Shown: piece after piece, positions 1 to 55,746 of the stretch
How the letters are laid out: every line of letters begins with the position of its first letter
Position numbering within the stretch: the first letter of the stretch is position 1
Origin: Betaproteobacteria bacterium
GTDB lineage: Bacteria; Pseudomonadota; Gammaproteobacteria; Burkholderiales; JACQAP01
Direction: 5' to 3'
Length of the DNA: 55,746 nucleotides
Assembly (NCBI GenBank): GCA_031406075.1
Contig: JANOGP010000356.1
Location: forward strand, 1-55,746
Program-made: the position numbers and the translations under genes
The notes under the pieces: generated by a model
What the model was told of the DNA's origin: nothing
Database searches by the model: none
Seen by the model: the letters and a program-made list of their open reading frames with translations, nothing else

Positions 1-247
1 TTCCCGCGCGAACTGCAGGCTGTTGCCGTGTCGAATCCGGATCAGCCCGATCCGTTGCTTATCGCACGCTTGGAAGGTCAGGCCGGTAGGTATGGTCGTG
101 TCTTGGTAACGACGACGCCCAGCTTGCGGGCGCGGGTCACGATAAGCGTCTGCCGGCGGACTCCCATCGAGCCGGGAAACAAAGGATTCAAACTTTTTAA
201 ATCGATCCTGCCGTGGTTATGCAGGTTTCTCCCGACGTTCGAGTTTT

Positions 248-1027
248 CTAGAACTTTGCGTTGTCCCGGTTTTCGGCACGGTCGAAGCCCTTCGCCGCAC
301 CCAGCCCGCGCGCGCCTTTGAATATGGTCCCGTCAACATTCGCCTCCTCCAGATTCGCTTCCGTCAAATCCGCACCGGTCAGGTCCGCGCCGGAGAGGTC
401 GGCTCGATAGAGATCGGCGCCGCGCAAGTTTGCATCCTTCAGGTTGGCAAACCGAAGCAACGTCCGGTTCAGGTCGGCTTCGGAAAGGTCGGCGCCCTCG
501 AGGTTGGCCTTAATGAGGTTGGTGCGCATCTGTCCCATCCCCTGATTCCTGATGTTGACGCCGAGCCGCGCTTTGGACAGGTTGGCATGCGAAAGATCGG
601 CACCGTCCAGTTCCGCGATGATGCGCGCTCCGGAGAGATTCGCGTTCCTGAAGCTCGGACGGGCGGTGACTTCTCCGCCGAGTATCACGACGGACATCAG
701 CGTTGCGCGCGAGAGATCGGCACCCGAAAAGTCCGTCCCCATCAGCCAGGCTCCGTTCAGGTTGGCCCTGGAGAGCTTTGCACCGGAAAAATCGCTCTGT
801 ACGAGTTTGCTGGCGAAGAAACTGGTCCCGACGAGGTTCGCACTCCGGAAATCTTGTCGACTCAAATCCAGGCGGGAAAGGTCTTTGCCGGCAAGTGCAG
901 CGGTGGTCTCATGCTCCGATGCCGACAGAATCTGTTTCACCTGTTCGGCCGTCAGATCCGCGCCGAAAGCCGGCAGCGGCGGGCCGGCGAGCGCCGCAAG
1001 GACGAAAAATGCACGCATCCGACTCAT
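248..1027 (-). CDS. Exported pentapeptide-repeat protein
   Basis: Many A(D/N)LxxA pentapeptide repeats; signal-peptide-like N-terminus from MSRMRAFF (ATG 1027, GGAG upstream). Confidence 0.9.
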   Translation of the reverse strand: MSRMRAFFVLAALAGPPLPAFGADLTAEQVKQILSASEHETTAALAGKDLSRLDLSRQDFRSANLVGTSFFASKLVQSDFSGAKLSRANLNGAWLMGTDFSGADLSRATLMSVVILGGEVTARPSFRNANLSGARIIAELDGADLSHANLSKARLGVNIRNQGMGQMRTNLIKANLEGADLSEADLNRTLLRFANLKDANLRGADLYRADLSGADLTGADLTEANLEEANVDGTIFKGARGLGAAKGFDRAENRDNAKF

Positions 1028-1173
1028 GGCGCAATCTCCCGGAAGGTGGGTGTCGTTTCCGCCGTTGCGGCGGTTCGGATCGTCGCGTGGCGAACGGGAA
1101 CCATGATACATAGACAATCAAAACGATGACGATGCGCGGGAGGAGATTCACTCCCCGTTGTTCGCATTCAGGA

Positions 1174-1848
1174 CTATGTGGATTCGGCCCCTTCGAGCTG
1201 CGAAAACCGGACCGGCAGAATTTCCCTGGTGGACAGCCGGCCGTTCGCGCTTTTCTCCACCAGGATCAATTGCTGATTGTCGGACAATCCCGCCGGGATC
1301 ATCATTCTTCCCCCCGGCTTGAGCTGGTTGATCAGCGAGGTAGGAATCAGGTCCGGCGCCGCAGTGACCATCACCTTGTCGAACGGGGCGTGTTCGGGCA
1401 GACCCTGGCTGCCGTTGGCAACCCTTACTTCGATATTTGTATAACCTGCGCGGCTGAGGCGTTTCATGGCCTGGTGGGCGAGCGCTTCGATGATCTCCAC
1501 GCTGTATACCTTGTGCGCCAGTTCGGCGAGAACTGCCGCCTGGTAGCCGAGCCCGGTGCCAATCTCCAAAACGACGTCTTCCTTGCGGATTTCCAGCATG
1601 TCCGTCATCAGCGCAACGATGAAGGGCTGGGATATGGTTTTGTCGAAGCCGATGGGAAGCGGGCGGTTGAGGTATGCGTAAGGCTGGATTTCGACCGGAA
1701 CGAATTCGTGCCGCGGCACTTTGCCCATGACGTCCATCACCCGCGCATCGAGGTTGTACTTGCCGATGCGTTCGCCCGCGAGGACGGTTTGCGCGGCAAT
1801 TTCGAGGACCATGTCTTGCCGCAGGGCTGCGGCCTGCTGTTCGTTCAA
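1174..1848 (-). CDS. pcm: Protein-L-isoaspartate(D-aspartate) O-methyltransferase
   Basis: VPRHEFV, TISQP, VLEIGTGLGYQAAVL SAM-binding motif, APFDKVMVTAA. Confidence 0.92.
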   Translation of the reverse strand: MNEQQAAALRQDMVLEIAAQTVLAGERIGKYNLDARVMDVMGKVPRHEFVPVEIQPYAYLNRPLPIGFDKTISQPFIVALMTDMLEIRKEDVVLEIGTGLGYQAAVLAELAHKVYSVEIIEALAHQAMKRLSRAGYTNIEVRVANGSQGLPEHAPFDKVMVTAAPDLIPTSLINQLKPGGRMMIPAGLSDNQQLILVEKSANGRLSTREILPVRFSQLEGAEST

Positions 1849-1934
1849 GCGAATGCCCCATGGGCTGCACTTGATGCAGACGATACGCCTACGGAAGGCG
1901 ACCGGACAGCCTTGGCGGCAGGATCACCTGCCCT

Positions 1935-2345
1935 TTATCCGACCGGATTGCTCACGCTCTCGATTCGTCGCTTCACCCCCATGGGGTCCCGGACCGTCTT
2001 GAAGACGACATTGCTCAAGCCCCGGCCGGTCACGGTCACGGTGCCAAAGCCGAATATACGCCCAGGAACGCCCTGATCGATCTCCACGGTTTCTATGGAG
2101 TTCAGCTTCATCTCCTCGGATTTGCGGCTGATGATGCCCTTCTTGTAGATCACGCGCTTGTTGGTAACGCCCTGCTCGATGGACCGCAGCGTGAGGAATT
2201 CATAAAGGGCCAGGATCAGCGTAAGTCCGATCGTCGGGATCGCGAGCAAGATCCACAGGACCAACCAGCGCCTTGAAATCCAGTGGAGACTGAAAAATCC
2301 TACGATCTGCTCGCCGGCGGACAGCGATTCTTCGATGTAAGGCAT
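1935..2345 (-). CDS. Membrane protein with bacterial PH (bPH_2) domain
   Basis: N-terminal TM segment, then VTNKRVIYKKGIISR...IETVEIDQG...GRIFGFGTVTV. Confidence 0.8.
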   Translation of the reverse strand: MPYIEESLSAGEQIVGFFSLHWISRRWLVLWILLAIPTIGLTLILALYEFLTLRSIEQGVTNKRVIYKKGIISRKSEEMKLNSIETVEIDQGVPGRIFGFGTVTVTGRGLSNVVFKTVRDPMGVKRRIESVSNPVG

Positions 2346-2393
2346 GCAAAGTCCCGTTTCGTTGAAAATTGTTGCGCGTCGCCGTCCGTTCGA

Positions 2394-3173
2394 TTATTCC
2401 TTGCCGTCGCTTCCGTCGTGTCGCATGGCCTCGCTGAAAGCCGCCGCAAGGATACCCGTAGGCATCGCGATCAATCCGATTCCCGAGATTGCCGTCATCG
2501 CGGCGAATATTCGACCGAGCAATGTAATGGGGTACACGTCGCCGTAACCAACCGTCGTCAATGTCGTGACCGACCACCACATGGCGCGAGGAATACTGCC
2601 GAAAGCCTCCGGTTGCAATCTTCCCTCCACCAGATAGAGCAGTATGGATGAGGCAAGCAGCAGCAGTAATGCCAGACACACGCTAAGGCCAAGTTCATGG
2701 CGTCTGGAGGTGAAGGCTTTGCGAACATGGTCCATCGCCTGCGAAAAGGGACCAAGCCTCGCCAGTCGGAGAATCCTGATCAGGCGAAGCAGGCGAAGAA
2801 GATATGCTTCGGAGCCACCCAACGTCAGCAGCGAAGGCGCCAGTGCGAGGAGATCGATAATTGCCATCGGAGAGCGGGCATATCTGAATCGACCCGCCCA
2901 GCCATCGTTATACTTTGGATTCTCCGCGGTTATCCAGAGACGGGCCACATACTCTGTGAGAAAGGCCGCAGTGATGATCCACTCGACGATCAGGAAAGTG
3001 CTTGTCAGCGGGACGGCGATCGTGGATTCCGTGTCGAGTATCGCAACGATTGCGGAAACAAGAATAAACGCGCAGACGATGCGAATTGTCACCGAAAGCC
3101 CTTGATGGGGCCAGGCGGTGGGCTCAAGCTGCGTATAGAACTTATGGCGAAGGGACAAGTTTGCGTTCCCCAA
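2394..3173 (-). CDS. Voltage-gated potassium channel / ion transporter
   Basis: S4-like LRLLRLIRILRLAR and selectivity filter TTVGYGD. Confidence 0.92.
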   Translation of the reverse strand: MGNANLSLRHKFYTQLEPTAWPHQGLSVTIRIVCAFILVSAIVAILDTESTIAVPLTSTFLIVEWIITAAFLTEYVARLWITAENPKYNDGWAGRFRYARSPMAIIDLLALAPSLLTLGGSEAYLLRLLRLIRILRLARLGPFSQAMDHVRKAFTSRRHELGLSVCLALLLLLASSILLYLVEGRLQPEAFGSIPRAMWWSVTTLTTVGYGDVYPITLLGRIFAAMTAISGIGLIAMPTGILAAAFSEAMRHDGSDGKE

Positions 3174-3331
3174 CGCTTAAGCGAAAACAGGAATCGAAGT
3201 ATCGATGGCGGGCATTGATCAGTCGTCTTTCGGTTGCCTTGTCTTCGATCAGCAAAGAGTAAACGCGCCAAGGAGTAATGTCATCAGCCATATCAATCAA
3301 ATCAGCGTCGCATTTCACGCCATGGCACGCG

Positions 3332-3360
3332 TTGACCCTCTGGGCACCGCGTGTTATAAA
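3332..3360 (+). promoter_or_regulatory. Sigma70-type promoter of the aminotransferase gene
   Basis: TTGACC (3332-3337), 17-nt spacer, extended -10 TGn-TATAAA (3355-3360). Confidence 0.6.
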
Positions 3361-3384
3361 TCGTTTCAAATATAGACGCTTACG

Positions 3385-3418
3385 GGCGGGTGCGCCAGAC
3401 GGCTGCCCCGCCTTTTTT
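3385..3418 (+). terminator. Terminator-like hairpin in the aminotransferase 5' leader
   Basis: GGCGGG...CCCGCC stem followed by TTTTTT, just before RBS GGAGGAG. Confidence 0.45.
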
Positions 3419-3438
3419 GAGCCGGAGGAGAACAGTAG

Positions 3439-4656
3439 ATGCCAGCCATTTCCCGCCGGGCGAACGATCTCGGCACCGAAAACGCTTTTGTCGTCCTTGC
3501 CGAAGTGAGTGCGCTGCAACGCCAGGGCAAGGACATCATTTCCTTTTGTATCGGCCAGCCGGATTTCCACACCCCGAAAAACATCCGCGACGCCGGCATC
3601 AAGGCGATCAACGAGGGCAAGCACGGCTACACGCCTTCGGCCGGAATTCTGGAATTGCGCGAGGCGGCGGCGAATTATCTGAGCCGCACGCGACAAATCA
3701 GCGTGAGCGCGGACGACATTGTCGTCGGAGCGGGCGCAAAACCGTTCATCGCCTATTCGATTCTCTCGGTCACCGACTATGGCACCGGCGACGAGGTGGT
3801 GTTTCCGAATCCAGGCTTCCCCATCTACGAATCGCAGATCCGCGCGCATGGCGCGGTGCCGGTGCCGATCCATCTGCGTGAATCGCGCGATTTCAGCTTT
3901 GACCCGGCCGAGCTCGAAACGAAGATCACTCCGAAAACAAAGCTCCTGATCCTGAACTCGCCGCAGAACCCGACCGGCGGCATCATTCCAAAGAAGGACA
4001 TGGAAGCGATTGCCGCGATCCTGCGCAGGCATCCGCAAGTCTGGGTGTTCGCCGACGAGATCTATTCCCAGCTTTGCTACGACGGTGAATTCGTGTCGCT
4101 GGCGCAGTTTCCGGACATGCTCGAGCGCACAATCATTTCCGATGGCGCATCGAAGACCTGGGCGATGACCGGCTGGCGCCTGGGCGTTACCGCGAACAGG
4201 GCGCTGGCGCCGGTGTTCACGCGCTGGGTGACCAACACCGATTCCTGTGCCTCGCAAATCACGCAGTGGGCCGCGGTGGAAGCGATGAACGGTCCGCAGG
4301 TCGAAGCGAAGAAAATGCGCGACAGTTTTCTGGCGCGGCGCGACCTGATCGTTGGTTTGCTAAACAGGGTGCCCGGCGTGACTTGCCGGAATCCGGGAGG
4401 TGCCTTCTACGTCTGGCCGAACGTTACGGCGGCCTGCGAGATGATCGGGGCCAAGGATTCGGAGGAGTTCCGCAAGCGTCTCTTGAACGAAGCCGGCGTG
4501 GCGGTGCTGGCGGACATTCATTTCGGTTCGCGCGTGCTTAACGAAGGCCAGCACATCCGCTTCAGTTACGCCGCTTCCAACGAAGCCATCGAGAAGGGCG
4601 TCGCTCGCATGGCGGATTTCATCCGTGCGAACACGAAAGTAAAGAAAACCGCATAA
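3439..4656 (+). CDS. PLP-dependent class I/II (aspartate-type) aminotransferase
   Basis: IGQPDF, LNSPQNPTG, DEIY, SKTWAMTGWRLG (PLP lysine). Confidence 0.95.
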   Translation: MPAISRRANDLGTENAFVVLAEVSALQRQGKDIISFCIGQPDFHTPKNIRDAGIKAINEGKHGYTPSAGILELREAAANYLSRTRQISVSADDIVVGAGAKPFIAYSILSVTDYGTGDEVVFPNPGFPIYESQIRAHGAVPVPIHLRESRDFSFDPAELETKITPKTKLLILNSPQNPTGGIIPKKDMEAIAAILRRHPQVWVFADEIYSQLCYDGEFVSLAQFPDMLERTIISDGASKTWAMTGWRLGVTANRALAPVFTRWVTNTDSCASQITQWAAVEAMNGPQVEAKKMRDSFLARRDLIVGLLNRVPGVTCRNPGGAFYVWPNVTAACEMIGAKDSEEFRKRLLNEAGVAVLADIHFGSRVLNEGQHIRFSYAASNEAIEKGVARMADFIRANTKVKKTA

Positions 4657-4668
4657 GAAGACCGTTTA

Positions 4669-4862
4669 GCCACAGAGGGCACAGAGAATTCTTCACAATA
4701 CCCCCTTGAGGGGTACACAGAGGAAAACGAAAGAGACACAAGTTGATCAAGATGCAAAGAGTCATGCAGTGCTAGCAAATTGCCACTGCCCACGCCGTTC
4801 CAGTCGCCCTTAACCCCCCAATTGCTCTTGCACTCCTCTGGGTTCTCTGTGCCCTCTGTGGC
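4669..4862. repeat. Family A fold-back element (9-mer CACAGAG arms) with 27-bp insert at 4689-4715
   Basis: Left arm GCCACAGAGGGCACAGAGAA[27]CACAGAGG; right arm CCTCTGGGTTCTCTGTGCCCTCTGTGGC; interior is an inverted homolog of 8104-8269. Confidence 0.9.
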
Positions 4863-4872
4863 AAAAAAGGGT

Positions 4873-5190
4873 TTAGGGAGCTAACCATTGCAGCAGCCAC
4901 AAGGCAGCCATGCCGACTACGATGGTCGGCATAATTTTCTTGAAGCGCCACGCCACCAGGATTGCGATTGCGCCGGCGATCAGGCGATGATTGTCCATGC
5001 TCGCCGCAAATTGACTGTCCCGAACCAGTAACTCCGGAAACACGATCGCGGACATCACCGCCGGTGGCACGAATCCGAGCGCGCGTTGTACCAGGGGTGG
5101 CATCCCCCAGTTCGCAAGCAGAGAAATGAACGAAAGGCGGATGAGGAAAGTCAGCACGCCCGCAACGATCACCACCAGCCAGAGGTTCAC
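4873..5190 (-). CDS. azlD: AzlD-domain branched-chain amino acid exporter, small subunit
   Basis: TFLIRLSF, ALGFVPPAVMSAIVFP; GTG start overlaps azlC stop (GTGA). Confidence 0.85.
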   Translation of the reverse strand: MNLWLVVIVAGVLTFLIRLSFISLLANWGMPPLVQRALGFVPPAVMSAIVFPELLVRDSQFAASMDNHRLIAGAIAILVAWRFKKIMPTIVVGMAALWLLQWLAP

Positions 5191-5873
5191 TTCCGCAGCC
5201 TCCAAGCCAGCATTCCTGCGCTGATGCCGCAGAACGCGGCGAGAATAAGCCCGAGCTTGTAAGGTAGTCCGAAGGCGGCTACCGCCACCATGCCGCCCAC
5301 CAGCGCCGTAATCACGTCGGCCCGCGACCTGAGCACCGGCACCAGCAACGCAATGAACGACAGCGCCAGGGTGAAATCGAGCGACCACTCGCGCGGTATT
5401 TCAGTACCGAGGAAGATGCCGACCGCGGTGCTCGCCTGCCAGGTGCCCCACAGCGCCACGCCGGCGCCGAAGAAATACCAGTGCCGGTTCCGTTCTCCAG
5501 AGTTTTCGCGGTAGTGCGCGATCGCAACCGCAAATGCCTCGTCCGTAAGCAGGTAGGAAAGCACCCACTTCCATGCCCGAGGCAGCTCCTTCACGTATGG
5601 CGCCATCGACGCGCTGTACAGCGCGTGCCGCAGATTGATGATGAAAGTGGTCAGGACGATCACCAGTCCCGATGCGCCGGCGCCGATCAACTGGGCGGCG
5701 ATGAATTGCGCCGAGCCGGCGAACACGATCAGCGAGATCGCCTGCGCCAATATCACGGGAATCCCGGCGCCGATCGCAAGCACCCCGTAAATGATGCCGA
5801 AGGGAGCGGCGCCGATCAGCAGCGGGAAAGTATCCCTCAGACCGGAAAAGAACTGCGCGCGGGCGCTGGGCAT
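5187..5873 (-). CDS. azlC: AzlC-family branched-chain amino acid exporter
   Basis: FAGSAQF, INLRHALYS, LTDEAFA; start refined to MPSAR. Confidence 0.92.
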   Translation of the reverse strand: MPSARAQFFSGLRDTFPLLIGAAPFGIIYGVLAIGAGIPVILAQAISLIVFAGSAQFIAAQLIGAGASGLVIVLTTFIINLRHALYSASMAPYVKELPRAWKWVLSYLLTDEAFAVAIAHYRENSGERNRHWYFFGAGVALWGTWQASTAVGIFLGTEIPREWSLDFTLALSFIALLVPVLRSRADVITALVGGMVAVAAFGLPYKLGLILAAFCGISAGMLAWRLRK

Positions 5874-6056
5874 GGTTTCGATCACGCTGTTATTGTCGGC
5901 CGATTGTAGACAGGCGCTTGATGCCGCGTCCGTTAAGGTTTTACGGAATCGCGGCCGGAACGGGGAATCGCCGGGCCGATCCACCCTTGCTGCTTGAGCC
6001 CGGACAGTTGAGTCTAGGCACCCTTCGACAGGGTACCGTCTTACAATTTCCGTGGC

Positions 6057-6914
6057 TTAAGGGTTCGACTTGCGGTTCAGAGTGTTGGTAGGCTCGCGCT
6101 CCTGCAGAATGTCCTGCATGCGCGTTTCGATCGCGGGTTTGATTTTCTGGTGCGGAAGGATGTAGAACTTCTCCTCCCTGATCGCTTCGAGAACCATTTC
6201 CGCGACTTCTTCGGCGGAAATGCGCCCAGACTGCACCGCGTGGCGCATTTGCTCTTCCCGTTTCAAGTCCTCAGGGCTTTTCTTCTTTTCCTCGAGCAAC
6301 GATGCGGGACGGTTTCGCTCGGAATCGGAAATGCCGGTGGGCACGTAGGCGGGGCAGAGCACCGAAGCCTTGATCTTGGCGCCGAATTCGACCAGGTCGT
6401 GGTGCAGGCATTCGGTCAGCGTGACTACCGAGTGCTTGGACACGCAGTAGACGCTCATTCCCGGCAGCGACAGCAGTCCAGCCACCGATGCCGTGTTTAC
6501 GATGTGGCAGTCCATGTTCTGCTCGAGCATGCGTGGCACGAAGGCGCGGATGCCGTGAATCACGCCCCATAAATTGACGCCCAACGTCCATTCCCAGTCT
6601 TTTTCGCTTTGCTCCCAAACCGTACCGCCGGGCGCGACGCCGGCGTTGTTGCACAGCACATGCACGCCACCAAAGGTCTTGAACGCCTTGTCGGCCAGCG
6701 CCTCGACGTCCTTGCCCTTCGACACGTCGGTGCGCACCGCCAGTACCGGAATGCCGGCCTGTTCGAATTCGGTTTCGGTTTTTTTCAGGGCATCGGCCTG
6801 GATGTCGGCCAGAACAATCTTCATGCCCTCGCGGGCGAAGCGCAGCGCCATGGCGTGGCCGAGGCCGCTCGCACCCCCGGTGACGACTGCGACACGGTCC
6901 TTGAACTCTTTCAT
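6057..6914 (-). CDS. Short-chain dehydrogenase/reductase
   Basis: TGGASGLG, NNAG, YCVSK. Confidence 0.93.
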   Translation of the reverse strand: MKEFKDRVAVVTGGASGLGHAMALRFAREGMKIVLADIQADALKKTETEFEQAGIPVLAVRTDVSKGKDVEALADKAFKTFGGVHVLCNNAGVAPGGTVWEQSEKDWEWTLGVNLWGVIHGIRAFVPRMLEQNMDCHIVNTASVAGLLSLPGMSVYCVSKHSVVTLTECLHHDLVEFGAKIKASVLCPAYVPTGISDSERNRPASLLEEKKKSPEDLKREEQMRHAVQSGRISAEEVAEMVLEAIREEKFYILPHQKIKPAIETRMQDILQEREPTNTLNRKSNP

Positions 6915-7042
6915 CAGCGTGATTGCAGAGGAAAAAACGCACGGATTCTAACATGCGGGTTTTCACCGTCCCGCGCCGCGTTGGCAAGCTCAGAGCGCGA
7001 ATGGTATTCTCGCCGGGCTTACAGAGAGGGGGAGAGAAGTTC

Positions 7043-8104
7043 ATGAACGAGGAGTTCATCGGCACGATGCCGGTCCATGAGCGGCATCGCTTCGATGTTG
7101 CCAGTCTGGAACGCTATCTGCGCGAGCATGTCGCAGGCTTCTCGGGAAACCTCGAGGTCGAACAGTTCAAGGGCGGCCAGTCCAATCCCACCTTCAGGCT
7201 GACGGCGGGCGGCAAGCGCTACGTTCTGCGCCGCAAGCCGCCGGGCAAGCTGCTGCCATCGGCGCACGCAGTGGACCGGGAGTACCGCGTGATCACCGCG
7301 CTGCACGGCAGCGACGTGCCGGTGGCGAAAACCTACTGCCTGTGCGAGGACGACGCGGTGATCGGCACGGCGTTCTACATCATGGATTACGTAGAAGGCC
7401 GCGTGCTGTGGGATCCGTCGCTGCCCGGCACGAGCACGGTTCAGCGCGCGGCGTACTTCGACGAGTTGAACCGCGTGATCGCCGCGCTTCACAAAGTTGA
7501 TTACGTCCGGGCAGGCCTCACCGACTACGGCAAACCGGGCACCTACATCGAGCGGCAGATCAGCCGCTGGACCAAGCAGTACCGTGCCTCCGAAACCGAG
7601 CGCATCGAGGCGATGGAGGATCTGATCGAGTGGCTGCCGAAGAACATGCCGCCGGGCGACGAGACCACCATCGTCCATGGCGATTACCGGATGGACAACG
7701 TGATTTTTCATCCGAAGGAGCCGCGGATCCTCGCAGTGCTCGACTGGGAACTGTCCACACTTGGACATCCGCTGGCGGATATCGCGTATCACTGCATGGT
7801 CTGGCGGCTTACTCCGGGCCAGTTCCGCGGCATGAACGGAATCGACTTTCGCGCACTGGGCATACCGACCGAGGAAGAATATGTCGCCGCTTATTGCAGG
7901 CGCACCGGCAGGAATCACGTTGCGAACTGGGATTTCTACCTGGCCTACAACATGTTCCGCCTGGCAGGGATACTTCAGGGCATCATGGGCCGGGTCAAGG
8001 ACGGCACCGCGGCAAGCGCGCACGCAATGGAGCAGGGCAAGCGCGCCCGGCCCATGGCCGAAGCCGGCTGGCGCCAGGTTGAGAAGATCCTTAAGACCAA
8101 TTAG
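7043..8104 (+). CDS. APH-family phosphotransferase (ACAD10/11 N-terminal-like)
   Basis: GGQSNPT, SAHAVDREY, HGDYRMDN, LDWELSTLGHP; start refined to MNEEF. Confidence 0.92.
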   Translation: MNEEFIGTMPVHERHRFDVASLERYLREHVAGFSGNLEVEQFKGGQSNPTFRLTAGGKRYVLRRKPPGKLLPSAHAVDREYRVITALHGSDVPVAKTYCLCEDDAVIGTAFYIMDYVEGRVLWDPSLPGTSTVQRAAYFDELNRVIAALHKVDYVRAGLTDYGKPGTYIERQISRWTKQYRASETERIEAMEDLIEWLPKNMPPGDETTIVHGDYRMDNVIFHPKEPRILAVLDWELSTLGHPLADIAYHCMVWRLTPGQFRGMNGIDFRALGIPTEEEYVAAYCRRTGRNHVANWDFYLAYNMFRLAGILQGIMGRVKDGTAASAHAMEQGKRARPMAEAGWRQVEKILKTN

Positions 8105-8269
8105 CCACAGAGGACACAGAGGACACAGAGGAGAGCAAAAGCAAATTGGGGGTTAAGGGCGACGTGCAAGGTGTAGGCAGCGATACCTGCGAGCAGCGTC
8201 TGACTCGTTGCATTCTTATCAGCCTATTTCTCTTTCGTTTTCCTCTGTGCCCTCTGTGCCCTCTGTGGC
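8104..8269. repeat. Family A fold-back element directly upstream of the GxxExxY gene
   Basis: GCCACAGAG-GACACAGAG-GACACAGAG ... CTCTGTGCC-CTCTGTGCC-CTCTGTGGC; first G is the last base of the upstream TAG. Confidence 0.92.
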
Positions 8270-8292
8270 CCAAATTTCTTTGGGGTAGATAG

Positions 8293-8658
8293 ATGCCCGA
8301 CGAGTTGACGGAGCGCATTATCGGAGCGGCGGTGGAAGTTCATCGTCATCTGGGGCCAGGTTTGCTCGAGAGTATTTATGAAGAGGCGCTGACTTATGAA
8401 CTAGGATTGCGGCAGATCAAATTCGAAAGGCAAATCGCCATTGACGTCTTGTACAAAGATATTCGTATTCATGGACAGCGACTCGATTTGCTCGTCGAAA
8501 AAGAGGTTGTCGTTGAAATAAAGTCTATGAAGGCGGTTCCTGCCGTGGCTTCCGCGCAAGTGCTCTCCTATCTTAAGGCAACGGGGCTCAAGCGTGCTTT
8601 GCTGATAAATTTCTCGGAAACAAAGTTAGTCAATGGGATAAGGCGGTTCTCTCTGTGA
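8293..8658 (+). CDS. GxxExxY protein (PD-(D/E)XK nuclease-like)
   Basis: 121 aa; IIGAAVEVHRHLGPGLLESIY, RLDLLV..VVVEIK, AQVLSYLK, LLINF; more AT-rich than its neighbours. Confidence 0.93.
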   Translation: MPDELTERIIGAAVEVHRHLGPGLLESIYEEALTYELGLRQIKFERQIAIDVLYKDIRIHGQRLDLLVEKEVVVEIKSMKAVPAVASAQVLSYLKATGLKRALLINFSETKLVNGIRRFSL

Positions 8659-8677
8659 TCTCTGTGTACTCTGTGGC
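8651..8677. repeat. Family A right arm containing the GxxExxY stop codon
   Basis: CTCTGTGAT-CTCTGTGTA-CTCTGTGGC; TGA at 8656-8658 lies in the first unit. Confidence 0.9.
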
Positions 8678-8692
8678 AAGGAAAGGTTTTAG

Positions 8693-9673
8693 ATGAAAGC
8701 GGTACTGTGTAAAGAACTCGGGATGCCCGACAAGCTGGTTGTCGAGGATGTGCCTTCGCTGAAGGCTGCGAAGGGACAGGTGATCATCAACGTAAAAGCC
8801 TGCGGGGTGAATTTCCCCGATACCTTGATCATCCAGGGCAAATATCAGTTCAAGCCGGAACTGCCGTTCTCGCCCGGAGGCGAGGTTGCCGGCGTGGTCA
8901 AGGAAATCGGCGAGAGCGTGACCCGTGTCAAGCGCGGCGATAGGGTGATCGCGTTTAATACCTGGGGAGGATTTGCCGAGGAGATCGCGGTGGACGCGGA
9001 ACGTACCATCCCGATGCCGGCGGCAATGGATTTCATACCTGCTTCGGCATTCGTGCTGACCTACGGCACCTCCTATTACGCCCTAAAGGATCGTGCAGAA
9101 CTCAAAGCCGGCGAAACGTTGCTGGTGCTGGGGGCTGCGGGCGGGGTGGGCCTCGCCGCGGTACAGCTGGGCAAGGCGATGGGCGCAAAGGTCATCGCGG
9201 CAGCCTCGAACGATGCCAAACTGCAGATCTGCAGACAGAATGGCGCCGATGCGGTGATCAACTACGGCACCGAAGACCTGCGCGCACGGATCAAGGTTCT
9301 TACCGCGGGCAAGGGAGTGGACGTCGTGTATGACCCGGTCGGCGGACCGTACTCGGAGCCGGCCTTGCGCGACATGGCGTGGAATGGCCGCTTCCTGGTG
9401 GTCGGCTTCGCCGCCGGCGACATTCCCAAGGTACCGCTGAATCTGACCCTGCTGAAGGGCTGTTCCATCGTCGGCGTGTTCTGGGGCGCGTTCACAAAGA
9501 ATGAACCCGAGCGCAATCGGGAAAACAACTTTGACCTGATGGCAATGTATGCGGCGGCCAAGGTCAGGCCGCATATCCACGCCACCTATCCGCTGGAGCG
9601 CGCCTCGGAAGCACTTAACGAAGTTCTCAACAAGCGCGTCACCGGCAAGGTTGTTCTGGTGACAGGTAAATAA
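8693..9673 (+). CDS. NADPH:quinone oxidoreductase (MDR family)
   Basis: GVNFPD, PFSPGGEVAG, LGAAGGVG, GKVVL. Confidence 0.93.
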   Translation: MKAVLCKELGMPDKLVVEDVPSLKAAKGQVIINVKACGVNFPDTLIIQGKYQFKPELPFSPGGEVAGVVKEIGESVTRVKRGDRVIAFNTWGGFAEEIAVDAERTIPMPAAMDFIPASAFVLTYGTSYYALKDRAELKAGETLLVLGAAGGVGLAAVQLGKAMGAKVIAAASNDAKLQICRQNGADAVINYGTEDLRARIKVLTAGKGVDVVYDPVGGPYSEPALRDMAWNGRFLVVGFAAGDIPKVPLNLTLLKGCSIVGVFWGAFTKNEPERNRENNFDLMAMYAAAKVRPHIHATYPLERASEALNEVLNKRVTGKVVLVTGK

Positions 9674-9677
9674 ACCT

Positions 9678-9845
9678 TTTCACCGCAAAGGCGCAAAGGA
9701 CGCAAAGAAGAACAAAAACAGGCAAATGTGAAAATCGCACAGGCTGCGGATTTAGAATCATGGACGAATATCGTTCTTGTTTGCATGTTCCTTGTATTTC
9801 ACAATTTTCGTTTTCCTTTGCGTTCTTTGCGCCTTTGCGGTGAAA
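9678..9845. repeat. Family B fold-back element (CGCAAAG arms)
   Basis: TTTCACCGCAAAGGCGCAAAGGACGCAAAG ... CTTTGCGTTCTTTGCGCCTTTGCGGTGAAA. Confidence 0.9.
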
Positions 9846-9862
9846 GTAGTGAGGAGGTTCAT

Positions 9863-11035
9863 ATGAATGAGGCAGTCATTATCGAAGCGGTGCGCACGCC
9901 GTTCGGCAGGCGTGGCGGCGCGCTGCGAGAGCTGCGGCCCGATTCCTTGCTGGCGCATGCGCTCGACGGACTCATCAAGCGGTCGCAGATCGACCCGCAG
10001 AAGATCGAAGACGTGATCGACGGCACGGTGACGCTCGCCGGCGAACAGGGCGCCAACCCCGCCCGACTGGCGGTGCTGCTTTCCGGGTTACCGGTGAAAG
10101 TTCCGGGCGTGTCCTTGAACCGCATGTGCGGCTCAAGCCAGCAGGCGGTTCATTTCGCTGCGCAGGCCGTGGCGGCCGGCGACATGGATTACGTAATTGG
10201 TTGCGGCGTGGAGAGCATGACGCGCGCACCGATGTTTCTGGACATCGGCCTGGGCCGGACTGTCAGCGGCTTCGAAGCGCTGAATCCGGAACTGTTCCAA
10301 CGCCACGAGTTGATCCATCAGGGTGAAAGCGCCGAACGCATCTCGGAAAAGTGGGGCTTGTCGCGGCAGATGCTCGACGACTTTGCCAGGGAAAGCCACC
10401 GCCGCGCCGCGCAGGCCCAGAAGGCCGGCTCCAACAAGGAGTTGTTGCCGGTGCAGGGCGTATCGCCGGAAGGCCAGGCGATGCGGCTGGAGCGCGATGA
10501 AGGCGTGAGGGCGCAGATCGACGAGGCCAAGATGGCTTCGTTGAAGCCGGCGTTCCGCCCTGACGGAAACGGCGTGATCACCGCGGCAAATTCCAGCCAG
10601 ATCTCCGATGGCGCCGCCGCCGTACTGGTTGCGAACAGGGACGTTGCGGCGGCCGACGGTTTCAAGGCGAAAGCGCGTTTCCGTGCTCGTGTCGCGGTCG
10701 GCTCCGATCCGATGATGCAACTCACCGGCGTTATTCCGGCGACCGAACTGGCGTTGAAGAAGGCGGGAGTCGCCATCAAGGATATCGACTGGATCGAAAT
10801 CAATGAGGCCTTCGCGGCAGTGGTGCTGTCCTGGGCAAGAGAAATGCATCCCGACATGGACAAGGTCAATCCCTGGGGTGGGGCCATCGCCCACGGACAT
10901 CCGCTTGGCGCCACCGGTGCGGGGCTGATGTCGAAATTGCTGGCCGGCCTGGAAGCCACCGGCGGCACACTTGGGCTTCAGGTCATGTGCATCGGCCACG
11001 GCCAGGCCACCGCCACCATCATCGAACGTTTCTGA
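9863..11035 (+). CDS. Thiolase (acetyl-CoA acyltransferase)
   Basis: [44 protein letters not shown] before ATG 9863. Confidence 0.95.
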
Positions 11036-11047
11036 ACCCCGCGAGAA

Positions 11048-11815
11048 ATGGCGAAGGCGATTCGCATCGCGATTCTGCTGTTTGCGCTGGCGACCGTCGC
11101 GGTCGGCGCGTGGCAGACGCGATCCCGTATCCAGTCCTGGCAGCGCACTTTTGACGTTGTCGTGTATCCCGTCAACGGTGACCGGCGCGATGCCACCGAG
11201 GAGTACATCCGGTCACTCACCAATGAGTCGTTCGCTTCCATCCGGGGCTTCATGCGCCGCGAAGCAGAGCGATACAAATTTGACCTCGTCACTCCGGTCG
11301 ACGTCTTCCTGGGTCCGCAGGTTTCGACGCTGCCGCCGGCTCCACCCAGGGGCGGCTCCACCGCGGGCATCATGGTATGGAGCCTGAAGCTGCGCTACTG
11401 GGCGTGGCGCAACGACGACTATCCGGGCTCAAGGCCGGACATCCGAATTTTCGCGGTGTTCTATGATCCGGCGACCACCCCGCAGGTGGAACACTCGATC
11501 GGCTTGAAGGAGGGGCTGATCGGGGTTGCCAACGTATTTGCGGTCAATCATATGACGGAAGAAAACAACGTAATCGTCGCGCACGAGCTTTTGCACACAC
11601 TGGGCGCTACGGACAAATACGATCCGTCAACCACCCAGCCGCTGTTCCCCGCGGGTTTTGCAGACCCTGAACAGTTGCCGCTCTATCCCCAGGAATTCGC
11701 CGAGATCATGGCCGGTCGCGTCCCGCTATCCGAAACCGAATCCGACACGCCGCGGAACCTCGATCTGGCGATCATGGGTCCGAAGACGGCCGCCGAGATC
11801 AGCTGGCGGCACTAG
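11048..11815 (+). CDS. Membrane-anchored putative zinc metallopeptidase
   Basis: N-terminal hydrophobic anchor; AHELLHTLGATDKY (HExxH). Confidence 0.7.
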   Translation: MAKAIRIAILLFALATVAVGAWQTRSRIQSWQRTFDVVVYPVNGDRRDATEEYIRSLTNESFASIRGFMRREAERYKFDLVTPVDVFLGPQVSTLPPAPPRGGSTAGIMVWSLKLRYWAWRNDDYPGSRPDIRIFAVFYDPATTPQVEHSIGLKEGLIGVANVFAVNHMTEENNVIVAHELLHTLGATDKYDPSTTQPLFPAGFADPEQLPLYPQEFAEIMAGRVPLSETESDTPRNLDLAIMGPKTAAEISWRH

Positions 11816-12131
11816 CGTCCTGTTCCGCTGATTCCCGGCTGAAAACCCGGCGAGAATCGGCGCCATGCGGTGTTACGAGTCCTCGCCGTGCGTGTCGGAG
11901 CGCGGAAGAGGGGCCCCTCTGGGGATCTGACCGTGGAGACACGCGTAAGGCCGGTGGTCGACACGCTATTGGCCGGTTGCACGGTCGCATTCCCGCAAGC
12001 GGGGCGGCTGTCGAGGCGGAGCAGGACACCAGGAAATCTCTCCACGTCCTTCCCGGCGCGCTCGCGCGTGCCACGAACTGTTTCACCTTGTTGATCGGAG
12101 CCGGCTGCTGGGTGGCCTCTATCGTTATTGT

Positions 12132-12980
12132 TTAGCGGGTGATGGGTTCCGGAGCGAGTTTCAGGTCGGCGGGCGCAGGGTTCGCCGCCGCCGTTTGCGG
12201 TTGGTCGCTGCTCGCGGTGGGCGCCTGTTTTCGTTCAGGGCTGCGATAGGCAATGCCGTGCTCGATCGAGGGCTTGACGACCTCGAAGTAGGGGGAGATG
12301 TCGAAGTCGCGTGGCGAATACAAGCTGAAATGACGAATCGTCAGGATCTCCCGGTTATGGTCATCGGCGCCGGGATTGTCGCGTCGCCGGATCATGTCGG
12401 GCAGGATCGGATAGCCCACCGACTGAAATGCCTGCGCGATCAGGGTCGAGCAGATTGCCTTGGTCGGGTCGCCGCTGCCGAGCGCCATCATCCGCCGGCG
12501 CCAGCGCCTGGGCAGCGGGGGCGTGGGCAAAAGATAGCGCGCGAGATCGATCAGATTCTTCAGATCGTATGTTTGCCCGAGGCGCGACACCACGTACTCT
12601 ATAACGCGTATCGCATCCTCGGCGGTGAGCGCCTCCGGGCGGCAGATCCGTGTATGGAACGCCGAGTACGTACTCAGCGGCACCGCCGTGACGCCTTTGA
12701 CCATGTCTACCTCGACCAGAAACGATTCGTCCTCGCCGTTATTGGCTGGGTTCGGGATCGCACCGACATAAAGCGCGGCATGCGACCATGTGGACTGGGT
12801 CAGATACTTGATCGCATTGCTGATGCGGGTGTTGCCTTCGACGAGCAACACGTCCGCAGGGCGCAGTGTGGACGCGAGCTGGCTTGGTGATGAAGTGGTT
12901 AACGGCCGGTAGTTGGCGACCGGCGCGCTCAGGTAGCGTGCGAGCGCCTTCCCGATCGAGCTTGAAATGTGGCGCAACAT
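12132..12980 (-). CDS. Permuted NlpC/P60 (YiiX/YebB-like) protein
   Basis: LRPADVLLV, TQSTWSHAALY, YD, ICSTLIAQAF (His before Cys). Confidence 0.85.
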   Translation of the reverse strand: MLRHISSSIGKALARYLSAPVANYRPLTTSSPSQLASTLRPADVLLVEGNTRISNAIKYLTQSTWSHAALYVGAIPNPANNGEDESFLVEVDMVKGVTAVPLSTYSAFHTRICRPEALTAEDAIRVIEYVVSRLGQTYDLKNLIDLARYLLPTPPLPRRWRRRMMALGSGDPTKAICSTLIAQAFQSVGYPILPDMIRRRDNPGADDHNREILTIRHFSLYSPRDFDISPYFEVVKPSIEHGIAYRSPERKQAPTASSDQPQTAAANPAPADLKLAPEPITR

Positions 12981-13106
12981 GTCTTGGTTCGCGACGTGGT
13001 CGAAGTTCCTGATACGGCTCAAGCACACCCTATGCCATGTTACAGGTTCGGGCAATCTACTTGCTGCTGTTGATCGCATTCCCTAGGTCACTTGCGCGAA
13101 GTTTCC

Positions 13107-13805
13107 CTAGCGGGGTATCAGGATCGAGCCGTTGACGGAGACTGTGACGCGGCTGGTGCCGCCCTGAAGTTCCGGTGCCGTAACGGCCTCGGTTGCGGCC
13201 ATCGACTTCATCATTATCGGCTGCGGCGGGAGGAAGCTGCCATCGGCGGACACCGATGCTTCCAGAACGTTGAATCCGGTTCCCTTGAAACTCTTGGTCA
13301 CCAGTTCTGCCTTGCGCAGAAACTCGGAGATCGCTGCCTGGGTGAGTGTTTCTTCGGCCCTGGTGCGTGCCGCAGGTGAAGCGGAAAAATCCACGGCGCC
13401 GAGCCGCATGATCGCCTGCAGTTTGCCTATCGCTTCGGCCATGCGCCTGAAGTCTTCGCCCTCGACCGAAATTTCCGAGCGCGAACGCCAGCGCGCGATT
13501 TTTTCCTTGTCAATCACCGGATAGGTGGTGTAACCGGAGGTCTTTGCCCGCACTCCGGTGAATCCCCTGGCCAGCTTCAGCGCGTCGTTGGTCGCGCGGT
13601 TTACCTTGTCGGCCAGACGGGTGGCGTCGGCATCTTCCATTTCGACGAACAGGCGGGCGCGCATCACATCGTTGTCCACTTCCGCCGAGGCGTGGGCATC
13701 GAGGTTAACCCTGGTGCCTCTGGCGTCGGTTACCGCGGGCGCGGTTTGGGCCTGAGCCAGGCCGGTAGCCAGAAGAAAAATCATGAGGGCAATGAGTTTG
13801 CGCAC
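13107..13805 (-). CDS. SIMPL (DUF541) periplasmic protein
   Basis: Signal peptide, EVDNDVMRA, C-terminal GTSRVTVSVNGSI. Confidence 0.8.
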   Translation of the reverse strand: MRKLIALMIFLLATGLAQAQTAPAVTDARGTRVNLDAHASAEVDNDVMRARLFVEMEDADATRLADKVNRATNDALKLARGFTGVRAKTSGYTTYPVIDKEKIARWRSRSEISVEGEDFRRMAEAIGKLQAIMRLGAVDFSASPAARTRAEETLTQAAISEFLRKAELVTKSFKGTGFNVLEASVSADGSFLPPQPIMMKSMAATEAVTAPELQGGTSRVTVSVNGSILIPR

Positions 13806-13874
13806 GTCGCTGCTCCATTCGTTGTGGCGGTTAATCACGAAAACTATCATACAATCGGTAGAACGCATGGATGA

Positions 13875-13976
13875 GGTGAATGGTGAGGGGTGAGCGGTGA
13901 GGAGTGAGGAATAGACCAAGCCTCGCTCCTTTTGTCGTCCTTCGTGTACCCCTCGAGGGCGTATTGAAAAGTATCC
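13875..13976. repeat. Heptamer tandem array (RGTGARN x5) plus degenerate family A arm with 27-bp cassette
   Basis: GGTGAAT GGTGAGG GGTGAGC GGTGAGG AGTGAGG at 13875-13909; TACCCCTCGAGGGCGTATTGAAAAGTA at 13947-13973 (22/27 to the cassette). Confidence 0.75.
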
Positions 13977-14006
13977 AAAGTTTTAAGAGAGAGACGCCCC
14001 TAAGTC

Positions 14007-15707
14007 ATGGCTGACAACGACAAGCGCGGCATGCGCCGCAATCTCACCAATTACGGCGATCCGGAGTTTGCGGCCTACCTTCGCCGCTCCTTTGCGCGCT
14101 CGATGGGCTACTCCAAGGAGATGCTGGAGCGGCCGATCGTCGGCATCGCCCAGTCCGCGAGCGGATTCAATAATTGCCATCGCAACGTGCCGGAGCTCAC
14201 CGAGGCGGTCAAGCGCGGGGTGCTCGGCAGCGGTGGATTGCCGATCGACTTTCCGACCATTTCTTTGGGCGAGGTATTCCTCAGCCCCACCAGCCTGATG
14301 TTCCGCAATCTCATGGCGATGGACGTGGAGGAGATGGTGCGGGCGCAGCCGATGGATGCGGTGGTGCTGATCGGCGGCTGCGACAAGACCGTGCCGGCGC
14401 AACTGATGGGTGCGGCCTCCGCCGACGTGCCGGCGATCCAGCTCGTAACGGGGCCGATGATGGCAATGCCTTATCGGGGCGAGCGCCTGGGTGCCTGCAC
14501 CGATTGCCGCCGATTCTGGGCGAAATTTCGCGCTGGCGAAATCAGCGACGAGGATATAGACGAAATCGAGGGCAACCTCGCCACCACCGCCGGCACCTGC
14601 GCGGTGATGGGACCGGCGAGCACCATGGCCTGTGTCGCCGAGGGACTGGGCATGACCCTTCCGGACACGGCGGCAATCCCCGCCGTGCACGCGGACCGCA
14701 TTCGCGCGGCGGAAGCCACGGGCGTGCGCGCGGTGGAAATGATCAGGACAAAAGGTCCGCGTCCCTCGGAGATCATCACGGAAAAATCGGTCGAGAACGC
14801 ATTGCGCGTCCTGCTGGCAATCGGCGGCTCGACCAACGCGATCATTCATCTCACCGCGGTGGCCGGGCGTCGCGGCATTGGAATCTCGCTCCAGCGTCTG
14901 AATGAGCTTTCGGACGAAACACCTGTTCTGCTGGATCTCAAACCCACCGGCAACCACTACATGCAGGATTTCCATGCGGCGGGCGGGATGAGCGCACTGC
15001 TCGCGGAACTGAAGGATCTTCTGCATCTGGATTGCATGACGGTCACCGGGGAAACACTGCGCAGCCGCATCGCCCGGGGCGTACCCTTCGTGGACCGCAG
15101 CGTAATTCGTCCCCGGAGCGATCCGATTTCTCCGGTCGGCGGGCTGGTGGCGCTGTTCGGCAGCCTCGCTCCGCGCGGAGCGATCCTCAAACGCGCCGCG
15201 GCCGATCCCGGTCTCTTTAACAAGGAGGGCAGGGCAGTGGTGTTCGAGTCGCTCGAGGACCTTTCGGCGCGAATAGACCTGCCGGATCTGGATGTCACCA
15301 AGGATGACTTCCTGGTGCTCAAGAATGCCGGGCCGCGCAGCAATTCCGGGATGCCGGAGGCGGGCTATCTGCCGATTCCCAGGAAACTGGCAAAGACCGG
15401 ACTCAAGGACATGGTGCGGATCTCGGATGCGCGCATGAGCGGCACCGCGTTCGGCACGGTGGTGCTGCACGTCGCGCCCGATGCGGCTTCCGGCGGGCCG
15501 CTAGCGCTGGTGAAAAGCGGCGACCGCATCCGGCTATCGGTCAGGGATCGACGGCTCGACCTGCTGGTTGCCGAGGCCGAAATGTCGAAGCGCCGCAATG
15601 CGTTCAGGACGCCGCAACTTCCGGAGCGCGGTTACGCCCGGCTTTACAGCGAGCATATTCTTCAGGCAGACGGGGGCTGCGACTTCGATTTCCTGCGAGG
15701 CGCCTGA
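14007..15707 (+). CDS. IlvD/Edd-family dihydroxy-acid/sugar-acid dehydratase
   Basis: FNNCH, GGCDKT, GTCAVMG, GGSTNA, SDARMSGT. Confidence 0.93.
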   Translation: MADNDKRGMRRNLTNYGDPEFAAYLRRSFARSMGYSKEMLERPIVGIAQSASGFNNCHRNVPELTEAVKRGVLGSGGLPIDFPTISLGEVFLSPTSLMFRNLMAMDVEEMVRAQPMDAVVLIGGCDKTVPAQLMGAASADVPAIQLVTGPMMAMPYRGERLGACTDCRRFWAKFRAGEISDEDIDEIEGNLATTAGTCAVMGPASTMACVAEGLGMTLPDTAAIPAVHADRIRAAEATGVRAVEMIRTKGPRPSEIITEKSVENALRVLLAIGGSTNAIIHLTAVAGRRGIGISLQRLNELSDETPVLLDLKPTGNHYMQDFHAAGGMSALLAELKDLLHLDCMTVTGETLRSRIARGVPFVDRSVIRPRSDPISPVGGLVALFGSLAPRGAILKRAAADPGLFNKEGRAVVFESLEDLSARIDLPDLDVTKDDFLVLKNAGPRSNSGMPEAGYLPIPRKLAKTGLKDMVRISDARMSGTAFGTVVLHVAPDAASGGPLALVKSGDRIRLSVRDRRLDLLVAEAEMSKRRNAFRTPQLPERGYARLYSEHILQADGGCDFDFLRGA

Positions 15708-16092
15708 CAGAGTAGTCGGCGGCGCACACAGACGGGCGTTGCTGACGTACCGGAGAGTGCGGCAATGGTTCGCGACTATGGTGTTTGCGGCAAAGAATGC
15801 AAACAGGCCGCGGACTGCAGCTCGTTCGGGGCAAAACGGCTGCCGGCATGACGAATGAGGCGCTTCGCCTCGCCGTCAGGCCCGGAGTAGGGCGCAAGTG
15901 AAGCCGAGTTAGCTTCTTCATCCGCTGTTGCGTGCTTCCAGTTTTGAACTCCGTGTTCTTATGCGTGATTTACCGAATAGTGGGACGATTCTGACTGCAA
16001 TGGCCGTGAGAACCTCGAGACTAATCGGGAAACGCCGGATATTCATGTAGCCGCCCGTCCTACAAAATTCTCCGTTTCTTTCGGCTTCAACC

Positions 16093-16725
16093 TCAGAAAA
16101 CCAGACGGTTGGCGATTGCGTAGTGGGTGAGCTCTGCGTTATGCCGCATTCCCATCTTGTGCAGCAGGCGCGCGCGGTAAGTGCTGATGGTCTTCACGCT
16201 CAATGACAGGTGCGCCGCGATTTCGGTGGGTGTCCTGCCCGATGCGATCAGCCTCAGTACCTCGAACTCGCGGTCGGACAGGCTCTCGTGCGGCAGCGTC
16301 GGAGATCCGCCTGCTAACTCTTTGGCCATATGCTCTGCCAGTTCCGGGGTGATGAATCTGCCGCCTGCGGATACTTTGCCGACCGCAGCCAGCAGTTGTT
16401 CGGGTGCGCTCTCCTTGGTGAGATAGCCGGCGCCGCCGGCCTTGAGTACGCGCACCGCGTATTGGTCCACCGGGTACATGCTGAGCACGAGCACGGGAAG
16501 CGCCGGTCGTTCCTTCTTGATGCTCTTGAGAACGTCGAGTCCGCTCTTGTCCGGCAGCGAAATGTCCAGCAGCACCAGGTCCCATTCGTCTTTGCGCACC
16601 ATGGAAAGCGTCTGTGCCGCATTGGCGGCGTTGCCGACGTCTACCGGTTGCGGATGATCGGAGAGAATGCGCTTGAGCCCTTCGCGCGTGATGGCATGGT
16701 CATCGGCGATCAGCACTCGCAGCAT
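16093..16725 (-). CDS. NarL/LuxR-family response regulator
   Basis: REC domain (ADDH, LLDISLP) plus LuxR HTH (LSDREFEVL, LSVKTISTY). Confidence 0.95.
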   Translation of the reverse strand: MLRVLIADDHAITREGLKRILSDHPQPVDVGNAANAAQTLSMVRKDEWDLVLLDISLPDKSGLDVLKSIKKERPALPVLVLSMYPVDQYAVRVLKAGGAGYLTKESAPEQLLAAVGKVSAGGRFITPELAEHMAKELAGGSPTLPHESLSDREFEVLRLIASGRTPTEIAAHLSLSVKTISTYRARLLHKMGMRHNAELTHYAIANRLVF

Positions 16726-16726
16726 T

Positions 16727-18922
16727 TCAGACTGGCTCCCTCGCCAATTCCGTCCGGTTGCGTACCTTGTTTTTCAGCGGGAACCGGGCGTTGACGCTGG
16801 TGCCGGAGTCCTTTCCCGTGAGTATCTGAACTTCCCCCCGAAAAGCGCGGGCGCGTTCGCGCATTCCATGAATTCCGGATGATCCCGGATCCAGCAGCTT
16901 GGCAGAAGGCAGACCGACTCCGTTATCGTGAATGTCCACCACGACGTCATCCCCGGTCTTGTACACGCGTACCCGAATTTGCGTCGCCCGTGCGTGCCGC
17001 ACCACGTTGGTAAGCGCCTCCTGCACGATGCGAAACAGAGCAGTCTGCGCCTCTGCTTCGAGGTTGGCAGGGGGCGATTCGAAATGCAACTCGCAGCCGA
17101 TGCGATAGTGCTTCTGGAGCTCCTGGACCTGCCACTCGATGGCGGGCCAGAGGCCGAGGTGGTCGAGGATGCTGGGGCGCAGTCCGGTGGCAATGCGCCT
17201 GACGGTCTGAATTGCGGAATCGACCAGCACGCCGGTGTCGCTGAGCTTGTCGTTGGACAGGGGTTTTCCGTTGGCCAGCGTCTTTGCGTACCAGTGAAGG
17301 TCCATTTTCACCGCGGTCAGCGTTGCCCCCAGTTCGTCGTGTATCTCACGCGCGACCGCTGTGCGCTCCGATTCGCGCGCCGATTGCAGATGCGCGGAGA
17401 GTTTGCGCAGCTTTTCCTGCGAGGCGCGCAGCGCCTCTTCGGTGTGTTTGCGCTCGGATATTTCCTTGAGAAGCGCGTTGTTGACGGATACCAGATCCCG
17501 GGTTCTCAGTTCCACCGCGTCCTCGAGCCGCGCGCGCGATTCCTGCAGGAGCGTTTCCACTTGTTTTTGCTCATCGATATCGGTTCCCGCTCCGACCCAG
17601 AGCATGATCGCGCCGGCGGCATCGCGCACCGGTAGCGCTCGCACCAGATGCCACCGGTAGGCCGAATCCGATCCGCGCAGAACGCGCATGCTGATCTCGT
17701 AACCTTCCCCGCTCGCCAGGCTGTGCAACCAGCGTTCCCGGCACGCCGGCAGATCCTCCGGGTGCACGATCTTGTCCCAGCCCCAGCCCTCGATGTGCGT
17801 GAACGCGCACCCGAAATAGTCGAGCGTGGGACGATTGACGTAATCCACATAACCGTCGGCGCGCGCGGTCCAGACCATGCTGGGTACGGCTTCCGCCAGC
17901 AGGCGAAAGTGCTCCGCGGCGGCGGCGGCGTGCGCGTACACGGCGAGTTCCTGCACCAGCTTCGCCTGCCGCCGCTCGAGCGCTTTGCGCGCGGTGATGT
18001 CGCGTGCGACGACGTGCGCGGAAGGGCGTCCCTGATAATCGCAGGGTGAGGCGATGGACTCTACTTCAATTTCGGAACCGTCCCGGCGAACCAGCTTCAA
18101 TTCCATCGGCGGCAAATCGCAACGTTCGTCGTCGAGCTTGCGTATGCGTTCCCGCACCGCCGCCACGTGATCCGGATGGATGAACGGCTCGATCGGCTTT
18201 CCGATCAGTTCTTCGACGCTCGCTACGCCGTACATGCGCGCTGTGGCGGCATTGGCGGAAACGATGCCGCCCTCGGCGCGGATGTAGATGGCGTCGCGGG
18301 AAAGTTCGACCAGGTTGCGGTAACGTGCTTCGCTTGCCTGAAGCCGTTCCTCGCCCAGAATTTGCTCGTGGATATCGATTGCGGTGACAATCCACTTCAG
18401 AATGGCGCCCGCACGGTCGCGCACCGCCGCCGCGCGCCCCAGATGCCAGCGATATTCCCCGTCGGCCGCCCGCAGCAGGCGGTAACGGATGTCGAGGCAG
18501 GGCCCGCCGCTTACGGCCACTTCCCACCATCGCCGGGTGTTTTCCAGTTCGTCCGGATGCACGGCCTTCATCCATCCGTTGCCGCGGCTGTCTTCGCGCA
18601 ACAGACCAGAGTATTCGGTCCAGCAGCGGTTGCAGAAATCGACCGCCCCGTTCGGCCCCGCGGTCCACACCATCTGGGGCAGGAAGTCGGAGACGAATCC
18701 GTGCCAAAACCTGGCCTCGGTCGCCGCATTGTCGCCTCTATGTTCGCTGAATACGCCTCGGCGGCGCTGTGCGCCGGCCGGCCCGTTGCCGTGCCAGTTG
18801 TTTCCACGTCCCTGTTCGGGGATGCGTTCGGCCCCAGTGGATGCGCTGCCCGGTGCCGGGACGCGTTCCGGGGCGCTTTTTTGGGGAGGTTTTCGTCCGG
18901 GTGAAGTAAGTCGCGTCGCCAT
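16727..18922 (-). CDS. Multi-PAS HisKA_3 sensor histidine kinase
   Basis: Three PAS/PAC domains, ERTAVAREIHDELG, FRIVQEALTNVVRHA, DNGVG; RBS AGGAGG before ATG 18922. Confidence 0.93.
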   Translation of the reverse strand: MATRLTSPGRKPPQKSAPERVPAPGSASTGAERIPEQGRGNNWHGNGPAGAQRRRGVFSEHRGDNAATEARFWHGFVSDFLPQMVWTAGPNGAVDFCNRCWTEYSGLLREDSRGNGWMKAVHPDELENTRRWWEVAVSGGPCLDIRYRLLRAADGEYRWHLGRAAAVRDRAGAILKWIVTAIDIHEQILGEERLQASEARYRNLVELSRDAIYIRAEGGIVSANAATARMYGVASVEELIGKPIEPFIHPDHVAAVRERIRKLDDERCDLPPMELKLVRRDGSEIEVESIASPCDYQGRPSAHVVARDITARKALERRQAKLVQELAVYAHAAAAAEHFRLLAEAVPSMVWTARADGYVDYVNRPTLDYFGCAFTHIEGWGWDKIVHPEDLPACRERWLHSLASGEGYEISMRVLRGSDSAYRWHLVRALPVRDAAGAIMLWVGAGTDIDEQKQVETLLQESRARLEDAVELRTRDLVSVNNALLKEISERKHTEEALRASQEKLRKLSAHLQSARESERTAVAREIHDELGATLTAVKMDLHWYAKTLANGKPLSNDKLSDTGVLVDSAIQTVRRIATGLRPSILDHLGLWPAIEWQVQELQKHYRIGCELHFESPPANLEAEAQTALFRIVQEALTNVVRHARATQIRVRVYKTGDDVVVDIHDNGVGLPSAKLLDPGSSGIHGMRERARAFRGEVQILTGKDSGTSVNARFPLKNKVRNRTELAREPV

Positions 18923-19033
18923 CGTTGCGCCTCCTTGAAGAAACAAGAACGGGACGGCCTGACCTTACTGCACTGACCTGGGACAAAGGCGCCGACCCGC
19001 GGGGGGGGTGGCGTGAGGATACTACAAGGCGCG

Positions 19034-20548
19034 TCAGGCCTTCATGCTGGCGTCGTAGAACCGATAGGTATTCCGGCCCGACTGCTTGGCGTGATACATC
19101 GCCTTGTCGGCGATGCGGATCAGCGTGCTGGCATCCTCCGCGTGGTCGGGATAGATGCTGATCCCCAGGCTGGGTGTGATCACCAGCTTCTCTCCGGAAA
19201 CGATGTATTCGCCGTCCACCGCGCGCAGCAGCTTCTGTCCGATGACGCGCGCGTCCTCGATCTGGCGCAACTCCGGCAGCACCACCACGAACTCGTCACC
19301 GCCCAATCGCGAAACGGTGTCCACCTCGCGCAGGCTTGCGCGAATGCGCTCCGAAACCTGCTGCAGCAGCATGTCGCCGACGTGATGGCCAAGGTTGTCG
19401 TTGACTTCCTTGAAGTTGTCCAGGTCCATGAAGATGACGCCGGTCTTGGATTGATTGCGTTGTGAGATCGCCAGCGCCTGCTCCAGGCGGTCCATCAGCA
19501 GGATCCGGTTGGGCAGGCTGGTGAGCGAGTCGAAGTGCGCCATGCGCCGGATCTGCTCTTCCATGTTGCGCCGCGCGGTGATGTCGACGAATGCGGCCAC
19601 CGAGCCGTAAACTTTGCCGGAAGTGTCGCGCAGCGGCGCGGCATTGCCGATCAGGTGCTTGATGGAGCCGTCATCGAAGACCAGATCCTCCTCAAAGTCG
19701 CGTACTTCGATGCCGCGGAATGCCGCCATCTGCACCGGCAATTCGTTCTGTTCGAGTACGCGGCCGTTGCGGAATACGCGGAAGTGCGCCGGCTGCGTTT
19801 CCTCCGGCCCCGTGAACGAGATATTGCTGCCCTGGGGCAGGCGCAGCAGGTCGTAACAAGTACGGTTGCCGGTGATCAACTTGCATTCGGCATCATGGGC
19901 GATCAACACGGCCGCGGGTACCGCGTCGAGGACGATCTTGAGTTCGGCTGTGCGTTGCCGCTGCTTGCGCTCGCTTTCCATGAGCGCGCGCTCCATGCGC
20001 TTGCGTTCGGTGGCGTCGGTCGCGACCATGGACAAGCGCACAACCTTGTCGTTCTCGACGACCGGTGAAAGGCTGACCGCGACGTCGATGAATTTGCCGT
20101 CCTTGTGCTGCCAGACCGTTTCGCAATTCAGGGTCGCCTTGCCGTCGATGACCTGGCGCATCAACTTGGCGTCCTCGTTCTTGAGGAACTCGGGAATGAG
20201 GCAGGCGCGGCTTTTTCCCACGATTTCGTCGGCGCTGTACCCGAAGATGCGCTCGGCACCCCGGTTCCAGGTAAGCACTACCCCGTTCCAGGTCTCGCTC
20301 ATGATGGCGGCGTCGGCGGACTCCACCACGGCAGCCAGCAGCTGCGGATGGGAGGCGATCTGGGGTTGGGTGGCGCGCTTGGCCTGCTGACGGGAGAGTG
20401 CCGACTCGAGCATCGAGGGCTTGCTGTCCACGGCCTGCAATTGCTGGCGCACCCGCTTCTCCGTGAGGGATGCCTGCAGTGCCCGTACGATCTCCAGCAA
20501 CTCCGGACTGACGTCGGAGTAATCCCGTGAACGATCCTCTTTGGGCAC
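19034..20548 (-). CDS. PAS-PAS-GGDEF diguanylate cyclase
   Basis: HFDSLTSLPNR, DLDNFK, RLGGDEF; GTG start after GGAGG. Confidence 0.92.
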   Translation of the reverse strand: MPKEDRSRDYSDVSPELLEIVRALQASLTEKRVRQQLQAVDSKPSMLESALSRQQAKRATQPQIASHPQLLAAVVESADAAIMSETWNGVVLTWNRGAERIFGYSADEIVGKSRACLIPEFLKNEDAKLMRQVIDGKATLNCETVWQHKDGKFIDVAVSLSPVVENDKVVRLSMVATDATERKRMERALMESERKQRQRTAELKIVLDAVPAAVLIAHDAECKLITGNRTCYDLLRLPQGSNISFTGPEETQPAHFRVFRNGRVLEQNELPVQMAAFRGIEVRDFEEDLVFDDGSIKHLIGNAAPLRDTSGKVYGSVAAFVDITARRNMEEQIRRMAHFDSLTSLPNRILLMDRLEQALAISQRNQSKTGVIFMDLDNFKEVNDNLGHHVGDMLLQQVSERIRASLREVDTVSRLGGDEFVVVLPELRQIEDARVIGQKLLRAVDGEYIVSGEKLVITPSLGISIYPDHAEDASTLIRIADKAMYHAKQSGRNTYRFYDASMKA

Positions 20549-20726
20549 CCCGGCCTCCCCGAACTGCCAGTTGCTTATGCTTATAGACACGAACAATGGT
20601 GAAGCTTATAGGTCTTATGACCCCCATTGAGCCACGATTCTGGCATTGCCGCAACCGCCCGCGCCAGATGCGGCTTTCCGGGACGGTCAGGCCTTCCGGC
20701 GCGGGAAATTCCGCATTGCAGAACGG

Positions 20727-21777
20727 TCAGCCAACCTTTAAAGGGTACAAACGGTAGCCGTTGCGGCCGGCCTGTTTGGCCTCGTACATGGCCTTGTCTG
20801 CCAGGCGGATGAGCACCCCCGGGTCCCGGCCGTGATCCGGGAATATGCTGATGCCAAGGCTCGATGTAACAAGAAGTTTCTGTCCGGCGACGATATATTC
20901 GCCGGCCACGAGCGCCAGCATCTTGCGGGCAATGCCTGCCGCGTCCTCGGCCTGGCGCAGTTGCGGCAGGACCACGATGAATTCGTCGCCGCCGACCCGC
21001 GAAACCGTATCCACCTCCCTGATCGAGTCCTGCACCCGGCCGGCCACCTGCTGCAGCAACCGGTCTCCGACGTGGTGGCCGAGGCGGTCGTTAACGTCCT
21101 TGAAGTGGTCCAGGTCCATGAACATGACCCCGGTACGCGAATGGTTGCGCTGGGACACCGCCAGGGCCTGTTCCAGGCGGTCGATGAGCAGTATCCGGTT
21201 CGGAAGGCCGGTGAGCGGATCGAAGTGCGCCATGCGCCGGATTTCCCGTTCAGCGTCCTTGCGGGCGCTTATGTCGCGGGCAATCGAGCAGATGCGCACG
21301 ACCCGACCATTTTCAATGAGCGGCGCGATGTTCAGGGAGACGTGCACCGGCGAGCCGTCCTTGCGCTTCTTCACCGATTCCATGTCGAAGATGCTCTCTC
21401 CGCGCAACAGGCGCGCATTGATCTCGCTGGCTTCCGCCTCGCCGGAGTCGGGAAAGAGCATCTGATAGTTGCGGCCGATCGCCTCTTCCGCGGTGTAACC
21501 GTAGACCCTCTCCGCGCCCCCGTCCCAGGTGAGCAGGGTGCCGTCGAGCGTGCGGCTGCAGATTGCGTCGGCGGAGGTTTCGACGATCGCGGCGAGCAGT
21601 TGCGGATGCGGGAACACGCGCTGGGGCGGTCCGAAGAGCGGATTCGAGCTTGGAAGGGCCGGGCGCCGGTCTCCGGGGCGAGGGCGGCCTTTCGTGATCC
21701 CCGAGCATGCCCTGCAGCTCACCGAGAATTTCCAGTAGCTGGGTCCTGCTGAGATCCGAGTAACGGTTGCTGGGCAT
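20727..21777 (-). pseudogene. PAS-GGDEF diguanylate cyclase with frameshift near 21615-21635
   Basis: ATG 21777 (GGAG RBS) frame reads YSDLSRTQLLEIL...PSKLESAL, matching the neighbouring paralog N-terminus; the PAS-GGDEF part (HPQLLAAIVE...RVGGDEF) continues in another frame. Confidence 0.75.
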
Positions 21778-21948
21778 TGCGCTCCCCCCGTGTCGCGAGT
21801 CTTGTGCCCGCGCTCGATCGGCTTGTCCGCCCGCGGCAAATCTGGCGCGACGACGAATTTAGCCGTTTTTCCCGGAGTGCTGCAACCGGTCAGCCGGAAA
21901 TCCGCGTCCCGGAGGGAGCGACTGGCGCCGATGTCATAATCGAACCAA

Positions 21949-23403
21949 ATGAAAATCAATCCCTTCTCTTCGGCGACCGAACTTCTTGACCGGCTGCGTT
22001 CCTGCGAGATTTCCGGCCGTGAGCTGCTGGAAACCTATCTGCAGCGGGTCGAGCGCCACAATCCAGGACTCAACGCCATTGTGACGCTCGATGCCGTTCG
22101 CGCGCGCATTCGCGCCGACGCGGCGGATGCGGAGCGCGCCGGTGAGGGCGCAGCCGGTCCGCTTCACGGCCTGCCGGCAACCATCAAGGACAGTTTCGAG
22201 ACCGGGGGTTTGCGCACCACCTGCGGAGCGCCCGTCTATGCGAAGCATGTGCCGTTGGCGAATGCGGATGCAGTGCAGCGGTTGGAAGTTGCGGGCGCCC
22301 TGGTTTTTGGCAAGACCAACGTCCCGATTTACGCCGGCGACCTGCAAAGCTACAACATTCTTTTTGGCGCCACCAACAATCCCTGGGATGCCTCGCGAAC
22401 CTGTGGCGGATCGTCGGGTGGCGCCACGGTGGCAGTCGCCGCCGGGCTGACGGCTTTCGAGCTGGGCAGCGACATCGGCGGCTCGATCCGGATCCCGGCG
22501 CATTTTTGCGGCGTTTACGGTCACAAGCCCTCGTACGGGGCCATTCCATTGCGCGGCCACGTGCCCCCGTCGCCGGGCTCCTTGTCGGCGCCTGATATGG
22601 CGGTGGCGGGGCCGATCGCTCGTTCGGCCGAGGATCTCGAGTTGCTTCTCGGCGTCCTTGCCGACACCGGTGGCCCGGTCGGCGGAGGCTGGAAACCCGT
22701 TCTGCCGGCGCCGCGCGCCAGACGTTTGAAGGATTTCCGGGTGGCGCTGTGGATCGACGATCCGGCGCTTCCGATCGACGATGAAGTAAGGGCGGCGATT
22801 CATCTGGCGGTGCAGGCATTGCAAAAGGCAGGGGTGAAAGTGGACGAGGCCGCGCGGCCCGGCATTTCGCTGGTGGAGAACTTCGACGATTATCTGAGGC
22901 TGCTATGGCCGGCTACGACTGCGCAGCTCAGCGAAAAGGCCTTCGCGCGCCTGCTGGAGGCCGGCCGCGGCGCCGACCCGGATAGCGCGCGCGGCCGGCT
23001 TGCTCGTTACAGCAACGCCGGGCACCGCGAGTGGTTGCGGCTGAACGAGAAGCGCGAAGTCATTCGGGCCAGATGGCGCGCTTTCTTCGAGCGCTACGAC
23101 GTGCTGCTCTGTCCGGTCGGGCCGGTGTGCGCGTTTGCACACGACCACAACGAAGACCTGATCGCACGCACCATTGACGTCAACGGCGAACGCCGCTGGT
23201 ATTGGGAGCAACTCGCCTGGATTTCGCTGGCCACGCTGGCCTACTTGCCGGCGACCGCCGCGCCGATTGGACGTTCGCGTGGCGGACTGCCGGTGGGAAT
23301 GCAGATTGTCGGTCCGTATTTCGAGGACCGCAGCTGCATCGAATTCGCGAAATTGCTGGCCGACGTGGCCGGGGGCTTTGAGGCGCCGCCGGGTTTTGAT
23401 TGA
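21949..23403 (+). CDS. Amidase-signature family amidase
   Basis: GPLHGLPATIKD, GGSSGG, GSDIGGSIRIPAHFCG. Confidence 0.95.
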   Translation: MKINPFSSATELLDRLRSCEISGRELLETYLQRVERHNPGLNAIVTLDAVRARIRADAADAERAGEGAAGPLHGLPATIKDSFETGGLRTTCGAPVYAKHVPLANADAVQRLEVAGALVFGKTNVPIYAGDLQSYNILFGATNNPWDASRTCGGSSGGATVAVAAGLTAFELGSDIGGSIRIPAHFCGVYGHKPSYGAIPLRGHVPPSPGSLSAPDMAVAGPIARSAEDLELLLGVLADTGGPVGGGWKPVLPAPRARRLKDFRVALWIDDPALPIDDEVRAAIHLAVQALQKAGVKVDEAARPGISLVENFDDYLRLLWPATTAQLSEKAFARLLEAGRGADPDSARGRLARYSNAGHREWLRLNEKREVIRARWRAFFERYDVLLCPVGPVCAFAHDHNEDLIARTIDVNGERRWYWEQLAWISLATLAYLPATAAPIGRSRGGLPVGMQIVGPYFEDRSCIEFAKLLADVAGGFEAPPGFD

Positions 23404-23422
23404 GCGGTCCGGGCGGGCCGCG

Positions 23423-23902
23423 TCACATCCTGATTCTGCGTGCCTCGTTCAAGTGCTTGCGCCAGTACGTGAGGTCTATCTTGTCTGTTCGTACTTTACC
23501 GCCAGTGGACGGTGCATGGACGAATCTGCCGTCACCAAGGTAAATGCCGACGTGGGAGGATTTCTTCCCTTCCTGGTCGAAGAACACCAGATCGCCTTTG
23601 GCAAGATCATCCATATCGATCTCGATTCCGGTATTGCGCAGCGAGCGCGTGTCGCGCGGAAGCGCAATCCCGATCTTGCGGAAGCTGTAATGGACCAGGC
23701 CGCTGCAATCGAAGCCGTCGGAATCGACGCCGCCGTAGCGATACGGTGCGCCTAACATCGCCAGCGCGTGGTCGGCAGCGCGGCTCACGTCCACGTTCTT
23801 TGAGCTCGCGGGCGAAGTTGCGGATGCCACTCGCGGCGGCGAGCCCGCGCAGGCCGCAAGCGCGAACACGACAACCAGGATCAAGACAGCGCGGAAGGAC
23901 AT
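23423..23902 (-). CDS. NlpC/P60 (C40) lipoprotein peptidase
   Basis: Lipobox LAAC, PYRYGG, GFDCSGL, HVGIYLG, FVHAPS; alternative GTG start 3 codons upstream. Confidence 0.93.
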   Translation of the reverse strand: MSFRAVLILVVVFALAACAGSPPRVASATSPASSKNVDVSRAADHALAMLGAPYRYGGVDSDGFDCSGLVHYSFRKIGIALPRDTRSLRNTGIEIDMDDLAKGDLVFFDQEGKKSSHVGIYLGDGRFVHAPSTGGKVRTDKIDLTYWRKHLNEARRIRM

Positions 23903-24095
23903 GCAGATCACGTCGACTCCTCCTTTTGGAGGTAGTCGACGCAAAGTCCATGCCGAGAAAAAATGTGTTCCTGGCCCGTTGATCCAGCTCCAATCTGACG
24001 GGCCGCGACACTTGGGTGCCGTTCGACGTCGCTCGACCGGCTGTCGTTTTCCGGCGACGGAGTGTCAGGCCGTGCGTAAGGTCCGAAAAGCTTTC

Positions 24096-24410
24096 ACCAC
24101 GGGGGATTCTTCACAATACCCCCTTGAGGGGTACACGGGGTACACGGAGAAAAAACGAAAACGAGGGAGAATGAATTGGAGTTCAAGACGGGGTGACTGT
24201 TCGCGAATGTGTGCCGCCACCTTTCGCTGCGATGGATCATTAGCCAACCCAGGTTTCTCACCTCAGCATGTTCTTCTTGTCTTTCCTCCGGCGCCGCCGA
24301 CACGGCGTTGGCGTAGCCATCTGGGGCGGGAGGCGGCGCTTCGGCGCACTACCCGCAAACGGCCGACTACGTCGGTAACGTGTCCGTGCGCCATCCCGTG
24401 CCCCCGTGGT
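24096..24410. repeat. Family A fold-back element with 27-bp insert (24107-24133) and interrupted right arm
   Basis: ACCACGGGGGA[27]CACGGGGTACACGGAG; interior homologous to the 27276, 29549 and 33299 copies; outer right arm CCCGTGCCCCCGTGGT ends at 24410. Confidence 0.8.
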
Positions 24411-24437
24411 ATGAGTTGCTCTGCGCTTTCAGCCCTC

Positions 24438-24565
24438 TCAGCCGAACGGCACCGGCACGTAGATCCGCGCCTCATCACGCTGGACCAGCAGCGCCACGGT
24501 TTTGAGGACTTCTTCACCAGTTGCTTAAGTTGCTCGATGCATCGCCGGAATGCCGGCGGCTGATT
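24438..24565 (-). pseudogene. Degraded C-terminal PDZ remnant of a DegQ/HtrA protease
   Basis: Fragments AAGI/PGD, IEQLKQLVKKS and (after a frameshift) KTVALLVQRDEARIYVPVPFG*. Confidence 0.65.
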
Positions 24566-24572
24566 GCCGGCG

Positions 24573-24929
24573 CTACGCCGGCGATTTGGCCCCGATAGTA
24601 CGTACCCGGTTCATTGCCTTGACGGCGATGAAGATTGCCCACGCCACGATCAGGAAATCGACTAGCGTGCTGATGAATGCACCGTACTTCAACAACGGCG
24701 CTCCGGCTGCCTGCGCCGCTTCCAGCGTCTCGAAGGTCGCCGATCCGAGATTGACGTACAGCTGCCGGAAATCCACGCCACCCAGCAGCATGCCGATCGG
24801 CGGCATGATGATGTCCTTAACCAGTGAATCGATGACCTTACCGAAAGCGGCGCCGATGATGATGCCAACCGCCATGTCCATCATGTTGCCCTTGATCGCG
24901 AACTCCTTGAACTCGGAAATCAGGCTCAT
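24573..24929 (-). CDS. mscL: Large-conductance mechanosensitive channel
   Basis: [43 protein letters not shown]. Confidence 0.96.
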
Positions 24930-25088
24930 TGTTTCTCCTTTCGAAGGTTGTCTTGACCCGGGGCGTACACCGTGTCAGCCCCGGCCGCCGCCATGGTAGT
25001 CGGCGGCGACCGAAATTCCCAGTAGTGTTCGACTCGATTGGCACGGTGTAGGCTTGCAGTCCCTGGACCCGCTTCGGGAGAACGAACG

Positions 25089-25952
25089 ATGCATGTGCAA
25101 GAGTGCTGGCGCTGGTGCGGTTTGGCCGGTGTGTCATGGGCGGCGATCCTGACGTTGCTGCCCCTTGGGTCGGTCGCCCAGGACAGGCTGCAGCTTTTCG
25201 ACGGGCATATCCACTACAGCGTCGGTTCGCCGAAACAGTATCCGCCGGAGAAAGCGATCGCGATCCTGGATGAGGCGGGGATCGGCCGGGCGCTGCTGTC
25301 CAGCACTCCGAACGATGGCACCATCCAGCTCCACAAACTGTACCCGGAGCGTTTCATTCCCGAATTGCGACCTTACCGCAAGACCCGCGATTTCGAGACT
25401 TGGGCGGTGGAGCGCGCCAGCTGGTATCGCGACCCGGAAACCGTGACGTTCATAGAGGAGGAACTCAAGCGCGGCATCTACCGGGGAATCGGCGAGTTTC
25501 ATCTTGACGGGGATGAAGCCGACACACCGGTAATACGCAAGATCGTGGATATCGCAGTCGAGCGCAACCTGTGGCTGCACGCACATTCGGACGCTGCCGC
25601 GGTCGAAAAACTTTTTTCGTTCAATCCCCGGGTGCGTATCGTCTGGGCGCACGCGGGTATGAGCACGCCGCCGGAAGCCATCGACCGCTGGCTCGCGCGT
25701 TATCCGGCGCTGTGGGCGGAACTTTCCTATCGCGACGTCGTGGCGGGCGGCGGCGAGCTGGATCCGCAGTGGAAGGCGTTGTTCCTGAAGTATCCCGACC
25801 GCTTCATCTACGGCAGCGACACCTGGATACCGCCGCGCTGGGGTCAGGTCGTCACGTTGGCGGAGCAGGCCAGGGGCTGGCTCGCGCAATTGCCGCGGGA
25901 CGTGGCGGAAAACATTGCCTTCCTCAACGCCGAACGGATTTTCGGCAAGTAG
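25089..25952 (+). CDS. Exported amidohydrolase (TIM-barrel metallohydrolase)
   Basis: DGHIHY, GIGEFH, WAHAG, FIYGSDT. Confidence 0.85.
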   Translation: MHVQECWRWCGLAGVSWAAILTLLPLGSVAQDRLQLFDGHIHYSVGSPKQYPPEKAIAILDEAGIGRALLSSTPNDGTIQLHKLYPERFIPELRPYRKTRDFETWAVERASWYRDPETVTFIEEELKRGIYRGIGEFHLDGDEADTPVIRKIVDIAVERNLWLHAHSDAAAVEKLFSFNPRVRIVWAHAGMSTPPEAIDRWLARYPALWAELSYRDVVAGGGELDPQWKALFLKYPDRFIYGSDTWIPPRWGQVVTLAEQARGWLAQLPRDVAENIAFLNAERIFGK

Positions 25953-25990
25953 TCTACGAGGTACGGGAAAACAATCAGGTCAAGAACGAT

Positions 25991-26112
25991 GACGCAAAGG
26001 ACGCAAAGTAGAAAAGAAAGGTACGCAAAGTAATACTCAATGATGTGGCTGTTTCGTCTATGCTTTTTGTCCTCCTTTTTTCTTCGCGTTCCTTCGCGTC
26101 TTTGCGGTAAAA
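25991..26112. repeat. Degenerate family B fold-back element
   Basis: GACGCAAAGGACGCAAAG..TACGCAAAG ... CTTCGCGTTCCTTCGCGTCTTTGCGGTAAAA, between convergent genes. Confidence 0.75.
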
Positions 26113-26145
26113 GTTTTTATAGTTTTTCGGTGATGAAAATAAAAA

Positions 26146-27246
26146 TTAGCGCGGGAAGAGCTGTACTTCTGGGAACCCGAGCGCCCGCTTGATGCGCGTG
26201 TTGGCGACCGGGCGGATGCCCGAGCGGTCCAGCCGCCACTTGTCCATATACTGGGCGGGTTTGAGCAGCGTCACCCCGGACTTGCCGAGAAACTCATCCA
26301 ACGCGGCGTCGGAGAATGGCCAGGGCATGCCGGCTTCGAAGGGTTCCCACAGGCCATCCCAGTGAATGGGGATGTAGGCCCTGGGTTTGATGACCGGCAC
26401 CACAAGTTGCGCGATCGGCACACCGCCCGTGCCGATCCATAAGTCCACCGACTGCAATCCCGCGTCCTTCATCGCGCTCTTGAGGTTTTCGATCGGCGCG
26501 CCATAATCCACTCCATTGATGACGATCGGCACGTGCAGATCCACGGCGCTGGCGGAGTTTTGGTAGAACCAGCTGAAACGGCCTTGCGGACCGTCCACTG
26601 TAAACAGGAAGCCGCGGTTACCGCCGCCGTTGGGAAAGTCTTCCGCCACACCCGCGCGCAATCCTCCGGTTGCCGGGTCAGGGCGGGGAACGGCATCGAG
26701 CTCGACCGGGTCATGCTGCTCCCAGTTTTTCGCCGGATCGCCGCTGTGGTTCCAGCGCACCACGCGCAGCGTCACGCCTGCGCCCGGAGAAATCTTTTCC
26801 AGCCCGTATACCGGCGTGCAGCGCTCCGCCGGTATGTTTTCGGCCATCACCTCGAAACACGTTGTAATCGAGCCGATGATTGGAGCATTGGTTAGTTTCG
26901 ACCAGGTCGCGGTATCGAAAGAATGATCCCAGTGGCTGTGGCCGGTGAGGAGCAGATTGACCTCGCCCGCCCCGCCCATTGCGTCGAGCACGCGGGACAC
27001 CGCTTCGACGTCGGGCTTCCAGGGATGGCGGGTGTAGGCATATCCGCCGCCTCCGCCGTGAAACTCCCGTTCCGGGATGCGGCTGATGTAACCGTCGGTA
27101 AGAATCCTCAACGGCCCAAGTTCGTAGTGGATGTTGGCGATGGACATCCAGGTGATGTCTACATGAGCGGGACCCGCCGCCATGCTCTGGGATATCGAGG
27201 CAGCGGCAAGAATGGCGATCGCCGTGCCGGAAAATTTTTTCTTCAT
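26146..27246 (-). CDS. Exported metallo-beta-lactamase-fold hydrolase
   Basis: Signal peptide, TGHSHWDHSFD (HxHxDH), WNHS, IPIHWD. Confidence 0.85.
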   Translation of the reverse strand: MKKKFSGTAIAILAAASISQSMAAGPAHVDITWMSIANIHYELGPLRILTDGYISRIPEREFHGGGGGYAYTRHPWKPDVEAVSRVLDAMGGAGEVNLLLTGHSHWDHSFDTATWSKLTNAPIIGSITTCFEVMAENIPAERCTPVYGLEKISPGAGVTLRVVRWNHSGDPAKNWEQHDPVELDAVPRPDPATGGLRAGVAEDFPNGGGNRGFLFTVDGPQGRFSWFYQNSASAVDLHVPIVINGVDYGAPIENLKSAMKDAGLQSVDLWIGTGGVPIAQLVVPVIKPRAYIPIHWDGLWEPFEAGMPWPFSDAALDEFLGKSGVTLLKPAQYMDKWRLDRSGIRPVANTRIKRALGFPEVQLFPR

Positions 27247-27275
27247 AACGCCTCCAGATCAAAAACCAATTATTT

Positions 27276-27470
27276 GCCACAGAGGACACAGAGAACACAG
27301 AGGAAAAACAAGAACCAGGAAAAGCAGGTTGTGAATAAAGGCGAGGTAAATGTTCGCAAACTCGTGCCGCCAATTTTTGCTGCAATGGATCATGAGCCAA
27401 TGCAAGATTCTTGCCCCAGTTTATTTTCTTGCTCTTGCCCTTCCTCTGTTTCCTCTGTGTTCTCTGTGGC
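27276..27470. repeat. Family A fold-back element (no 27-bp insert)
   Basis: GCCACAGAGGACACAGAGAACACAGAGG ... CCTCTGTTTCCTCTGTGTTCTCTGTGGC. Confidence 0.9.
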
Positions 27471-27489
27471 GAAAAGTATAGATCGCAGA

Positions 27490-27987
27490 CTAGACCCGGC
27501 GGGCTTCGACGAAGTGTTTCTTCCAGTAGTCCGCGCTGAGGCTGTCGGTGCGCACGCGTCCGCCGGTGGATGGCGCATGGACGAAGCGGCCGTCGCCGAG
27601 GTACATGCCGACGTGCGAGGCCTTCTTTCCTTCCTGATCGAAAAACAGCAGGTCGCCCGGGCGCAGGCGGCGCGCTGAAATCAGCGTGGTGGCCTTGCGT
27701 TGCGCCGGTGTGGCGCGCGGCATGCTGATTCCGGCGCGGCCGTAGCTGTAGCGCACCAACCCGCTGCAGTCGAAGCCGGCCGGCGTATCGCCGGCGTAGC
27801 GATAGGGCTTGCCGATCATCTCGCGTGCAGCGGCAACGGCCTGGCGCGCCGTTTCGTCGCTGGCTCGCGTTGCCGGCGCCTCGGCGACTTGCGGCGAGCT
27901 GGCACAGCCGGCCAGTGCCGCAATTAGCAGCAGCGGTGAAAGCCGCAGCGCAACCCAAGCCGGGAACGCGCCGTGATATGTGGTCAT
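27490..27987 (-). CDS. NlpC/P60 (C40) lipoprotein peptidase, paralog of 23423-23902
   Basis: LAGC lipobox, GFDCSGL, HVGMYLGDGRFVHAPSTGG. Confidence 0.93.
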   Translation of the reverse strand: MTTYHGAFPAWVALRLSPLLLIAALAGCASSPQVAEAPATRASDETARQAVAAAREMIGKPYRYAGDTPAGFDCSGLVRYSYGRAGISMPRATPAQRKATTLISARRLRPGDLLFFDQEGKKASHVGMYLGDGRFVHAPSTGGRVRTDSLSADYWKKHFVEARRV

Positions 27988-28177
27988 CGTGTCAGGCACT
28001 CCACAAGGCCGCATGCTGTGACGAAACCAGGATAGCAGAACGTCGAGATTGCTCCTGAGGGAGAAGGGCTTGATTAACTGCCAACCGCCCCTTATTTTGA
28101 GAGTCAACGCGGCCGTCATGGTTCCCGTTTACGGACGCTTGTTCTATCCGGCAATGGCAGTTCACACAAGGAAAGAA

Positions 28178-29539
28178 ATGAAACGATTGATCTCCAGGCT
28201 GGTCCGGGCCGCGCTGGCAGGCGCGCTCACATTCGCGGCGGCCGGCGGCGCGCATGCCGGCATACCGCCGATTACCGATGGCGAGGGCACGCCTACGCTC
28301 GCGCCGATCCTCGAACAGGTAACCCCCGCGGTGGTGAATATCGCGGTGCTGTCGCGCTCCCCTGAGGAAGACAATCCGATGTTGCAGGACCCGTTCTTCC
28401 GCCGCTTTTTCGGACTGCCTGAACGCGCACAGCCACAGATTTCCGCGGGCTCGGGCGTGATTGTGGACGCGAAGCTGGGCCATGTGCTGACCAACCATCA
28501 CGTGATCAAGGACGCGAGACAGATCGTCGTCACACTCAAGGACGGCCGCCAGATCGAGGCCAAGCTCCTCGGTTCGGACGCCGGTACCGATATCGCCTTG
28601 CTGAAAATCGAGGGTCAGAAACTCACCGCAATCGGATTTGCCGATTCAGACAGGCTGCGGGTGGGGGACTACGTGCTGGCAATTGGCAACCCCTTCGGCA
28701 TCGGGCAGACGGTCACGTCGGGAATCGTCAGCGCGTTGGGGCGCACGGGGCTGAGCATGGAAGGCTACGAGGACTTCATCCAGACCGACGCCTCAATCAA
28801 CCCCGGCAACTCCGGCGGGGCGCTGGTCAATCTCAGGGGCGAACTGGTCGGCGTCAATACCGCGATCATCGGCCCATCCGGCGGCAACGTCGGCATCGGC
28901 TTCGCCGTGCCGAGCAACATGGCGCGCGCGGTGATGAACCAGCTTGCGAAGCACGGCGAAGTCAGGCGCGGGCGCATCGGGCTGACCACCCAGGAGATCA
29001 CGCCGGAACTTGCGATAGCGCTCGCGCTGACACCCAACCAGGGCGCCGTGGTGGTGGACGTCGCTCCTGATTCGCCGGCGGCCAAAGCGGGATTGAAGCG
29101 CGGTGATGTGGTCGTCGCGGTGAACGGACGCAGCGTTCGCGGTTCGTCCGACCTGCGCAATCAGGTCGGCCTCATGGCGGTCGGGGAACAAGTCGAGTTC
29201 AAAGTGCTCCGCGACGGCAGGGAGCTGGTTCTCAAGGCCAGGGTCGAGAGCTTGCGCGCAGTGACTGCCCTCGGCAGCGAGATCGTGGCGGAACTGCAGG
29301 GTGCGACGGTGGGCACGGTCGAAGGCAGCGGCAAGCCGAACGCCGTGATGATCGCGGAAGTCGAACGCGACAGCCCGGCTTGGTCGCACGGGTTGCGCCC
29401 CGGCGATGTGATCGTCGCGGTAAACCGCAGGAAAGTCAGCAGCGTGCGCGAACTGATCGCCGCACTGAAGACGCCGGGCAGGGCGGTGTTGTCGGTAGTT
29501 CGTGGGGAATACATCTTCGCCATCGTGCTTCGCAGATAA
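28178..29539 (+). CDS. degQ: DegQ/HtrA serine protease with two PDZ domains
   Basis: GSGVI, TNHHV, DIAL, QTDASINPGNSGG. Confidence 0.92.
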   Translation: MKRLISRLVRAALAGALTFAAAGGAHAGIPPITDGEGTPTLAPILEQVTPAVVNIAVLSRSPEEDNPMLQDPFFRRFFGLPERAQPQISAGSGVIVDAKLGHVLTNHHVIKDARQIVVTLKDGRQIEAKLLGSDAGTDIALLKIEGQKLTAIGFADSDRLRVGDYVLAIGNPFGIGQTVTSGIVSALGRTGLSMEGYEDFIQTDASINPGNSGGALVNLRGELVGVNTAIIGPSGGNVGIGFAVPSNMARAVMNQLAKHGEVRRGRIGLTTQEITPELAIALALTPNQGAVVVDVAPDSPAAKAGLKRGDVVVAVNGRSVRGSSDLRNQVGLMAVGEQVEFKVLRDGRELVLKARVESLRAVTALGSEIVAELQGATVGTVEGSGKPNAVMIAEVERDSPAWSHGLRPGDVIVAVNRRKVSSVRELIAALKTPGRAVLSVVRGEYIFAIVLRR

Positions 29540-29548
29540 GGTCTTTTT

Positions 29549-29787
29549 GCCACAGAGGGTTCTGTTTGATACCCCCTTGAGGGGTACACGGAGGAAACGC
29601 AAGAGCAGGAAAATAGGTTCGGGTGAAAATCTTTCGTTGGCTCCTGAGCAATCGCAGCGATAGTTCGCGGTACAGGTTAGCGAACAGTTACCTCGCTTTT
29701 ATCCCCAATTCGTTTTTCCTCGTTTTTGTTCTTCCTCCGTGCCCTCCGTGTACCCCTCAAGGGGGTATTGTGAAGAATCCCCCGTGG
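29549..29787. repeat. Family A fold-back element with a 27-bp cassette in both arms (29560-29586 variant; 29751-29777 on minus strand)
   Basis: GCCACAGAGGG[TTCTGTTTGATACCCCCTTGAGGGGTA]CACGGAGG ... CCTCCGTG[TACCCCTCAAGGGGGTATTGTGAAGAA]TCCCCCGTGG; fills the gap between convergent stops. Confidence 0.92.
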
Positions 29788-29788
29788 T

Positions 29789-31459
29789 TCACGATTTTAT
29801 TGTTTCTTCCCATTCTTTCTCCTGTAATTCGCGCCACTGGATCTTGCCGGTGCCGGAGCGGGGTAACTGATCGGCGAATTCGACGATGCGTGGCACCTTG
29901 TACGCCGCCATGTGGCCGCGCGACCATTCGATGATGTCTTCCGCGCTCACCTGTCCCTTGCGGTCTTCCTTGAGGACGATGACCGCCTTCACGGTTTCGC
30001 CGCGGCGCGGGTCCGGCGCGGAGATCACCGCCACTTCCTTGATATCCGGGTGCTTGTAGAGCGTGGCCTCGAGTTCAGCCGGCCAGACCTTGAAGCCGGA
30101 GGCATTGATCATGCGCTTGAGCCGGTCGGCGATGTAGTAGTAACCGTCCTCGTCGACACGCCCGAGGTCGCCGGTGCGAAGGAAGGTCTTGCCTTCAATC
30201 TCGATGAAAACCGCTTCGTTCGCGTCCGGCCGCTGCCAGTAGCCTTTCATTACCTGCGGACCGTGCACCACGATCTCGCCCTGCTCGTTCGCTCCGAGCG
30301 GTTCGAGAGTATCGGGGTTGATCACCAGCGATTCGGTATCGAAAGTGGGAATGCCGAGGCACTGTTTGCGCGGCTTGTTCGGCGGGTTCATATGGGTCTG
30401 CGAGATGGTTTCGGTCATCCCGTAGGCCTCCATGTAATCGATTCCGCATAATTCATGGAGCTTTTGCGCGACCGCTTCCGGCATCGAGCTGCCGCCGCCG
30501 AATACATTCTGCAGCGAGGACAGGTTGCGGCCAGCGGTCGCGGGGTGGGCCAGCAGGTCCACCACCATCGTCGGCACGTTGGCCCAGTGTGTGCAGCCGT
30601 AACGCTCGATCATGTAGCCTGCGGCATCCGGATTCCAGCGCGGCAGGATGGCAATGGTCGCGCCCGCGTACAGAGGCGCGTTCATGCTGTGCTGCATGCC
30701 GGTGACGTGAAACATCGGTGCGGTCGCCAGTGCCACGGAATCGGCGGTGAATCCTTCCCACAGCGCCGCCCCGACCAGCGTGGTCATGATGGTGCGGTGG
30801 GTATGAATGCACCCCTTGGATTTCCCGGTGGTCCCTGAGGTGTAGAGAATCGCGGCGAAATCGTCCGCCTCGGCTGACGGTTTCAGCGGCTTGTAGGTGG
30901 CGGCTAATGCATCGGCCCACGACACGACACCGGGATCGGTGATGGCCAGGCGCGGCGCCTGCAGGAATTCCGGGATCTCCAGCGTGGTGTATTCGGTCAG
31001 GTAATCGCCGTAGGTGACGACGATCGCGTGTTTCACCTGCTTGCCCATCAGCGGCTGGATCTGCGGATACAGGTCCTGGGCGACGAAGGCGACGGATGCA
31101 CCGCCGTCTTCAAAGTAATGAACCAGTTCGTCGGTCACATGCATCGGGCTGACCGGTACCACGACCGCGCGCGCGCGCAGGATCGCGTAATAGGCGATGA
31201 TGAACTGCGGCGAATTCTGCATCTGCAGCATCACGCGATCGCCCTTGCGCACGCCGCAGCGGTTCTGCAGGAAGCCGGCGATGAGGTCGACGTCCTTCTT
31301 CAACTGGCGATAGGCAAGGCGCGTGTCATAAAAAATCGTGGCCGGTTTTTCGGGGTGACGCGCTGCCGATACCTCGAGATTGAAATGCAGTGCCGTGGCT
31401 GGCACGGTGAGGTGCCTGGGGAGGTGCTTGGGCCAGTGTTGCAGATGCCGGGCTTCCAT
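29789..31459 (-). CDS. Long-chain-fatty-acid--CoA ligase family protein
   Basis: YTSGTTGKSKG, YGMTET, RTGDLG, PRSGTGKI. Confidence 0.93.
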   Translation of the reverse strand: MEARHLQHWPKHLPRHLTVPATALHFNLEVSAARHPEKPATIFYDTRLAYRQLKKDVDLIAGFLQNRCGVRKGDRVMLQMQNSPQFIIAYYAILRARAVVVPVSPMHVTDELVHYFEDGGASVAFVAQDLYPQIQPLMGKQVKHAIVVTYGDYLTEYTTLEIPEFLQAPRLAITDPGVVSWADALAATYKPLKPSAEADDFAAILYTSGTTGKSKGCIHTHRTIMTTLVGAALWEGFTADSVALATAPMFHVTGMQHSMNAPLYAGATIAILPRWNPDAAGYMIERYGCTHWANVPTMVVDLLAHPATAGRNLSSLQNVFGGGSSMPEAVAQKLHELCGIDYMEAYGMTETISQTHMNPPNKPRKQCLGIPTFDTESLVINPDTLEPLGANEQGEIVVHGPQVMKGYWQRPDANEAVFIEIEGKTFLRTGDLGRVDEDGYYYIADRLKRMINASGFKVWPAELEATLYKHPDIKEVAVISAPDPRRGETVKAVIVLKEDRKGQVSAEDIIEWSRGHMAAYKVPRIVEFADQLPRSGTGKIQWRELQEKEWEETIKS

Positions 31460-31469
31460 TGAGGTCGAT

Positions 31470-33137
31470 TCAGCCGGCGAGTTTCTTGTTTTCAGCTTCC
31501 TGCAACTGCCGCCACTGAATCTTGCCGGTCGCTGATTTCGGCAGGCTGGCGACGAACTCCACCACTCGCGGGACTTTGTATGCGGCCATGCGTTCGCGCG
31601 ACCAGGCCACGATGTCTTCCTGCGTGACTTTTCCGCGGCTTGCTTCCTTTAGCACCACCACCGCCTTGACGGTTTCGCCGCGCCGCGGATCCTGCGTGCC
31701 GATTATGCAGGCCTCGTGAACGTCGGCGTGATGATAGAGCGTGGCCTCGACCTCGGCCGGCCAGACTTTGTAGCCCGATGCGTTGATCATTCGCTTGAGG
31801 CGATCGACGATGAAAAAGTAACCGTCCTCGTCGTAGTAGCCGAGGTCGCCGGTACGGAAATAGCGTTTGCCTCCGAGTTCCATGAAACTCGCCGCCGTCG
31901 CGTCCGGATTCTTCCAGTATCCGAGAAAGATCTGCGGGCCGCTGCAGACAATCTCGCCGACCTCCTTTGCGCCGAGCTCCTTCAGCGTGTCGGGGTTGAT
32001 CACCCGTGCTTCGGTCGAACAGATCGGAATGCCCAGGCATTGCTTCTTGGTGCGTTGGGGCGGGTTGATGTGCGTTGGCGCGATGGTTTCCGACAGTCCG
32101 TAGCCCTCGATGTACGAAAGACCGGTGCGATCCTGGAGACTCTGCGCCACCGCCTCGGGCATCGCCGCGCCGCCTCCGCCGATGTGCTTGATGCTGGTGA
32201 TATCGTAACGGCCGAGTTCCGGATTGGAGAGGAAGTCGATCGCCATGGTGGTGATGTTGGTCCAGCCGTCGACTTTGTGGCGCTGTATCAGTTCGGCGGC
32301 GGTGTCGCGGTCCCAGCGCGTCATCAGCGCGATGGTCGCGCCGCGGTAGATCGGCTGATTCATGCTGCATTGCATTCCGGTGACGTGAAACAGCGGCATG
32401 GTGCACAGGACCACCGAGTTGGCGTCCATTTCGACCCAGGCCGAGCCGGCAATGATCGTGCTCATCACCGTGCGATGGGTGTGGATGCAGCCCTTGGGCT
32501 TTCCGGTAGTGCCCGAGGTGTAGGGCATGACGCACATGTCGTCCGGCCCGGCGCGGTGTGGCCCGGGCGCAAGACCGGCGGCGAGGGCGTCGCTCCACAA
32601 GGTCACGCCCGGTTCACGGATCGCCTGCCGCGGCGCTGCCGCCGCTTCCGGTACCTTCAGATCGGTGGACTGGGTGAGATGATCGGAATAGGCGGCTACC
32701 AGGACGTGATCGACGCCCTTGCCGATCAGCGGGCGCAGCTGGGGAAAGACCTCCTGCCCGGTAATCGCAACCCTGGCATCGCTGTCGGAAACGTAGTGGC
32801 GCAGTTCATCGGTGAGATTCATCGGGTTCACCGGCACGGCCATCGCATCGGCGCGCAGGATCGCGTAGAACGCAATCATGAACTGCGGACTGTTCTGCAT
32901 GAACAGCAGCACGCGATCACCCTTTTGCACGCCGCAGCGGTGTTGCAGGAAGCCGGCGAGCGCATCCACCTCGCTCTTGAAAGCACGGTAGGTGAGCGCT
33001 GAACCGTAGTAGAGAAGTACGGTCTTTTCGGGTTCCCGTGCGGCCGAGCTCGCCAGATTGTGATAGACGCTGGCCCGGGGCAGCACGATTTCATGCGGCA
33101 CGTTCTCCGGCCAGAAACGGTAATGACTTGGCTCCAC
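31470..33137 (-). CDS. Long-chain-fatty-acid--CoA ligase family protein (tandem paralog)
   Basis: YTSGTTGKPKG, YGLSET, RTGDLG, PKSATGKI; GTG start after GAGGAG, aligned with the paralog. Confidence 0.92.
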   Translation of the reverse strand: MEPSHYRFWPENVPHEIVLPRASVYHNLASSAAREPEKTVLLYYGSALTYRAFKSEVDALAGFLQHRCGVQKGDRVLLFMQNSPQFMIAFYAILRADAMAVPVNPMNLTDELRHYVSDSDARVAITGQEVFPQLRPLIGKGVDHVLVAAYSDHLTQSTDLKVPEAAAAPRQAIREPGVTLWSDALAAGLAPGPHRAGPDDMCVMPYTSGTTGKPKGCIHTHRTVMSTIIAGSAWVEMDANSVVLCTMPLFHVTGMQCSMNQPIYRGATIALMTRWDRDTAAELIQRHKVDGWTNITTMAIDFLSNPELGRYDITSIKHIGGGGAAMPEAVAQSLQDRTGLSYIEGYGLSETIAPTHINPPQRTKKQCLGIPICSTEARVINPDTLKELGAKEVGEIVCSGPQIFLGYWKNPDATAASFMELGGKRYFRTGDLGYYDEDGYFFIVDRLKRMINASGYKVWPAEVEATLYHHADVHEACIIGTQDPRRGETVKAVVVLKEASRGKVTQEDIVAWSRERMAAYKVPRVVEFVASLPKSATGKIQWRQLQEAENKKLAG

Positions 33138-33298
33138 CCTGAGTTTCTCCTCGTCCTGCGTAGTCGCAAAAGGCTTTTTTGTCGTCGGGCCCGCCCTGGC
33201 AGACTCTCGCGGGCCGGTCCTTGCGGTTTCGCGACCGACTATGTTGGACATGCCTGCCGCCGAGGTCAACGCCACTCTTACGAAATAGGTAAAGTTCC

Positions 33299-33516
33299 TG
33301 AACACGGAGGACATAGAGGATTCTTCACAATACCCCCTTGAGGGGTACACGGAGGAAGAACAAAGAAAAGCGAATTGGGGTTTGGAAGAGCGTCTGTTTG
33401 TGAACCTGTGCCGCCAATATTCGTTGCGACGGATCATCAAGCAATGAAAGGCTTTTAACCCGAGTATTTTCTTTGCTCTTGCCTTTCCTCCGTGTTCTCT
33501 GTTTCCTCCGTGTTCA
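33299..33516. repeat. Family A fold-back element with 27-bp insert (33321-33347)
   Basis: TGAACACGGAGGACATAGAGGA[27]CACGGAGG ... CCTCCGTGTTCTCTGTTTCCTCCGTGTTCA. Confidence 0.9.
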
Positions 33517-33671
33517 AAGGGTTATTGTTCGCATTGCGCTGCAGCGAAGGCCGGCCCGGCGGTAACTTTACCGGTCGCAACGGTTGTGCCAGTATCCGGT
33601 GCGCGTTTCGGTACGGCGCATCCCACATCGAGGAGGGCTTGGAGTTGACGAGCACCGTGGGCAAAGAAAAA

Positions 33672-34472
33672 ATGGACAATGCCGCGCCGGAGGGCGACCC
33701 TCGCGGCCAACCTTTGTTGCGGATCTCGGGACTGAGCGTTCAGTTCGGGGGCATCGTTGCGCTGGAAGACGTCTCCTTCGACGTGATGAAGGGGCAGATC
33801 GCCGGCGTGATCGGTCCCAATGGCGCCGGCAAGACCACCCTGTTCAATTGCCTGTCGCGCCTGTATCCGTTTCAGGGCGGCAGCGTTTTATTTCGCGAAC
33901 AGCCGCTGCTCGAGGTTCCTCGCCACCGCATCGCCCTCTGGGGTATCGGCCGTACCTTCCAGAATCTCGCGCTGTTCCGGACCATGAGTGTTCTGGACAA
34001 CATCATGGTCGGCGCCCATTGCCGCAGCCGCGGCGGATTCCTCGCCAACGCCCTGCGCATGCCGGTCGTGGCGCGTGAGGAGTCCCGGGTCGAGGGTAAT
34101 GCACGGAGCCTGATCGAGCTGCTGGATCTGCAGGCGGTTGCGCGAGAACGGGTGGCGGACCTGCCGTTTGGTACGCAAAAACGCGTGGAACTCGGCCGCG
34201 CCCTGGCATCGGAGCCCCGGTTGCTGCTTCTCGATGAGCCGGCGGGCGGACTGAACCACGAGGAAGTGGATTTGCTTTCCGCGCTTATCCGCCGCGTTCG
34301 CGACCTACTGGGCGTAACGATCCTGTTGGTAGAACATCACATGGGTTTGGTGATGCAGCTTTCCGACAAGGTGGTGGCGCTCAATTTCGGCAAGAAGATC
34401 GCCGACGGTACCCCGGCGGAAGTGCAGCGCAATCCGGACGTGATCCGCGCCTACCTGGGAAAGGACGCCTGA
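33672..34472 (+). CDS. LivG-like ABC transporter ATP-binding protein
   Basis: GPNGAGKTT, RTFQN, LLLLDEPAGG, LLVEHH; start uncertain (TTG 33639/33645 possible). Confidence 0.92.
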   Translation: MDNAAPEGDPRGQPLLRISGLSVQFGGIVALEDVSFDVMKGQIAGVIGPNGAGKTTLFNCLSRLYPFQGGSVLFREQPLLEVPRHRIALWGIGRTFQNLALFRTMSVLDNIMVGAHCRSRGGFLANALRMPVVAREESRVEGNARSLIELLDLQAVARERVADLPFGTQKRVELGRALASEPRLLLLDEPAGGLNHEEVDLLSALIRRVRDLLGVTILLVEHHMGLVMQLSDKVVALNFGKKIADGTPAEVQRNPDVIRAYLGKDA

Positions 34473-35183
<711 letters not shown>

Positions 35184-35201
35184 GAGATTCGGGGAGCGGC
35201 A

Positions 35202-36074
35202 ATGGAAGCGTTTCTGCATCAGGTGTTGTCGGGACTCGCCACCGGCGGCATTTACGCCAGCCTGGCGCTGGCGCTGGTGATGATCTACCAGTCCACCAGC
35301 CATATCAATTTCGCCCAGGGCGAAATGGCGATGTTCTCGACTTATCTGGCGTGGAGCCTTGTCAACGCCGGCGTGCCCTATTGGTGGGCATTCCTGCTGA
35401 CCATAAGCATCTCATTCGCGGCCGGAGTCGTGATCGAACGCGTGATCATCCGCCCGGTGGAGCACGCGCCGGTGTTGTCGATCGTCACCGTGTTCATCGC
35501 GCTGCTGGTCATATTCAACAGCGTTGCCGGATGGATTTTCACTTACACCATCAAGACTTTTCCCAGCCCGTTCCCGGAGCAGCCGCTGTTCGGTAATCGC
35601 TTCATTTCTTCGCATGAACTGGGTGCCATTGGCATCACGCTGGCGGTGCTGGTCATGCTCTATCTGTTTTTCCGCTTTACCCCGCTCGGCCTGGCGATGC
35701 GGGCGGCGGCGCAGAACCCGGAGTCGAGCCGGCTGGTGGGAGTGCGGGTGGGGTGGATGCTGGCATTGGGCTGGGGGCTTGCGGCGGCGGTCGGGTCGGT
35801 GGCGGGCATGCTGGTCGCGCCGATCGTGTACCTGGATCCCAACATGATGTCGGGTGTGTTGCTGTACGCCTTTGCCGCGGCACTGGTTGGCGGGATCGAC
35901 AATCCGTTCGGCGCGGTATTGGGCGGTTTCGTGGTGGGTGTGCTCGAAAACCTGATGGGCGCCTACGTGATCGGCACAGAGTTGAAACTCACGGTGGCAC
36001 TGTTGCTGATCATCGGCGTGCTGCTGGTCAAACCGACCGGGTTGTTCGGAAAGGTGTTTGTTACGCGGGTGTGA
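35202..36074 (+). CDS. LivH-like ABC permease
   Basis: INFAQGE, GLAMRAAAQN, multiple TM helices. Confidence 0.93.
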   Translation: MEAFLHQVLSGLATGGIYASLALALVMIYQSTSHINFAQGEMAMFSTYLAWSLVNAGVPYWWAFLLTISISFAAGVVIERVIIRPVEHAPVLSIVTVFIALLVIFNSVAGWIFTYTIKTFPSPFPEQPLFGNRFISSHELGAIGITLAVLVMLYLFFRFTPLGLAMRAAAQNPESSRLVGVRVGWMLALGWGLAAAVGSVAGMLVAPIVYLDPNMMSGVLLYAFAAALVGGIDNPFGAVLGGFVVGVLENLMGAYVIGTELKLTVALLLIIGVLLVKPTGLFGKVFVTRV

Positions 36075-36080
36075 TGGGTA

Positions 36081-36106
36081 AGGCGAGAGGCGAGAGGCGA
36101 GAGGCG
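36081..36106 (+). repeat. Heptamer tandem repeat (AGGCGAG x3 plus partial)
   Basis: AGGCGAG AGGCGAG AGGCGAG AGGCG, just after the permease stop. Confidence 0.8.
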
Positions 36107-36274
36107 TAAAACCAGTACTGACCACTGCGTACCAAGTTTCGAGGAGAAGGCGGAAAAGCGCATTCTGATTGATTAACGGTAATCACGATACTAGCGCCGG
36201 CGTAACGTTGGCTTCGCAAACGTTAGCCTTCACTGAAACTCGGCGAGCTCGTTTTCACAACATTCACGGACTTT

Positions 36275-37294
36275 ATGATCGAAGGTGCTACCACTGCCGA
36301 TGTGCTTACTCCCCGCTACGCCGGCCTCTCGGTGCGTGTCTGGCGTGCGATCGGTTTGGCCGCGCTGCTGTGTGCTGCTGTAGCGCTGCCGTTTCTGGTC
36401 AGCAGCTATCGGGTGTTCCAGTTCAACATGGTGCTGGTCTACGCCATCGTGCTGCTGGGGCTGAACATCCTGACCGGTTACAACGGCCAGATCTCGCTGG
36501 GGCACGGCGCTTTCTACGCCATCGGCGCCTATGTCGCTGCGATCCTGATGGAACACTTTGGCTGGCCGTACTGGGCGACTCTTCCGGTGGCCGGGTTCAC
36601 CTGTTTCGTCTTTGGTTTTCTCTTTGGGTTGCCCGCGCTGCGGCTGCGCGGCCATTACCTGGCGCTGGCGACGTTTGCGCTGGCCGTGGCGATGCCGCAG
36701 ATTCTCAAATACAAACACATCGAGCAGTGGACCGGGGGCGTGCAGGGTATCGTGATCATCAAGCCACAAGCCCCCTTCGGGCTGAAGCTCACCCCTGATC
36801 AGTGGCTGTACCTGTTTACCCTGGCAATCGTGGTGATCATGTTCGTGATCGGCTGGAACCTGCTGCGCGGCCGCGTGGGACGCGCGATGGTGGCGATCCG
36901 CGACCATCCGGTCGCAGCCGAGGCGATGGGCGTGAACAGTGCGCTGTACAAGACGCTTACGTTTGGCGTGAGTGCGCTGTTTACCGGCGTGGCCGGCGCG
37001 CTCGGCGCCATCGTGATCCAGTTCGTTGCGCCCGACAGCTTCACTGCGGTACTGTCCATCAACTTCTTGACCGGCATCGTGATCGGTGGCATCGCTTCGA
37101 TCTCCGGCGCCTTTTACGGGGCGCTGTTCATACAATTCGTGCCCAATTTCGCCGACCAGATTTCGAAGGCCGCGCCTTGGGCGATCTACGGCGTATTTCT
37201 GCTTGCTTTCGTTTATCTGATGCCGACCGGGGTCGCGGGGTTTGTGCGTTTTGCATGGATGCGTGCGAGGGGAATGCTTTGGCGAAGCATGTAG
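36275..37294 (+). CDS. LivM-like ABC permease
   Basis: GYNGQISLGHGAF, RLRGHYLALAT, GRAMVAIRD. Confidence 0.93.
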   Translation: MIEGATTADVLTPRYAGLSVRVWRAIGLAALLCAAVALPFLVSSYRVFQFNMVLVYAIVLLGLNILTGYNGQISLGHGAFYAIGAYVAAILMEHFGWPYWATLPVAGFTCFVFGFLFGLPALRLRGHYLALATFALAVAMPQILKYKHIEQWTGGVQGIVIIKPQAPFGLKLTPDQWLYLFTLAIVVIMFVIGWNLLRGRVGRAMVAIRDHPVAAEAMGVNSALYKTLTFGVSALFTGVAGALGAIVIQFVAPDSFTAVLSINFLTGIVIGGIASISGAFYGALFIQFVPNFADQISKAAPWAIYGVFLLAFVYLMPTGVAGFVRFAWMRARGMLWRSM

Positions 37295-37328
37295 CGCGAA
37301 TGCACTGATTGAAATGAGGGAGGTCAGC

Positions 37329-38537
37329 ATGAAAAGCAGACTGATATTGGTACTGGGAGTGGTCGTCTGGATCGCTTTTGCTTCGGCCTCAGCACTGGCG
37401 CAGAAGAAGTATGGTCCGGGGGTGACAGACACTGAGATCAAGATCGGCAACACCAATCCCTACAGTGGCCCCGCTTCGGCGTACGGCACCATAGCAAGGT
37501 CTGAGGCTGCCTACTTCAAGATGATCAACGACCAAGGCGGGGTCAACGGGCGCAAGATCAACTTCATCAGCCTGGACGACGCCTATAGTCCACCGAAGAC
37601 CGTCGAGCAGGTCAGGCGCCTCGTGGAACAAGATGAGGTGTTGTTGTTATTCCAGAGCCTTGGAACGCCGAGCAACACCGCGATACACAAGTACATGAAT
37701 GCGAGGAAAGTGCCGCAGTTGTTTGTGGCGACCGGGGCGACCAAGTGGGGGGATCCGAAGAATTTTCCCTGGACCATGGGCTGGCAGCCGAATTACCAGA
37801 CCGAGGCACAACTCTATGCCAAATATTTGCTGCAGACCAAGCCCGATTCCAGAATCGCCGTGCTGTATCAGAACGACGATTACGGCAAAGATTACCTGAA
37901 GGGGTTTCACGATGGACTGGGGAACCAGGCCGGGAGGCTGATTGCCAAAGAGGTTAGCTACGAGGTTACCGACCCGACGGTGGACTCGCAGATCGTGACC
38001 CTTCAAGCGTCAGGAGCGGATACCCTTTTCATCGTTGCGACACCGAAGTTCGCGGCCCAAGCCATCCGCAAAGTGTATGACATGGGCTGGCGGCCGATGA
38101 CGTTTCTCAACAATGTATCGAGTTCGGTGGCCGCCGTCCTCCAGCCCGCCGGGCTGGAAAAATCGGTCGGTCTGATTACGGCGCTTTACCTTAAGGATCC
38201 TACCGATCCTCAATGGGAAGACGATCGGCCGATGAAGATTTGGCTCGCCTGGATGAAGAAGTACTTTCCGGAGGGCGATATTAATGACGGATTGAATGTT
38301 TACGGTTACGCAGTTGCCCAGACCCTGATCCAGGTTCTCAAACAATGCGGGGACGATCTGACTCGCGAGAATGTCATGCGGCAGGCGGCAAACTTGAAGA
38401 ATTTCGAGGTTCCCGTGCTGTTGCCGGAGGTGAGAATCAACACGAGCGCATCGGACTTTTACCCGGTCGAACAAATTCAGCTTGGCCGATTCGATGGCAA
38501 GCGCTGGTTGCTGTTCGGCGAGGTGCTCGGCAAGTAG
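37329..38537 (+). CDS. Liv-type ABC substrate-binding protein
   Basis: Signal peptide, EIKIGNTNPYSGPASAY, GGVNGRKI, YQNDDYG. Confidence 0.93.
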   Translation: MKSRLILVLGVVVWIAFASASALAQKKYGPGVTDTEIKIGNTNPYSGPASAYGTIARSEAAYFKMINDQGGVNGRKINFISLDDAYSPPKTVEQVRRLVEQDEVLLLFQSLGTPSNTAIHKYMNARKVPQLFVATGATKWGDPKNFPWTMGWQPNYQTEAQLYAKYLLQTKPDSRIAVLYQNDDYGKDYLKGFHDGLGNQAGRLIAKEVSYEVTDPTVDSQIVTLQASGADTLFIVATPKFAAQAIRKVYDMGWRPMTFLNNVSSSVAAVLQPAGLEKSVGLITALYLKDPTDPQWEDDRPMKIWLAWMKKYFPEGDINDGLNVYGYAVAQTLIQVLKQCGDDLTRENVMRQAANLKNFEVPVLLPEVRINTSASDFYPVEQIQLGRFDGKRWLLFGEVLGK

Positions 38538-38624
38538 CTTAACGTTGTCCACGGCGAAAATGCTGCGCGGATTGCGGCGCCGGTTGTGGGTTTGTGAGAT
38601 TGATTTTCTGAAAGGAGGAGGAAC

Positions 38625-39830
38625 ATGGAGCGCATTCATCGAGTGTTGTTTGCGGTTGCTCTCGCAGCCGCGGTTCCGCAACTAAGTCACGCGGAAAAGA
38701 AATACGATCCGGGAGTCACCGACACAGAGATCAAGATCGGCAGTACCAATCCCTATAGCGGACCGGCTTCAGCCTACGGCACCATCGGCCGGGCGGAGGC
38801 GGCTTATTTCAACATGATCAACGACAACGGCGGGATCAACGGCCGCAAGATCAACTTCATCAGCCTCGATGACGGCTACAGCCCGCCGCGCACGGTCGAG
38901 CAGGTGCGCAAACTGGTCGAGCAGGAACAGGTTCTGTTCCTGGCCGGCACGCTGGGTACGCCGCCGAACTCGGCAATCCACAAGTACATCAACGCCAAGC
39001 GTGTGCCACATATCTTCGTCAATACCGGCGCCACCAAATGGGGGGATCCGAAGAATTTTCCCTGGACCATGGGTTTCAACATCAACTACCAGGCCGAGGG
39101 TCATATTTACGCGCGGTACATCCTCGACAACAAGCCTGACGCCAAGATCGCCATCCTTTACCAGAACGACGACTACGGCAAAGACTACGTCAACGGCTTG
39201 AAGGACGGGCTTGGCGACAAGGCCGCAAAGATGATTGTGGCCGAGGCAAGCTACGAGGTGACCGATCCGACGATCGACTCGCAGATCGTCACCCTCAGGG
39301 CCTCGGGCGCGGATACCTTCTACAACGTCACGACGCCCAAGTTCGCCGCACAGGCGATCCGCAGGATTTACGACATGGGCTGGAAGCCGCTGCACATTCT
39401 CAACAACGTGTCTACGTCAGTAGGCGCCGTACTGATGCCTGCGGGCATGGACAAATCGGTGGGGTTGATCAGTGCCGTTTATCTCAAGGACCCGGTGGAT
39501 CCACAGTGGAAAAACGATCCCGGATTCAAGGAATATGCCGCCTGGTTCAAGAAGTACTATCCCGAAGGCAACATCAACGACGGCTTCAACGTGGCCGGTT
39601 ACCTGATCGCCCAGGGTGTTGTGTACGTGCTCAAGGCCTGCGCCGACGATCTCAGCCGCGAAAACGTGATGAGGCAGATGACAAGCATCAAGGACCTGCA
39701 ACTGCCGATGATGCTGCCGGGAATCAAGTGGAATACTTCTCCGGACGATTACTACCTGATCGAATCGGCGCAGCTTGCGCGCTTCGATGGCAAGGAGTGG
39801 GTGCGCTTCGGCAAGATCATCGGGAAATGA
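38625..39830 (+). CDS. Liv-type ABC substrate-binding protein (tandem paralog)
   Basis: Same motifs as 37329-38537; AGGAGG RBS. Confidence 0.93.
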   Translation: MERIHRVLFAVALAAAVPQLSHAEKKYDPGVTDTEIKIGSTNPYSGPASAYGTIGRAEAAYFNMINDNGGINGRKINFISLDDGYSPPRTVEQVRKLVEQEQVLFLAGTLGTPPNSAIHKYINAKRVPHIFVNTGATKWGDPKNFPWTMGFNINYQAEGHIYARYILDNKPDAKIAILYQNDDYGKDYVNGLKDGLGDKAAKMIVAEASYEVTDPTIDSQIVTLRASGADTFYNVTTPKFAAQAIRRIYDMGWKPLHILNNVSTSVGAVLMPAGMDKSVGLISAVYLKDPVDPQWKNDPGFKEYAAWFKKYYPEGNINDGFNVAGYLIAQGVVYVLKACADDLSRENVMRQMTSIKDLQLPMMLPGIKWNTSPDDYYLIESAQLARFDGKEWVRFGKIIGK

Positions 39831-39840
39831 TATTAACGGC

Positions 39841-39861
39841 AGTGAGGGGTGAGGAGTGAGG
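39841..39861 (+). repeat. Heptamer tandem repeat (RGTGAGG x3)
   Basis: AGTGAGG GGTGAGG AGTGAGG, 10 nt after a stop codon. Confidence 0.7.
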
Positions 39862-39950
39862 AGGTGACGTAGGCACCACACATCATCGATCGGCCCCGGG
39901 GCGCAAGTTATACTGCGCATCGTTCATAAAAATGAATGTGGAGGCGGACG

Positions 39951-40709
39951 ATGGAAGGCAAGTTCCTGCAGGGCAAGGTCGCGGTGATAACCGGTGCGAG
40001 CCGCGGGCTAGGGCGGGCGATGGCGTTGGCGCTCGGTGAGTCCGGAGCGAAGCTGGCGTTGGTCGGGCGCGACAAGAACAAGCTCGGCGAGACGCAGAAG
40101 CTGGCGAAAGAGAAGGGCGCGGAAAGCGAAATCTTCATCACCGACGTGCGCGATGAAGCGCAGGTCGCCAAACTCGGGCAGGACGTGGTTGTGCGATTCG
40201 GCGGAACGCACGTCCTCATCAACAACGCCGGCACCGCGGTGCGCAAGACCGTCGCCGACTTCACATTGGACGAGTGGAAGCTGGTGCTGGATACCAATCT
40301 CACCGGCGCGTTCATGGTATCGCGCGCGTTTATTCCGCACATGAAAGCGGCCAAATGGGGCCGCATCATCAATATCACCTCGATCATGGCGCATGTCGGC
40401 AGTGCCGGCCGCGGCGCGTATTGCGCGTCCAAGGCCGGGCTGCTCTGTCTCACCAAGTGCATGGCGCTGGAATTGGTAAATGACGGTATCACCGTGGTGG
40501 CGATCAGCCCTGGCTTCTATGCAACGGACCTGACCGCACCGCTGCGCGCCGACGCGCAAAAGAATGCGGCTCTGATGGCGCAGACCCCGATGGCGCGCTG
40601 GGGGAAGCCGGAGGAGATCGGCGGGCTGGCACGCTACATATGCAGCGACGGAGCGTCGTTCATGACCGGCACCGACATCCTTATGGACGGCGGCTGGACC
40701 GCGCAGTAA
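39951..40709 (+). CDS. Short-chain dehydrogenase/reductase
   Basis: TGASRGLG, NNAG, YCASK, DGGWTAQ. Confidence 0.93.
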   Translation: MEGKFLQGKVAVITGASRGLGRAMALALGESGAKLALVGRDKNKLGETQKLAKEKGAESEIFITDVRDEAQVAKLGQDVVVRFGGTHVLINNAGTAVRKTVADFTLDEWKLVLDTNLTGAFMVSRAFIPHMKAAKWGRIINITSIMAHVGSAGRGAYCASKAGLLCLTKCMALELVNDGITVVAISPGFYATDLTAPLRADAQKNAALMAQTPMARWGKPEEIGGLARYICSDGASFMTGTDILMDGGWTAQ

Positions 40710-40711
40710 GG

Positions 40712-40889
40712 CCGTGACGGCGTGACGATCGTGACGAAGTAAGGTCACTTACGCTGACGATTCTTGTCCATAGTCGACGCCCGAAAGCGGGTGCGGCAGC
40801 GCAACCACAATGCATGAGTAAGGCTAGTCATTCGCGCTTTATGTTTGACGTTCCTCGTCACGCCGTCACGTCGTCACGCCGTCACGTCA
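40712..40889. repeat. Family C fold-back element (CGTGACG arms)
   Basis: CCGTGACGGCGTGACGATCGTGACGA ... TCGTCACGCCGTCACGTCGTCACGCCGTCACGTCA. Confidence 0.85.
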
Positions 40890-40918
40890 TTTCCGTTCTC
40901 CGGGGAGAACGGAAATGA
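40887..40918 (+). promoter_or_regulatory. Perfect 14-bp hairpin covering the dadA RBS and start codon
   Basis: TCATTTCCGTTCTC-CGGG-GAGAACGGAAATGA. Confidence 0.6.
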
Positions 40919-42165
40919 AGATTCTGGTTTTCGGAGCCGGAGTCATCGGCGTGACCAGCGCATGGTATCTGGCAAAGGCCGGGCACGAGGTCACGGTGAT
41001 CGATCGGCAGCCGGCCGCTGGAATGGAAACCAGTTTCGCCAACGGCGGACAGATCTCGGTGAGCCATGCCGAACCCTGGGCCAATCCTGGCGCGCCGCTG
41101 AAGATCCTCAAATGGCTCGGTCGCGAGGATGCGCCCCTGCTGTTCCGGCTCCGCGCGGACCTGCGCCAATGGTCCTGGGGGCTGCGATTCCTGCTCGAAT
41201 GTCTGCCCGGCCGTACCCGGAGCAACACCCTGACCATTCTGCGGCTGGCGCTGTATAGCCGCACCGTTCTGCAGCAATTGCGCCGTGATACCGGCATTGC
41301 CTACGATCACCTCGAGAACGGAATTCTCCATCTGCACACTGACGAGGCCGAGTTCGCGCATGCGCACGCGCGGGTGGAACTCATGCGCGAGTGCGGTTGC
41401 GCGATGGAGCTCAAGAGTGCACAGGAATGCATTGCCATCGAGCCGGCCCTGAGGGCAACGCGCGTACGCATCGTCGGCGCGACCTATTCGCCCGATGACG
41501 AATCTGGCGACGCATTTCAATTCACCCAGAACCTCGCCGCGCTATGCCGCGGCCTAGGCGTGGCTTTCCGCTTCGAGACTTCGGTTGAGGCGATCACGAC
41601 CGAGGGTGAAGCGATCACCGGCGCGGTCCTGCGTAATGCGCGCGGCAGCTGCGAGGTGGTGAACGCGGACGCCTGTGTAGTTGCGCTGGGCAGCTACAGT
41701 CCCTTTCTGCTCGCTTCCGTGGGTGTACGCGTGCCGGTATATCCGGTGAAAGGCTATTCGGTCACAGTTCCTCTGGCGCATGCCGAAGCCGCGCCGACCG
41801 TGTGCATGACCGACGAGAACGCCAAGATCGCTGTGACGAGGCTGGGCAACCGCCTGAGATCGGCGGGTACCGCGGAGTTGACCGGATACGACACATCGCT
41901 CAACGAGGCGCGCTGCCGGGCGATCATCGAACGTGTCGAGGAACTCTTCCCCGGGGCCGGCGATTTTGCCAATGCGACTCGATGGGCAGGCCTGCGGCCG
42001 GCCACGCCCAGCAACGTGCCTTTGATCGGGCGCACTCGCTATCGCAACCTTTTCCTCAATACCGGTCACGGCACGCTCGGCTGGACCCTCGCGTGCGGGT
42101 CCGGCAAGGCCCTCGCCGACCTTATCGGCGGGCGCCAGGCCGAAGTCGAGTTTCCTTTTCTCTGA
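40915..42165 (+). CDS. dadA: D-amino acid dehydrogenase
   Basis: GAGVIG, ETSFANGGQIS, YPVKGYS, WAGLRPATP, NTGHGTLGWT. Confidence 0.9.
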   Translation: MKILVFGAGVIGVTSAWYLAKAGHEVTVIDRQPAAGMETSFANGGQISVSHAEPWANPGAPLKILKWLGREDAPLLFRLRADLRQWSWGLRFLLECLPGRTRSNTLTILRLALYSRTVLQQLRRDTGIAYDHLENGILHLHTDEAEFAHAHARVELMRECGCAMELKSAQECIAIEPALRATRVRIVGATYSPDDESGDAFQFTQNLAALCRGLGVAFRFETSVEAITTEGEAITGAVLRNARGSCEVVNADACVVALGSYSPFLLASVGVRVPVYPVKGYSVTVPLAHAEAAPTVCMTDENAKIAVTRLGNRLRSAGTAELTGYDTSLNEARCRAIIERVEELFPGAGDFANATRWAGLRPATPSNVPLIGRTRYRNLFLNTGHGTLGWTLACGSGKALADLIGGRQAEVEFPFL

Positions 42166-42175
42166 GATTTACCCC

Positions 42176-42371
42176 TTCACCGCAAAGACGCAAAGGCGCA
42201 AAGGAAACGCAGAGAAAACCAAACGAAACGTGTCAAAAAGCGGGGGATTCCGATTTGCCCCAGCCAGTCGATATATCGCGGTGCCGCGACTATCCACCTC
42301 TTTGCTTTTTAACCTCAAGTTGTTTTGCTTTTCTTTGCGTTTCCTTTGCGCCTTTGCGTCTTTGCGGTGAA
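42176..42371. repeat. Family B fold-back element
   Basis: 43-bp inverted arms with one mismatch: TTCACCGCAAAGACGCAAAGGCGCAAAGGAAACGCA(G/A)AGAAAA. Confidence 0.93.
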
Positions 42372-42520
42372 AAGGTTCGTTTTGAGACCCGGATAAGGCG
42401 TTGACGGCTGCGTCGTATCCGCCTGAGAATAGCGCCTTCCGGTTTGCACCCGTTGCCCGCAAATACGCCCGTGCGTGGCGCCTGGACTCACTGTCATTAC
42501 ATTCCCTGGAAAACCGAATC

Positions 42521-43807
42521 ATGGCTATTTTTCTGAAAACCGGCATTTCCGCCGAGCAGGACGCCGCGGACATTGCCAAGGTGCGCAAGACCGTCGAGGA
42601 CATCCTCGCCGACATCGAGAAGCGCGGCGACGCAGCCGTGCGCGACCTGTCGCAGAAATTCGACAACTGGTCGCCGGAAGACTTCCGCATGAGCACGGGC
42701 GAGATCGAGGACTGCGTGCGCCAGCTCCCGAAGCAGGTGATCGAAGACATCAAGTTCGCGCAGGGGCAGATCCGCAATTTCGCGCAGATCCAGCGCGACG
42801 CGCTGCGCGACGTGGAAGTGGAAACCTTGCCCGGCGTGATCCTCGGCCACAGGAACATCCCGGTGGGGAGCGTCGGCTGCTACGTTCCCGGCGGCAAGTA
42901 TCCGCTGGTGGCTTCCGCGCACATGAGCATCGTCACCGCGCGCGTGGCCGGGGTGAAGCGCATCATCGCCTGCGCACCGCCGTACCAGGGCAAGCCGCAT
43001 CCGGCGATCGTTGCGGCGATGAGTCTTGCCGGCGCCGACGAGATCTACACCATTGGCGGCGTGCAGGCGATCGGCGCCATGGCGCTCGGCACCGCCACGA
43101 TCAGGCCGACCGACATGATCGCCGGCCCGGGCAACGCCTTCGTGGCGGAAGCCAAGCGCCAGCTTTCGGGGCGGGTCGGGATCGACCTGTTTGCAGGCCC
43201 CACCGAAACCCTGATCATTGCCGACGAATCCTGCGACGCGGAGATGTGCGCGACTGATCTCCTGGGCCAGGCCGAGCACGGTCCGAATTCGCCGGCGATC
43301 CTGCTCACCAACTCGCGCCGGCTCGCCGAGGAAACGATGAAGGAAGTCGAGCGCCAGCTGCAGACGCTCTCGACCGCGGCGATCGCCGGCCAGGCGTGGC
43401 GGGATTACGGGCAGGTGATCGTATGCAAGGATTACGCCGAAATGGCGAAGGAGGCCGACCGCATCGCTTCCGAACACGTGCAGGTCATGACCAGGGAGCC
43501 GGATTATTTCCTGAAGAACATGAGCAACTACGGTGCGCTGTTCCTTGGACCTGAAACCAACGTCGCCTACGGCGACAAGGTGATCGGCACCAACCACACG
43601 CTGCCCACCCGCAAAGCGGCGCGCTATACCGGCGGTTTATGGGTCGGCAAGTTCATCAAGACCTGCACCTACCAGAAGGTGAAGCCCGAGTCATCGGCGA
43701 TGATAGGCGAATACTGCTCGCGCCTGTGCGCGGTCGAAGGTTTCGCCGGCCACAAGGCGCAGGCGGACCTGCGCGTCAAGCGCTACGGCAAGCGCCGCGC
43801 TGCTTGA
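42521..43807 (+). CDS. Histidinol dehydrogenase-family oxidoreductase (non-canonical, HpsN-like features)
   Basis: [43 protein letters not shown]. Confidence 0.88.
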
Positions 43808-43817
43808 AACGGTATTT

Positions 43818-43910
43818 GCCACAGAGGTCACAGAGATCACAGAGAAAAACAAATGGATCTTTTGCCCTCCGTGATGCCGACATTCTAATTTTTCTGTTTT
43901 TCTCCCTGTA
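43818..43910. repeat. Family A left arm with truncated right arm
   Basis: GCCACAGAG-GTCACAGAG-ATCACAGAG, 10 nt after a stop; pyrimidine tract TTTTTCTCCCTGT then breaks off. Confidence 0.8.
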
Positions 43911-44046
43911 GAAACGCGACGGGCAGAACCTTTTGGTTCTGCATTCGAACGCCCCAGCACCTGCCAGTCCGGCTTTTTCTACATTTGTAGCCAATCCGTA
44001 GCCTCCTTCTCGCTAGCCTGATTGCACGCCAGCGGGAGGTGGGTGA

Positions 44047-44244
44047 ATGGAAGAATTGGGCGTCTACGTGGTCCGGGTGTACCGGCGGGATGCTGCCGGT
44101 ATGGCTGGAATTGTGGAGTCCGTGGTGAGCGGCGAGCAATTGCCGTTTCACACAACCGAAGAATTGTGGCGCGCCCTCCATGACCTGCCTTCTCCCCGGC
44201 GTAATTTCCTGGACAGTAAACCAAACAAGGAGGGCAAGACATGA
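44047..44244 (+). CDS. Small hypothetical protein
   Basis: 65 aa, GGAGG upstream, ATGA-coupled to the next gene; YVVRVYRR...GIVE...PFHTTEELW. Confidence 0.6.
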   Translation: MEELGVYVVRVYRRDAAGMAGIVESVVSGEQLPFHTTEELWRALHDLPSPRRNFLDSKPNKEGKT

Positions 44245-44744
44245 TTCGCATTTTCATCACGGTTTTGGCAGGGTGGGCATTGCTGGTGGCAGACGGCGCG
44301 ATTGCGGGCAAGGTGAACATACCCAAGGAGGGCAACTACGCCTTCGACTTCTGCCCGATCGGTCAGGCCAAGACTTTCGCCAACGGAGACAAGCTCTTCC
44401 ACATGCAGTATGACCTCAACGCCCTGTTACGGGCAAACACGGCCGGCGGTGCGTTCGACCGTATGGGCGCGCGCTGTCTTGGGCTCTTCACCAACATCAA
44501 CGGCAAGATGGCCGAGACCGGCATGTGCGAGCTCACCGATCTGGACGGCGACAAGTGGTGGATGGACTACCGCGGCAACCCGGAAGGTACTGGCGGCACC
44601 TACAACTCGGCAGGCGGGACGGGCAAGTACGACGGCATGGTGCTGAAAGGCGAGTATCGCATCGACAACAACTGGGGCAGCCCGTCAAAAGAAGTAGCGT
44701 TCCTGGGTTGCAACCCGAACAAGGGAACCTACAAACTGAAGTGA
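44241..44744 (+). CDS. Secreted beta-rich hypothetical protein
   Basis: AAGGAGG RBS, signal peptide, four Cys, DLDGDK and GGTGKYDG motifs. Confidence 0.8.
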   Translation: MIRIFITVLAGWALLVADGAIAGKVNIPKEGNYAFDFCPIGQAKTFANGDKLFHMQYDLNALLRANTAGGAFDRMGARCLGLFTNINGKMAETGMCELTDLDGDKWWMDYRGNPEGTGGTYNSAGGTGKYDGMVLKGEYRIDNNWGSPSKEVAFLGCNPNKGTYKLK

Positions 44745-44862
44745 TGCCAAGGCCGACACGGTGTGCGGACTTGAGCCTCGCACCGTGCTTGCGCATACTC
44801 CCTGGAAGCCGGCCGATTTGCGTGCCGGCCCGTGCGTCCGTGGGCCGGAAGGGGACTCCAGG

Positions 44863-47800
44863 ATGAGCAGGAAAACATCACTTGCAAAGATCAGCCGGCC
44901 ACGCCTGTTCGGCGTGGTGCCGCGGGAGCGGTTGTTTGCGATGCTGGACGACAATCGTGGCCGGCCGCTGGTCTGGATTTCCGGTCCACCCGGCGCCGGA
45001 AAGACCGCGCTGGTGGCGAGTTATCTCGAAAACCGGGGATTGCCTGCCGTCTGGTATCAGATCGATGCGGGGGATGCCGATCCGGCTTCCCTGTTCCATT
45101 ATCTTGCGCTTGCCGCCGAGGGTCTCGGTGCAACGGGTTCCACTTCGCTTCCGCGATTCGTTCCCGAGCATTTGTCTGACCTGCCGAGCTTCGCCCGCCT
45201 CTTCTTTCGAGCGTTCTTTGCCCAGCTACCCGAGCGGATAATATTGGTGCTCGACAACTACCAGGAAGCGCCGGAGGACGCCTTGTTGCACGAGACCCTG
45301 CGCCAGGCCGTTGTGGAGGTGCCGCCCGAGAGTTCAGTCATTGCCATCAGCCGGGTGGAAGCGCCCCGGAATTTCGTGCAACTCGCGGCACAGGGTGCGA
45401 TGACCGAGCTGGGATGGGACAAGCTGCAGCTCACCCTTGAGGAAGTGCGTGCCATCGCGGCAAAACGAAGCGTTACCGACGACTGGTTGCTCAAGGCGCT
45501 GCATCAGCAGTCCCAGGGATGGGCGGCCGGGATCACGCTCATGCTGGAGCGGCTCGGACACTTCGACGGCAAATCTCAGGAACTCCCTACGGAAACGCGC
45601 GAATCGGTATTCAACTATTTCGCCAGTCTCATCTTCGATCAGGCCCCTCAAGTAACGCGACATATCCTACTGTCGATTGCATTCCTGCCACAGGTGACAC
45701 CTAACCTCGCGCGAGAGCTAAGTGGCTGTGCAGAAGCACCAACTTTGCTGGAAGATCTTTATCGCCGCAGGATGTTCACCGATCGCAGATCTGGCGCGGA
45801 ACCTGTCTATCAGTTCCATGCCCTGTTTCTTGATTATCTCCGGACACAGGCGAGAAAAATCCACTCGTCACAAGAATTCGCGATGTTGCTGCGTCGCTCC
45901 GCCTCCGCATTGCAGCGCACCGGAGAGATTGACGCCGTGATGGACCTCTGGCTAGAGGCGCGGGACTGGAACCAGGCAATTCAACTGATTCTACGCGAGG
46001 CAAATGGCCTGCTCGGCAGCGGACGGCGTCAGACGTTGGAACGTTGGATACAAACATTGCCGGCGGAGGTCCTCGAGCAAAACCCGTGGATCGTATATTG
46101 GCTCGGCTTGGCACATGTTCAGACCGTACCGGCGCGCGGTATCGAGACTCTGCAGCTGGCTCTCAGTCGATTCCGGGAGTCAGGGGATGACCAGGGCGAG
46201 GTTCTCTGCCTGTCAGCGCTGCTCAACGCCGCGTTCCTTGGATTCGTCGCTCTAGATACCATGGATTGCTGGCTGGATGAACTGCTCGTCAAGGTGGAAC
46301 GGCTTCGAGCCTTTTCATCTCCAGATGTTGGGCTCAGAGTGTGGGGCATCCTCTGCTCGGCCCTATTCTGGATCAGGCCGTGGCATCCTTGGACGGCGGA
46401 TGCGGCGAATCGCGTGGAAGCGCTCCTTGCGTGTGGCGGCGATCGAAACGCTGCACTTGCAGCCGCGGCGAGCGCGCTCGCGACAACTTCCATGGACGGG
46501 GAATTCGATTGTGGGGACCGCATTGCTCTTGCGACCGGGTACCTTGTGGACAGTCCAAGCGCAAGTCCGACCGAGGCCACCTGGTGGTTAGTGCATGCGG
46601 GTTTCTTGCGATTCTTCGAGGCTCGGTACGAAGACGCGCTCGACTTCATGCACCACGCATGTCAAATCGCTGACCGTAACGGCATGCGCAAGACTTTCGT
46701 GATGTGCATCTTTCACCGCTGCGCGATCGAGTTCCGCGTCTCAGGTTGGACGGTCGCGAATGCCACTCTAACCGAGATGGAAGCGATGCCCGGCGCCCGG
46801 TACCCGATGGCTCAGGCGATGCTAAGTCTCCTGCAGGCACGGCGCGCTCAGTTTCGGGGGCGTCGCGAAGAAGCGGCCGATCTGGCCGAGCTGACTCACG
46901 CCGCAACGCTCAGGATAGGCTCACGTTACCAGGAAATGTTGTTCGGGTTGCTCGAGGCAGAGCTGCTGTTGGACGCGGGACGCATCGATAAAGCGCGTCC
47001 ATTGATCGCGCGAAGCCGGACGCTGATCGAGCAAACTTCCGTCTTCGATTGCTGGCGGGCAGCGCTGGTGTTTGTGGAGGCATGGCTGGCGTCGGTAGAG
47101 GGGAATTGGAGACTCGTTCTAGAACGGCTGAGGAGTTCGCTCTCGCTGGCGAAGGAAGGCAAACGCAAGCACTACCTGCGCCACTTTGAATGCGCCATGC
47201 CACCGCTGTTCCGGCTCGCGCTCGACCAAGGAATCGAAGTGGATCTGGTGCAGGACATCATCCGGATGTTCCGGCTCAAGGCTCCGAAAGACGCGCCCGA
47301 TCTTTGGCCGTGGCCGGTGCGCATTTTCACGCTGGGCAGATTCGATATCCAAGTGAACGGAGCGTCTCTCGAGTTTTCGCGCAAGGTACCGCGCAAGACT
47401 TTGCTGTTATTGAAAGCAACCGTGGCACTTGGGGGGCGAGACGTGTCGGAGGAGGCACTGTGCGATGCGCTTTGGCGGGATGAAGAGGGCGACGCAGCGC
47501 GCAATGCACTGTCCATCACCGTATTGCGATTACGAAAGCTGCTTGGGTCGAACGAGTCCGTTATTCATCAGGGCGGAAAGGTGTCGCTCAACCCGGAAAT
47601 GTGCTGGGTGGATGCGTGGGTCTTCGAGGCACGACTTATCGAAACAGGATTCGACAGCCAGAAGGTCCTGGCCCTGTACGGCGGCACGTTCCTGCCCGAG
47701 GACGAAGGCGAACCGTGGAGTGTGGCATCACGAGAACGGTTGCGCGGCAAGTTCATCGACGCGCTGTCCAGGTACGGAACGACGCTGGAGTCGGAAGGCG

Positions 47801-48138
47801 ATCTACCGGGGGCGGTTCAATACTATCTGCGCGGAATCGATGCCGACCCGATCGTGGAATCCTTTCACCTGGGACTGATGCGCTGTTACGAGCGGTTGGG
47901 CAAACGCACCGAGGCGCTTAGCGTCTACCGGCGTCTCAAGCACACTTTGTCGGTGGTGCTGGGGGTTCCGCCGTCGGATGCCACGCAAAGGCTGTTTCAG
48001 GACATGCTGCAACGCCAGTCCAAGGAAGGACTGCTCGTCGATCCCAATAGTGAAAATCTCCGGGCGGACCCTGCCGCGCCCTCCGCGTCAGGGATGCCTT
48101 TAGCGATTGTGGCCAAGTTGCCCATCCGCCTGCGCTGA
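44863..48138 (+). CDS. MalT-like STAND ATPase/TPR regulator with C-terminal wHTH-BTAD module
   Basis: GPPGAGKT, LVLDNYQ, YQFHALF; C-terminal IFTLGRF, LW..EEGDAA, RLRKLLG, WVDAWVFE, LMRCY. Confidence 0.87.
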   Translation: MSRKTSLAKISRPRLFGVVPRERLFAMLDDNRGRPLVWISGPPGAGKTALVASYLENRGLPAVWYQIDAGDADPASLFHYLALAAEGLGATGSTSLPRFVPEHLSDLPSFARLFFRAFFAQLPERIILVLDNYQEAPEDALLHETLRQAVVEVPPESSVIAISRVEAPRNFVQLAAQGAMTELGWDKLQLTLEEVRAIAAKRSVTDDWLLKALHQQSQGWAAGITLMLERLGHFDGKSQELPTETRESVFNYFASLIFDQAPQVTRHILLSIAFLPQVTPNLARELSGCAEAPTLLEDLYRRRMFTDRRSGAEPVYQFHALFLDYLRTQARKIHSSQEFAMLLRRSASALQRTGEIDAVMDLWLEARDWNQAIQLILREANGLLGSGRRQTLERWIQTLPAEVLEQNPWIVYWLGLAHVQTVPARGIETLQLALSRFRESGDDQGEVLCLSALLNAAFLGFVALDTMDCWLDELLVKVERLRAFSSPDVGLRVWGILCSALFWIRPWHPWTADAANRVEALLACGGDRNAALAAAASALATTSMDGEFDCGDRIALATGYLVDSPSASPTEATWWLVHAGFLRFFEARYEDALDFMHHACQIADRNGMRKTFVMCIFHRCAIEFRVSGWTVANATLTEMEAMPGARYPMAQAMLSLLQARRAQFRGRREEAADLAELTHAATLRIGSRYQEMLFGLLEAELLLDAGRIDKARPLIARSRTLIEQTSVFDCWRAALVFVEAWLASVEGNWRLVLERLRSSLSLAKEGKRKHYLRHFECAMPPLFRLALDQGIEVDLVQDIIRMFRLKAPKDAPDLWPWPVRIFTLGRFDIQVNGASLEFSRKVPRKTLLLLKATVALGGRDVSEEALCDALWRDEEGDAARNALSITVLRLRKLLGSNESVIHQGGKVSLNPEMCWVDAWVFEARLIETGFDSQKVLALYGGTFLPEDEGEPWSVASRERLRGKFIDALSRYGTTLESEGDLPGAVQYYLRGIDADPIVESFHLGLMRCYERLGKRTEALSVYRRLKHTLSVVLGVPPSDATQRLFQDMLQRQSKEGLLVDPNSENLRADPAAPSASGMPLAIVAKLPIRLR

Positions 48139-48276
48139 CCTCCCACAGAAATCAGGGTACCTGCACCGATTTCCGTGACCAACCACGGATCAAGCCTCTG
48201 ACTGATCCGTCCGCGACAGGTGCGCCAAAGCGGCGCAAGCCCAATCTTGTCGTACGATTTCCACCTTCTGGTTCTT

Positions 48277-48294
48277 CTCCGTGTCTCTGTGGTT
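48277..48294. repeat. Orphan family A right arm
   Basis: CTCCGTGTCTCTGTGGTT preceded by a pyrimidine tract. Confidence 0.55.
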
Positions 48295-48372
48295 CAATAC
48301 GGCCTTATTGATATCACGAGTTCGGTTGCTTGCGCGTGCCCGGAGAAAACTGACTCGTTCTCTTTGGCCTTA

Positions 48373-49706
48373 GCAGTTTGTTGAAAATCGCAGCAATTTG
48401 AGCGCCGACGCTATCCGATGAATGCTTTGAATCGAGCCGAACGATCGCCTCTCGCCTCGCGCAAGCCCGTTTGGCTTGATCGAGAAGCCGTTTTGGGTTC
48501 GATTCCTACGCAACGGACGCACCTTTCCCGTCGATTACCCGGAAGCCTCGAAGAGCTGGGGCAGGCGACGCAGGTTCACCACGGTCATCGCGAGCGTAAA
48601 CATCTGCTGTGCGCGCGGCAGGCCCCGTACCTTCAACTGCTTGAGCCGCCCGTGCTCCTTGGCGTCGCCGAAGATTGTTTCGATCAGCTTGCGAATGACT
48701 TGGCTCACCGCATAACCAGGATGCCGAGTGGTACGCTCATCGATGGCGCTGGTGCGGTTGGTGGTGTTCTGGGCCACATGCGGTGTGACTCCGATGGCTC
48801 GGCAATCCGCAACGAAACCCGCCGTGTCGTAGGCTTTGTCGGCCCCGACGCTCTTGCCGCCTTCGCCGGGCAGATCGCAGAGCATCTCGAGCGCCGCTTC
48901 CCGCTCGGCCGTGCCCGTGGCTTGCGTCAGGCGCTCATCGAGTACCAGACCGTTTCGGTTCTCCATCAGCACATGGCCCATGTAGCACAGGACGGCTTCG
49001 GTGTTCTTGCTCTTGCGAAACAGGCGCGAGTCCGAGTCGGTACGGCTCTCGTGGGTTTCGTTGCTGCGCTTGGTTCCCTTGAAGTTGATCTCGGGGTTGC
49101 TCTTCGATCCCGATGCAGGTGGCGGCGGACCATCCTTGGGCACGAAGCTCTTGAGCGAAGCCCAAGCCCGAACCAGTGTGCTGTCCACGGAGAAGTGTTC
49201 CGAGGACAGCAGCCCCTGCGCCCGTGCTTGCGCAACGACTCCGTCAAACAACAAGCCCGCCGCGTCGTGTTCGATGAGGCGCTCGCGGTTCTTGGAGAAC
49301 GTGGAGTGATCCCAGGGATCGTCATCCATCGACACGCCCACGAACCAGCGAAACAGCAGGTTGTAACCGAGCTGCTCCGCCACCAGGCGCTCGCTGCGAA
49401 TCCCATAGAGCAGCTGCAGCATCAGCGCCCGAAGCAGTTTCTCCGGCGCAATGGACTCGCGCCCGCCCTGGGCATACATCGCCTCGAAGCTCGCGTCCAT
49501 GTCCTTGAGCGCCACGTTGAGGATTTCTCGAATCGGCCGCAGCGGATGATCCACGGGCACAAAGCTATCGAGGCTTCTCACCGTGAACAATGCATCTTGC
49601 ATCACATCGGCTCCGCGCATCGTCATCGCCCTCCTCTATGGACACCGCTATGACAACGCACGAATCGCACAATTCACTTACATCGGGGCGAATTTCAACA
49701 AACTGC
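48373..49706 (-). mobile_element. IS5-family insertion sequence
   Basis: TIRs GCAGTTTGTTGAAA (48373-48386) / TTTCAACAAACTGC (49693-49706), flanked by TA on both sides; encloses one transposase. Confidence 0.92.
48535..49620 (-). CDS. IS5-family DDE transposase
   Basis: MRGAD..Q, VPVDHPLRPIR, SIAPEKLLRA, HFSVDST, GADKAYD, RKLIETIFG. Confidence 0.95.
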   Translation of the reverse strand: MRGADVMQDALFTVRSLDSFVPVDHPLRPIREILNVALKDMDASFEAMYAQGGRESIAPEKLLRALMLQLLYGIRSERLVAEQLGYNLLFRWFVGVSMDDDPWDHSTFSKNRERLIEHDAAGLLFDGVVAQARAQGLLSSEHFSVDSTLVRAWASLKSFVPKDGPPPPASGSKSNPEINFKGTKRSNETHESRTDSDSRLFRKSKNTEAVLCYMGHVLMENRNGLVLDERLTQATGTAEREAALEMLCDLPGEGGKSVGADKAYDTAGFVADCRAIGVTPHVAQNTTNRTSAIDERTTRHPGYAVSQVIRKLIETIFGDAKEHGRLKQLKVRGLPRAQQMFTLAMTVVNLRRLPQLFEASG

Positions 49707-49808
49707 TAAGGCCGGAAAACACCCTTCCCTGGAACGACAATGCCGAAGCGACAGGGGCTTAACGTGGTCCGACCCGTTCAAGTCAAGTTAAAACTCATGA
49801 GCTTCTCC

Positions 49809-51068
49809 ATGCCAGAAACCAGGGCGCAACCTCAACCGGAACGCTCGCCCGTACGCTATGCGCCCGGATGGATTTTGGATTTTCCATTCCAGGCGATCGG
49901 TCTCCGGCACGTCCTTATCGCCGCGGCTGCCTTGCTGTTCCTTGCCGGGTGCGCGCCGACACGCCACTACCAGTCGTTGCTCGTGCTGGCGGACATGGGC
50001 GCCGGCGACGACCCGTCGCGGTGGAAGAAAGTCACCCCACCACCCCGGCGGCAATCCGTAGCCTTCGACGTGAACGGCCGCGTCCACATGGGCGATCTAT
50101 ATCTGCCAGGGGACGCCGAGCCGGCCGCTGGCATCGTGCTGGTGCCGGGCGCCGTGCCGGAAGGCAAGGACGATCCGCGCCTGGTGGCCTTCGCCACGAC
50201 GCTCGCGCGCGCGCGCTTTGCGGTGCTCGCGCCGGAGCTCCCTGGTTTCAGGGAATTGCGCGTCCGGCCAACCGACACCCGAGCGGTGGCCGATGCCTTC
50301 GCCTGGCTGGCGAGCCGTTCGGATCTGGCCCCCGGGGGAAGTGCGGGGATCGGCGCGTTCAGCTACTCGGTGGGGCCGGCGGTGCTCGCTGCCCTGGAGC
50401 CCGACATTCGCGAGCGGGTGCGCTTCATCGTGGCGGTGGGGGGCTATTACGACCTGTTCCGCGCGATCCGCTTCTTCACCACCGGCTACTTCGAGGTGGA
50501 CGGCAAGGGGGGCTACCTGAAACCGGACGACTACGGCAGACTGGTGTTCGCCTACGGCGCAAAAGCGTACTTGCGCGCGCCGCGGGACCGCAAACTCATC
50601 GAGTCCGTCGCCGAGCGCAAGCGGCGGGATAGGGCGGCGGACGTGGCGGACTTGGTCGCCGGTCTGAGCCGGGAAGGAAAAGCCGTGTATGACGTGGCCG
50701 TCAATACCGACCCGGCGCGTTTCCCGGCGCTGCTCGCCGAGTTGCCGCACGCCATGCTCGCCGACCTCGACGCCCTGTCCCTGCACAACAAGGATCTCGG
50801 GCGGCTCGAGGCGCGCCTGTTGCTGATCCACGGCCGCAGCGACACTCTCATCCCCTATCCGGAAAGCCTGGCGCTGGCGCAAGCCGCGCCGGAGGGAAAG
50901 GCCAGGGTGTGGCTCATCAACCGGGTCCTCGGCCACGTGGATCTGAGCCTGGGCCATGCGTTCAGCTGGCAGTTCGTCAGCCAGGTGCTGCCCGATATCT
51001 GGCGCATGTTTCGCGCGGTGGACGCGTTGCTCAGCGAGCGGGACAAGAGTCCCCCGCAGGCCCCATGA
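49809..51068 (+). CDS. Alpha/beta-hydrolase-fold lipoprotein
   Basis: LAGC lipobox, GDLYLP, AFSYS nucleophile-elbow-like motif, LLIHGRSDTLIP, GH; start uncertain. Confidence 0.75.
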   Translation: MPETRAQPQPERSPVRYAPGWILDFPFQAIGLRHVLIAAAALLFLAGCAPTRHYQSLLVLADMGAGDDPSRWKKVTPPPRRQSVAFDVNGRVHMGDLYLPGDAEPAAGIVLVPGAVPEGKDDPRLVAFATTLARARFAVLAPELPGFRELRVRPTDTRAVADAFAWLASRSDLAPGGSAGIGAFSYSVGPAVLAALEPDIRERVRFIVAVGGYYDLFRAIRFFTTGYFEVDGKGGYLKPDDYGRLVFAYGAKAYLRAPRDRKLIESVAERKRRDRAADVADLVAGLSREGKAVYDVAVNTDPARFPALLAELPHAMLADLDALSLHNKDLGRLEARLLLIHGRSDTLIPYPESLALAQAAPEGKARVWLINRVLGHVDLSLGHAFSWQFVSQVLPDIWRMFRAVDALLSERDKSPPQAP

Positions 51069-53065
51069 GCGCGCGTCAAGCCGGAACGGCTTCGAGTCTT
51101 AGCGCCGAGGCGCTCGAGCAGACGGGCGCCACCCCGCGCGTACTGTTGTTAACTTCCACCCTGGGCTCGGGCCATCTGCGCGCCGCACAGGCTGTCGAGG
51201 CAGCATTGCTGGAACGCTCGCCAAGCGCGATCGTGCAGACGATGGATTTCTGGTCTTTGATGGACGCAGGCGTCGCACTAACCGTGCGTCAGACCTATCT
51301 GCGGCTGGTGGAGGAGCGCCCCGAACTGTACGACCGGATCTATCAGCTCGACCAACGCACCTGGCGCGACGTCCTGGAGCGCAACGAGGCGCCGCCGCCC
51401 GCTCTAGCCGAGGGCCTGGAGCTGCTCGCGGCCACCGCGGCAGACAACGCACGACTGGAGCCGAGCGGCGGCTACTATGCGCTGGATTGGGTGCTGTTTC
51501 GCTTGCTTTGCGCGGTCCTTCCCAAGCGTGTGCGCAGGAGTTCGGAAAACGGCGCCCTGGGGCGGCGCGCACTGATCAAGTGGGGTTGGTCGCGGCTTGC
51601 GCGACGGCTGGAAGCGCGCTTGCAGGCCTTCGGCCCCGATGTGGTTATAGCCACGCAGATGGGTCCGGCGGCCCTGCTGTCCTTCTTGAAAAAACGCCGC
51701 CACTTGAATGCAGCGTTGATCGGCGTATTGACTGATTTCGGTGTGCACGACCTCTGGATTCAGCCGGGGATCGACCGCTACTGCGTCGCTCATGACTCGA
51801 TGGCCGATTCGGCGGGCGTTGCCATCGGACGCTCGCGGATGTCTGTGACCGGTATTCCTCTGATGCCTGGCTTCCGAAATCCGCCCAGCGTCCGGCAAGC
51901 GCGGCTACAGCTCGGACTCGACCCAAACGCTCCGGTCGTGCTAGTACCGGGCGGTGGTCTGGGCCTGGGCGTGGACGCAGTCGCCGCACGTCTGCTTGCC
52001 TGTGAGGCCCCCGTGCAAGTGCTCGTATTGGCAGGTCGCAATGCGTGCGTACGCAATTCACTCGCTCCACTCGTCACTCGGTATCCGGGACGACTCACGG
52101 TGTGGGATTGGACCGAGCAAACGGAAGTTTTTATTCGTGCAGCCGATGTCGTGGTCGGCAAACCCGGCGGACTGACGGTGGCCGAGGCGCTGGCATGCGG
52201 CCGGCCGCTGTTGGCGACGCGCTCGTTGCGCGGCCAGGAAGGCTTCAACGAGCGCTTCCTCGAGAAGCACGGCGTCGGCCGCCTGGTGCCCGAGGACGAA
52301 TTACTGGCGAGCATCGAATCCCTGCTCGCGAATCCCGTCGAACTTGCCCGAATCCAGCATCGCGCATGGACTCTGGGCAAGCGCGACGGGGCGTCGCGTA
52401 TCGCAGAATTGGCCCTTGCGCTCGCGCAATCGCGAAGCCACAAGAAGCCCGTGCATGCACTAATGGACTGGGTGCGGCAGATTACGCAAAATTGCCTTCT
52501 CCGAGTGGACGACCGGTACCGCAACCGGCATCGGTTGCAGCCCGTCGGGGAGGTACTGTACGTGGGGCGCTCCCGGTATAGCGGCCCTGCAATCGAGTTC
52601 GCGGACGGTACCCGGTTAGCGCCCGGGGATCTCGTCGGCACGCTGCATTTCAACAACGCGCGCTTCCCCCTGATCGAAGCAGACACTTCCAGACGAGCGG
52701 CATTGCGCTTTGTGCGGCTCATGCTCAAGTCCATGCATATCCTGGCAGACAGGGCACGCCAGGATCCGCTGTTCTCGGATCTGGAGGTCTACCACGCGGT
52801 GAGCTGGCTGCCGCCTCATGGCCAGCGGATCGGTTTCATCACTGAACCGTTCCCGAATGGGCCCAAGAAGCGACTGATCGCCGCGTACTTCCGTCTTCTG
52901 GTGTGGGCGTTCGCGCCTGCAGAAGAGACCCGCGCTTCGGCCAGGCCGGACCCGACCATTTACTGGCTCACCCGCAAGGAACTGCTGCGGCGTTTCGGCG
53001 ACGTGCTCGATGATGTGAAAGAAACAAATGGCGAGTCTCCCGCACGGGTTTGCGCAGCCACCTGA
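51065..53065 (+). CDS. MGDG-synthase/UgtP-like GT28 glycosyltransferase fused to a C-terminal YkoP-like domain
   Basis: GSGHLRAA, VIATQ, VLTDF, TGIP, GGGLG, GKPGGLTVAEA, GQEGFN; extra ~190 aa with ADGTRLAPGDLVGTLHFNN; ATGA overlap. Confidence 0.82.
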   Translation: MSARQAGTASSLSAEALEQTGATPRVLLLTSTLGSGHLRAAQAVEAALLERSPSAIVQTMDFWSLMDAGVALTVRQTYLRLVEERPELYDRIYQLDQRTWRDVLERNEAPPPALAEGLELLAATAADNARLEPSGGYYALDWVLFRLLCAVLPKRVRRSSENGALGRRALIKWGWSRLARRLEARLQAFGPDVVIATQMGPAALLSFLKKRRHLNAALIGVLTDFGVHDLWIQPGIDRYCVAHDSMADSAGVAIGRSRMSVTGIPLMPGFRNPPSVRQARLQLGLDPNAPVVLVPGGGLGLGVDAVAARLLACEAPVQVLVLAGRNACVRNSLAPLVTRYPGRLTVWDWTEQTEVFIRAADVVVGKPGGLTVAEALACGRPLLATRSLRGQEGFNERFLEKHGVGRLVPEDELLASIESLLANPVELARIQHRAWTLGKRDGASRIAELALALAQSRSHKKPVHALMDWVRQITQNCLLRVDDRYRNRHRLQPVGEVLYVGRSRYSGPAIEFADGTRLAPGDLVGTLHFNNARFPLIEADTSRRAALRFVRLMLKSMHILADRARQDPLFSDLEVYHAVSWLPPHGQRIGFITEPFPNGPKKRLIAAYFRLLVWAFAPAEETRASARPDPTIYWLTRKELLRRFGDVLDDVKETNGESPARVCAAT

Positions 53066-53666
53066 GGCCAGGTGCGTGTACCTGACCTTTGACGACGGCC
53101 CGGATCCGCAATGGACGCCGCGTATCCTCGACATCCTGGCGCAGGCGAACGTTTGCGCGACATTCTTCGTGGTCGGGTGCTTCGCGCTCGAGCAGGTCGC
53201 ACTCGTGCGCCGAGTGGCTGCGAATGGGCACGAGGTGGGAAACCACACCTGGAGCCACCGCCATCCTTGGACGGTGCTCGCGTCGACCGCCCGCAAAGAA
53301 GTTCGCGATGGCGCCGCCGCAATCGCCGACCTCATCGGCCGGGCGCCGAAGTTTTTCCGGCCACCGCACGGGCGCTTGCGCCGTTGCATGATCGAGGAAG
53401 CCGAACGCGGCGGTCAGACCCTGGCGCTATGGAACCACAGCGCGGTTGACTGGGGGCCGCTGGGCTCTGCACGCAGGATTGCCCACCGACTGAGCGCGGC
53501 GCAGGCAGGCGACATCGTCCTGATGCACGATGGCGGCCGAGGCATCAACCGCCCCGAAGAACTGGTCAAAGTGCTGCAGGAGTTTCTTTCCAACCTCACC
53601 CGACGCGGCCTCGTGCCGAGTCTGCTTCCCGAGTTAGGCCCTCAACCGGGTCGGACCAGCGCATGA
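53028..53666 (+). CDS. Polysaccharide deacetylase (NodB domain)
   Basis: YLTFDDGP, ATFFVVG, GNHTWSH, FRPPHG, IVLMHDG. Confidence 0.93.
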   Translation: MASLPHGFAQPPEARCVYLTFDDGPDPQWTPRILDILAQANVCATFFVVGCFALEQVALVRRVAANGHEVGNHTWSHRHPWTVLASTARKEVRDGAAAIADLIGRAPKFFRPPHGRLRRCMIEEAERGGQTLALWNHSAVDWGPLGSARRIAHRLSAAQAGDIVLMHDGGRGINRPEELVKVLQEFLSNLTRRGLVPSLLPELGPQPGRTSA

Positions 53667-54415
53667 ATATCGTAAATATTCGAGGTCATGTGGCTGTTGT
53701 GATCGGCGGTTCTGGAGCAATCGGCTCCGCGATCTGCAGGCAGTTCGCCGAGACCGGCGCGACCTGCATCGTCACCTACAATCACGGCAAGGAAGCCGCG
53801 AAGGATCTGTTGCTGAGCCTGCCCGGGCAGGGACATTGGGCGGCCAACGTGCCGGTCGAAGACAGCGGCGCACTAAACGTTTTGGCGGCCGACGTCGAGG
53901 CCAAGCACGGCCGGCTCGACGTGCTGGTCAACTGCGCGGGCATAACCCGCTATGTGCCGCACAACGATCTCGACGCGCTCGACGATCGGTTGATCGACGA
54001 TATCTTCCGCGTCAACTGGCGCGGGCCGTTTGCCGCGGTAAGGGCTTTCCGCAAAATGCTGGCGGCCGGCGAGGGCGGGCTGGTGATCAACATCTCCTCG
54101 ATCGCCGGCGTGACCGCGATGGGAAGCAACGTCGCTTACTGCGCCTCGAAAGCGGCACTCGATTCGATGACGAAATCGCTGGCACGCGCACTGGCGCCCG
54201 AGATTCGGGTGGTTTCGGTTTCCCCCGGTCTGGTGGACACCGACTTCGTGGAGGGTCTGGACAAGAAGTGGCGCGACGAGCAGGCGGCACGCACGCCGCT
54301 CCGGCGTCTGGCCACTGCCGACGAAATCGGTGCGGCGACGCTGGCCGTCGTCACCCACTTCGGCTACTCTACCGGCTGCATTTTTCCGGTGGACGGCGGC
54401 CGGCCGCTGGCCTGA
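53663..54415 (+). CDS. Short-chain dehydrogenase/reductase
   Basis: GGSGAIG, VNCAG, YCASK, VDGG. Confidence 0.92.
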   Translation: MNIVNIRGHVAVVIGGSGAIGSAICRQFAETGATCIVTYNHGKEAAKDLLLSLPGQGHWAANVPVEDSGALNVLAADVEAKHGRLDVLVNCAGITRYVPHNDLDALDDRLIDDIFRVNWRGPFAAVRAFRKMLAAGEGGLVINISSIAGVTAMGSNVAYCASKAALDSMTKSLARALAPEIRVVSVSPGLVDTDFVEGLDKKWRDEQAARTPLRRLATADEIGAATLAVVTHFGYSTGCIFPVDGGRPLA

Positions 54416-54432
54416 CCGCGCGACATTCCCTC

Positions 54433-54882
54433 GTGTCAGAATTGAGCTCGCTTTACAACGATGTGATCCTCGATCACATCCGGAACGCCCGCAATTTCCG
54501 CGAACTCGGCGATGCCAACCGCAAGGCGCACGGCATCAATCCGCTGTGTGGCGATACGTTCAACGTGTATGCGAAGGTGGAAGACGGCCACGTCGTCGAG
54601 GCCGCGTTTCAGTGCGAGTGTTGCGGGATATCGATGGCGTCCGCGTCGATCATGACCGAAGCGGTCAAAGGCAAGACGGTGCAGGAGGCAAAAGCTCTGT
54701 ACAGGAATTTCGAGAAGCTTCTTCGCGACCCTGCTTCCGCTTCGGATCTGCACGGGGACTCGGGGCAGATGCCGGTGCTGGAACTGATTCGTGAGTTTCC
54801 CTCGCGCGTAAACTGCGCGCTGCTGGGCTGGCACACGCTCGATGCGGCGCTCGACGGGCGGTCGGAAGTGACGATCGGCTGA
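54433..54882 (+). CDS. SufU/IscU-family Fe-S scaffold / sulfur-transfer protein
   Basis: LYNDVILDH..NARN, NPLCGD, CGISMASAS, RVNCALLGW; GTG start 54433. Confidence 0.88.
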   Translation: MSELSSLYNDVILDHIRNARNFRELGDANRKAHGINPLCGDTFNVYAKVEDGHVVEAAFQCECCGISMASASIMTEAVKGKTVQEAKALYRNFEKLLRDPASASDLHGDSGQMPVLELIREFPSRVNCALLGWHTLDAALDGRSEVTIG

Positions 54883-54901
54883 CGGCTTCGGCCAAAGCCG
54901 G

Positions 54902-55507
54902 TTACTGCGCCTTGCAGATCTTGCGCAGGTCGCCGCCCGGGAACACTGTCAACGATTCGACATTGCCGCTCGCATTCAGGCGTACGGCGAGGCCGTTGAG
55001 GTAACAATACATCCGCATCATCGAAGTCGCGCCGTCCTGGCCGGTCACGCTCATTTCTCCAACCGATTGCGGCTTGCCGAAGCTCGCCCTGATCAGCGCT
55101 TCGGAAGAACCGACGTGCACGCCTTCCCGGGTCTGGAAGCTATCGAAGCGTTCGACCTGGATCGAGTAGACGGATTGATCGTGTTCGCGCACCAGCACCA
55201 GGATTGCGCCATCCGCAGACTCCGGGTCGGGGTAACGGTAAAGGAGCGCCGGCCGGCCGCCGGGCATGCGAGAGTTGGTGCCGGATACTGGTTCGCCGTA
55301 CACCTCGATCATTTTGCGCAGTGTCATGTCAAGAAACACCGGCCCGACGCGCACACCCGGAATCACCGTCCGGTCGTGCAGCAGATTCTCGGCCGCGGGG
55401 GCTTCCGCTTTTGGCGGCGGTGGCTCGGGCTCTTTTTTTGCCGACGCGCAAGCTGCCAGACCAAGTACTACGATCGCAACCCACAGCAAGCGCAACGTGT
55501 GGCTCAT
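54902..55507 (-). CDS. Hypothetical lipoprotein
   Basis: LAAC lipobox, Pro-rich linker, IPGVRVGPV...YGEP and TREGVHVGSS...FGKP repeats. Confidence 0.8.
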   Translation of the reverse strand: MSHTLRLLWVAIVVLGLAACASAKKEPEPPPPKAEAPAAENLLHDRTVIPGVRVGPVFLDMTLRKMIEVYGEPVSGTNSRMPGGRPALLYRYPDPESADGAILVLVREHDQSVYSIQVERFDSFQTREGVHVGSSEALIRASFGKPQSVGEMSVTGQDGATSMMRMYCYLNGLAVRLNASGNVESLTVFPGGDLRKICKAQ

Positions 55508-55513
55508 ATTTTC

Positions 55514-55746
55514 CTAAAGATCCGTTTTGTACCGCTGCCCGACCGCGCGATCGAATTCCGTGATCGCCTCGCGCGGCAGGCCGCCGCTCGCGGCAATTTC
55601 CTCGCCAAAGGAAATGGTCATCTTTTCCGGCCAGGTTTCGGGATTCCACAAATCGCTGCGCAGGAAGGCCTTGGCGCAATGGAAGTAGCACTCGGTAATG
55701 GCCACGCGCAATATCAGCAGCGCCGGGCTGCCACGCGCCGCGAGCG
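55514..55746 (-). CDS. Pyridoxamine 5'-phosphate oxidase-like FMN-binding protein, 3' part (runs off window)
   Basis: ECYFHCAKAFLRSDLW C-terminal motif. Confidence 0.75.
   Translation of the reverse strand, partial: LAARGSPALLILRVAITECYFHCAKAFLRSDLWNPETWPEKMTISFGEEIAASGGLPREAITEFDRAVGQRYKTDL

Follow-up and report, generated by a model that had tools for sequence, protein, structure and literature searches.

Introduction

REPs are palindromes of 20–40 bp that, in the sections dealing with them, are thought to be moved by Y1 transposases (PMC3733652) and to travel as single strands without target duplication (PMC3733652, PMC6006769). One REP superfamily, tagged by CGTC, is stated there to "apparently lack a dedicated transposase" (Di Nocera et al. 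2013, PMC3733652). According to the part of PMC6006769 on RAYT-associated REPs (section 12), their hairpins carry the tetranucleotide GT[AG]G at the 5' foot, and the same source makes general statements on single-strand transposition of the IS200/IS605 type.

The 27-nt unit that recurs in the 55,746-nt stretch of DNA analyzed here (the window) resembles REPs and REPINs, as far as these sections characterize them, in being a short hairpin repeat with tens to hundreds of copies that is mostly extragenic, occurs singly or in inverted pairs, and stays near a master sequence. It differs in several respects. It lacks a GT[AG]G tag (TCAA, TCAG, or ACAA precedes the foot on its 5' side), and on the opposite strand such a tag would require a pyrimidine (C or T) at flank position +2, where 16 of 207 units have one. 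There is no REPtron among the genome's three own Y1 genes, at 20 other Y1 loci, or in a chromosome with 25 copies. In addition, the unit has a conserved, one-sided linker of 10 nt, lives mainly within other repeats and an intron, and is near-identical across phyla (by record title), while REP families are lineage-specific and vertically inherited. With the CGTC-tagged REPs, as described, it shares a small palindromic sequence and the lack of a linked transposase, but it has no CGTC tag at either end, and its sequence and distribution differ. We regard the unit as a variant of the REP-like kind, and possibly as more than that.

In the "peel and paste" movement of IS608, the element is excised seamlessly and inserted seamlessly 3' of a short word, without target duplication, and a strand-specific hairpin lies beside a short guide-like stretch. 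The unit shares this mode of insertion and this arrangement of hairpin and guide-like stretch with the IS200/IS605 elements. However, it has one hairpin rather than two ends with different subterminal hairpins, it measures 27 nt while those elements and their miniature derivatives measure hundreds, its target word is loose, and it has no linked TnpA. With regard to the replication-strand bias of IS200/IS605, single units were divided 18 to 16 in strand relative to local GC skew, on short contigs with a weak mean skew of only 0.023.

Intergenic mosaics of interchangeable short modules, some of them palindromic, are known as BIMEs in enterobacteria, BOX in pneumococci, and NIME/dRS3 in Neisseria. 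Like these modules, the unit is an interchangeable short piece within intergenic repeats, but the modules are species-specific while the unit is common to phyla, and to our knowledge they do not behave as exact 27-base presence/absence units across phyla or unrelated hosts. The elements that carry the unit in the window recall the foldback elements with short-tandem-repeat arms known from Drosophila, as both consist of inverted arms of tandem short units around a variable middle; the hosts described here differ in being bacterial, about 180 bp long, and built from a 9-mer of their own in each element. We know of no transposase for these bacterial foldback-like hosts.

Copies of the unit in the window

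The first-pass annotation of the window had reported one 27-mer in four exact copies, a variant copy, and a decayed copy. The 27-mer was indeed exact at all four places, with 4 matches in the window and 0 in 100 shuffles, and the other two copies were present as well.

4669..4862, no strand: host foldback-like element with arms of CACAGAG-type 9-mers; folded in full, it forms a single long hairpin from which the unit branches off as a side hairpin
4689..4715, plus strand: exact 27-nt copy, made up of linker 4689-4698 and hairpin 4699-4715, behind two 9-mer units in the left arm of 4669-4862
about 8104-8267, 9684-9839, 25993-26106, and 42181-42366, no strand: other unit-free hosts
13947..13973, minus strand: decayed copy, whose hairpin (13947-13963) has 2 mismatches and whose linker is 13964-13973
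24092..24409 (about), no strand: host element with arms of the CACGGGG type, the left one carrying the unit
24107..24133, plus strand: exact 27-nt copy behind one 9-mer unit in the left arm of about 24092-24409
27276..27470, no strand: unit-free host of like kind, no hairpin
29549..29791, no strand: host element with the unit in both arms; orthologous element in the sister species G022
29560..29586, plus strand: unit with variant linker and exact hairpin (29570-29586) in the left arm of 29549-29791, after one 9-mer unit
29751..29777, minus strand: exact 27-nt unit in the right arm of 29549-29791, after one 9-mer unit
33299..33516, no strand: host element; site empty in G012 and G022
33321..33347, plus strand: exact 27-nt copy behind two 9-mer units in the left arm of 33299-33516
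43820-43844, no strand: unit-free arms, no hairpin

As first described, all copies in the window sit at a 9-mer unit boundary with CAC directly 3', in a fixed orientation relative to the arm and preceded by either one (24107, 29560, 29751) or two (4689, 33321) outer 9-mer units, and removing the unit restores the symmetry of the arms (28/29 at 4669, 29/32 at 33299). The arms at 8104, 27276, and 43818 are free of the hairpin, as had been noted. The decayed copy, which a covariance model matched at 13945-13975 with 24.7 bits, had to be corrected in orientation, as it lies on the minus strand. The idea that 27 = 3 × 9 serves to keep the repeat phase did not hold; the relation is coincidental, because a unit of identical length occupies hosts lacking a 9-mer period. 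Placement in arms was borne out for 49 of 74 evaluable copies in the genome, which lie between repeats of one same unit, but the remainder lie in other repeats, so that the unit is not confined to arms.

In G022, the counterpart of 29560-29586 is a decayed 25-nt stretch, while G011 carries a different element, without the unit, at the site of 33299-33516. Of 203 foldback-like host elements, 181 are free of the unit, 16 contain a single copy, and 6 contain two: the unit is an optional module of these elements. In 7 of 8 two-unit elements, both arms contain an identical, often rare, linker.

The right arm of the host at 24092-24409 holds a second, different nested element at 24291-24392.

Architecture and distribution of the unit

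The unit consists of a 10-nt linker (YTCNNTTCAR) followed by a 17-nt hairpin with a 6-bp stem and a 5-nt loop. It contains this single hairpin only and ends at its 3' foot, the last four bases being GGTA (n = 145) or GGTG (n = 57). Pairing is found in 98.6% of the hairpin cells across aligned units. All 22 one-sided changes that keep the pairing are of the G-U/G-T type on the linker strand, and two swaps of CG to GC also occur. Within this genome, hairpin substitutions, in copies that are not independent, were wobble-compatible in 23 cases for the forward strand and in 5 for the reverse; this bias comes mostly from hairpin position 17, and 8 versus 5 are left without it. In the linker, TC and C are invariant, and positions 1 and 10 read C..G (n = 30) or T..A (n = 26), with 2 exceptions. 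Rfam covariance models gave no match on the unit in the window and ten loci, where the only real matches were group II intron models beside it.

The genome (3.6 Mb) contains 76 copies of the hairpin, 42 of them exact, 22 with one mismatch, and 12 with two; 69 of the 76 are intergenic by crude gene calls. Of 24 other genomes in the genus, 13 had the exact hairpin, as did 1 of 16 other families, with 0 matches everywhere for a reversed control pattern. The 27-mer of the window, exact or with one mismatch, was found in 16 of 37 genomes in the genus and occupies arms built from many types of 9-mer. A scan at one genome per species yielded at least 127 matches in at least 116 stretches, belonging to several phyla by record title. 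Among the matches listed, near-identical units occurred in metagenome-assembled genomes labelled Thermodesulfobacteriota, Myxococcota, Gammaproteobacteria, and others. A complete 6.4-Mb chromosome had 25 copies. The sequence of the unit is held almost constant across species and phyla.

Filled and empty sites

Filled and empty versions of a site differ by exactly 27 bases, without target duplication or footprint, in four unrelated hosts, namely the 9-mer arms, two Desulfobulbales-type repeat sites, and a group II intron. The arm of G022 orthologous to the one with 29751-29777 aligns with an exact 27-column gap, and three 9-mer units are present in both species. The first of the two repeat sites was empty in 18 cases, filled with one unit in 18, and with two in 3; the second was empty in 18 and filled in 12. 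The intron site was empty in 3 cases and filled in 7, with the unit in antisense. These pairs uphold the proposal that the cassette is a discrete unit, gained or lost alone and seamlessly, and they fit either direction. No 27-base polymorphism was seen in Logan contigs, which break at repeats.

The 5' flank reads R-K-N-A in 56% of 208 units, compared with 4–9% at five control offsets; it is rich in purines, and 138 of 164 distinct flanks have A at position -1. Relative to this flank, the unit is always oriented the same way. Six units directly abut a preceding hairpin with zero spacer, forming tandem arrays of non-identical units. An excision footprint or a templated filling at cuts, both suggested initially, does not fit one constant 27-nt sequence that is common to several phyla. 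A DDE-type MITE was also considered and rejected: the ends read YTC... and ...GGTR and so do not form terminal inverted repeats, and none of the filled/empty pairs shows a target-site duplication.

Age and independence of the copies

The insertions had been proposed to be both independent and recent. In one copy (contig C117) shared with species G001, the unit is identical at 26 of 27 positions, compared with 49 of 73 in adjacent sequence (Fisher p = 0.0018), and judged from this alignment, the copy is old and conserved. The term "recent" is therefore only partly right: with such an old copy, and with the 27-mer in 16 of 37 genus genomes, the invariance is also a sign of constraint or of copies made from a master sequence. 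Independence likewise stands in part. The exact 27-mer occurs in six hosts, of which two have unrelated interiors, in favor of separate insertions, while the other four, with interiors 65–72% alike, form one interior family with the cassette on the same side and may share descent of host plus cassette.

A possible mechanism and its enzyme

Our preferred reading, to which we assign a rough probability of 45%, is that the unit is a REP-like, non-autonomous, single-strand hairpin element that is moved in trans, probably by a putative HUH-type enzyme. The unit would travel as a single strand, and a hairpin-recognizing enzyme, most likely a "peel and paste" nuclease of the HUH/Y1 type, would cut on the left after the R-K-N-A word and on the right after the unit's own GGTA/GGTG end, reseal the donor, and paste the strand 3' of a similar word elsewhere. 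Tandem arrays would arise because the unit's own 3' end resembles the target word. Repeat elements and the domain IV region of a group II intron would offer places to land without harm and would carry the unit between genomes, and in a foldback host, the unit would then be copied from arm to arm.

On the bolder reading given below, an obvious candidate for the mover would be the TIR-flanked Y1 protein (TIRYT, subclass 2.1, following the classification given in the corresponding part of PMC6006769), which is taxonomically broad and has no REP of its own. Such proteins were found in 13 of the 14 genus genomes that bear the unit and in each of the 4 unit-bearing genomes examined from other lineages. 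The genome's three Y1 genes are of this type, but are bordered by a different inverted repeat with no unit nearby, and 0 of 20 Y1 loci from 9 genomes had a unit within about 1.5 kb. Within the genus, one genome (G009) has 8 hairpins and no Y1 match, and another (G021) has 12 Y1 matches and no exact hairpin. In the complete 6.4-Mb chromosome, none of the 25 listed copies bracket a gene, since, judged from their positions, they are at least about 11 kb apart.

We are more doubtful that the unit is among the smallest mobile DNA units described, a single hairpin that excises and inserts seamlessly, parasitizes repeats and group II introns, rides them between phyla, and is moved by an enzyme with a so far unassigned DNA substrate. 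If the unit is mobile, the lower size limit for a transposable unit would be 27 nt with one hairpin, and phyla would be crossed as a passenger of other mobile DNA, which is not expected of REPs. For orphan HUH/Y1 proteins, the unit also offers a defined DNA substrate that can be tested. A seamless insertion of this kind, nine codons in length, may serve to mark recent changes in the genomes of uncultured bacteria from sediment and groundwater, and it accounts for the breaks in short-read contigs at such places in these genomes.

Alternative explanations

Instead of moving by itself, the unit could be a functional site under selection, with a conserved host factor binding both the hairpin and the pyrimidine-rich linker at the RNA or DNA level. 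It would then spread passively, through host repeats, arm recombination, and horizontal transfer of introns and repeats, with no enzyme of its own. We consider this unlikely, though by no means far-fetched. The letter-for-letter conservation across phyla, the higher identity of the C117 ortholog relative to its surroundings, the G-U-type tolerance on one strand, and the invariant linker bases would all suit a bound site, and linker variants shared by both arms are what recombination or repair would give; the 27-nt word would then point to an unrecognized conserved factor common to phyla. A boxA-like word for Nus factors with a hairpin behind it is one candidate: the YTCTTT core of the linker also occurs in the rrn boxA words of the genome (C110:2286, C108), but outside these six bases the linker departs from true boxA. 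However, orientation relative to genes is random (15 sense versus 19 antisense, in co-directional settings and by crude gene calls), the unit is antisense in the group II intron, just 22 of 203 hosts carry it, and function alone would not readily produce spacerless arrays of units that differ from one another. Passive recombination, moreover, needs flanking homology, while the exact 27-mer sits cleanly in many arm types and unrelated hosts without co-converted flanks.

It is improbable that the cassette belonged to the foldback hosts from the start, as an integral part, and was later deleted from most of them. Its fixed orientation to the arm and the common interior family of four of the six exact-27-mer hosts would agree with this, but 181 of 203 hosts lack it, unrelated hosts of other phyla (including the intron) contain it, and it is 100% identical where interiors are 65–72% alike or unrelated. 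Each loss would also have to excise exactly 27 bases, with flanking microhomology of at most 1 base. The filled and empty sites in unrelated hosts therefore largely refute this explanation.

A C-run and a G-run separated by 5 bases, with TA flanks, resemble CsoR/RcnR operators, and the palindrome had accordingly been suggested to be such a metal-repressor site carried by repeats. Beyond this shape, the suggestion finds no support and is very improbable: PF02583 had 0 matches in the 96% complete genome while control genomes were positive, the copies lie inside repeats and the intron, away from promoters of metal genes, and the 10-nt linker is conserved as well. Equally improbable is an RNA-processing site similar to a CRISPR repeat, which has a layout of hairpin and handle. 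The reverse strand of the unit shares this general layout, a hairpin followed by a short purine-rich handle, but there was no Cas1 match, the two regularly spaced repeat clusters listed by a crude genome scan (contigs C13 and C314) lack the unit, tandem units are free of spacers, and the wobble pattern favors the opposite strand. Finally, although all 80 record titles among those listed of the at least 116 stretches denote metagenome-assembled genomes, an adapter, library, or assembly artefact is refuted for practical purposes, because Logan contigs from two independent studies span the junctions at 33321, the variants are context-specific and include compensatory changes, and the unit is present in assemblies from different assemblers and in the complete 6.4-Mb chromosome.

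The 27-nt cassette as a probable discrete mobile unit

The cassette consists of a 10-nt linker (YTCNNTTCAR) followed by a 17-nt hairpin and lies in foldback-like elements with inverted arms of tandem 9-mers. The exact 27-mer was found four times in the window, against no match in 100 shuffles, and the hairpin core with at most one mismatch at six places, against 0.03 expected. The variant-linker copy and the decayed copy listed by the first-pass annotation were both recovered, the latter reading on the minus strand.

Copies of the cassette and examples of host elements in the window
4689, plus strand, exact 27-mer
24107, plus strand, exact 27-mer
33321, plus strand, exact 27-mer
29751, minus strand, exact 27-mer
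29560-29586, copy with variant linker
13947-13973, minus strand, decayed copy
4669-4862, 8104-8267, 9684-9839, 25993-26106, 27276-27470 and 42181-42366, host elements

As first described, all of these copies are located at a 9-mer boundary, immediately 5' of CAC and behind one or two outer units, and arm symmetry is regained once the cassette is removed (28/29 at 4669, 29/32 at 33299). In the sister species (G022), the ortholog of the host at 29549-29791 shares the termini and has three right-arm 9-mers, while the 29751 copy is missing as a gap of exactly 27 columns. Both states were also found among the fetched unit-related loci: a repeat of Desulfobulbales-type genomes has one site with 18 empty, 18 single and three double occupancies and a second site with 18 empty and 12 filled, and a group II intron site was empty in three cases and filled in seven. 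These ratios are biased, since the loci were picked for having the unit somewhere; the point is that both states exist. Target duplication was absent at every filled/empty pair, in line with the first reading, and flanking microhomology did not exceed one base.

Insertion appears to follow a short word. R-K-N-A was present in the 5' flank of 56% of 208 units, compared to 4-9% at control offsets, and of 164 distinct flanks, 138 have A at -1. The units themselves end in GGTA (145) or GGTG (57), similar to this target, which would explain the head-to-tail units with zero spacer that are present. We therefore regard the 27-mer as a discrete mobile unit with high confidence.

Distribution and hosts

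The hairpin occurs 76 times in the window's genome (3.59 Mb in 427 contigs, 96% complete): 42 copies are exact, 22 are mismatched at one position and 12 at two. Among 74 evaluable copies, 49 were flanked on both sides by the same 7-mer repeat and approximately 13 lay within a different, GAGGGC-type palindromic repeat, with the remainder in miscellaneous repeats. Of 24 other genomes of the genus, 13 carry the exact hairpin, as does one of 16 further families in the order; the reversed control gave none. The window's 27-mer, with at most one mismatch, was detected in 16 genomes out of 37 for the genus, where it occupies many arm types and loci other than those seen here. A tie between linker variant and arm 9-mer type, as for a cassette that is integral to its arms or spread by homology, held true only within the window's genome; across the genus, the identical 27-mer lies in CACAGAG, CACGAAG, CGCAAAG, CGCCAAG, CGCAGAG, and other arms.

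A scan for linker plus hairpin in one genome per species returned at least 127 matches in at least 116 stretches. Among the matches listed, every title shown was that of a MAG, including MAGs labelled Burkholderiales and Betaproteobacteria, many of Desulfobulbales- and Desulfobacterales-type, and others labelled Myxococcota, Gammaproteobacteria, Syntrophorhabdus, Anaerolinea, and Spirochaetia. A complete 6.4-Mb chromosome labelled Desulforhopalus carries 25 copies. Viral contigs contributed only five stretches, and a search of 72,556 plasmids with an 85-nt tandem-array query yielded three weak Thermus matches and no unit. Among the sequencing runs listed as holders, none was of RNA. The recurrent ORF families near the at least 116 unit loci encode ABC ATPases, permeases, kinases, acyl-CoA synthetases, and other housekeeping functions; two ORFs without a family overlap group II introns.

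Hosts elsewhere comprise 9-mer arms of other sequence, a ~200-bp repeat, GAGGGC-type palindromes, and a group II intron. The ~200-bp repeat, whose inverted ends are of TTAGTGCCTTAC type and whose interior contains a CCCCGGTAAACGGG hairpin (loci L011, L029, L109, and others), is the main host in the Desulfobulbales-type genomes and has two separate insertion sites. In the group II introns (RF02001, 115-135 bits), the unit lies antisense at one fixed place, directly 3' of the D1-D4 match. In the window's genome itself, D5-D6 matches to group II introns lie on contigs C14, C352, C281, and C346, and these are without the unit.

Group II introns among the fetched loci
L037, L094, L087, L010, L030, L090, L159: with the unit, antisense (one L159 copy decayed)
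L153, L007, L014: sister copies without the unit

Foldback-like hosts and the age of the insertions

A script run on the whole genome detected 203 elements with inverted arms of two to six tandem 9-mers (median 179 bp). The commonest units were CACAGAG (61), CGCAAAG (60), CGCAGAG (22), CACGAAG (20), and CACCAAG (14), and both arms of any one element use a single 9-mer type. Interiors were compared by local scores and z-values; a gap-tolerant global identity scored shuffled sequences alike. No detectable relative was found for 131 of the 203 interiors, which are mostly unalignable, and the largest interior family (25 members) is paired with six different arm types. The same intergenic site in related species often holds a different element or none. 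No transposase or mechanism was evident for these elements.

Sixteen of the hosts carry one cassette and six carry one per arm. In seven of eight two-unit elements, the exception being 29549-29791, both arms share the same, often rare, linker, which suggests copying between arms or duplication of entire elements.

The claim that the insertions were independent was borne out in part. The exact 27-mer has six hosts. Two have interiors unrelated to the rest and to each other, but the other four share an interior (65-72% identity, z 17-42) with the cassette on the same side, and may reflect joint descent of host and cassette. The insertions had also been called recent, yet a unit on contig C117 is orthologous in a related genome (G001), with 26/27 positions identical against 49/73 in the adjoining inner arm and interior (Fisher p 0.0018). 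As this old unit is conserved above its neighbors, invariance does not reflect recency alone, and needs constraint or else repeated copying from a master sequence.

Fold and strand

In DNA fold predictions, the unit forms a stem of 6 bp closed by a loop of 5 nt (-5.2 kcal/mol, z -2.1). The 4669 element as a whole is predicted to form a single long hairpin, from which the unit branches off to the side (-79.5 kcal/mol, z -6.3). In a set of 58 distinct units, pairing held for 98.6% of the hairpin cells; the 22 one-sided changes compatible with pairing were all of the G-U/G-T type on the linker strand, and two CG-to-GC swaps occurred at the innermost stem pair. Positions 1 and 10 of the linker were C..G in 30 and T..A in 26, with two exceptions, but having only two states, they may reflect lineage rather than pairing. 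Wobble-compatible substitutions in the window's genome were biased to the forward strand (23 versus 5, p 0.0009); 15 of the 23 fall at hairpin position 17, without which the counts are 8 versus 5. Relative to local GC skew, the orientation of single units showed no bias (18 versus 16), on contigs that are short and weakly skewed.

Alternative explanations

A conserved binding site that was spread passively is a possible alternative. Of the genome's own boxA, the linker has no more than the YTCTTT core. This reading is weakened by the random orientation of the units to gene direction (15 sense and 19 antisense, by crude gene calls), as well as by their antisense position within the group II intron, by insertion that is clean even where the flanks are non-homologous, and by the spacerless tandem arrays. 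The remaining alternatives are weak. An ancestral module of the hosts fits poorly with the 181 of 203 that have no cassette. A CRISPR-like repeat and the CsoR/RcnR-type operator proposed at first were both rejected after testing. Finally, the junctions at 33321 are spanned by Logan contigs of two separate studies, which rules out an assembly artefact; the Logan contigs of X1-X4 showed no 27-base indel, but end at repeats and hence cannot show absence.

Mechanism and relation to known repeats

Single-strand "peel and paste" transposition is the mechanism of IS608. An enzyme of this kind would move the unit: seamless, oriented, word-directed presence or absence of a hairpin that has a conserved 5' linker, together with tandem stacking, is the outcome expected of it. 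Since no cognate enzyme was found linked to the unit, we hold this HUH mechanism with only moderate confidence. General statements on single-strand transposition by Y1 (HUH-type) nucleases are given in PMC6006769.

Y1 genes of the TIR-flanked kind in the window's genome
C419:5028-5900, bracketed by an inverted GGGGTCAGGTCTTG word
C399:~620-1000
C14:~17300-17640

These three genes scored 76.4 bits, just under the REP-transposase cut-off of 80, encode a C-terminal HTH, and lie between inverted repeats of GGGGTCAG type. They match TIR-flanked subclass 2.1, a group with no known REP according to PMC6006769. The unit was absent near 20 further Y1 loci, a link to RAYTs (the Y1 transposases of REPs) was looked for and not found, and Y1 counts track unit counts poorly within the genus.

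Among known kinds, REPs, a class of small palindromic repeats, come closest. In contrast to REPs, however, the unit is without the defining tag, does not flank a Y1 gene as in a REPtron, and is not confined to one lineage. The class includes a CGTC superfamily without dedicated transposase, described in PMC3733652. The unit's exact sequence was absent from the literature searched, which covered main texts outside subscription journals; a related family might stand in the supplementary REP-family tables of PMC3733652 or PMC6006769. Rfam searches of the window and loci returned no family for the unit, its hosts, or a second nested element.

Other nested and repeated elements

This second nested element (24291-24392, ~100 nt) lies within a right-arm 9-mer of the 24092-24409 host. 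Copies 89-96% identical to it were found on contig C68 of the window's genome and in genomes G005, G010, G017, G018, G024, and G027 of the genus, and similar sequence adjoins GAGGGC-type repeats (C63, C192). Five related genomes each hold many copies, 90-96% identical, of a ~200-bp stretch at ~11812-12025, which is no tRNA and gave no Rfam match at gathering score. Finally, a cassette-like hairpin of ~32 nt, which starts with ATACCCTCGC and ends with GTACCCTT..AG, was observed inside arms at three loci: L127 (G024, orthologous to the 33299 site), L186 (G022:C3), and L190 (G020:C18). It twice adjoins the 27-nt unit, and nested hairpin modules may therefore comprise a second family, represented by this one.

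What the first reader, a model, noticed from the sequence alone, without database searches (positions are those of the whole stretch)
4669..33516. Family A elements are full-length homologs in two subfamilies and both orientations (MITE/REPIN-like)
Seen: similarity extends through the 110-150 bp interiors, not just the arms. Subfamily 1: 4669-4862 is an inverted homolog of the GxxExxY-adjacent 8104-8269 (shared AATTGGGGGTTAAGGGCGAC...TGACTC.TTGCAT...TCTCTTTCGTTTTCCTCTGTG). Subfamily 2: 24096, 27276, 33299 and inverted 29549 share approximately TGTTCGC.AA..TGTGCCGCCA..TTCGCTGCGATGGATCA..AGCCAA. Purine-rich tracts after left arms and pyrimidine-rich tracts before right arms extend the stems. Inference: whole units were copied, not independently expanded microsatellites; a conserved interior could be a structured RNA.
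Basis: seen in the sequence. Interest (0 to 1): 0.78.

Follow-up and report, generated by a model that had tools for sequence, protein, structure and literature searches.

The report
Gene-less hairpin repeats of nuclease cassettes
These repeats are real, whole-copy relatives of each other: they are the gene-less members of an abundant hairpin-shaped DNA element whose complete form carries a small uncharacterised nuclease gene, and they look like selfish mobile DNA, not like a folded RNA.

Summary
Observation confirmed. The interiors, with arms excluded, align 12-26 SD above dinucleotide shuffles. Subfamily 1 has only the two window copies. Subfamily 2 has 36 copies in the genome, four of them in the window.

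They belong to about 176 intergenic foldback elements, 0.9% of the genome. Their arms are 2-4 tandem 8-9-nt units (CACAGAG, CGCAAAG, CACGAAG and others) in inverted orientation.

All 3 GxxExxY (PF13366) nuclease genes of the genome lie at such arms; two are enclosed by a pair. So do 58 of 80 homologues from many phyla. In one relative the same cassette has lost its gene by internal deletion.

Two operon junctions hold empty, gene-bearing, gene-less, flipped or replaced versions in sister species.

The structured-RNA idea is not supported: no Rfam hit, no consensus fold, z about 0, random orientation, family confined to the genus. There are no target duplications and no HUH partner.

This scan met the same cassette kind before (43 notes, at least 41 genomes). 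I found no printed description. The mechanism is inferred.

The parts
4669..4862 (.). Subfamily-1 foldback element with CACAGAG-type arms. Its interior is inverted relative to the 8104 copy. It fills the gap between two convergent genes.
   Evidence: gene context from my own gene calls
4688..4718 (+). 28-29-nt mini-hairpin repeat nested between two units of the left arm. The homologous arm of the 8104 copy lacks it.
8104..8269 (.). Subfamily-1 foldback element. The stop codon of the upstream gene lies in its outer terminus.
8293..8658 (+). GxxExxY gene, 121 aa (TIGR04256, 136 bits; PF13366 PDDEXK_3, 135 bits). D65 and K77 are invariant and E75 is at least 90% conserved in 37 homologues.
8647..8679 (-). 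Extra right arm (three CACAGAG-type units, read on the lower strand) that overlaps the stop codon of the GxxExxY gene and closes the gene cassette.
   Evidence: (D7, I17)
9678..9845 (.). Foldback element with CGCAAAG-type arms. Its interior has no blastn relative in the genome. It lies between two co-directional genes.
   Evidence: (I8)
13916..13976 (.). Arm fragment carrying the mini-hairpin repeat in reverse orientation.
   Evidence: (D15, I6, I20)
24096..24410 (+). Subfamily-2 element with CACGGGG-type arms. A mini-hairpin sits in the left arm (24104-24136) and a ~105-nt GC-rich nested repeat splits the right arm (about 24289-24392).
25985..26110 (.). Foldback element with CGCAAAG-type arms. 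At the same site, relative G048 carries a subfamily-2 element beside a remnant CGCAAAG arm.
27276..27470 (+). Subfamily-2 element with CACAGAG arms, lying between two genes of the minus strand. Orthologous copies are in G048 and G003, an inverted one is in G011, other occupants are in six relatives, and no element is present in G001 and G006.
29549..29790 (-). Subfamily-2 element with its interior inverted, carrying the mini-hairpin in both arms (29569-29589 and 29748-29780). It lies between convergent genes.
   Evidence: (I1, I5)
33299..33516 (+). Subfamily-2 element with CACGGAG arms and a mini-hairpin in the left arm (33316-33350). The G048 orthologue lacks the mini-hairpin and has a different core.
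42171..42376 (.). Foldback element with CGCAAAG arms (53-nt arms, 92% complementary). Its interior belongs to a third family of 9 copies, which also occupies the 8104 junction in G057 and G011.
   Evidence: (I4)
43818..43849 (+). Solo left arm (CACAGAG units) without a recognisable partner arm.
   Evidence: (D6, I11, I17)

Best explanation
The two 'subfamilies' are lineages of gene-less copies of a foldback (hairpin) DNA element.

Anatomy. An element has an outer terminus TTTYRC preceded by an A-rich stretch. Next comes an arm of 2-4 tandem 8-9-nt units with the fixed letters C-C--AG (CACAGAG, CGCAAAG, CACGAAG and others). Then follow a purine-rich tract, an interior of about 124 nt, a pyrimidine-rich tract and the mirror-image arm. 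The complete form carries, in place of the non-coding interior, a 120-aa GxxExxY PD-(D/E)XK nuclease gene that fills the space between the arms.

Shown here. Copies are inherited and multiplied as whole units. Gene-less forms can arise from gene-bearing ones by internal deletion. Elements sit in intergenic gaps, mostly 10-19 nt after a stop codon. The same gap in sister species can be empty, occupied, flipped or occupied by another lineage. All units of both arms of an element tend to share one 'flavour'.

Inferred. The element acts at the DNA level as selfish DNA. The arms, as a hairpin or cruciform or as an array of binding sites, are the substrate of the GxxExxY nuclease, which moves gene-less copies in trans. 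Resident copies are also overwritten or inverted by recombination between arms. The conserved interiors are passengers that are similar by descent, not a folded RNA.
For: Family and anatomy.
- There are 275 forward and 272 reverse arms (141 in reversed-sequence control). 185 left-then-right pairs lie 40-400 nt apart, against 3 in the opposite order.
- That gives 176 elements after de-duplication.
- Interior median is 124 nt, IQR 109-142.

Whole-unit descent.
- One search finds 36 copies, one search finds 2, and one search gives z 12-26.
- Arm flavour follows the interior tree: 13 changes against a shuffle mean of 17.7, and 1 of 1000 shuffles was as low.

Link to the nuclease.
- 3 of 3 GxxExxY genes of the genome are at arms. 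Two of them are enclosed by a left and a right arm.
- 0 of 3 Y1_Tnp genes have an arm within 2 kb.
- 58 of the 80 best GTDB loci have tandem units upstream (forward) and downstream (reverse). The wrong-strand control gives 9 of 80.
- Across 36 congeners, arm count and GxxExxY count correlate, rho 0.49. 24 of 27 arm-rich genomes have the gene, against 4 of 9 arm-poor ones. These genomes are kin, so the figures are descriptive only.

Birth by deletion. G020 keeps the arms, the leader and the last ~57 nt of the gene that G048, G017, G003, G018, G008 and G005 carry at the same junction.

Presence, absence and replacement.
- Junction 8104-8692, 21 genomes read: 5 empty, 8 gene-bearing with two paralogues (37-41% identical), 1 deletion form, 6 gene-less of at least 4 kinds, 1 footprint.
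- Junction 27247-27489, 13 genomes.
- One flipped copy.

DNA level rather than RNA level. On the sense strand the arms show 267 G-U and 237 A-C mismatches, p 0.20. Interior orientation is 12 with and 11 against the flanking genes.

The nuclease looks active. D65 and K77 are invariant and E75 is at least 90% conserved. The model has pLDDT 94.9. The weak fold matches are all PD-(D/E)XK nucleases.
Against: No movement or cleavage was observed; the mechanism is inference.

Three congeners have 203-414 arm dimers but no GxxExxY match: G047 (100% complete), G011 and G052. So copies persist, and perhaps spread, without the gene in the assembly. Repeat-flanked genes may also be missing from draft assemblies.

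Arm flavour is not tied to the protein clade below 75% identity. Same-flavour pairs are 155 of 414 at 60-75% identity and 329 of 1196 at 50-60%, against a random expectation of 0.35. That gives no sign that the protein reads the variable letters.

22 of the 80 GTDB loci lack units on both sides.

There are hints of host-level constraint.
- In one orthologous pair (G000 and G048) the arms are 94% and 90% identical and the interior 83%. Third codon positions are 73-82% identical and other intergenic DNA 63-72%.
- Interior length is tightly kept, although 87 of 176 interiors have no blastn relative.
- Elements sit close behind stop codons and are under-represented between divergent genes: 10 of 163, against 383 of 3013 gaps.

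The count of 176 may include a few contigs assembled twice (contamination 3.8%; C185 and C186 look like duplicates).
Confidence: 0.55

Rival explanations
1. Host-useful RNA hairpins. The long stems are kept because in the transcript they protect upstream mRNA, uncouple neighbouring cistrons or give RNase III sites, as is proposed for REP sequences and for rRNA intervening sequences. On this reading the nuclease gene is only one of several things that can sit in the loop.
For: 128 of 163 placed elements lie between co-directional genes. The first unit lies a median 16 nt after the upstream stop codon, and 85 of 178 such distances are 10-19 nt. Arms are more conserved than third codon positions in the one orthologous pair measured. 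Two junctions stay occupied in most congeners although the occupant changes. Earlier notes of this scan proposed the IVS analogy.
Against: G-U mismatches show no excess over A-C on the sense strand (267 vs 237, p 0.20). The same junction is empty, with 9-34 nt between stop and start, in G001, G047, G009 and G015, so the hairpin is dispensable there. No terminator-like or promoter-like site falls in the elements of 24000-34000. Copy number differs 50-fold within the genus (12 to 604 arm dimers). RNA data could not be obtained.
Confidence: 0.15
2. Recombination-driven repeat with no enzyme of its own. The arms spread, flip and replace each other by host homologous recombination, slippage and gene conversion. 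GxxExxY is a passenger, for example a defence or addiction gene, that happens to ride in these slots.
For: Arm-rich genomes exist without GxxExxY (G047, G011, G052). Arm flavour is independent of the protein clade. Residents are replaced at occupied sites, and remnant arms lie beside new elements. One copy is inverted in place. Units within an arm are homogeneous: 222 of 352 arms have all units identical.
Against: Recombination alone does not explain arrival at about 176 unrelated junctions. The gene-plus-arms package recurs across many phyla (58 of 80 loci), and 3 of 3 genes in this genome are at arms. The catalytic residues are conserved.
Confidence: 0.2
3. One reading: the conserved interior of subfamily 2 (or 1) is a structured non-coding RNA that the arms merely frame.
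For: The interior is similar over about 110 nt in 36 copies. In one orthologous pair it is slightly better kept (83%) than third codon positions (73-82%). Column conservation is more uneven than a uniform binomial model, though that model ignores relatedness.
Against: No Rfam family matches. RNAalifold finds no pair. My scan of all column pairs found only purine/pyrimidine low-complexity pairings. Fold z-scores run from -0.88 to +0.99. Orientation is 12 with and 11 against the flanking genes. No conserved start codon or reading frame appears in the alignment (my reading). The family was not found outside the genus: only G000 and G020 matched among 151 genomes, that is 1 of 96 genera. At orthologous sites the core is deleted (G014) or replaced (G048 at 33299).
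Confidence: 0.05

Closest known systems
REP/REPIN elements with their RAYT gene (REPtron arrangement; Bertels & Rainey 2011, PMC3116915, abstract read)
   Same: Both are short extragenic inverted repeats that form hairpins and occur in tens to hundreds of copies. Neither makes target duplications. In both, non-autonomous copies far outnumber a small nuclease-type gene that itself lies between inverted copies of the repeat. Closeness to stop codons is also reported for E. coli REPs; I recall this and did not read it here.
   Different: The partner here is a PD-(D/E)XK (GxxExxY) protein, not a Y1/HUH transposase. The 3 Y1 genes of this genome have no arms nearby. The arms are arrays of 8-9-nt tandem units in several 'flavours', not one fixed REP palindrome. 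The elements carry a ~124-nt interior that falls into sequence families.
MITEs (miniature inverted-repeat transposable elements derived from DDE insertion sequences)
   Same: Both have terminal inverted repeats, a non-coding body, a length of 150-250 bp and many copies. Both arise by internal deletion of a coding parent; here that was seen directly in G020.
   Different: There is no target-site duplication. No DDE transposase lies between matching arms. The termini are tandem-unit arrays.
ORF-bearing intervening sequences of bacterial 23S rRNA
   Same: In both, a small selfish ORF is enclosed by a long stem formed by inverted flanks.
   Different: The elements here lie between protein-coding genes, not in rRNA helices. 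No sign of RNA-level selection was found. The ORF family is different.
Small dispersed repeats nested in other repeats of cyanobacteria (Elhai et al. 2008; recalled; seen only as a cited title in the listing)
   Same: The 28-29-nt mini-hairpin, whose core is ACCCCCTTGAGGGGT, is inserted between arm units, always in one orientation (55 hits). That resembles very small mobile repeats which land inside other repeats.
   Different: The phylum, sequence and host repeat differ. I did not read that paper, so the comparison is a lead only.
The GxxExxY foldback cassettes noted earlier in this scan (43 notes in at least 41 genomes)
   Same: The arm architecture, nuclease family and coexistence of gene-less copies are the same.
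   Different: Most gene-less copies in this genome are not bare hairpins. They carry interiors of about 124 nt, and some of these form conserved families of 36, 11, 9 and 6 copies. This report adds a caught deletion derivative, replacement of occupants at two junctions, and two smaller repeats nested in the arms.

Membership tests
Classical MITE | Terminal inverted repeats | tested here: met
   Both arms share the dominant unit in 142 of 176 elements. The whole element folds as ssDNA with z -4.82.
Classical MITE | Target-site duplication flanking the element | tested here: not met
   No direct repeat of 3-6 nt rises above a few of 176 at any offset from 0 to 31. A 7-mer direct repeat in the 35-nt flanks occurs in 13 of 175 elements; partner-shuffled flanks give a mean of 10.1 and a maximum of 19.
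Classical MITE | Autonomous parent with the same termini that encodes a DDE transposase | tested here: not met
   Among left and right arms 400-4000 nt apart, the only convincing matched pair encloses the GxxExxY gene of contig C35. The genome was not searched for DDE families.
REPIN/RAYT | Extragenic inverted doublets that form hairpins | tested here: met
   163 of the 166 elements that have a called gene on both sides are intergenic. There are 185 left-right pairs against 3 right-left pairs.
REPIN/RAYT | A RAYT (Y1/HUH, PF01797) gene flanked by the repeats | tested here: not met
   The genome has 3 PF01797 matches. None of them has an arm within 2 kb.
Rfam structured RNA or novel structured RNA | Match to a curated family, or a conserved fold with covariation | tested here: not met
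   No family reaches its gathering score. RNAalifold predicts 0 pairs on 36 copies. Fold z-scores run from -0.88 to +0.99. R-scape was not available.
GxxExxY foldback cassette family (so far defined only inside this scan) | Inverted arms built of tandem 8-10-nt units with the core C-C--AG | tested here: met
   The unit period is 9 nt (390 cases), 8 nt (225) or 10 nt (24), with 2-4 units per arm.
GxxExxY foldback cassette family (so far defined only inside this scan) | A TIGR04256/PF13366 gene enclosed by such arms, in the same genome and in unrelated phyla | tested here: met
   3 of 3 genes in G000 are at arms. 58 of 80 GTDB loci have units on both sides, against 9 of 80 in the wrong-strand control.
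GxxExxY foldback cassette family (so far defined only inside this scan) | The nuclease acts on the arms | not testable with these tools
   This needs biochemistry or genetics. The only evidence here is conservation of D65, E75 and K77 and a PD-(D/E)XK fold.
rRNA intervening sequence | Insertion in a helix of 23S or 16S rRNA, removed by RNase III | tested here: not met
   All window copies, and 163 of the 166 elements that have a called gene on both sides, lie between protein-coding genes. No rRNA match occurs in the window. Processing of the RNA was not testable.

The most novel reading that the evidence does not exclude
The C-C--AG-unit foldback elements are a domain-wide class of hairpin mobile DNA. 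Their enzyme is a minimal 120-aa PD-(D/E)XK nuclease (GxxExxY, function unknown). It would be a counterpart of the HUH/RAYT-REPIN partnership that uses a different catalytic fold. The arms would work as exchangeable 'slots': gene-bearing, gene-less and cargo-carrying versions overwrite, flip and delete each other at the same operon junction, and arm units are homogenised in both arms at each round.
Probability: 0.35. Interest if true: 0.8.

Novelty: new variant of a known kind. Interest (0 to 1): 0.6.

Why it matters
PF13366/TIGR04256 is a widespread protein family. The 2012 survey of PD-(D/E)XK enzymes lists its function as 'Unknown' (PMC3424549, table row read). I found no later paper on it.

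Tying the family to a defined, abundant DNA structure gives it a first testable substrate. It also suggests a second enzyme class, besides HUH transposases, that maintains hairpin repeats in bacterial genomes.

For this genome, the result explains about 0.9% of the DNA and many assembly breaks. It also warns against annotating the conserved interiors as small RNAs.

The genus offers an unusually clear natural experiment. One operon junction can be read in empty, gene-bearing, deleted, gene-less and replaced states across sister species.

Tried and rejected
RNA structure.
- The Rfam gathering search of the window found nothing.
- RNAalifold on 36 copies predicted no pairs.
- My own all-pairs scan and two hand-proposed helices were not supported.

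Gene remnants. blastx of all 176 interiors against 83 GxxExxY proteins gave nothing better than E about 0.01. So subfamilies 1 and 2 are not recognisable gene remnants.

Expression and population data.
- Expression: no RNA holder was listed.
- Contigs of four DNA runs laid on 14001-34000: contigs break at the elements. The joints at arms, including an 'opposite strands' joint 27432/29712, have sides of 39 nt or less and probably come from other copies. I drew no inference (one search failed because the stretch was one base too long and was corrected).

Naming the organism.
- A search by handles tells no kinship.
It is a genus with 37 species genomes here.

Protein structure.
- A PDB search by sequence found nothing at E up to 1.
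- Foldseek against the PDB found nothing at E up to 1e-3, only weak PD-(D/E)XK matches.

Other sequence tests.
- Target duplications: none.
- The promoter and terminator scan of 24000-34000 found nothing inside the elements.
- Co-variation of protein clade and arm flavour: none below 75% identity.

Mini-hairpin in both arms as proof of arm-to-arm copying. By my reading of the list, six elements carry it in both arms. My rough expectation from independent hits is about three. This is too weak to use.

Selection on the interior. I measured only one orthologous pair, and the column-variance test ignores relatedness. The question stays open.

Paper searches (full-text library only).
- 'GxxExxY': 3 papers, none on repeats (one passage read).
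- PDDEXK_3 / PF13366.
- SDR / heptameric terms.
- IVS-protein terms: 0 papers.
- Arm strings and TIGR04256: only three eukaryotic primer hits.
- REP / octamer / foldback combinations: 0 papers.
- SDR titles.
- Two searches failed on term format.
- No supplements were opened.

Full report
WHAT IS THERE

The window is contig C228 of a 3.59-Mb draft genome with 427 contigs and 61% G+C.

Their two ends are inverted arrays of an 8-9-nt unit.

The repeat finder confirms the long-range inverted homologies:
- 4786-4865 with 8101-8180 (83%).
- 4716-4777 with 8188-8249 (79%).
- 24086-24283 with 29601-29798 (198 nt, 77%).

I then tested interior cores alone, without arms or the purine/pyrimidine tracts. 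The pairs within subfamily 2 and the subfamily-1 pair score 12-26 SD above 300 dinucleotide-preserving shuffles. Subfamily 1 against subfamily 2 is at chance.

Subfamily 1 has only these two copies in the assembly. They share 135 of 166 positions and differ by a 28-nt hairpin inserted in one arm.

Subfamily 2 has 36 copies by iterated nhmmer, four of them in the window (alignments).

A ~105-nt GC-rich repeat with 17 matches in the genome interrupts its right arm, and the arm resumes near 24400.

THE WIDER FAMILY

A loose pattern for two or more tandem units finds 275 forward and 272 reverse arms. The reversed-sequence control finds 141.

185 left-then-right pairs lie 40-400 nt apart, against 3 in the opposite order. 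This gives 176 elements after de-duplication, together 31.5 kb or 0.88% of the genome. A few may be contigs assembled twice.

Arm structure:
- Arms have mostly 3 units.
- The unit period is 9 nt (390 cases), 8 nt (225) or 10 nt (24).

Units come in 'flavours':
- The whole arm tally of 547 arms gives CGCAAAG 168, CACAGAG 143, CGCAGAG 73 and CACGAAG 48.
- Both arms share the dominant flavour in 142 of 176 elements. Shuffled partners give a mean of 49 and a maximum of 69.

Outside the first unit the consensus is TTTYRC, preceded by an A-rich stretch.

Interiors are remarkably uniform in length: median 124 nt, IQR 109-142, and only 2 pairs with a gap under 40 nt. By blastn they fall into families of 43 (subfamilies 1 and 2, joined through purine tracts), 11, 9, 6, 3, 3 and seven pairs. 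87 have no relative.

THE LINK TO A NUCLEASE GENE

The gene beside the 8104 copy is a full-length GxxExxY protein: TIGR04256 at 136 bits and PF13366 at 135 bits. The genome has three such genes, and all three are at arms.
- On C35 the gene fills the space between a left and a right CGCAAAG arm.
- On C43 the same holds with CGCCAAG-like arms.
- In the window the gene is closed on the right by an extra arm (8647-8679) that overlaps its stop codon. On the left it is preceded by the complete subfamily-1 element.

Among arms 400-4000 nt apart, the C35 gene is the only convincing cargo. The three Y1/HUH (PF01797) genes have no arm within 2 kb.

I then looked outside this genus at the 80 best of 585 GTDB loci that encode a relative (the own genome was left out by the tool).
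- 56 loci have an inverted repeat of at least 14 nt across the gene. The reversed control gives 7. The direct-repeat control gives 30, inflated by the tandem nature of the arms.
- 58 loci have tandem C-C--AG units upstream on the forward strand and downstream on the reverse strand. The wrong-strand control gives 9.
- The record titles name Planctomycetota, Acidobacteriota, Chloroflexota, Bacteroidota, several proteobacterial classes, Chlamydiae-like bacteria, Gemmatimonadota, Verrucomicrobiota and some archaea.

I reached this link on my own. Then I found that this scan had already noted it 43 times in at least 41 genomes. Those notes are unchecked AI notes, and I count them as agreement, not as evidence.

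WHAT THE INTERIOR IS NOT

Structured RNA:
- No Rfam family reaches its threshold in the window.
- RNAalifold predicts no pair on the 36 copies.
- My scan of all column pairs found only purine/pyrimidine pairings.
- Six window interiors folded on both strands have z from -0.88 to +0.99.
- The whole element as ssDNA has z -4.82.

Orientation and coding:
- Among subfamily-2 copies between co-directional genes, 12 interiors point with the genes and 11 against.
- The interiors are not recognisable remnants of the nuclease gene.
- I see no conserved start codon in the alignment.

Distribution:
- A sequence-only covariance model of the interior matched only G000 and one congener among 151 genomes of the order. 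It matched none of 148 genomes from 95 other genera. Two further congeners also had no match, and at most 22 candidates per genome were scored.
- Within the genus many genomes hold copies at 72-83% identity.

The interior is therefore a young, lineage-specific sequence that travels with the arms.

EVIDENCE FOR TURNOVER AT FIXED SITES

My gene calls are a crude caller of my own (3440 genes, 86% coding). With them, the 176 elements divide as follows:
- 128 lie between co-directional genes.
- 25 lie between convergent genes.
- 10 lie between divergent genes.
- 10 lie at contig edges.
- 3 overlap a gene.

All gaps in the genome are 2257 co-directional, 373 convergent and 383 divergent. The first unit lies a median 16 nt behind the nearest stop codon.

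Junction 1 is the gap between the gene ending at 8104 and the gene starting at 8693. I read it in 21 genomes of the genus.
- Five are empty. G001, G047, G009 and G015 have only 9-34 nt between stop and start, and G006 has a short unrelated gap.
- Six carry a GxxExxY gene between CACGAAG arms (G048, G017, G003, G018, G008, G005). Their proteins are 74-85% identical to each other but only 37-41% identical to the G000 protein.
- G000 and G056 carry the CACAGAG version.
- G020 has the CACGAAG arms, the leader and the last ~57 nt of the gene, but not the rest. It is a gene-less element caught at its birth by internal deletion.
- G024 keeps a one-unit footprint.
- Six hold gene-less elements of at least four kinds. 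One has a subfamily-2 interior (G012), and two have the interior family of window 42171-42376 (G057, G011).

Junction 2 is window 27247-27489, read in 13 genomes.
- G048 and G003 have the orthologous subfamily-2 element.
- G014 has the same arms with most of the interior missing.
- G011 has the interior inverted (E 5e-19 on the opposite strand).
- Four genomes have other arms and interiors.
- Two have short remnants.
- G001 and G006 have no element.

Along the G048 contig that is syntenic with window 16.5-36.7 kb, I read four of the gaps.
- The 27276 copy is aligned straight through.
- The 33299 copy is retained with a different core and without the mini-hairpin.
- The 25985 site holds a subfamily-2 element next to a remnant of the old arm.
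- The gaps at the 24096 and 29549 elements are far longer in G048. I did not read them.

HOW THE ARMS EVOLVE

On a tree of the subfamily-2 interior cores, arm flavour changes 13 times. The shuffle mean is 17.7, and 1 of 1000 shuffles was as low. So flavour is inherited with the interior, yet it switches often.

222 of 352 arms have all units identical. Some process therefore homogenises about six units in two arms. I cannot tell which process it is.

Arm mismatches show no strand bias on the sense strand (G-U 267, A-C 237, p 0.20). This argues against selection acting only on a transcript.

Across 68 cassettes with a callable flavour, flavour matches protein similarity only at 75% identity or more (16 of 19 pairs). 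Below that it is at the random expectation of 0.35.

THE NUCLEASE

In 37 homologues D65 and K77 are invariant, and E75 is conserved in at least 90%. The AlphaFold model is confident, with pLDDT 94.9.

No solved structure matches by sequence. Foldseek gives only weak matches (best E 2e-3), all to PD-(D/E)XK nucleases: lambda exonuclease, Cas4, the AdnAB/AddAB nuclease domains, MGME1 and Hjc.

AGAINST MY READING
- Nothing shows movement or cutting.
- G047 (100% complete), G011 and G052 have 203-414 arm dimers and no GxxExxY match.
- The correlation of arm and gene counts (rho 0.49, n 36, G054 left out) is among kin and is only descriptive.
- In the one orthologous pair measured, the arms (94% and 90%) and the interior (83%) are better kept than third codon positions (73-82%).
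- Interior length is tightly kept.
- The near-constant occupancy of two junctions could mean a host use for a hairpin there.

These points keep the host-function rival and the recombination-only rival alive.

COMPARISON WITH WHAT IS KNOWN

The nearest described system is REPIN/RAYT (PMC3116915, abstract). The logic is the same, but the enzyme fold and the repeat architecture differ, and the HUH membership test fails here.

The classical MITE definition fails on target duplications and on the partner enzyme.

PF13366 is listed with unknown function in the 2012 survey (PMC3424549, table row).

Seven completed full-text searches found no description of the arms or of the gene-plus-arms unit. The library lacks most subscription journals, so this is not proof of absence.

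VERDICT

The 'whole units copied' inference is right. The 'MITE/REPIN-like' label is right in spirit but wrong as membership. The structured-RNA idea is not supported.

The thing itself is a member-rich local population of a widespread nuclease-associated foldback element that appears undescribed in print and that this scan has met before.

Noticed in passing
window 4688-4718, 24104-24136, 29569-29589, 29748-29780, 33316-33350, 13943-13976 (reverse); 55 hits genome-wide: A 28-29-nt mini-hairpin repeat (core ACCCCCTTGAGGGGT) is inserted between arm units, always in the same orientation relative to the unit. By my reading of the list, six elements carry it in both arms. The G048 orthologue of the 33299 element lacks it, so it is gained or lost separately from its host element.
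   Followed up: partly
window about 24289-24392; G000 C68:1031-1146; G048 C66 (site of window 25985): A ~105-nt GC-rich repeat has 17 matches in the genome at E up to 1e-5. It sits inside arms of subfamily-2 elements in this genome and in a relative. This is a second kind of repeat nested in the arms.
   Followed up: partly
window 36075-36110 and the orthologous gap of G048 (C66 reverse complement, 23700-23880): The same intergenic gap holds a run of GGCGAGA heptamers in this genome. In G048 it holds inverted arrays of an 8-nt GTGATTGA-like unit. This may be another foldback family with a different unit.
   Followed up: no
G000 contig C35:7950-8040: The reading frame of the gene upstream of the C35 GxxExxY cassette runs on through the left arm and stops at a TGA that overlaps the cassette's ATG. 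The arm therefore appears to encode the last ~14 residues of a host protein (open frame of 367 aa).
   Followed up: partly
G000 C373:8611-8627, C371:21259-21275, C333:4080-4096, C192:5030-5046, C70:13955-13971, C63:56-72, C374:7-23: The same small hairpin core also occurs in a different setting, flanked by CTCTCCCC-type runs and by GTAGAGGGC. This suggests a further repeat family that shares the core.
   Followed up: no
Pyrinomonadaceae genome G045 (reached through locus L019): This acidobacterial genome has 34 forward and 32 reverse exact CACAGAG-type arm dimers. Many form pairs only 40-160 nt apart, so bare or short-loop hairpins are common there, unlike in this genome.
   Followed up: no
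window 19356-19586 / 21046-21276, 29872-30344 / 31550-32022, 37398-37958 / 38691-39251: Three pairs of neighbouring paralogous genes show 70-79% DNA identity at spacings of 1293-1690 nt. They are unrelated to the repeats (D1-D4, D8).
   Followed up: no

Follow-up and report, generated by a model that had tools for sequence, protein, structure and literature searches.

Introduction

REPIN/RAYT systems are described as consisting of a low-copy gene that is flanked by inverted cognate repeats, together with many gene-less doublets, a combination that persists over long periods of vertical inheritance (PMC3337134; 10.1101/2022.05.22.493013). The element analyzed here occupies positions 8093-8689 of a 55,746-nt contig of a betaproteobacterium (JANOGP010000356.1; this whole stretch of DNA is called the window) and resembles these systems in several respects: a low-copy gene lies between inverted cognate repeats, gene-less inverted doublets are in excess, intergenic and less conserved in their spacers than in their arms, several gene/repeat pairs with a repeat of their own coexist in one genome, and vertical persistence is long. 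It differs from them in that its enzyme is a 121-aa PD-(D/E)XK protein and not an HUH Y1 (IS200/IS605-like) transposase, in that its arms are tandem non-palindromic 7-nt cores with a period of 8-10 nt whereas a REP is a single imperfect palindrome, and in its evident horizontal transfer across phyla. A RAYT was also considered as the mobilizing enzyme and rejected, as none of the three Y1_Tnp genes of the genome has CRCRRAG arms within 900 nt.

Other described systems share individual traits with this element. As in transposase/MITE pairs, gene-bearing and gene-less copies have common ends, are intergenic and vary in presence between relatives; in contrast to these pairs, no target-site duplication is seen, neither a DDE nor any other transposase is encoded, and most gene-less copies share only the arms and not the internal sequence. 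The intervening sequences of 23S rRNA likewise place a small ORF within inverted repeats, and PF05635 (Avd-like) genes of the present genome lie in periodic fold-backs; the element studied here, however, sits between protein-coding genes, carries a PF13366 ORF and has a period of 8-10 nt instead of 7 nt. The ends of eukaryotic foldback (FB) elements, Ac/Ds, CACTA, Tn7 and Mu contain tandem short repeats that, where this is known, serve as multiple binding sites for element proteins; they are unrelated to the present arms in sequence, size, host and enzymes and provide an analogy only.

Tandem arrays of 7-nt units, intergenic and close to stop codons, have been reported as GGGNATC in Xanthomonas and Nostoc and as TAACTGA in Beggiatoaceae; they are scarcer between divergent genes, with 70 and 75 convergent pairs in two Xanthomonas genomes, and the available text of these papers interprets them as G-quadruplex or translational signals and ties them neither to an enclosed gene nor to mobile elements (PMC4692102; PMC4679880). 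Being built from 7-mers, they differ from the arrays described here and belong to the class that goes with PF05635 in our data, not with GxxExxY.

Results

Anatomy of the element

At 8093-8689 the window contains a single compact element in which a left arm is followed by a 110-nt spacer, an inner right arm, the gene for a 121-aa protein and, last, an outer right arm (Table 1). We read directly the layout that a first-pass annotation of this DNA had proposed for 8104-8677, namely arm, spacer, arm, GxxExxY ORF and second right arm, with the TGA of the gene supplied by the last arm. Each arm is an array of at least three 7-nt cores of the form C-R-C-R-R-A-G (CACAGAG in this case) that recur with a period of 8-10 nt; left and right arm stand in inverted orientation to each other, and the loop between them holds a PF13366 PD-(D/E)XK nuclease gene and almost nothing else. 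Conserved termini extend about 12 nt outside the arms (consensus AAaccttTTAG|CC...GG|CAAAaAggtTT in 31 oriented copies), so that the element comprises 8093-8689 and the upstream gene takes its stop codon from it, a TAG (8102-8104) inside the left terminus. The first-pass annotation had let the element begin at the last base of this stop codon; this is true of the left arm, whose G at 8104 ends the TAG, but the element itself starts at 8093. The C-terminal residues that follow ILK in the APH-family protein vary among relatives. On the other side, the ATG of qor (8693) comes just after the right terminus.

Table 1. Features of the window in and around the GxxExxY element, with the gene-less copies.
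Feature	Position	Strand	Basis or remark
Gene-less CACAGAG fold-back, unique spacer	4670..4861	.	Pattern search
Upstream neighbour, APH-family kinase	6923-8104	+	ORF and profile
Left terminus AAGACCAATTAGC	8093..8105	+	Fits outer consensus AAacc..TTAG/CC of 31 oriented copies
Left arm GCCACAGAG-GACACAGAG-GACACAGAG, i.e. (GC)CACAGAG-GA-CACAGAG-GA-CACAGAG, three tandem 9-nt units	8104..8130	+	Read directly
Spacer (loop) of upstream fold-back, 110 nt	8131..8240	+	No ORF, no known RNA family
Inner right arm CCTCTGTGC-CCTCTGTGC-CCTCTGTGGC, i.e. CCTCTGTG-C-CCTCTGTG-C-CCTCTGTGGC	8242..8269	+	Outer flank CCCAAA non-canonical
Short leader, inner arm to ATG	8270..8292	+	Too short to hold its own promoter
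GxxExxY/PDDEXK_3 gene, 121 aa	8293..8658	+	ORF and profile matches
Outer right arm CTCTGTGAT-CTCTGTGTA-CTCTGTGGC, i.e. CTCTGTG-AT-CTCTGTG-TA-CTCTGTGGC	8651..8677	+	First unit carries the TGA of the gene (8656-8658)
Right terminus AAGGAAAGGTTT	8678..8689	+	Fits canonical CAAAaAggtTT end; pairs with 8093-8098
Downstream neighbour, zinc-type alcohol dehydrogenase/quinone oxidoreductase-like (qor) gene	8693-9673	+	ORF and profile
Gene-less CGCAAAG-type fold-back	9681..9842	.	Immediately downstream of qor
Gene-less CACAGAG fold-back	27277..27469	.	Orthologous copies in relatives G011 and G003, absent in G001
Gene-less CGCAAAG fold-back, 8-nt period	42181..42366	.	Gene-less copy
CACAGAG left arm, right arm decayed	43817..43912	.	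Pattern search

The inner right arm is an extra internal arm, which is also found upstream of the gene in 4 of the 15 closest homologues, and the distance from the left arm to the start codon has a family-wide median of 17 nt. An overlap of 8 nt between stop codon and arm, as it occurs here at 8651-8658, is present in 7 of 63 loci. The element has no space for a promoter and is probably transcribed by read-through from the host operon. As had been noted at the outset, the nuclease ORF is richer in AT than its two co-oriented neighbours, APH and qor (GC 48.6% compared to 61.8% and 59.7%; GC3 54% compared to 80% and 74%), and gene-less copies of the arms, both of the CACAGAG and of the CGCAAAG type, are dispersed over the window (Table 1). 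The two-unit pattern CACAGAGNNCACAGAG, with at most one mismatch, occurs 15 times in the window against an expectation of 0.01, and none of 100 shuffled sequences attained this count. Searches for known RNA families in the element returned only sub-threshold matches to hairpins of the miRNA/sRNA type (31.2 bits compared to a gathering score of 96).

We compared positions 7600-9200 with public sequencing runs, all of them DNA contigs that carry no RNA information and in which depth peaks on the arms. A contig of 1360 nt spans 8238-9200 without any difference. Many joints of left and right arms with other letters between them were also encountered in these runs; they derive from other elements of the community and are not excision products. 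The arms break assemblies.

The encoded GxxExxY protein

The product of ORF 8293-8658 matches PF13366 (PDDEXK_3; E 1.7e-39, 135.3 bits, cut-off 22) and TIGR04256 (GxxExxY; E 6.9e-40, 136 bits, cut-off 35). The signature residues are G23-L-L-E26-S-I-Y29 and the putative catalytic residues D65 and E75-x-K77; in an alignment of 84 sequences no variation is seen at E26, Y29, E75 and K77, whereas D65 is conserved in at least 90%. As modelled by AF2 (pLDDT 95.4, pTM 0.88), the protein possesses the alpha-beta-beta-beta-alpha-beta core of the PD-(D/E)XK nuclease fold. Foldseek matches in the PDB are weak: the best ones are Cas4 SSO0001 (E 3.7e-3, TM 0.48-0.55), lambda exonuclease, MGME1 and tRNA-splicing endonucleases, and at E values of up to 1 no PDB chain matched the protein by sequence. 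Prediction of a homodimer gave a score of 0.01, which speaks neither for nor against a dimer; tandem two-domain forms (e.g., P0001, 293 aa) are the sole hint of one. The family is large, with 18,083 clusters at 50% identity for E values of up to 0.001 and 4,649 for E values of up to 1e-10, and it is given as 'Unknown' in a survey of PD-(D/E)XK proteins (PMC3424549). Gene callers run these ORFs on through the left arm, which yields spurious N-terminal peptides of the type TENTGSTEN or NRQDAxxAK.

Gene-less copies and arm families in the genome

The genome harbors 183 left and 188 right arm clusters that form 141 left-right pairs, 124 of them with loops of 61-250 nt; in 120 of 139 pairs the left and the right arm have the same core. 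All three PF13366 genes of the genome lie between inverted periodic arms, each with a core of its own (CACAGAG, CGCAAAG and CGCCAAGG), and are outnumbered about 50-fold by roughly 140 gene-less fold-backs. Two of the arm families, CACCAAG with 22 pairs and CACGAAG with 14 pairs, have no cognate gene in this assembly, which is 96% complete.

Clustering of 52 spacers gave groups of 7, 3, 2, 2, 2 and 2 members and about 34 singletons, at a strict threshold at which 'unrelated' means mostly not alignable; one sub-family has many copies of 68-83% identity in relatives. Since the spacers are mostly unrelated to each other, the gene-less copies did not simply arise by deletion from the gene-bearing copy. 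That they might be decayed genes was ruled out by a six-frame profile search of 42 gene-less spacers, which revealed no GxxExxY remnants (best score 0.8 bits, no better than random segments); the sensitivity of this search is illustrated by a random control segment that chanced to fall inside a real gene and scored 19.8 bits. No target-site duplication is visible outside the conserved termini at 47 copies, and empty and filled sites are too diverged for comparison at the level of single bases. The picture of an autonomous unit with satellites, which the first-pass annotation had drawn, is borne out in that gene and arms form one unit amid a large excess of gene-less copies; the absent target-site duplications and the spacers that hold no trace of the gene speak against a simple transposase/MITE pair.

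Association of gene and arms across genomes

To cover other phyla, we used the best 80 of at least 592 matches to two peptide patterns, a sample biased toward relatives of the query, with titles from Planctomycetota, Acidobacteriota, Chloroflexota, Bacteroidota, Ignavibacteria, Leptospirales, a cyanobacterium, several proteobacterial groups and two archaea. Among these best 80 matches, two or more CRCRRAG motifs were present on both flanks at 62 of 79 loci compared to 1 of 2889 control windows, and on at least one flank at all 79 loci compared to 127 of the 2889 controls; exact inverted periodic arms enclosed 30 of 78 genes (2 of 2694 control windows). In the same best 80 of at least 592 matches the commonest layout was left arm-gene-right arm (37/80), besides left-gene-left (3/80), left-right-gene-left-right (3/80) and also right-gene-left, and the arms were close to the ORF (medians 17 nt and 8 nt). 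An independent sample from 150 genomes of the phylum of the window gave a strict pass at 16 of 25 loci and at 1 of 299 controls; on reading, 8 of the 9 strict failures contained variant cores. The proposal that GxxExxY genes should be flanked by such arms is thus upheld, within the genome under study (3/3) as well as beyond it.

Presence of the gene also tracks arm abundance. Within the order, 10 of 18 arm-rich genomes have the gene, compared to 1 of 63 that are arm-poor (Fisher p 2e-7, kin not being independent). A PF13366 search found no match in the other 8 arm-rich genomes, among them one of the same genus that is 100% complete and has 177 arm matches. The distribution of the gene is patchy: it occurs in 11 of the 81 genomes of the order and in 25 of the 151 genomes of the phylum. 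Among 72,556 plasmid records there were 8 matches, every one typed as non-mobilizable, and no phage record matched at E values of up to 1e-5. On the protein tree the arm types cluster, with 22 changes compared to 36.3 after shuffling, a number as low being seen in none of 200 shuffles. The system had been called undescribed, and we found no account of an architecture of periodic arms and GxxExxY gene in the library of papers searched.

Site turnover, transfer and selection

Empty APH-qor junctions, predicted for relatives, do exist: in 16 relatives the junction is empty in 5, holds a gene-less element in 6, and in 5 a GxxExxY gene of 36-42% identity within CACGAAGG arms. Two more sites (4670..4861 and 27277..27469) are empty in G001 and occupied by other arm types in G011 and G012. 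At the first of them there are 14 nt in G001 and a CACGAAGG-type element in G012, while the element in G011 is of the CGCAAAGG type and carries an unrelated ORF; the fold-back at the second has dozens of full-length copies of 68-83% identity elsewhere in G010, G011 and G012. From one species to another, sites have thus been newly occupied, vacated and filled again.

Gene and arms travel together as one unit, both in inheritance and in horizontal transfer. The GC3 of the gene (54%, compared to 74-80% in the neighbours) points to a horizontal origin. The protein of the window is 63-69% identical to proteins from distant phyla (among the best 80 of at least 592 matches) and falls into a clade (SH-aLRT 97) of 16 rows, all of which have CACAGAG arms. 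A 364-nt contig from a run of another study is 100% identical to the gene, while the flanks there are only about 87% identical.

Five orthologous copies from five species exhibit dN/dS values of 0.06-0.11 at pS 0.49-0.73 (eight computable pairs), with two saturated pairs reaching pS values of up to 0.80. Their arm cores are unchanged and their linkers differ; arm cores and the active site of the nuclease are under strong purifying selection. Such single-site residence in five species looks more like the long-term persistence of RAYTs than like a jumping transposon.

A counterpart with a four-helix-bundle protein

The PF05635 genes of this genome lie between inverted arms with a 7-nt period at 6 of 6 loci when the flanks are read; the automated exact-repeat detector flagged 2 of these 6, the heptamer arms being imperfect. 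Across the phylum, arms occur at 14 of 23 PF05635 loci compared to 2 of 213 controls, 12 of them with period 7. The period of the arms hence depends on which protein is encoded: it is 7 nt with PF05635 and 8-10 nt with PF13366. Since the non-nuclease PF05635 is found in a like architecture, nuclease chemistry cannot be the general explanation for it.

Discussion

The stretch 8093-8689 is one gene-bearing copy of a compact fold-back element that is widespread. We give about an even chance to the reading that the system is REPIN/RAYT-like and that the PD-(D/E)XK nuclease it encodes has its own periodic arms as substrate. If so, the periodic cores would be binding and cleavage sites of the nuclease, with about one protomer per unit, and the enzyme would work in cis and in trans on arms that are folded (hairpin or cruciform) or single-stranded, thereby propagating or maintaining its own copy and the gene-less satellites. 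A PD-(D/E)XK enzyme cuts and cannot join, so that the last steps of insertion would fall to repair or replication by the host. The varied layouts speak against this reading, as does residence at a single site under purifying selection, which is unusual for an active transposon. The missing target-site duplications, the mostly unrelated gene-less loops with no gene remnant, the 8 of 18 arm-rich genomes with no gene match, the CACCAAG and CACGAAG families that lack a cognate gene, and the like architecture around PF05635 weigh against it as well.

It is unlikely, in our judgment, that the element operates at the level of RNA, with the arms forming a stem in read-through transcripts that is cut by RNase III, the enzyme that processes the intervening sequences of 23S rRNA, and with the GxxExxY gene as a harmless passenger whose job is unrelated to the arms. 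Co-oriented neighbours, lack of promoter space and arms abutting start and stop codons would suit such a cassette, and so would its long hairpin: left and inner right arm pair with -43.1 kcal/mol as DNA (z -5.56), and the whole element folds as RNA with -221 kcal/mol (z -3.55). By a rough ORF heuristic, 26 of the 38 CACAGAG copies with both neighbours called lie between co-oriented genes, 11 between convergent and 1 between divergent ones; in co-oriented cases the element is opposite to the genes in 12 and in the same orientation in 5, a difference that rests on a crude longest-ORF heuristic in a genome of 61% GC and is not significant. PF05635, named after the 23S rRNA intervening sequences, adds a similar layout. 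However, there is no covariation between the linker dinucleotides of left and right arms (27 matches in 74 compared to 26.9 expected), so that sequence rather than a stem is conserved, and an RNA stem would consist of 7-bp helices broken by unselected 2x2 loops. Neither a period that tracks the protein family (7 nt or 8-10 nt) nor a core that is conserved across phyla along with the protein clade, without compensatory drift, fits this explanation, which also leaves the tandem-repeat form of the arms and the spread of the copies unaccounted for.

A homing-type invasion, in which the fold-backs are an independent repeat family that a selfish GxxExxY gene cuts and is copied into, would make the arms the target and not the product of the system; we regard this as improbable. 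The stop/arm junction is kept across phyla, the compact left arm-gene-right arm layout prevails (37 of the best 80 of at least 592 matches), and long vertical persistence at one site with a dN/dS of about 0.08 does not fit the cycle of gain, decay and loss that is expected of homing genes. No intron or intein context of the gene was found at the locus. What a homing gene would explain are directly duplicated arms around the gene, as in the right arm-gene-right arm arrangement at this locus and in the two 3/80 layouts among those best 80 matches, and likewise the 42 gene-less loops devoid of gene remnants, the 8 of 18 arm-rich genomes with no gene match and the identical gene with diverged flanks in another metagenome. 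The agreement of arm type and protein clade counts against homing, although it is compatible with both readings.

There is also a small chance that protein and dispersed arm sites together perform a domesticated host function, e.g., nuclease-guided processing or regulation at intergenic sites, which host selection maintains and whose copies are immobile. One orthologous site in five species, where dN/dS is 0.06-0.11 and the arm cores are unchanged although synonymous sites are saturated, points in this direction, as do the low copy number of the gene (3 per genome) and the positions of elements just downstream of genes; RAYTs, too, are described as vertically inherited single-copy genes in two studies (10.1101/2022.05.22.493013; 10.1101/119735). 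A host function is difficult to reconcile with the patchy occurrence of the gene (11/81 and 25/151 genomes of order and phylum), with its transfer across phyla and foreign codon composition, and with the turnover of presence and arm type at three orthologous sites. Finally, chance juxtaposition or an assembly artefact, conceivable in a fragmented draft of 427 contigs in which repeats break assemblies, is effectively refuted by the failure of 100 shuffles to reach the observed motif count, by like architecture at 80 (the best of at least 592) and 25 loci of other assemblies, some of which are long contigs or complete chromosomes, and by the 1360-nt contig that matches 8238-9200 without difference.

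Returning to a nuclease that acts on its own arms, nearly every sampled GxxExxY member is tied to a defined DNA architecture, and this provides a concrete hypothesis for the family, namely that its own arms are its substrate. The link between gene and arms also offers an origin for the reported, unexplained short tandem arrays with units of 7-10 nt. It is possible, though we hold it rather doubtful, that the GxxExxY and the four-helix-bundle elements are two branches of one unrecognized class of long-lived intragenomic replicators of bacteria and archaea, in which a very small protein that is no transposase sets core and period (7 nt for PF05635, 8-10 nt for PF13366), coats or cuts the arrays on folded or single-stranded nucleic acid, and keeps and spreads hundreds of gene-less satellites with freely drifting loops. 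If this were true, the 'mysterious' intergenic tandem repeats of 7-9 nt in many genomes would be the footprints of such systems. Provided that the arms are indeed acted on by the nuclease, the GxxExxY elements would constitute a second, mechanistically independent case of a gene with satellites beside REPIN/RAYT, one that includes archaea.

Architecture of the Element in the Window

The junction between the kinase (APH) gene and the downstream qor gene is occupied by a fold-back of periodic arms around a GxxExxY gene. The first-pass annotation had described a left arm, a spacer, a right arm, the ORF and a second right arm, beginning at the last base of the upstream stop codon and with the TGA of the gene supplied by the last arm; the sequence agrees with this layout on all counts. 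Its statement that the ORF is AT-richer than its neighbors likewise holds (GC 48.6% and GC3 54%, versus about 60% and 74-80%), and the arms are indeed recurrent across the window, where the two-unit arm pattern occurs 15 times against 0.01 expected, a count reached in 0 of 100 shuffles. The encoded protein carries the GxxExxY motif together with D65 and E75-x-K77.

Features of the window element, and coordinates of the PF05635 loci and 7-nt arrays of the same genome
Feature	Position	Description	Basis
APH-family gene, stop codon TAG	8102-8104	upstream of the element	read from sequence
Left arm	8104-8130	GCCACAGAG-GACACAGAG-GACACAGAG; first base is the G of the upstream TAG	read from sequence
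Spacer	between left arm and inner right arm	110 nt	read from sequence
Inner right (inverted) arm	8242-8269	CCTCTGTGC-CCTCTGTGC-CCTCTGTGGC	read from sequence
ORF	8293-8658	121 aa; full-length PF13366/TIGR04256 protein	profile match
Outer right arm	8651-8677	CTCTGTGAT-CTCTGTGTA-CTCTGTGGC; first unit holds the TGA of the ORF	read from sequence
Next gene	start 8693	zinc-type dehydrogenase or quinone-oxidoreductase-like	
PF05635 locus, contig C291	3156-3470		
PF05635 locus, contig C139	13214-13528		
PF05635 locus, contig C4	5442-5732		
PF05635 locus, contig C182	3204-3518		
PF05635 locus, contig C101	6075-6365		
PF05635 locus, contig C342	4135-4426		
7-nt arrays, window	13882-13901, 36081-36106, 39842-39861		

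Folded as DNA, the left arm and the inner right arm pair into a long hairpin with interruptions (-43.1 kcal/mol, z -5.56); an Rfam search of the element returned no family above threshold. Forty-seven CACAGAG copies share conserved termini outside the arms (AAaccttTTAG|CC...GG|CAAAaAggtTT). A single, consistent asymmetry of these termini (both sides carry A, or both carry T in flipped copies) was present in 31 of the 47 copies, and a direct duplication outside the termini in none. Because the conserved termini set its ends, the window element spans positions 8093-8689. Its canonical arm pair consists of the outer left and the outer right arm, while the flank of the inner right arm is non-canonical; an upstream left-right fold-back is also found in 4 of the 15 closest homologs. 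The end of the APH gene in the window is encoded by the left terminus of the element (8093-8104), so that the insertion rewrote the gene end and supplies its stop codon. Among relatives (loci L002-L017), the APH C-terminus following ...ILK varies (TN, S, NGTA, N or GS before the stop).

Periodic Arms Accompany GxxExxY Genes across Taxa

The GxxExxY family (PF13366) is very large, comprising 18,083 clusters at 50% identity (E up to 0.001). Scanning one genome for each species with a pattern and tblastn confirmed at least 592 loci; the best 80 of these formed the sample, in which relatives of the query are over-represented. By their titles, the best 80 represent Planctomycetota, Acidobacteriota, Chloroflexota, Bacteroidota, Ignavibacteria, Leptospirales, several proteobacterial groups, one cyanobacterium, Methanothrix and one Methanophagaceae archaeon. 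Control windows were drawn from the loci of the tested genes. At least two CRCRRAG units on both flanks, in any orientation, were present at 62 of 79 genes versus 1 of 2889 control windows. With forward units upstream and reverse units downstream (at least two each) the counts were 50/79 versus 1/2889, and with at least two units on at least one flank 79/79 versus 127/2889. A strict test called for two copies of a 6-mer at some period on the upstream side and for two copies of the reverse-complemented 6-mer, spaced alike, on the downstream side. It was passed by 30 of 78 genes and 2 of 2694 control windows; read by eye, most failures have imperfect or otherwise arranged arms. Left arm-gene-right arm is the commonest layout (37/80), others including L-g-L, LR-g-LR and R-g-L. 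The arms abut the ORF, with a median of 17 nt from left arm to start codon (n = 54) and of 8 nt from stop codon to right arm (n = 63); in seven loci, as in the window, the first arm unit includes the stop codon.

In a second, independent sample of PF13366 matches, taken from 150 genomes in the phylum of the window, 16 of 25 testable loci passed the test for units on both flanks, versus 1 of 299 controls. Reading of the nine failing loci revealed periodic inverted arms of variant cores (CGCAGAT, CACGGAA, CACTAAG, CACGAAT, CGCGAAT, CACCAAG) at eight and no periodic arms at the ninth. The suggestion that such arms flank GxxExxY genes elsewhere is thus borne out in both samples.

In many database entries of the family, the N-terminus is extended by translated arm sequence. 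Left-arm translations of this kind in proteins P0003, P0018, P0035 and P0050 (MNATENTGSTEN, MNRQDAEGAKK, GAQGAQGA) are gene-calling artifacts that mark arms in protein databases. Some entries are tandem two-domain fusions of 250-295 aa (P0001, P0002, P0004 and about 20 others); in P0001 the E-x-K residues are missing from the second domain, pointing to a fused pseudo-dimer.

Gene-Less Copies Far Outnumber Genes in the Genome

The assembly harboring the window (3.59 Mb, 427 contigs, 96% complete) contains three PF13366 genes. Inverted periodic arms enclose all of them, with a core that differs from gene to gene: CACAGAG for the window gene, CGCAAAG for the one on contig C35 (8063-8410) and CGCCAAGG for the one on contig C43 (699-1046). 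A tolerant scan (at least three units, period 8-10) detected 183 clusters of left arms, 188 of right arms and 141 left-right pairs, so about 140 fold-backs stand against three genes. The loop measures 61-250 nt in 124 of these pairs, and the majority core is identical between both arms in 120 of 139. The pairs fall into the core families CACAGAG (48), CGCAAAG (43), CACCAAG (22), CACGAAG (14) and CGCAGAG (10), and for two of the core families no cognate gene is present in this 96%-complete assembly. The loops of two CGCAAAG fold-backs (C95:1332-1750 and C248:5575-5915) are exceptionally long, at 373 and 293 nt, and hold no long ORF; within the former lies another inverted repeat, rich in G/C.

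When 28 copies were aligned, the arms were nearly identical and the loops unalignable; among 52 loops, the largest similarity cluster had seven members and singletons formed the majority. A profile search of six-frame translations found no GxxExxY remnant in 42 loops (best 0.8 bits; random genome segments reached 2.9 bits, and a segment inside a real gene 19.8 bits). Since the loops are mostly unrelated and free of GxxExxY remnants, we rejected an origin of the gene-less copies as deletion derivatives. Dozens of full-length copies of the gene-less window copy 27277-27469 (68-83% identity) exist in three relatives (G010, G011 and G012), and at least one sub-family was therefore amplified as a whole unit; the remaining sub-families may simply be older copies.

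Of 81 genomes in the order to which the window belongs, 11 have PF13366. Eighteen genomes are arm-rich (at least 10 matches to the three-unit arm pattern), and the gene is present in 10 of these versus 1 of the 63 others (Fisher p 2e-7, with kin not independent). Gene presence tracks arm number, as proposed, but eight arm-rich genomes yielded no PF13366 match, five of them at least 99% complete and one belonging to the window's genus with 177 arm matches. These eight genomes count against the hypothesis.

Turnover at Orthologous Sites and Transfer of the Gene

We compared the APH-qor junction in 16 relatives with adjacent APH and qor genes, after dropping three further loci in which qor was not adjacent. 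Empty junctions, a possibility raised in the first-pass annotation, exist in 5 of the 16 (13-65 nt). Six hold a gene-less or degenerate fold-back with arms of the CGCAAAG, CGCAGAG or CACAGAGA type, and five a GxxExxY gene between left and right CACGAAGG arms, whose protein is 36-42% identical to that of the window. The site of the fold-back at 4670-4861 is empty in relative G001 (14 nt); G012 has an element of the CACGAAGG type there. In G011 (L102:2230-2935), CGCAAAGG arms enclose an unrelated small ORF and are followed by a gene-less fold-back; arms can thus hold cargo besides GxxExxY or PF05635. This ORF begins MKILNRLLAGFLATS and looks like a secreted protein. At the 27277-27469 site, orthologous, partly decayed copies are present in G011 and G003, a CGCAAAG-type arm in G012 and no fold-back in G001. 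Taken together, the three sites indicate that empty sites exist and that identical intergenic positions are occupied repeatedly.

Identity between the window protein and proteins of distant phyla is 63-69%. In a tree of 84 proteins, the window protein lies in a 16-member clade (SH-aLRT 97) whose members all have CACAGAG arms, and arm type changes 22 times on the tree versus 36.3 times when shuffled (as low in 0 of 200 shuffles). Such clustering is predicted by co-inheritance and by specific recognition alike. A 364-nt contig from a sediment run of another study is identical to positions 8258-8621, while the flanking genes match at only about 87%; this one contig hints at recent transfer of the window gene. 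Plasmids seldom carry the gene: 8 of 72,556 plasmid records matched, and none of them is typed as mobilizable. Phage records gave no match at E up to 1e-5.

Selection on Protein and Arms

Among the five orthologous CACGAAGG elements, dN/dS was 0.06-0.11 in the eight pairs, out of 10, that had a computable dS. Synonymous differences (0.49-0.80 per site) are at or near saturation; the arm cores are unchanged and the inter-core linkers differ. Comparison of inner linker dinucleotides between left and right arms of 37 CACAGAG copies gave 27 of 74 matching nucleotides versus 26.9 by chance (1089 of 2000 shuffles at or above the observed count). This lack of matching indicates selection on the 7-nt core and its spacing and not on a continuous stem.

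E26, Y29, E75 and K77 are invariant in 84 sequences, and D65 is at least 90% conserved. The predicted model of the window protein is confident (pLDDT 95.4); its closest solved folds, all weak matches, are the PD-(D/E)XK nucleases Cas4 SSO0001, lambda exonuclease and MGME1 and tRNA-splicing endonucleases, and no PDB chain matched its sequence. The GxxExxY protein is thus an active-looking minimal nuclease that is kept by selection, and its arms are kept too.

A Parallel Architecture around PF05635 Genes

PF05635, a four-helix-bundle family annotated as "23S rRNA intervening sequence protein," has seven matches at six loci of the same genome. On reading, all six have inverted arms of 7-nt units (GAGGNGN, TAGGGNC, GAAGGAT, CGAGGTG); an exact-repeat detector flagged two of the six loci. 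The commonest 7-nt arrays in the genome consist of the units of these arms. Across the 150 genomes of the phylum, the strict inverted-period test was passed by 14 of 23 testable PF05635 loci versus 2 of 213 controls; 12 of the 14 have period 7, and most failures have imperfect heptamer arms on reading. Two unrelated small proteins thus share one architecture, each with its own period. This points to the encoded protein as what sets the period, and it speaks against nuclease chemistry alone as the general principle. CGTCACG units at window positions 40856-40886 form an 8-nt-period array outside both core families, and on contig C291 the PF05635 gene has beside it an arm of the related GTGACGAGGTG type.

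Discussion

The open literature that we searched contains no description of GxxExxY biology or of this architecture. A PD-(D/E)XK survey classes PF13366 as "Unknown" (PMC3424549). Intergenic heptamer arrays, convergent pairs included, have been interpreted as G-quadruplex or translational signals, and the passages of these reports that we consulted draw no link to an enclosed gene (PMC4692102, PMC4679880).

The proposed system resembles REPIN/RAYT in how it would work. However, the GxxExxY element has neither an HUH enzyme nor a palindromic REP, and none of the Y1 transposase genes of the genome is arm-flanked, which places it outside that family. Three other explanations are less probable, each to about the same degree: an RNA-level intervening cassette in which the gene is a passenger, invasion of fold-backs already present by a homing-type gene, and a domesticated host system.

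Our data demonstrate that the GxxExxY gene and its periodic inverted arms are a conserved, horizontally transferable unit, that gene-less copies are in large excess and their sites turn over, and that purifying selection acts on protein and arm cores alike, with a period specific to the protein family. We infer, with the balance of probability about even, that the encoded nuclease would bind and cut its own arm arrays and thereby propagate or maintain both gene-bearing and gene-less copies.
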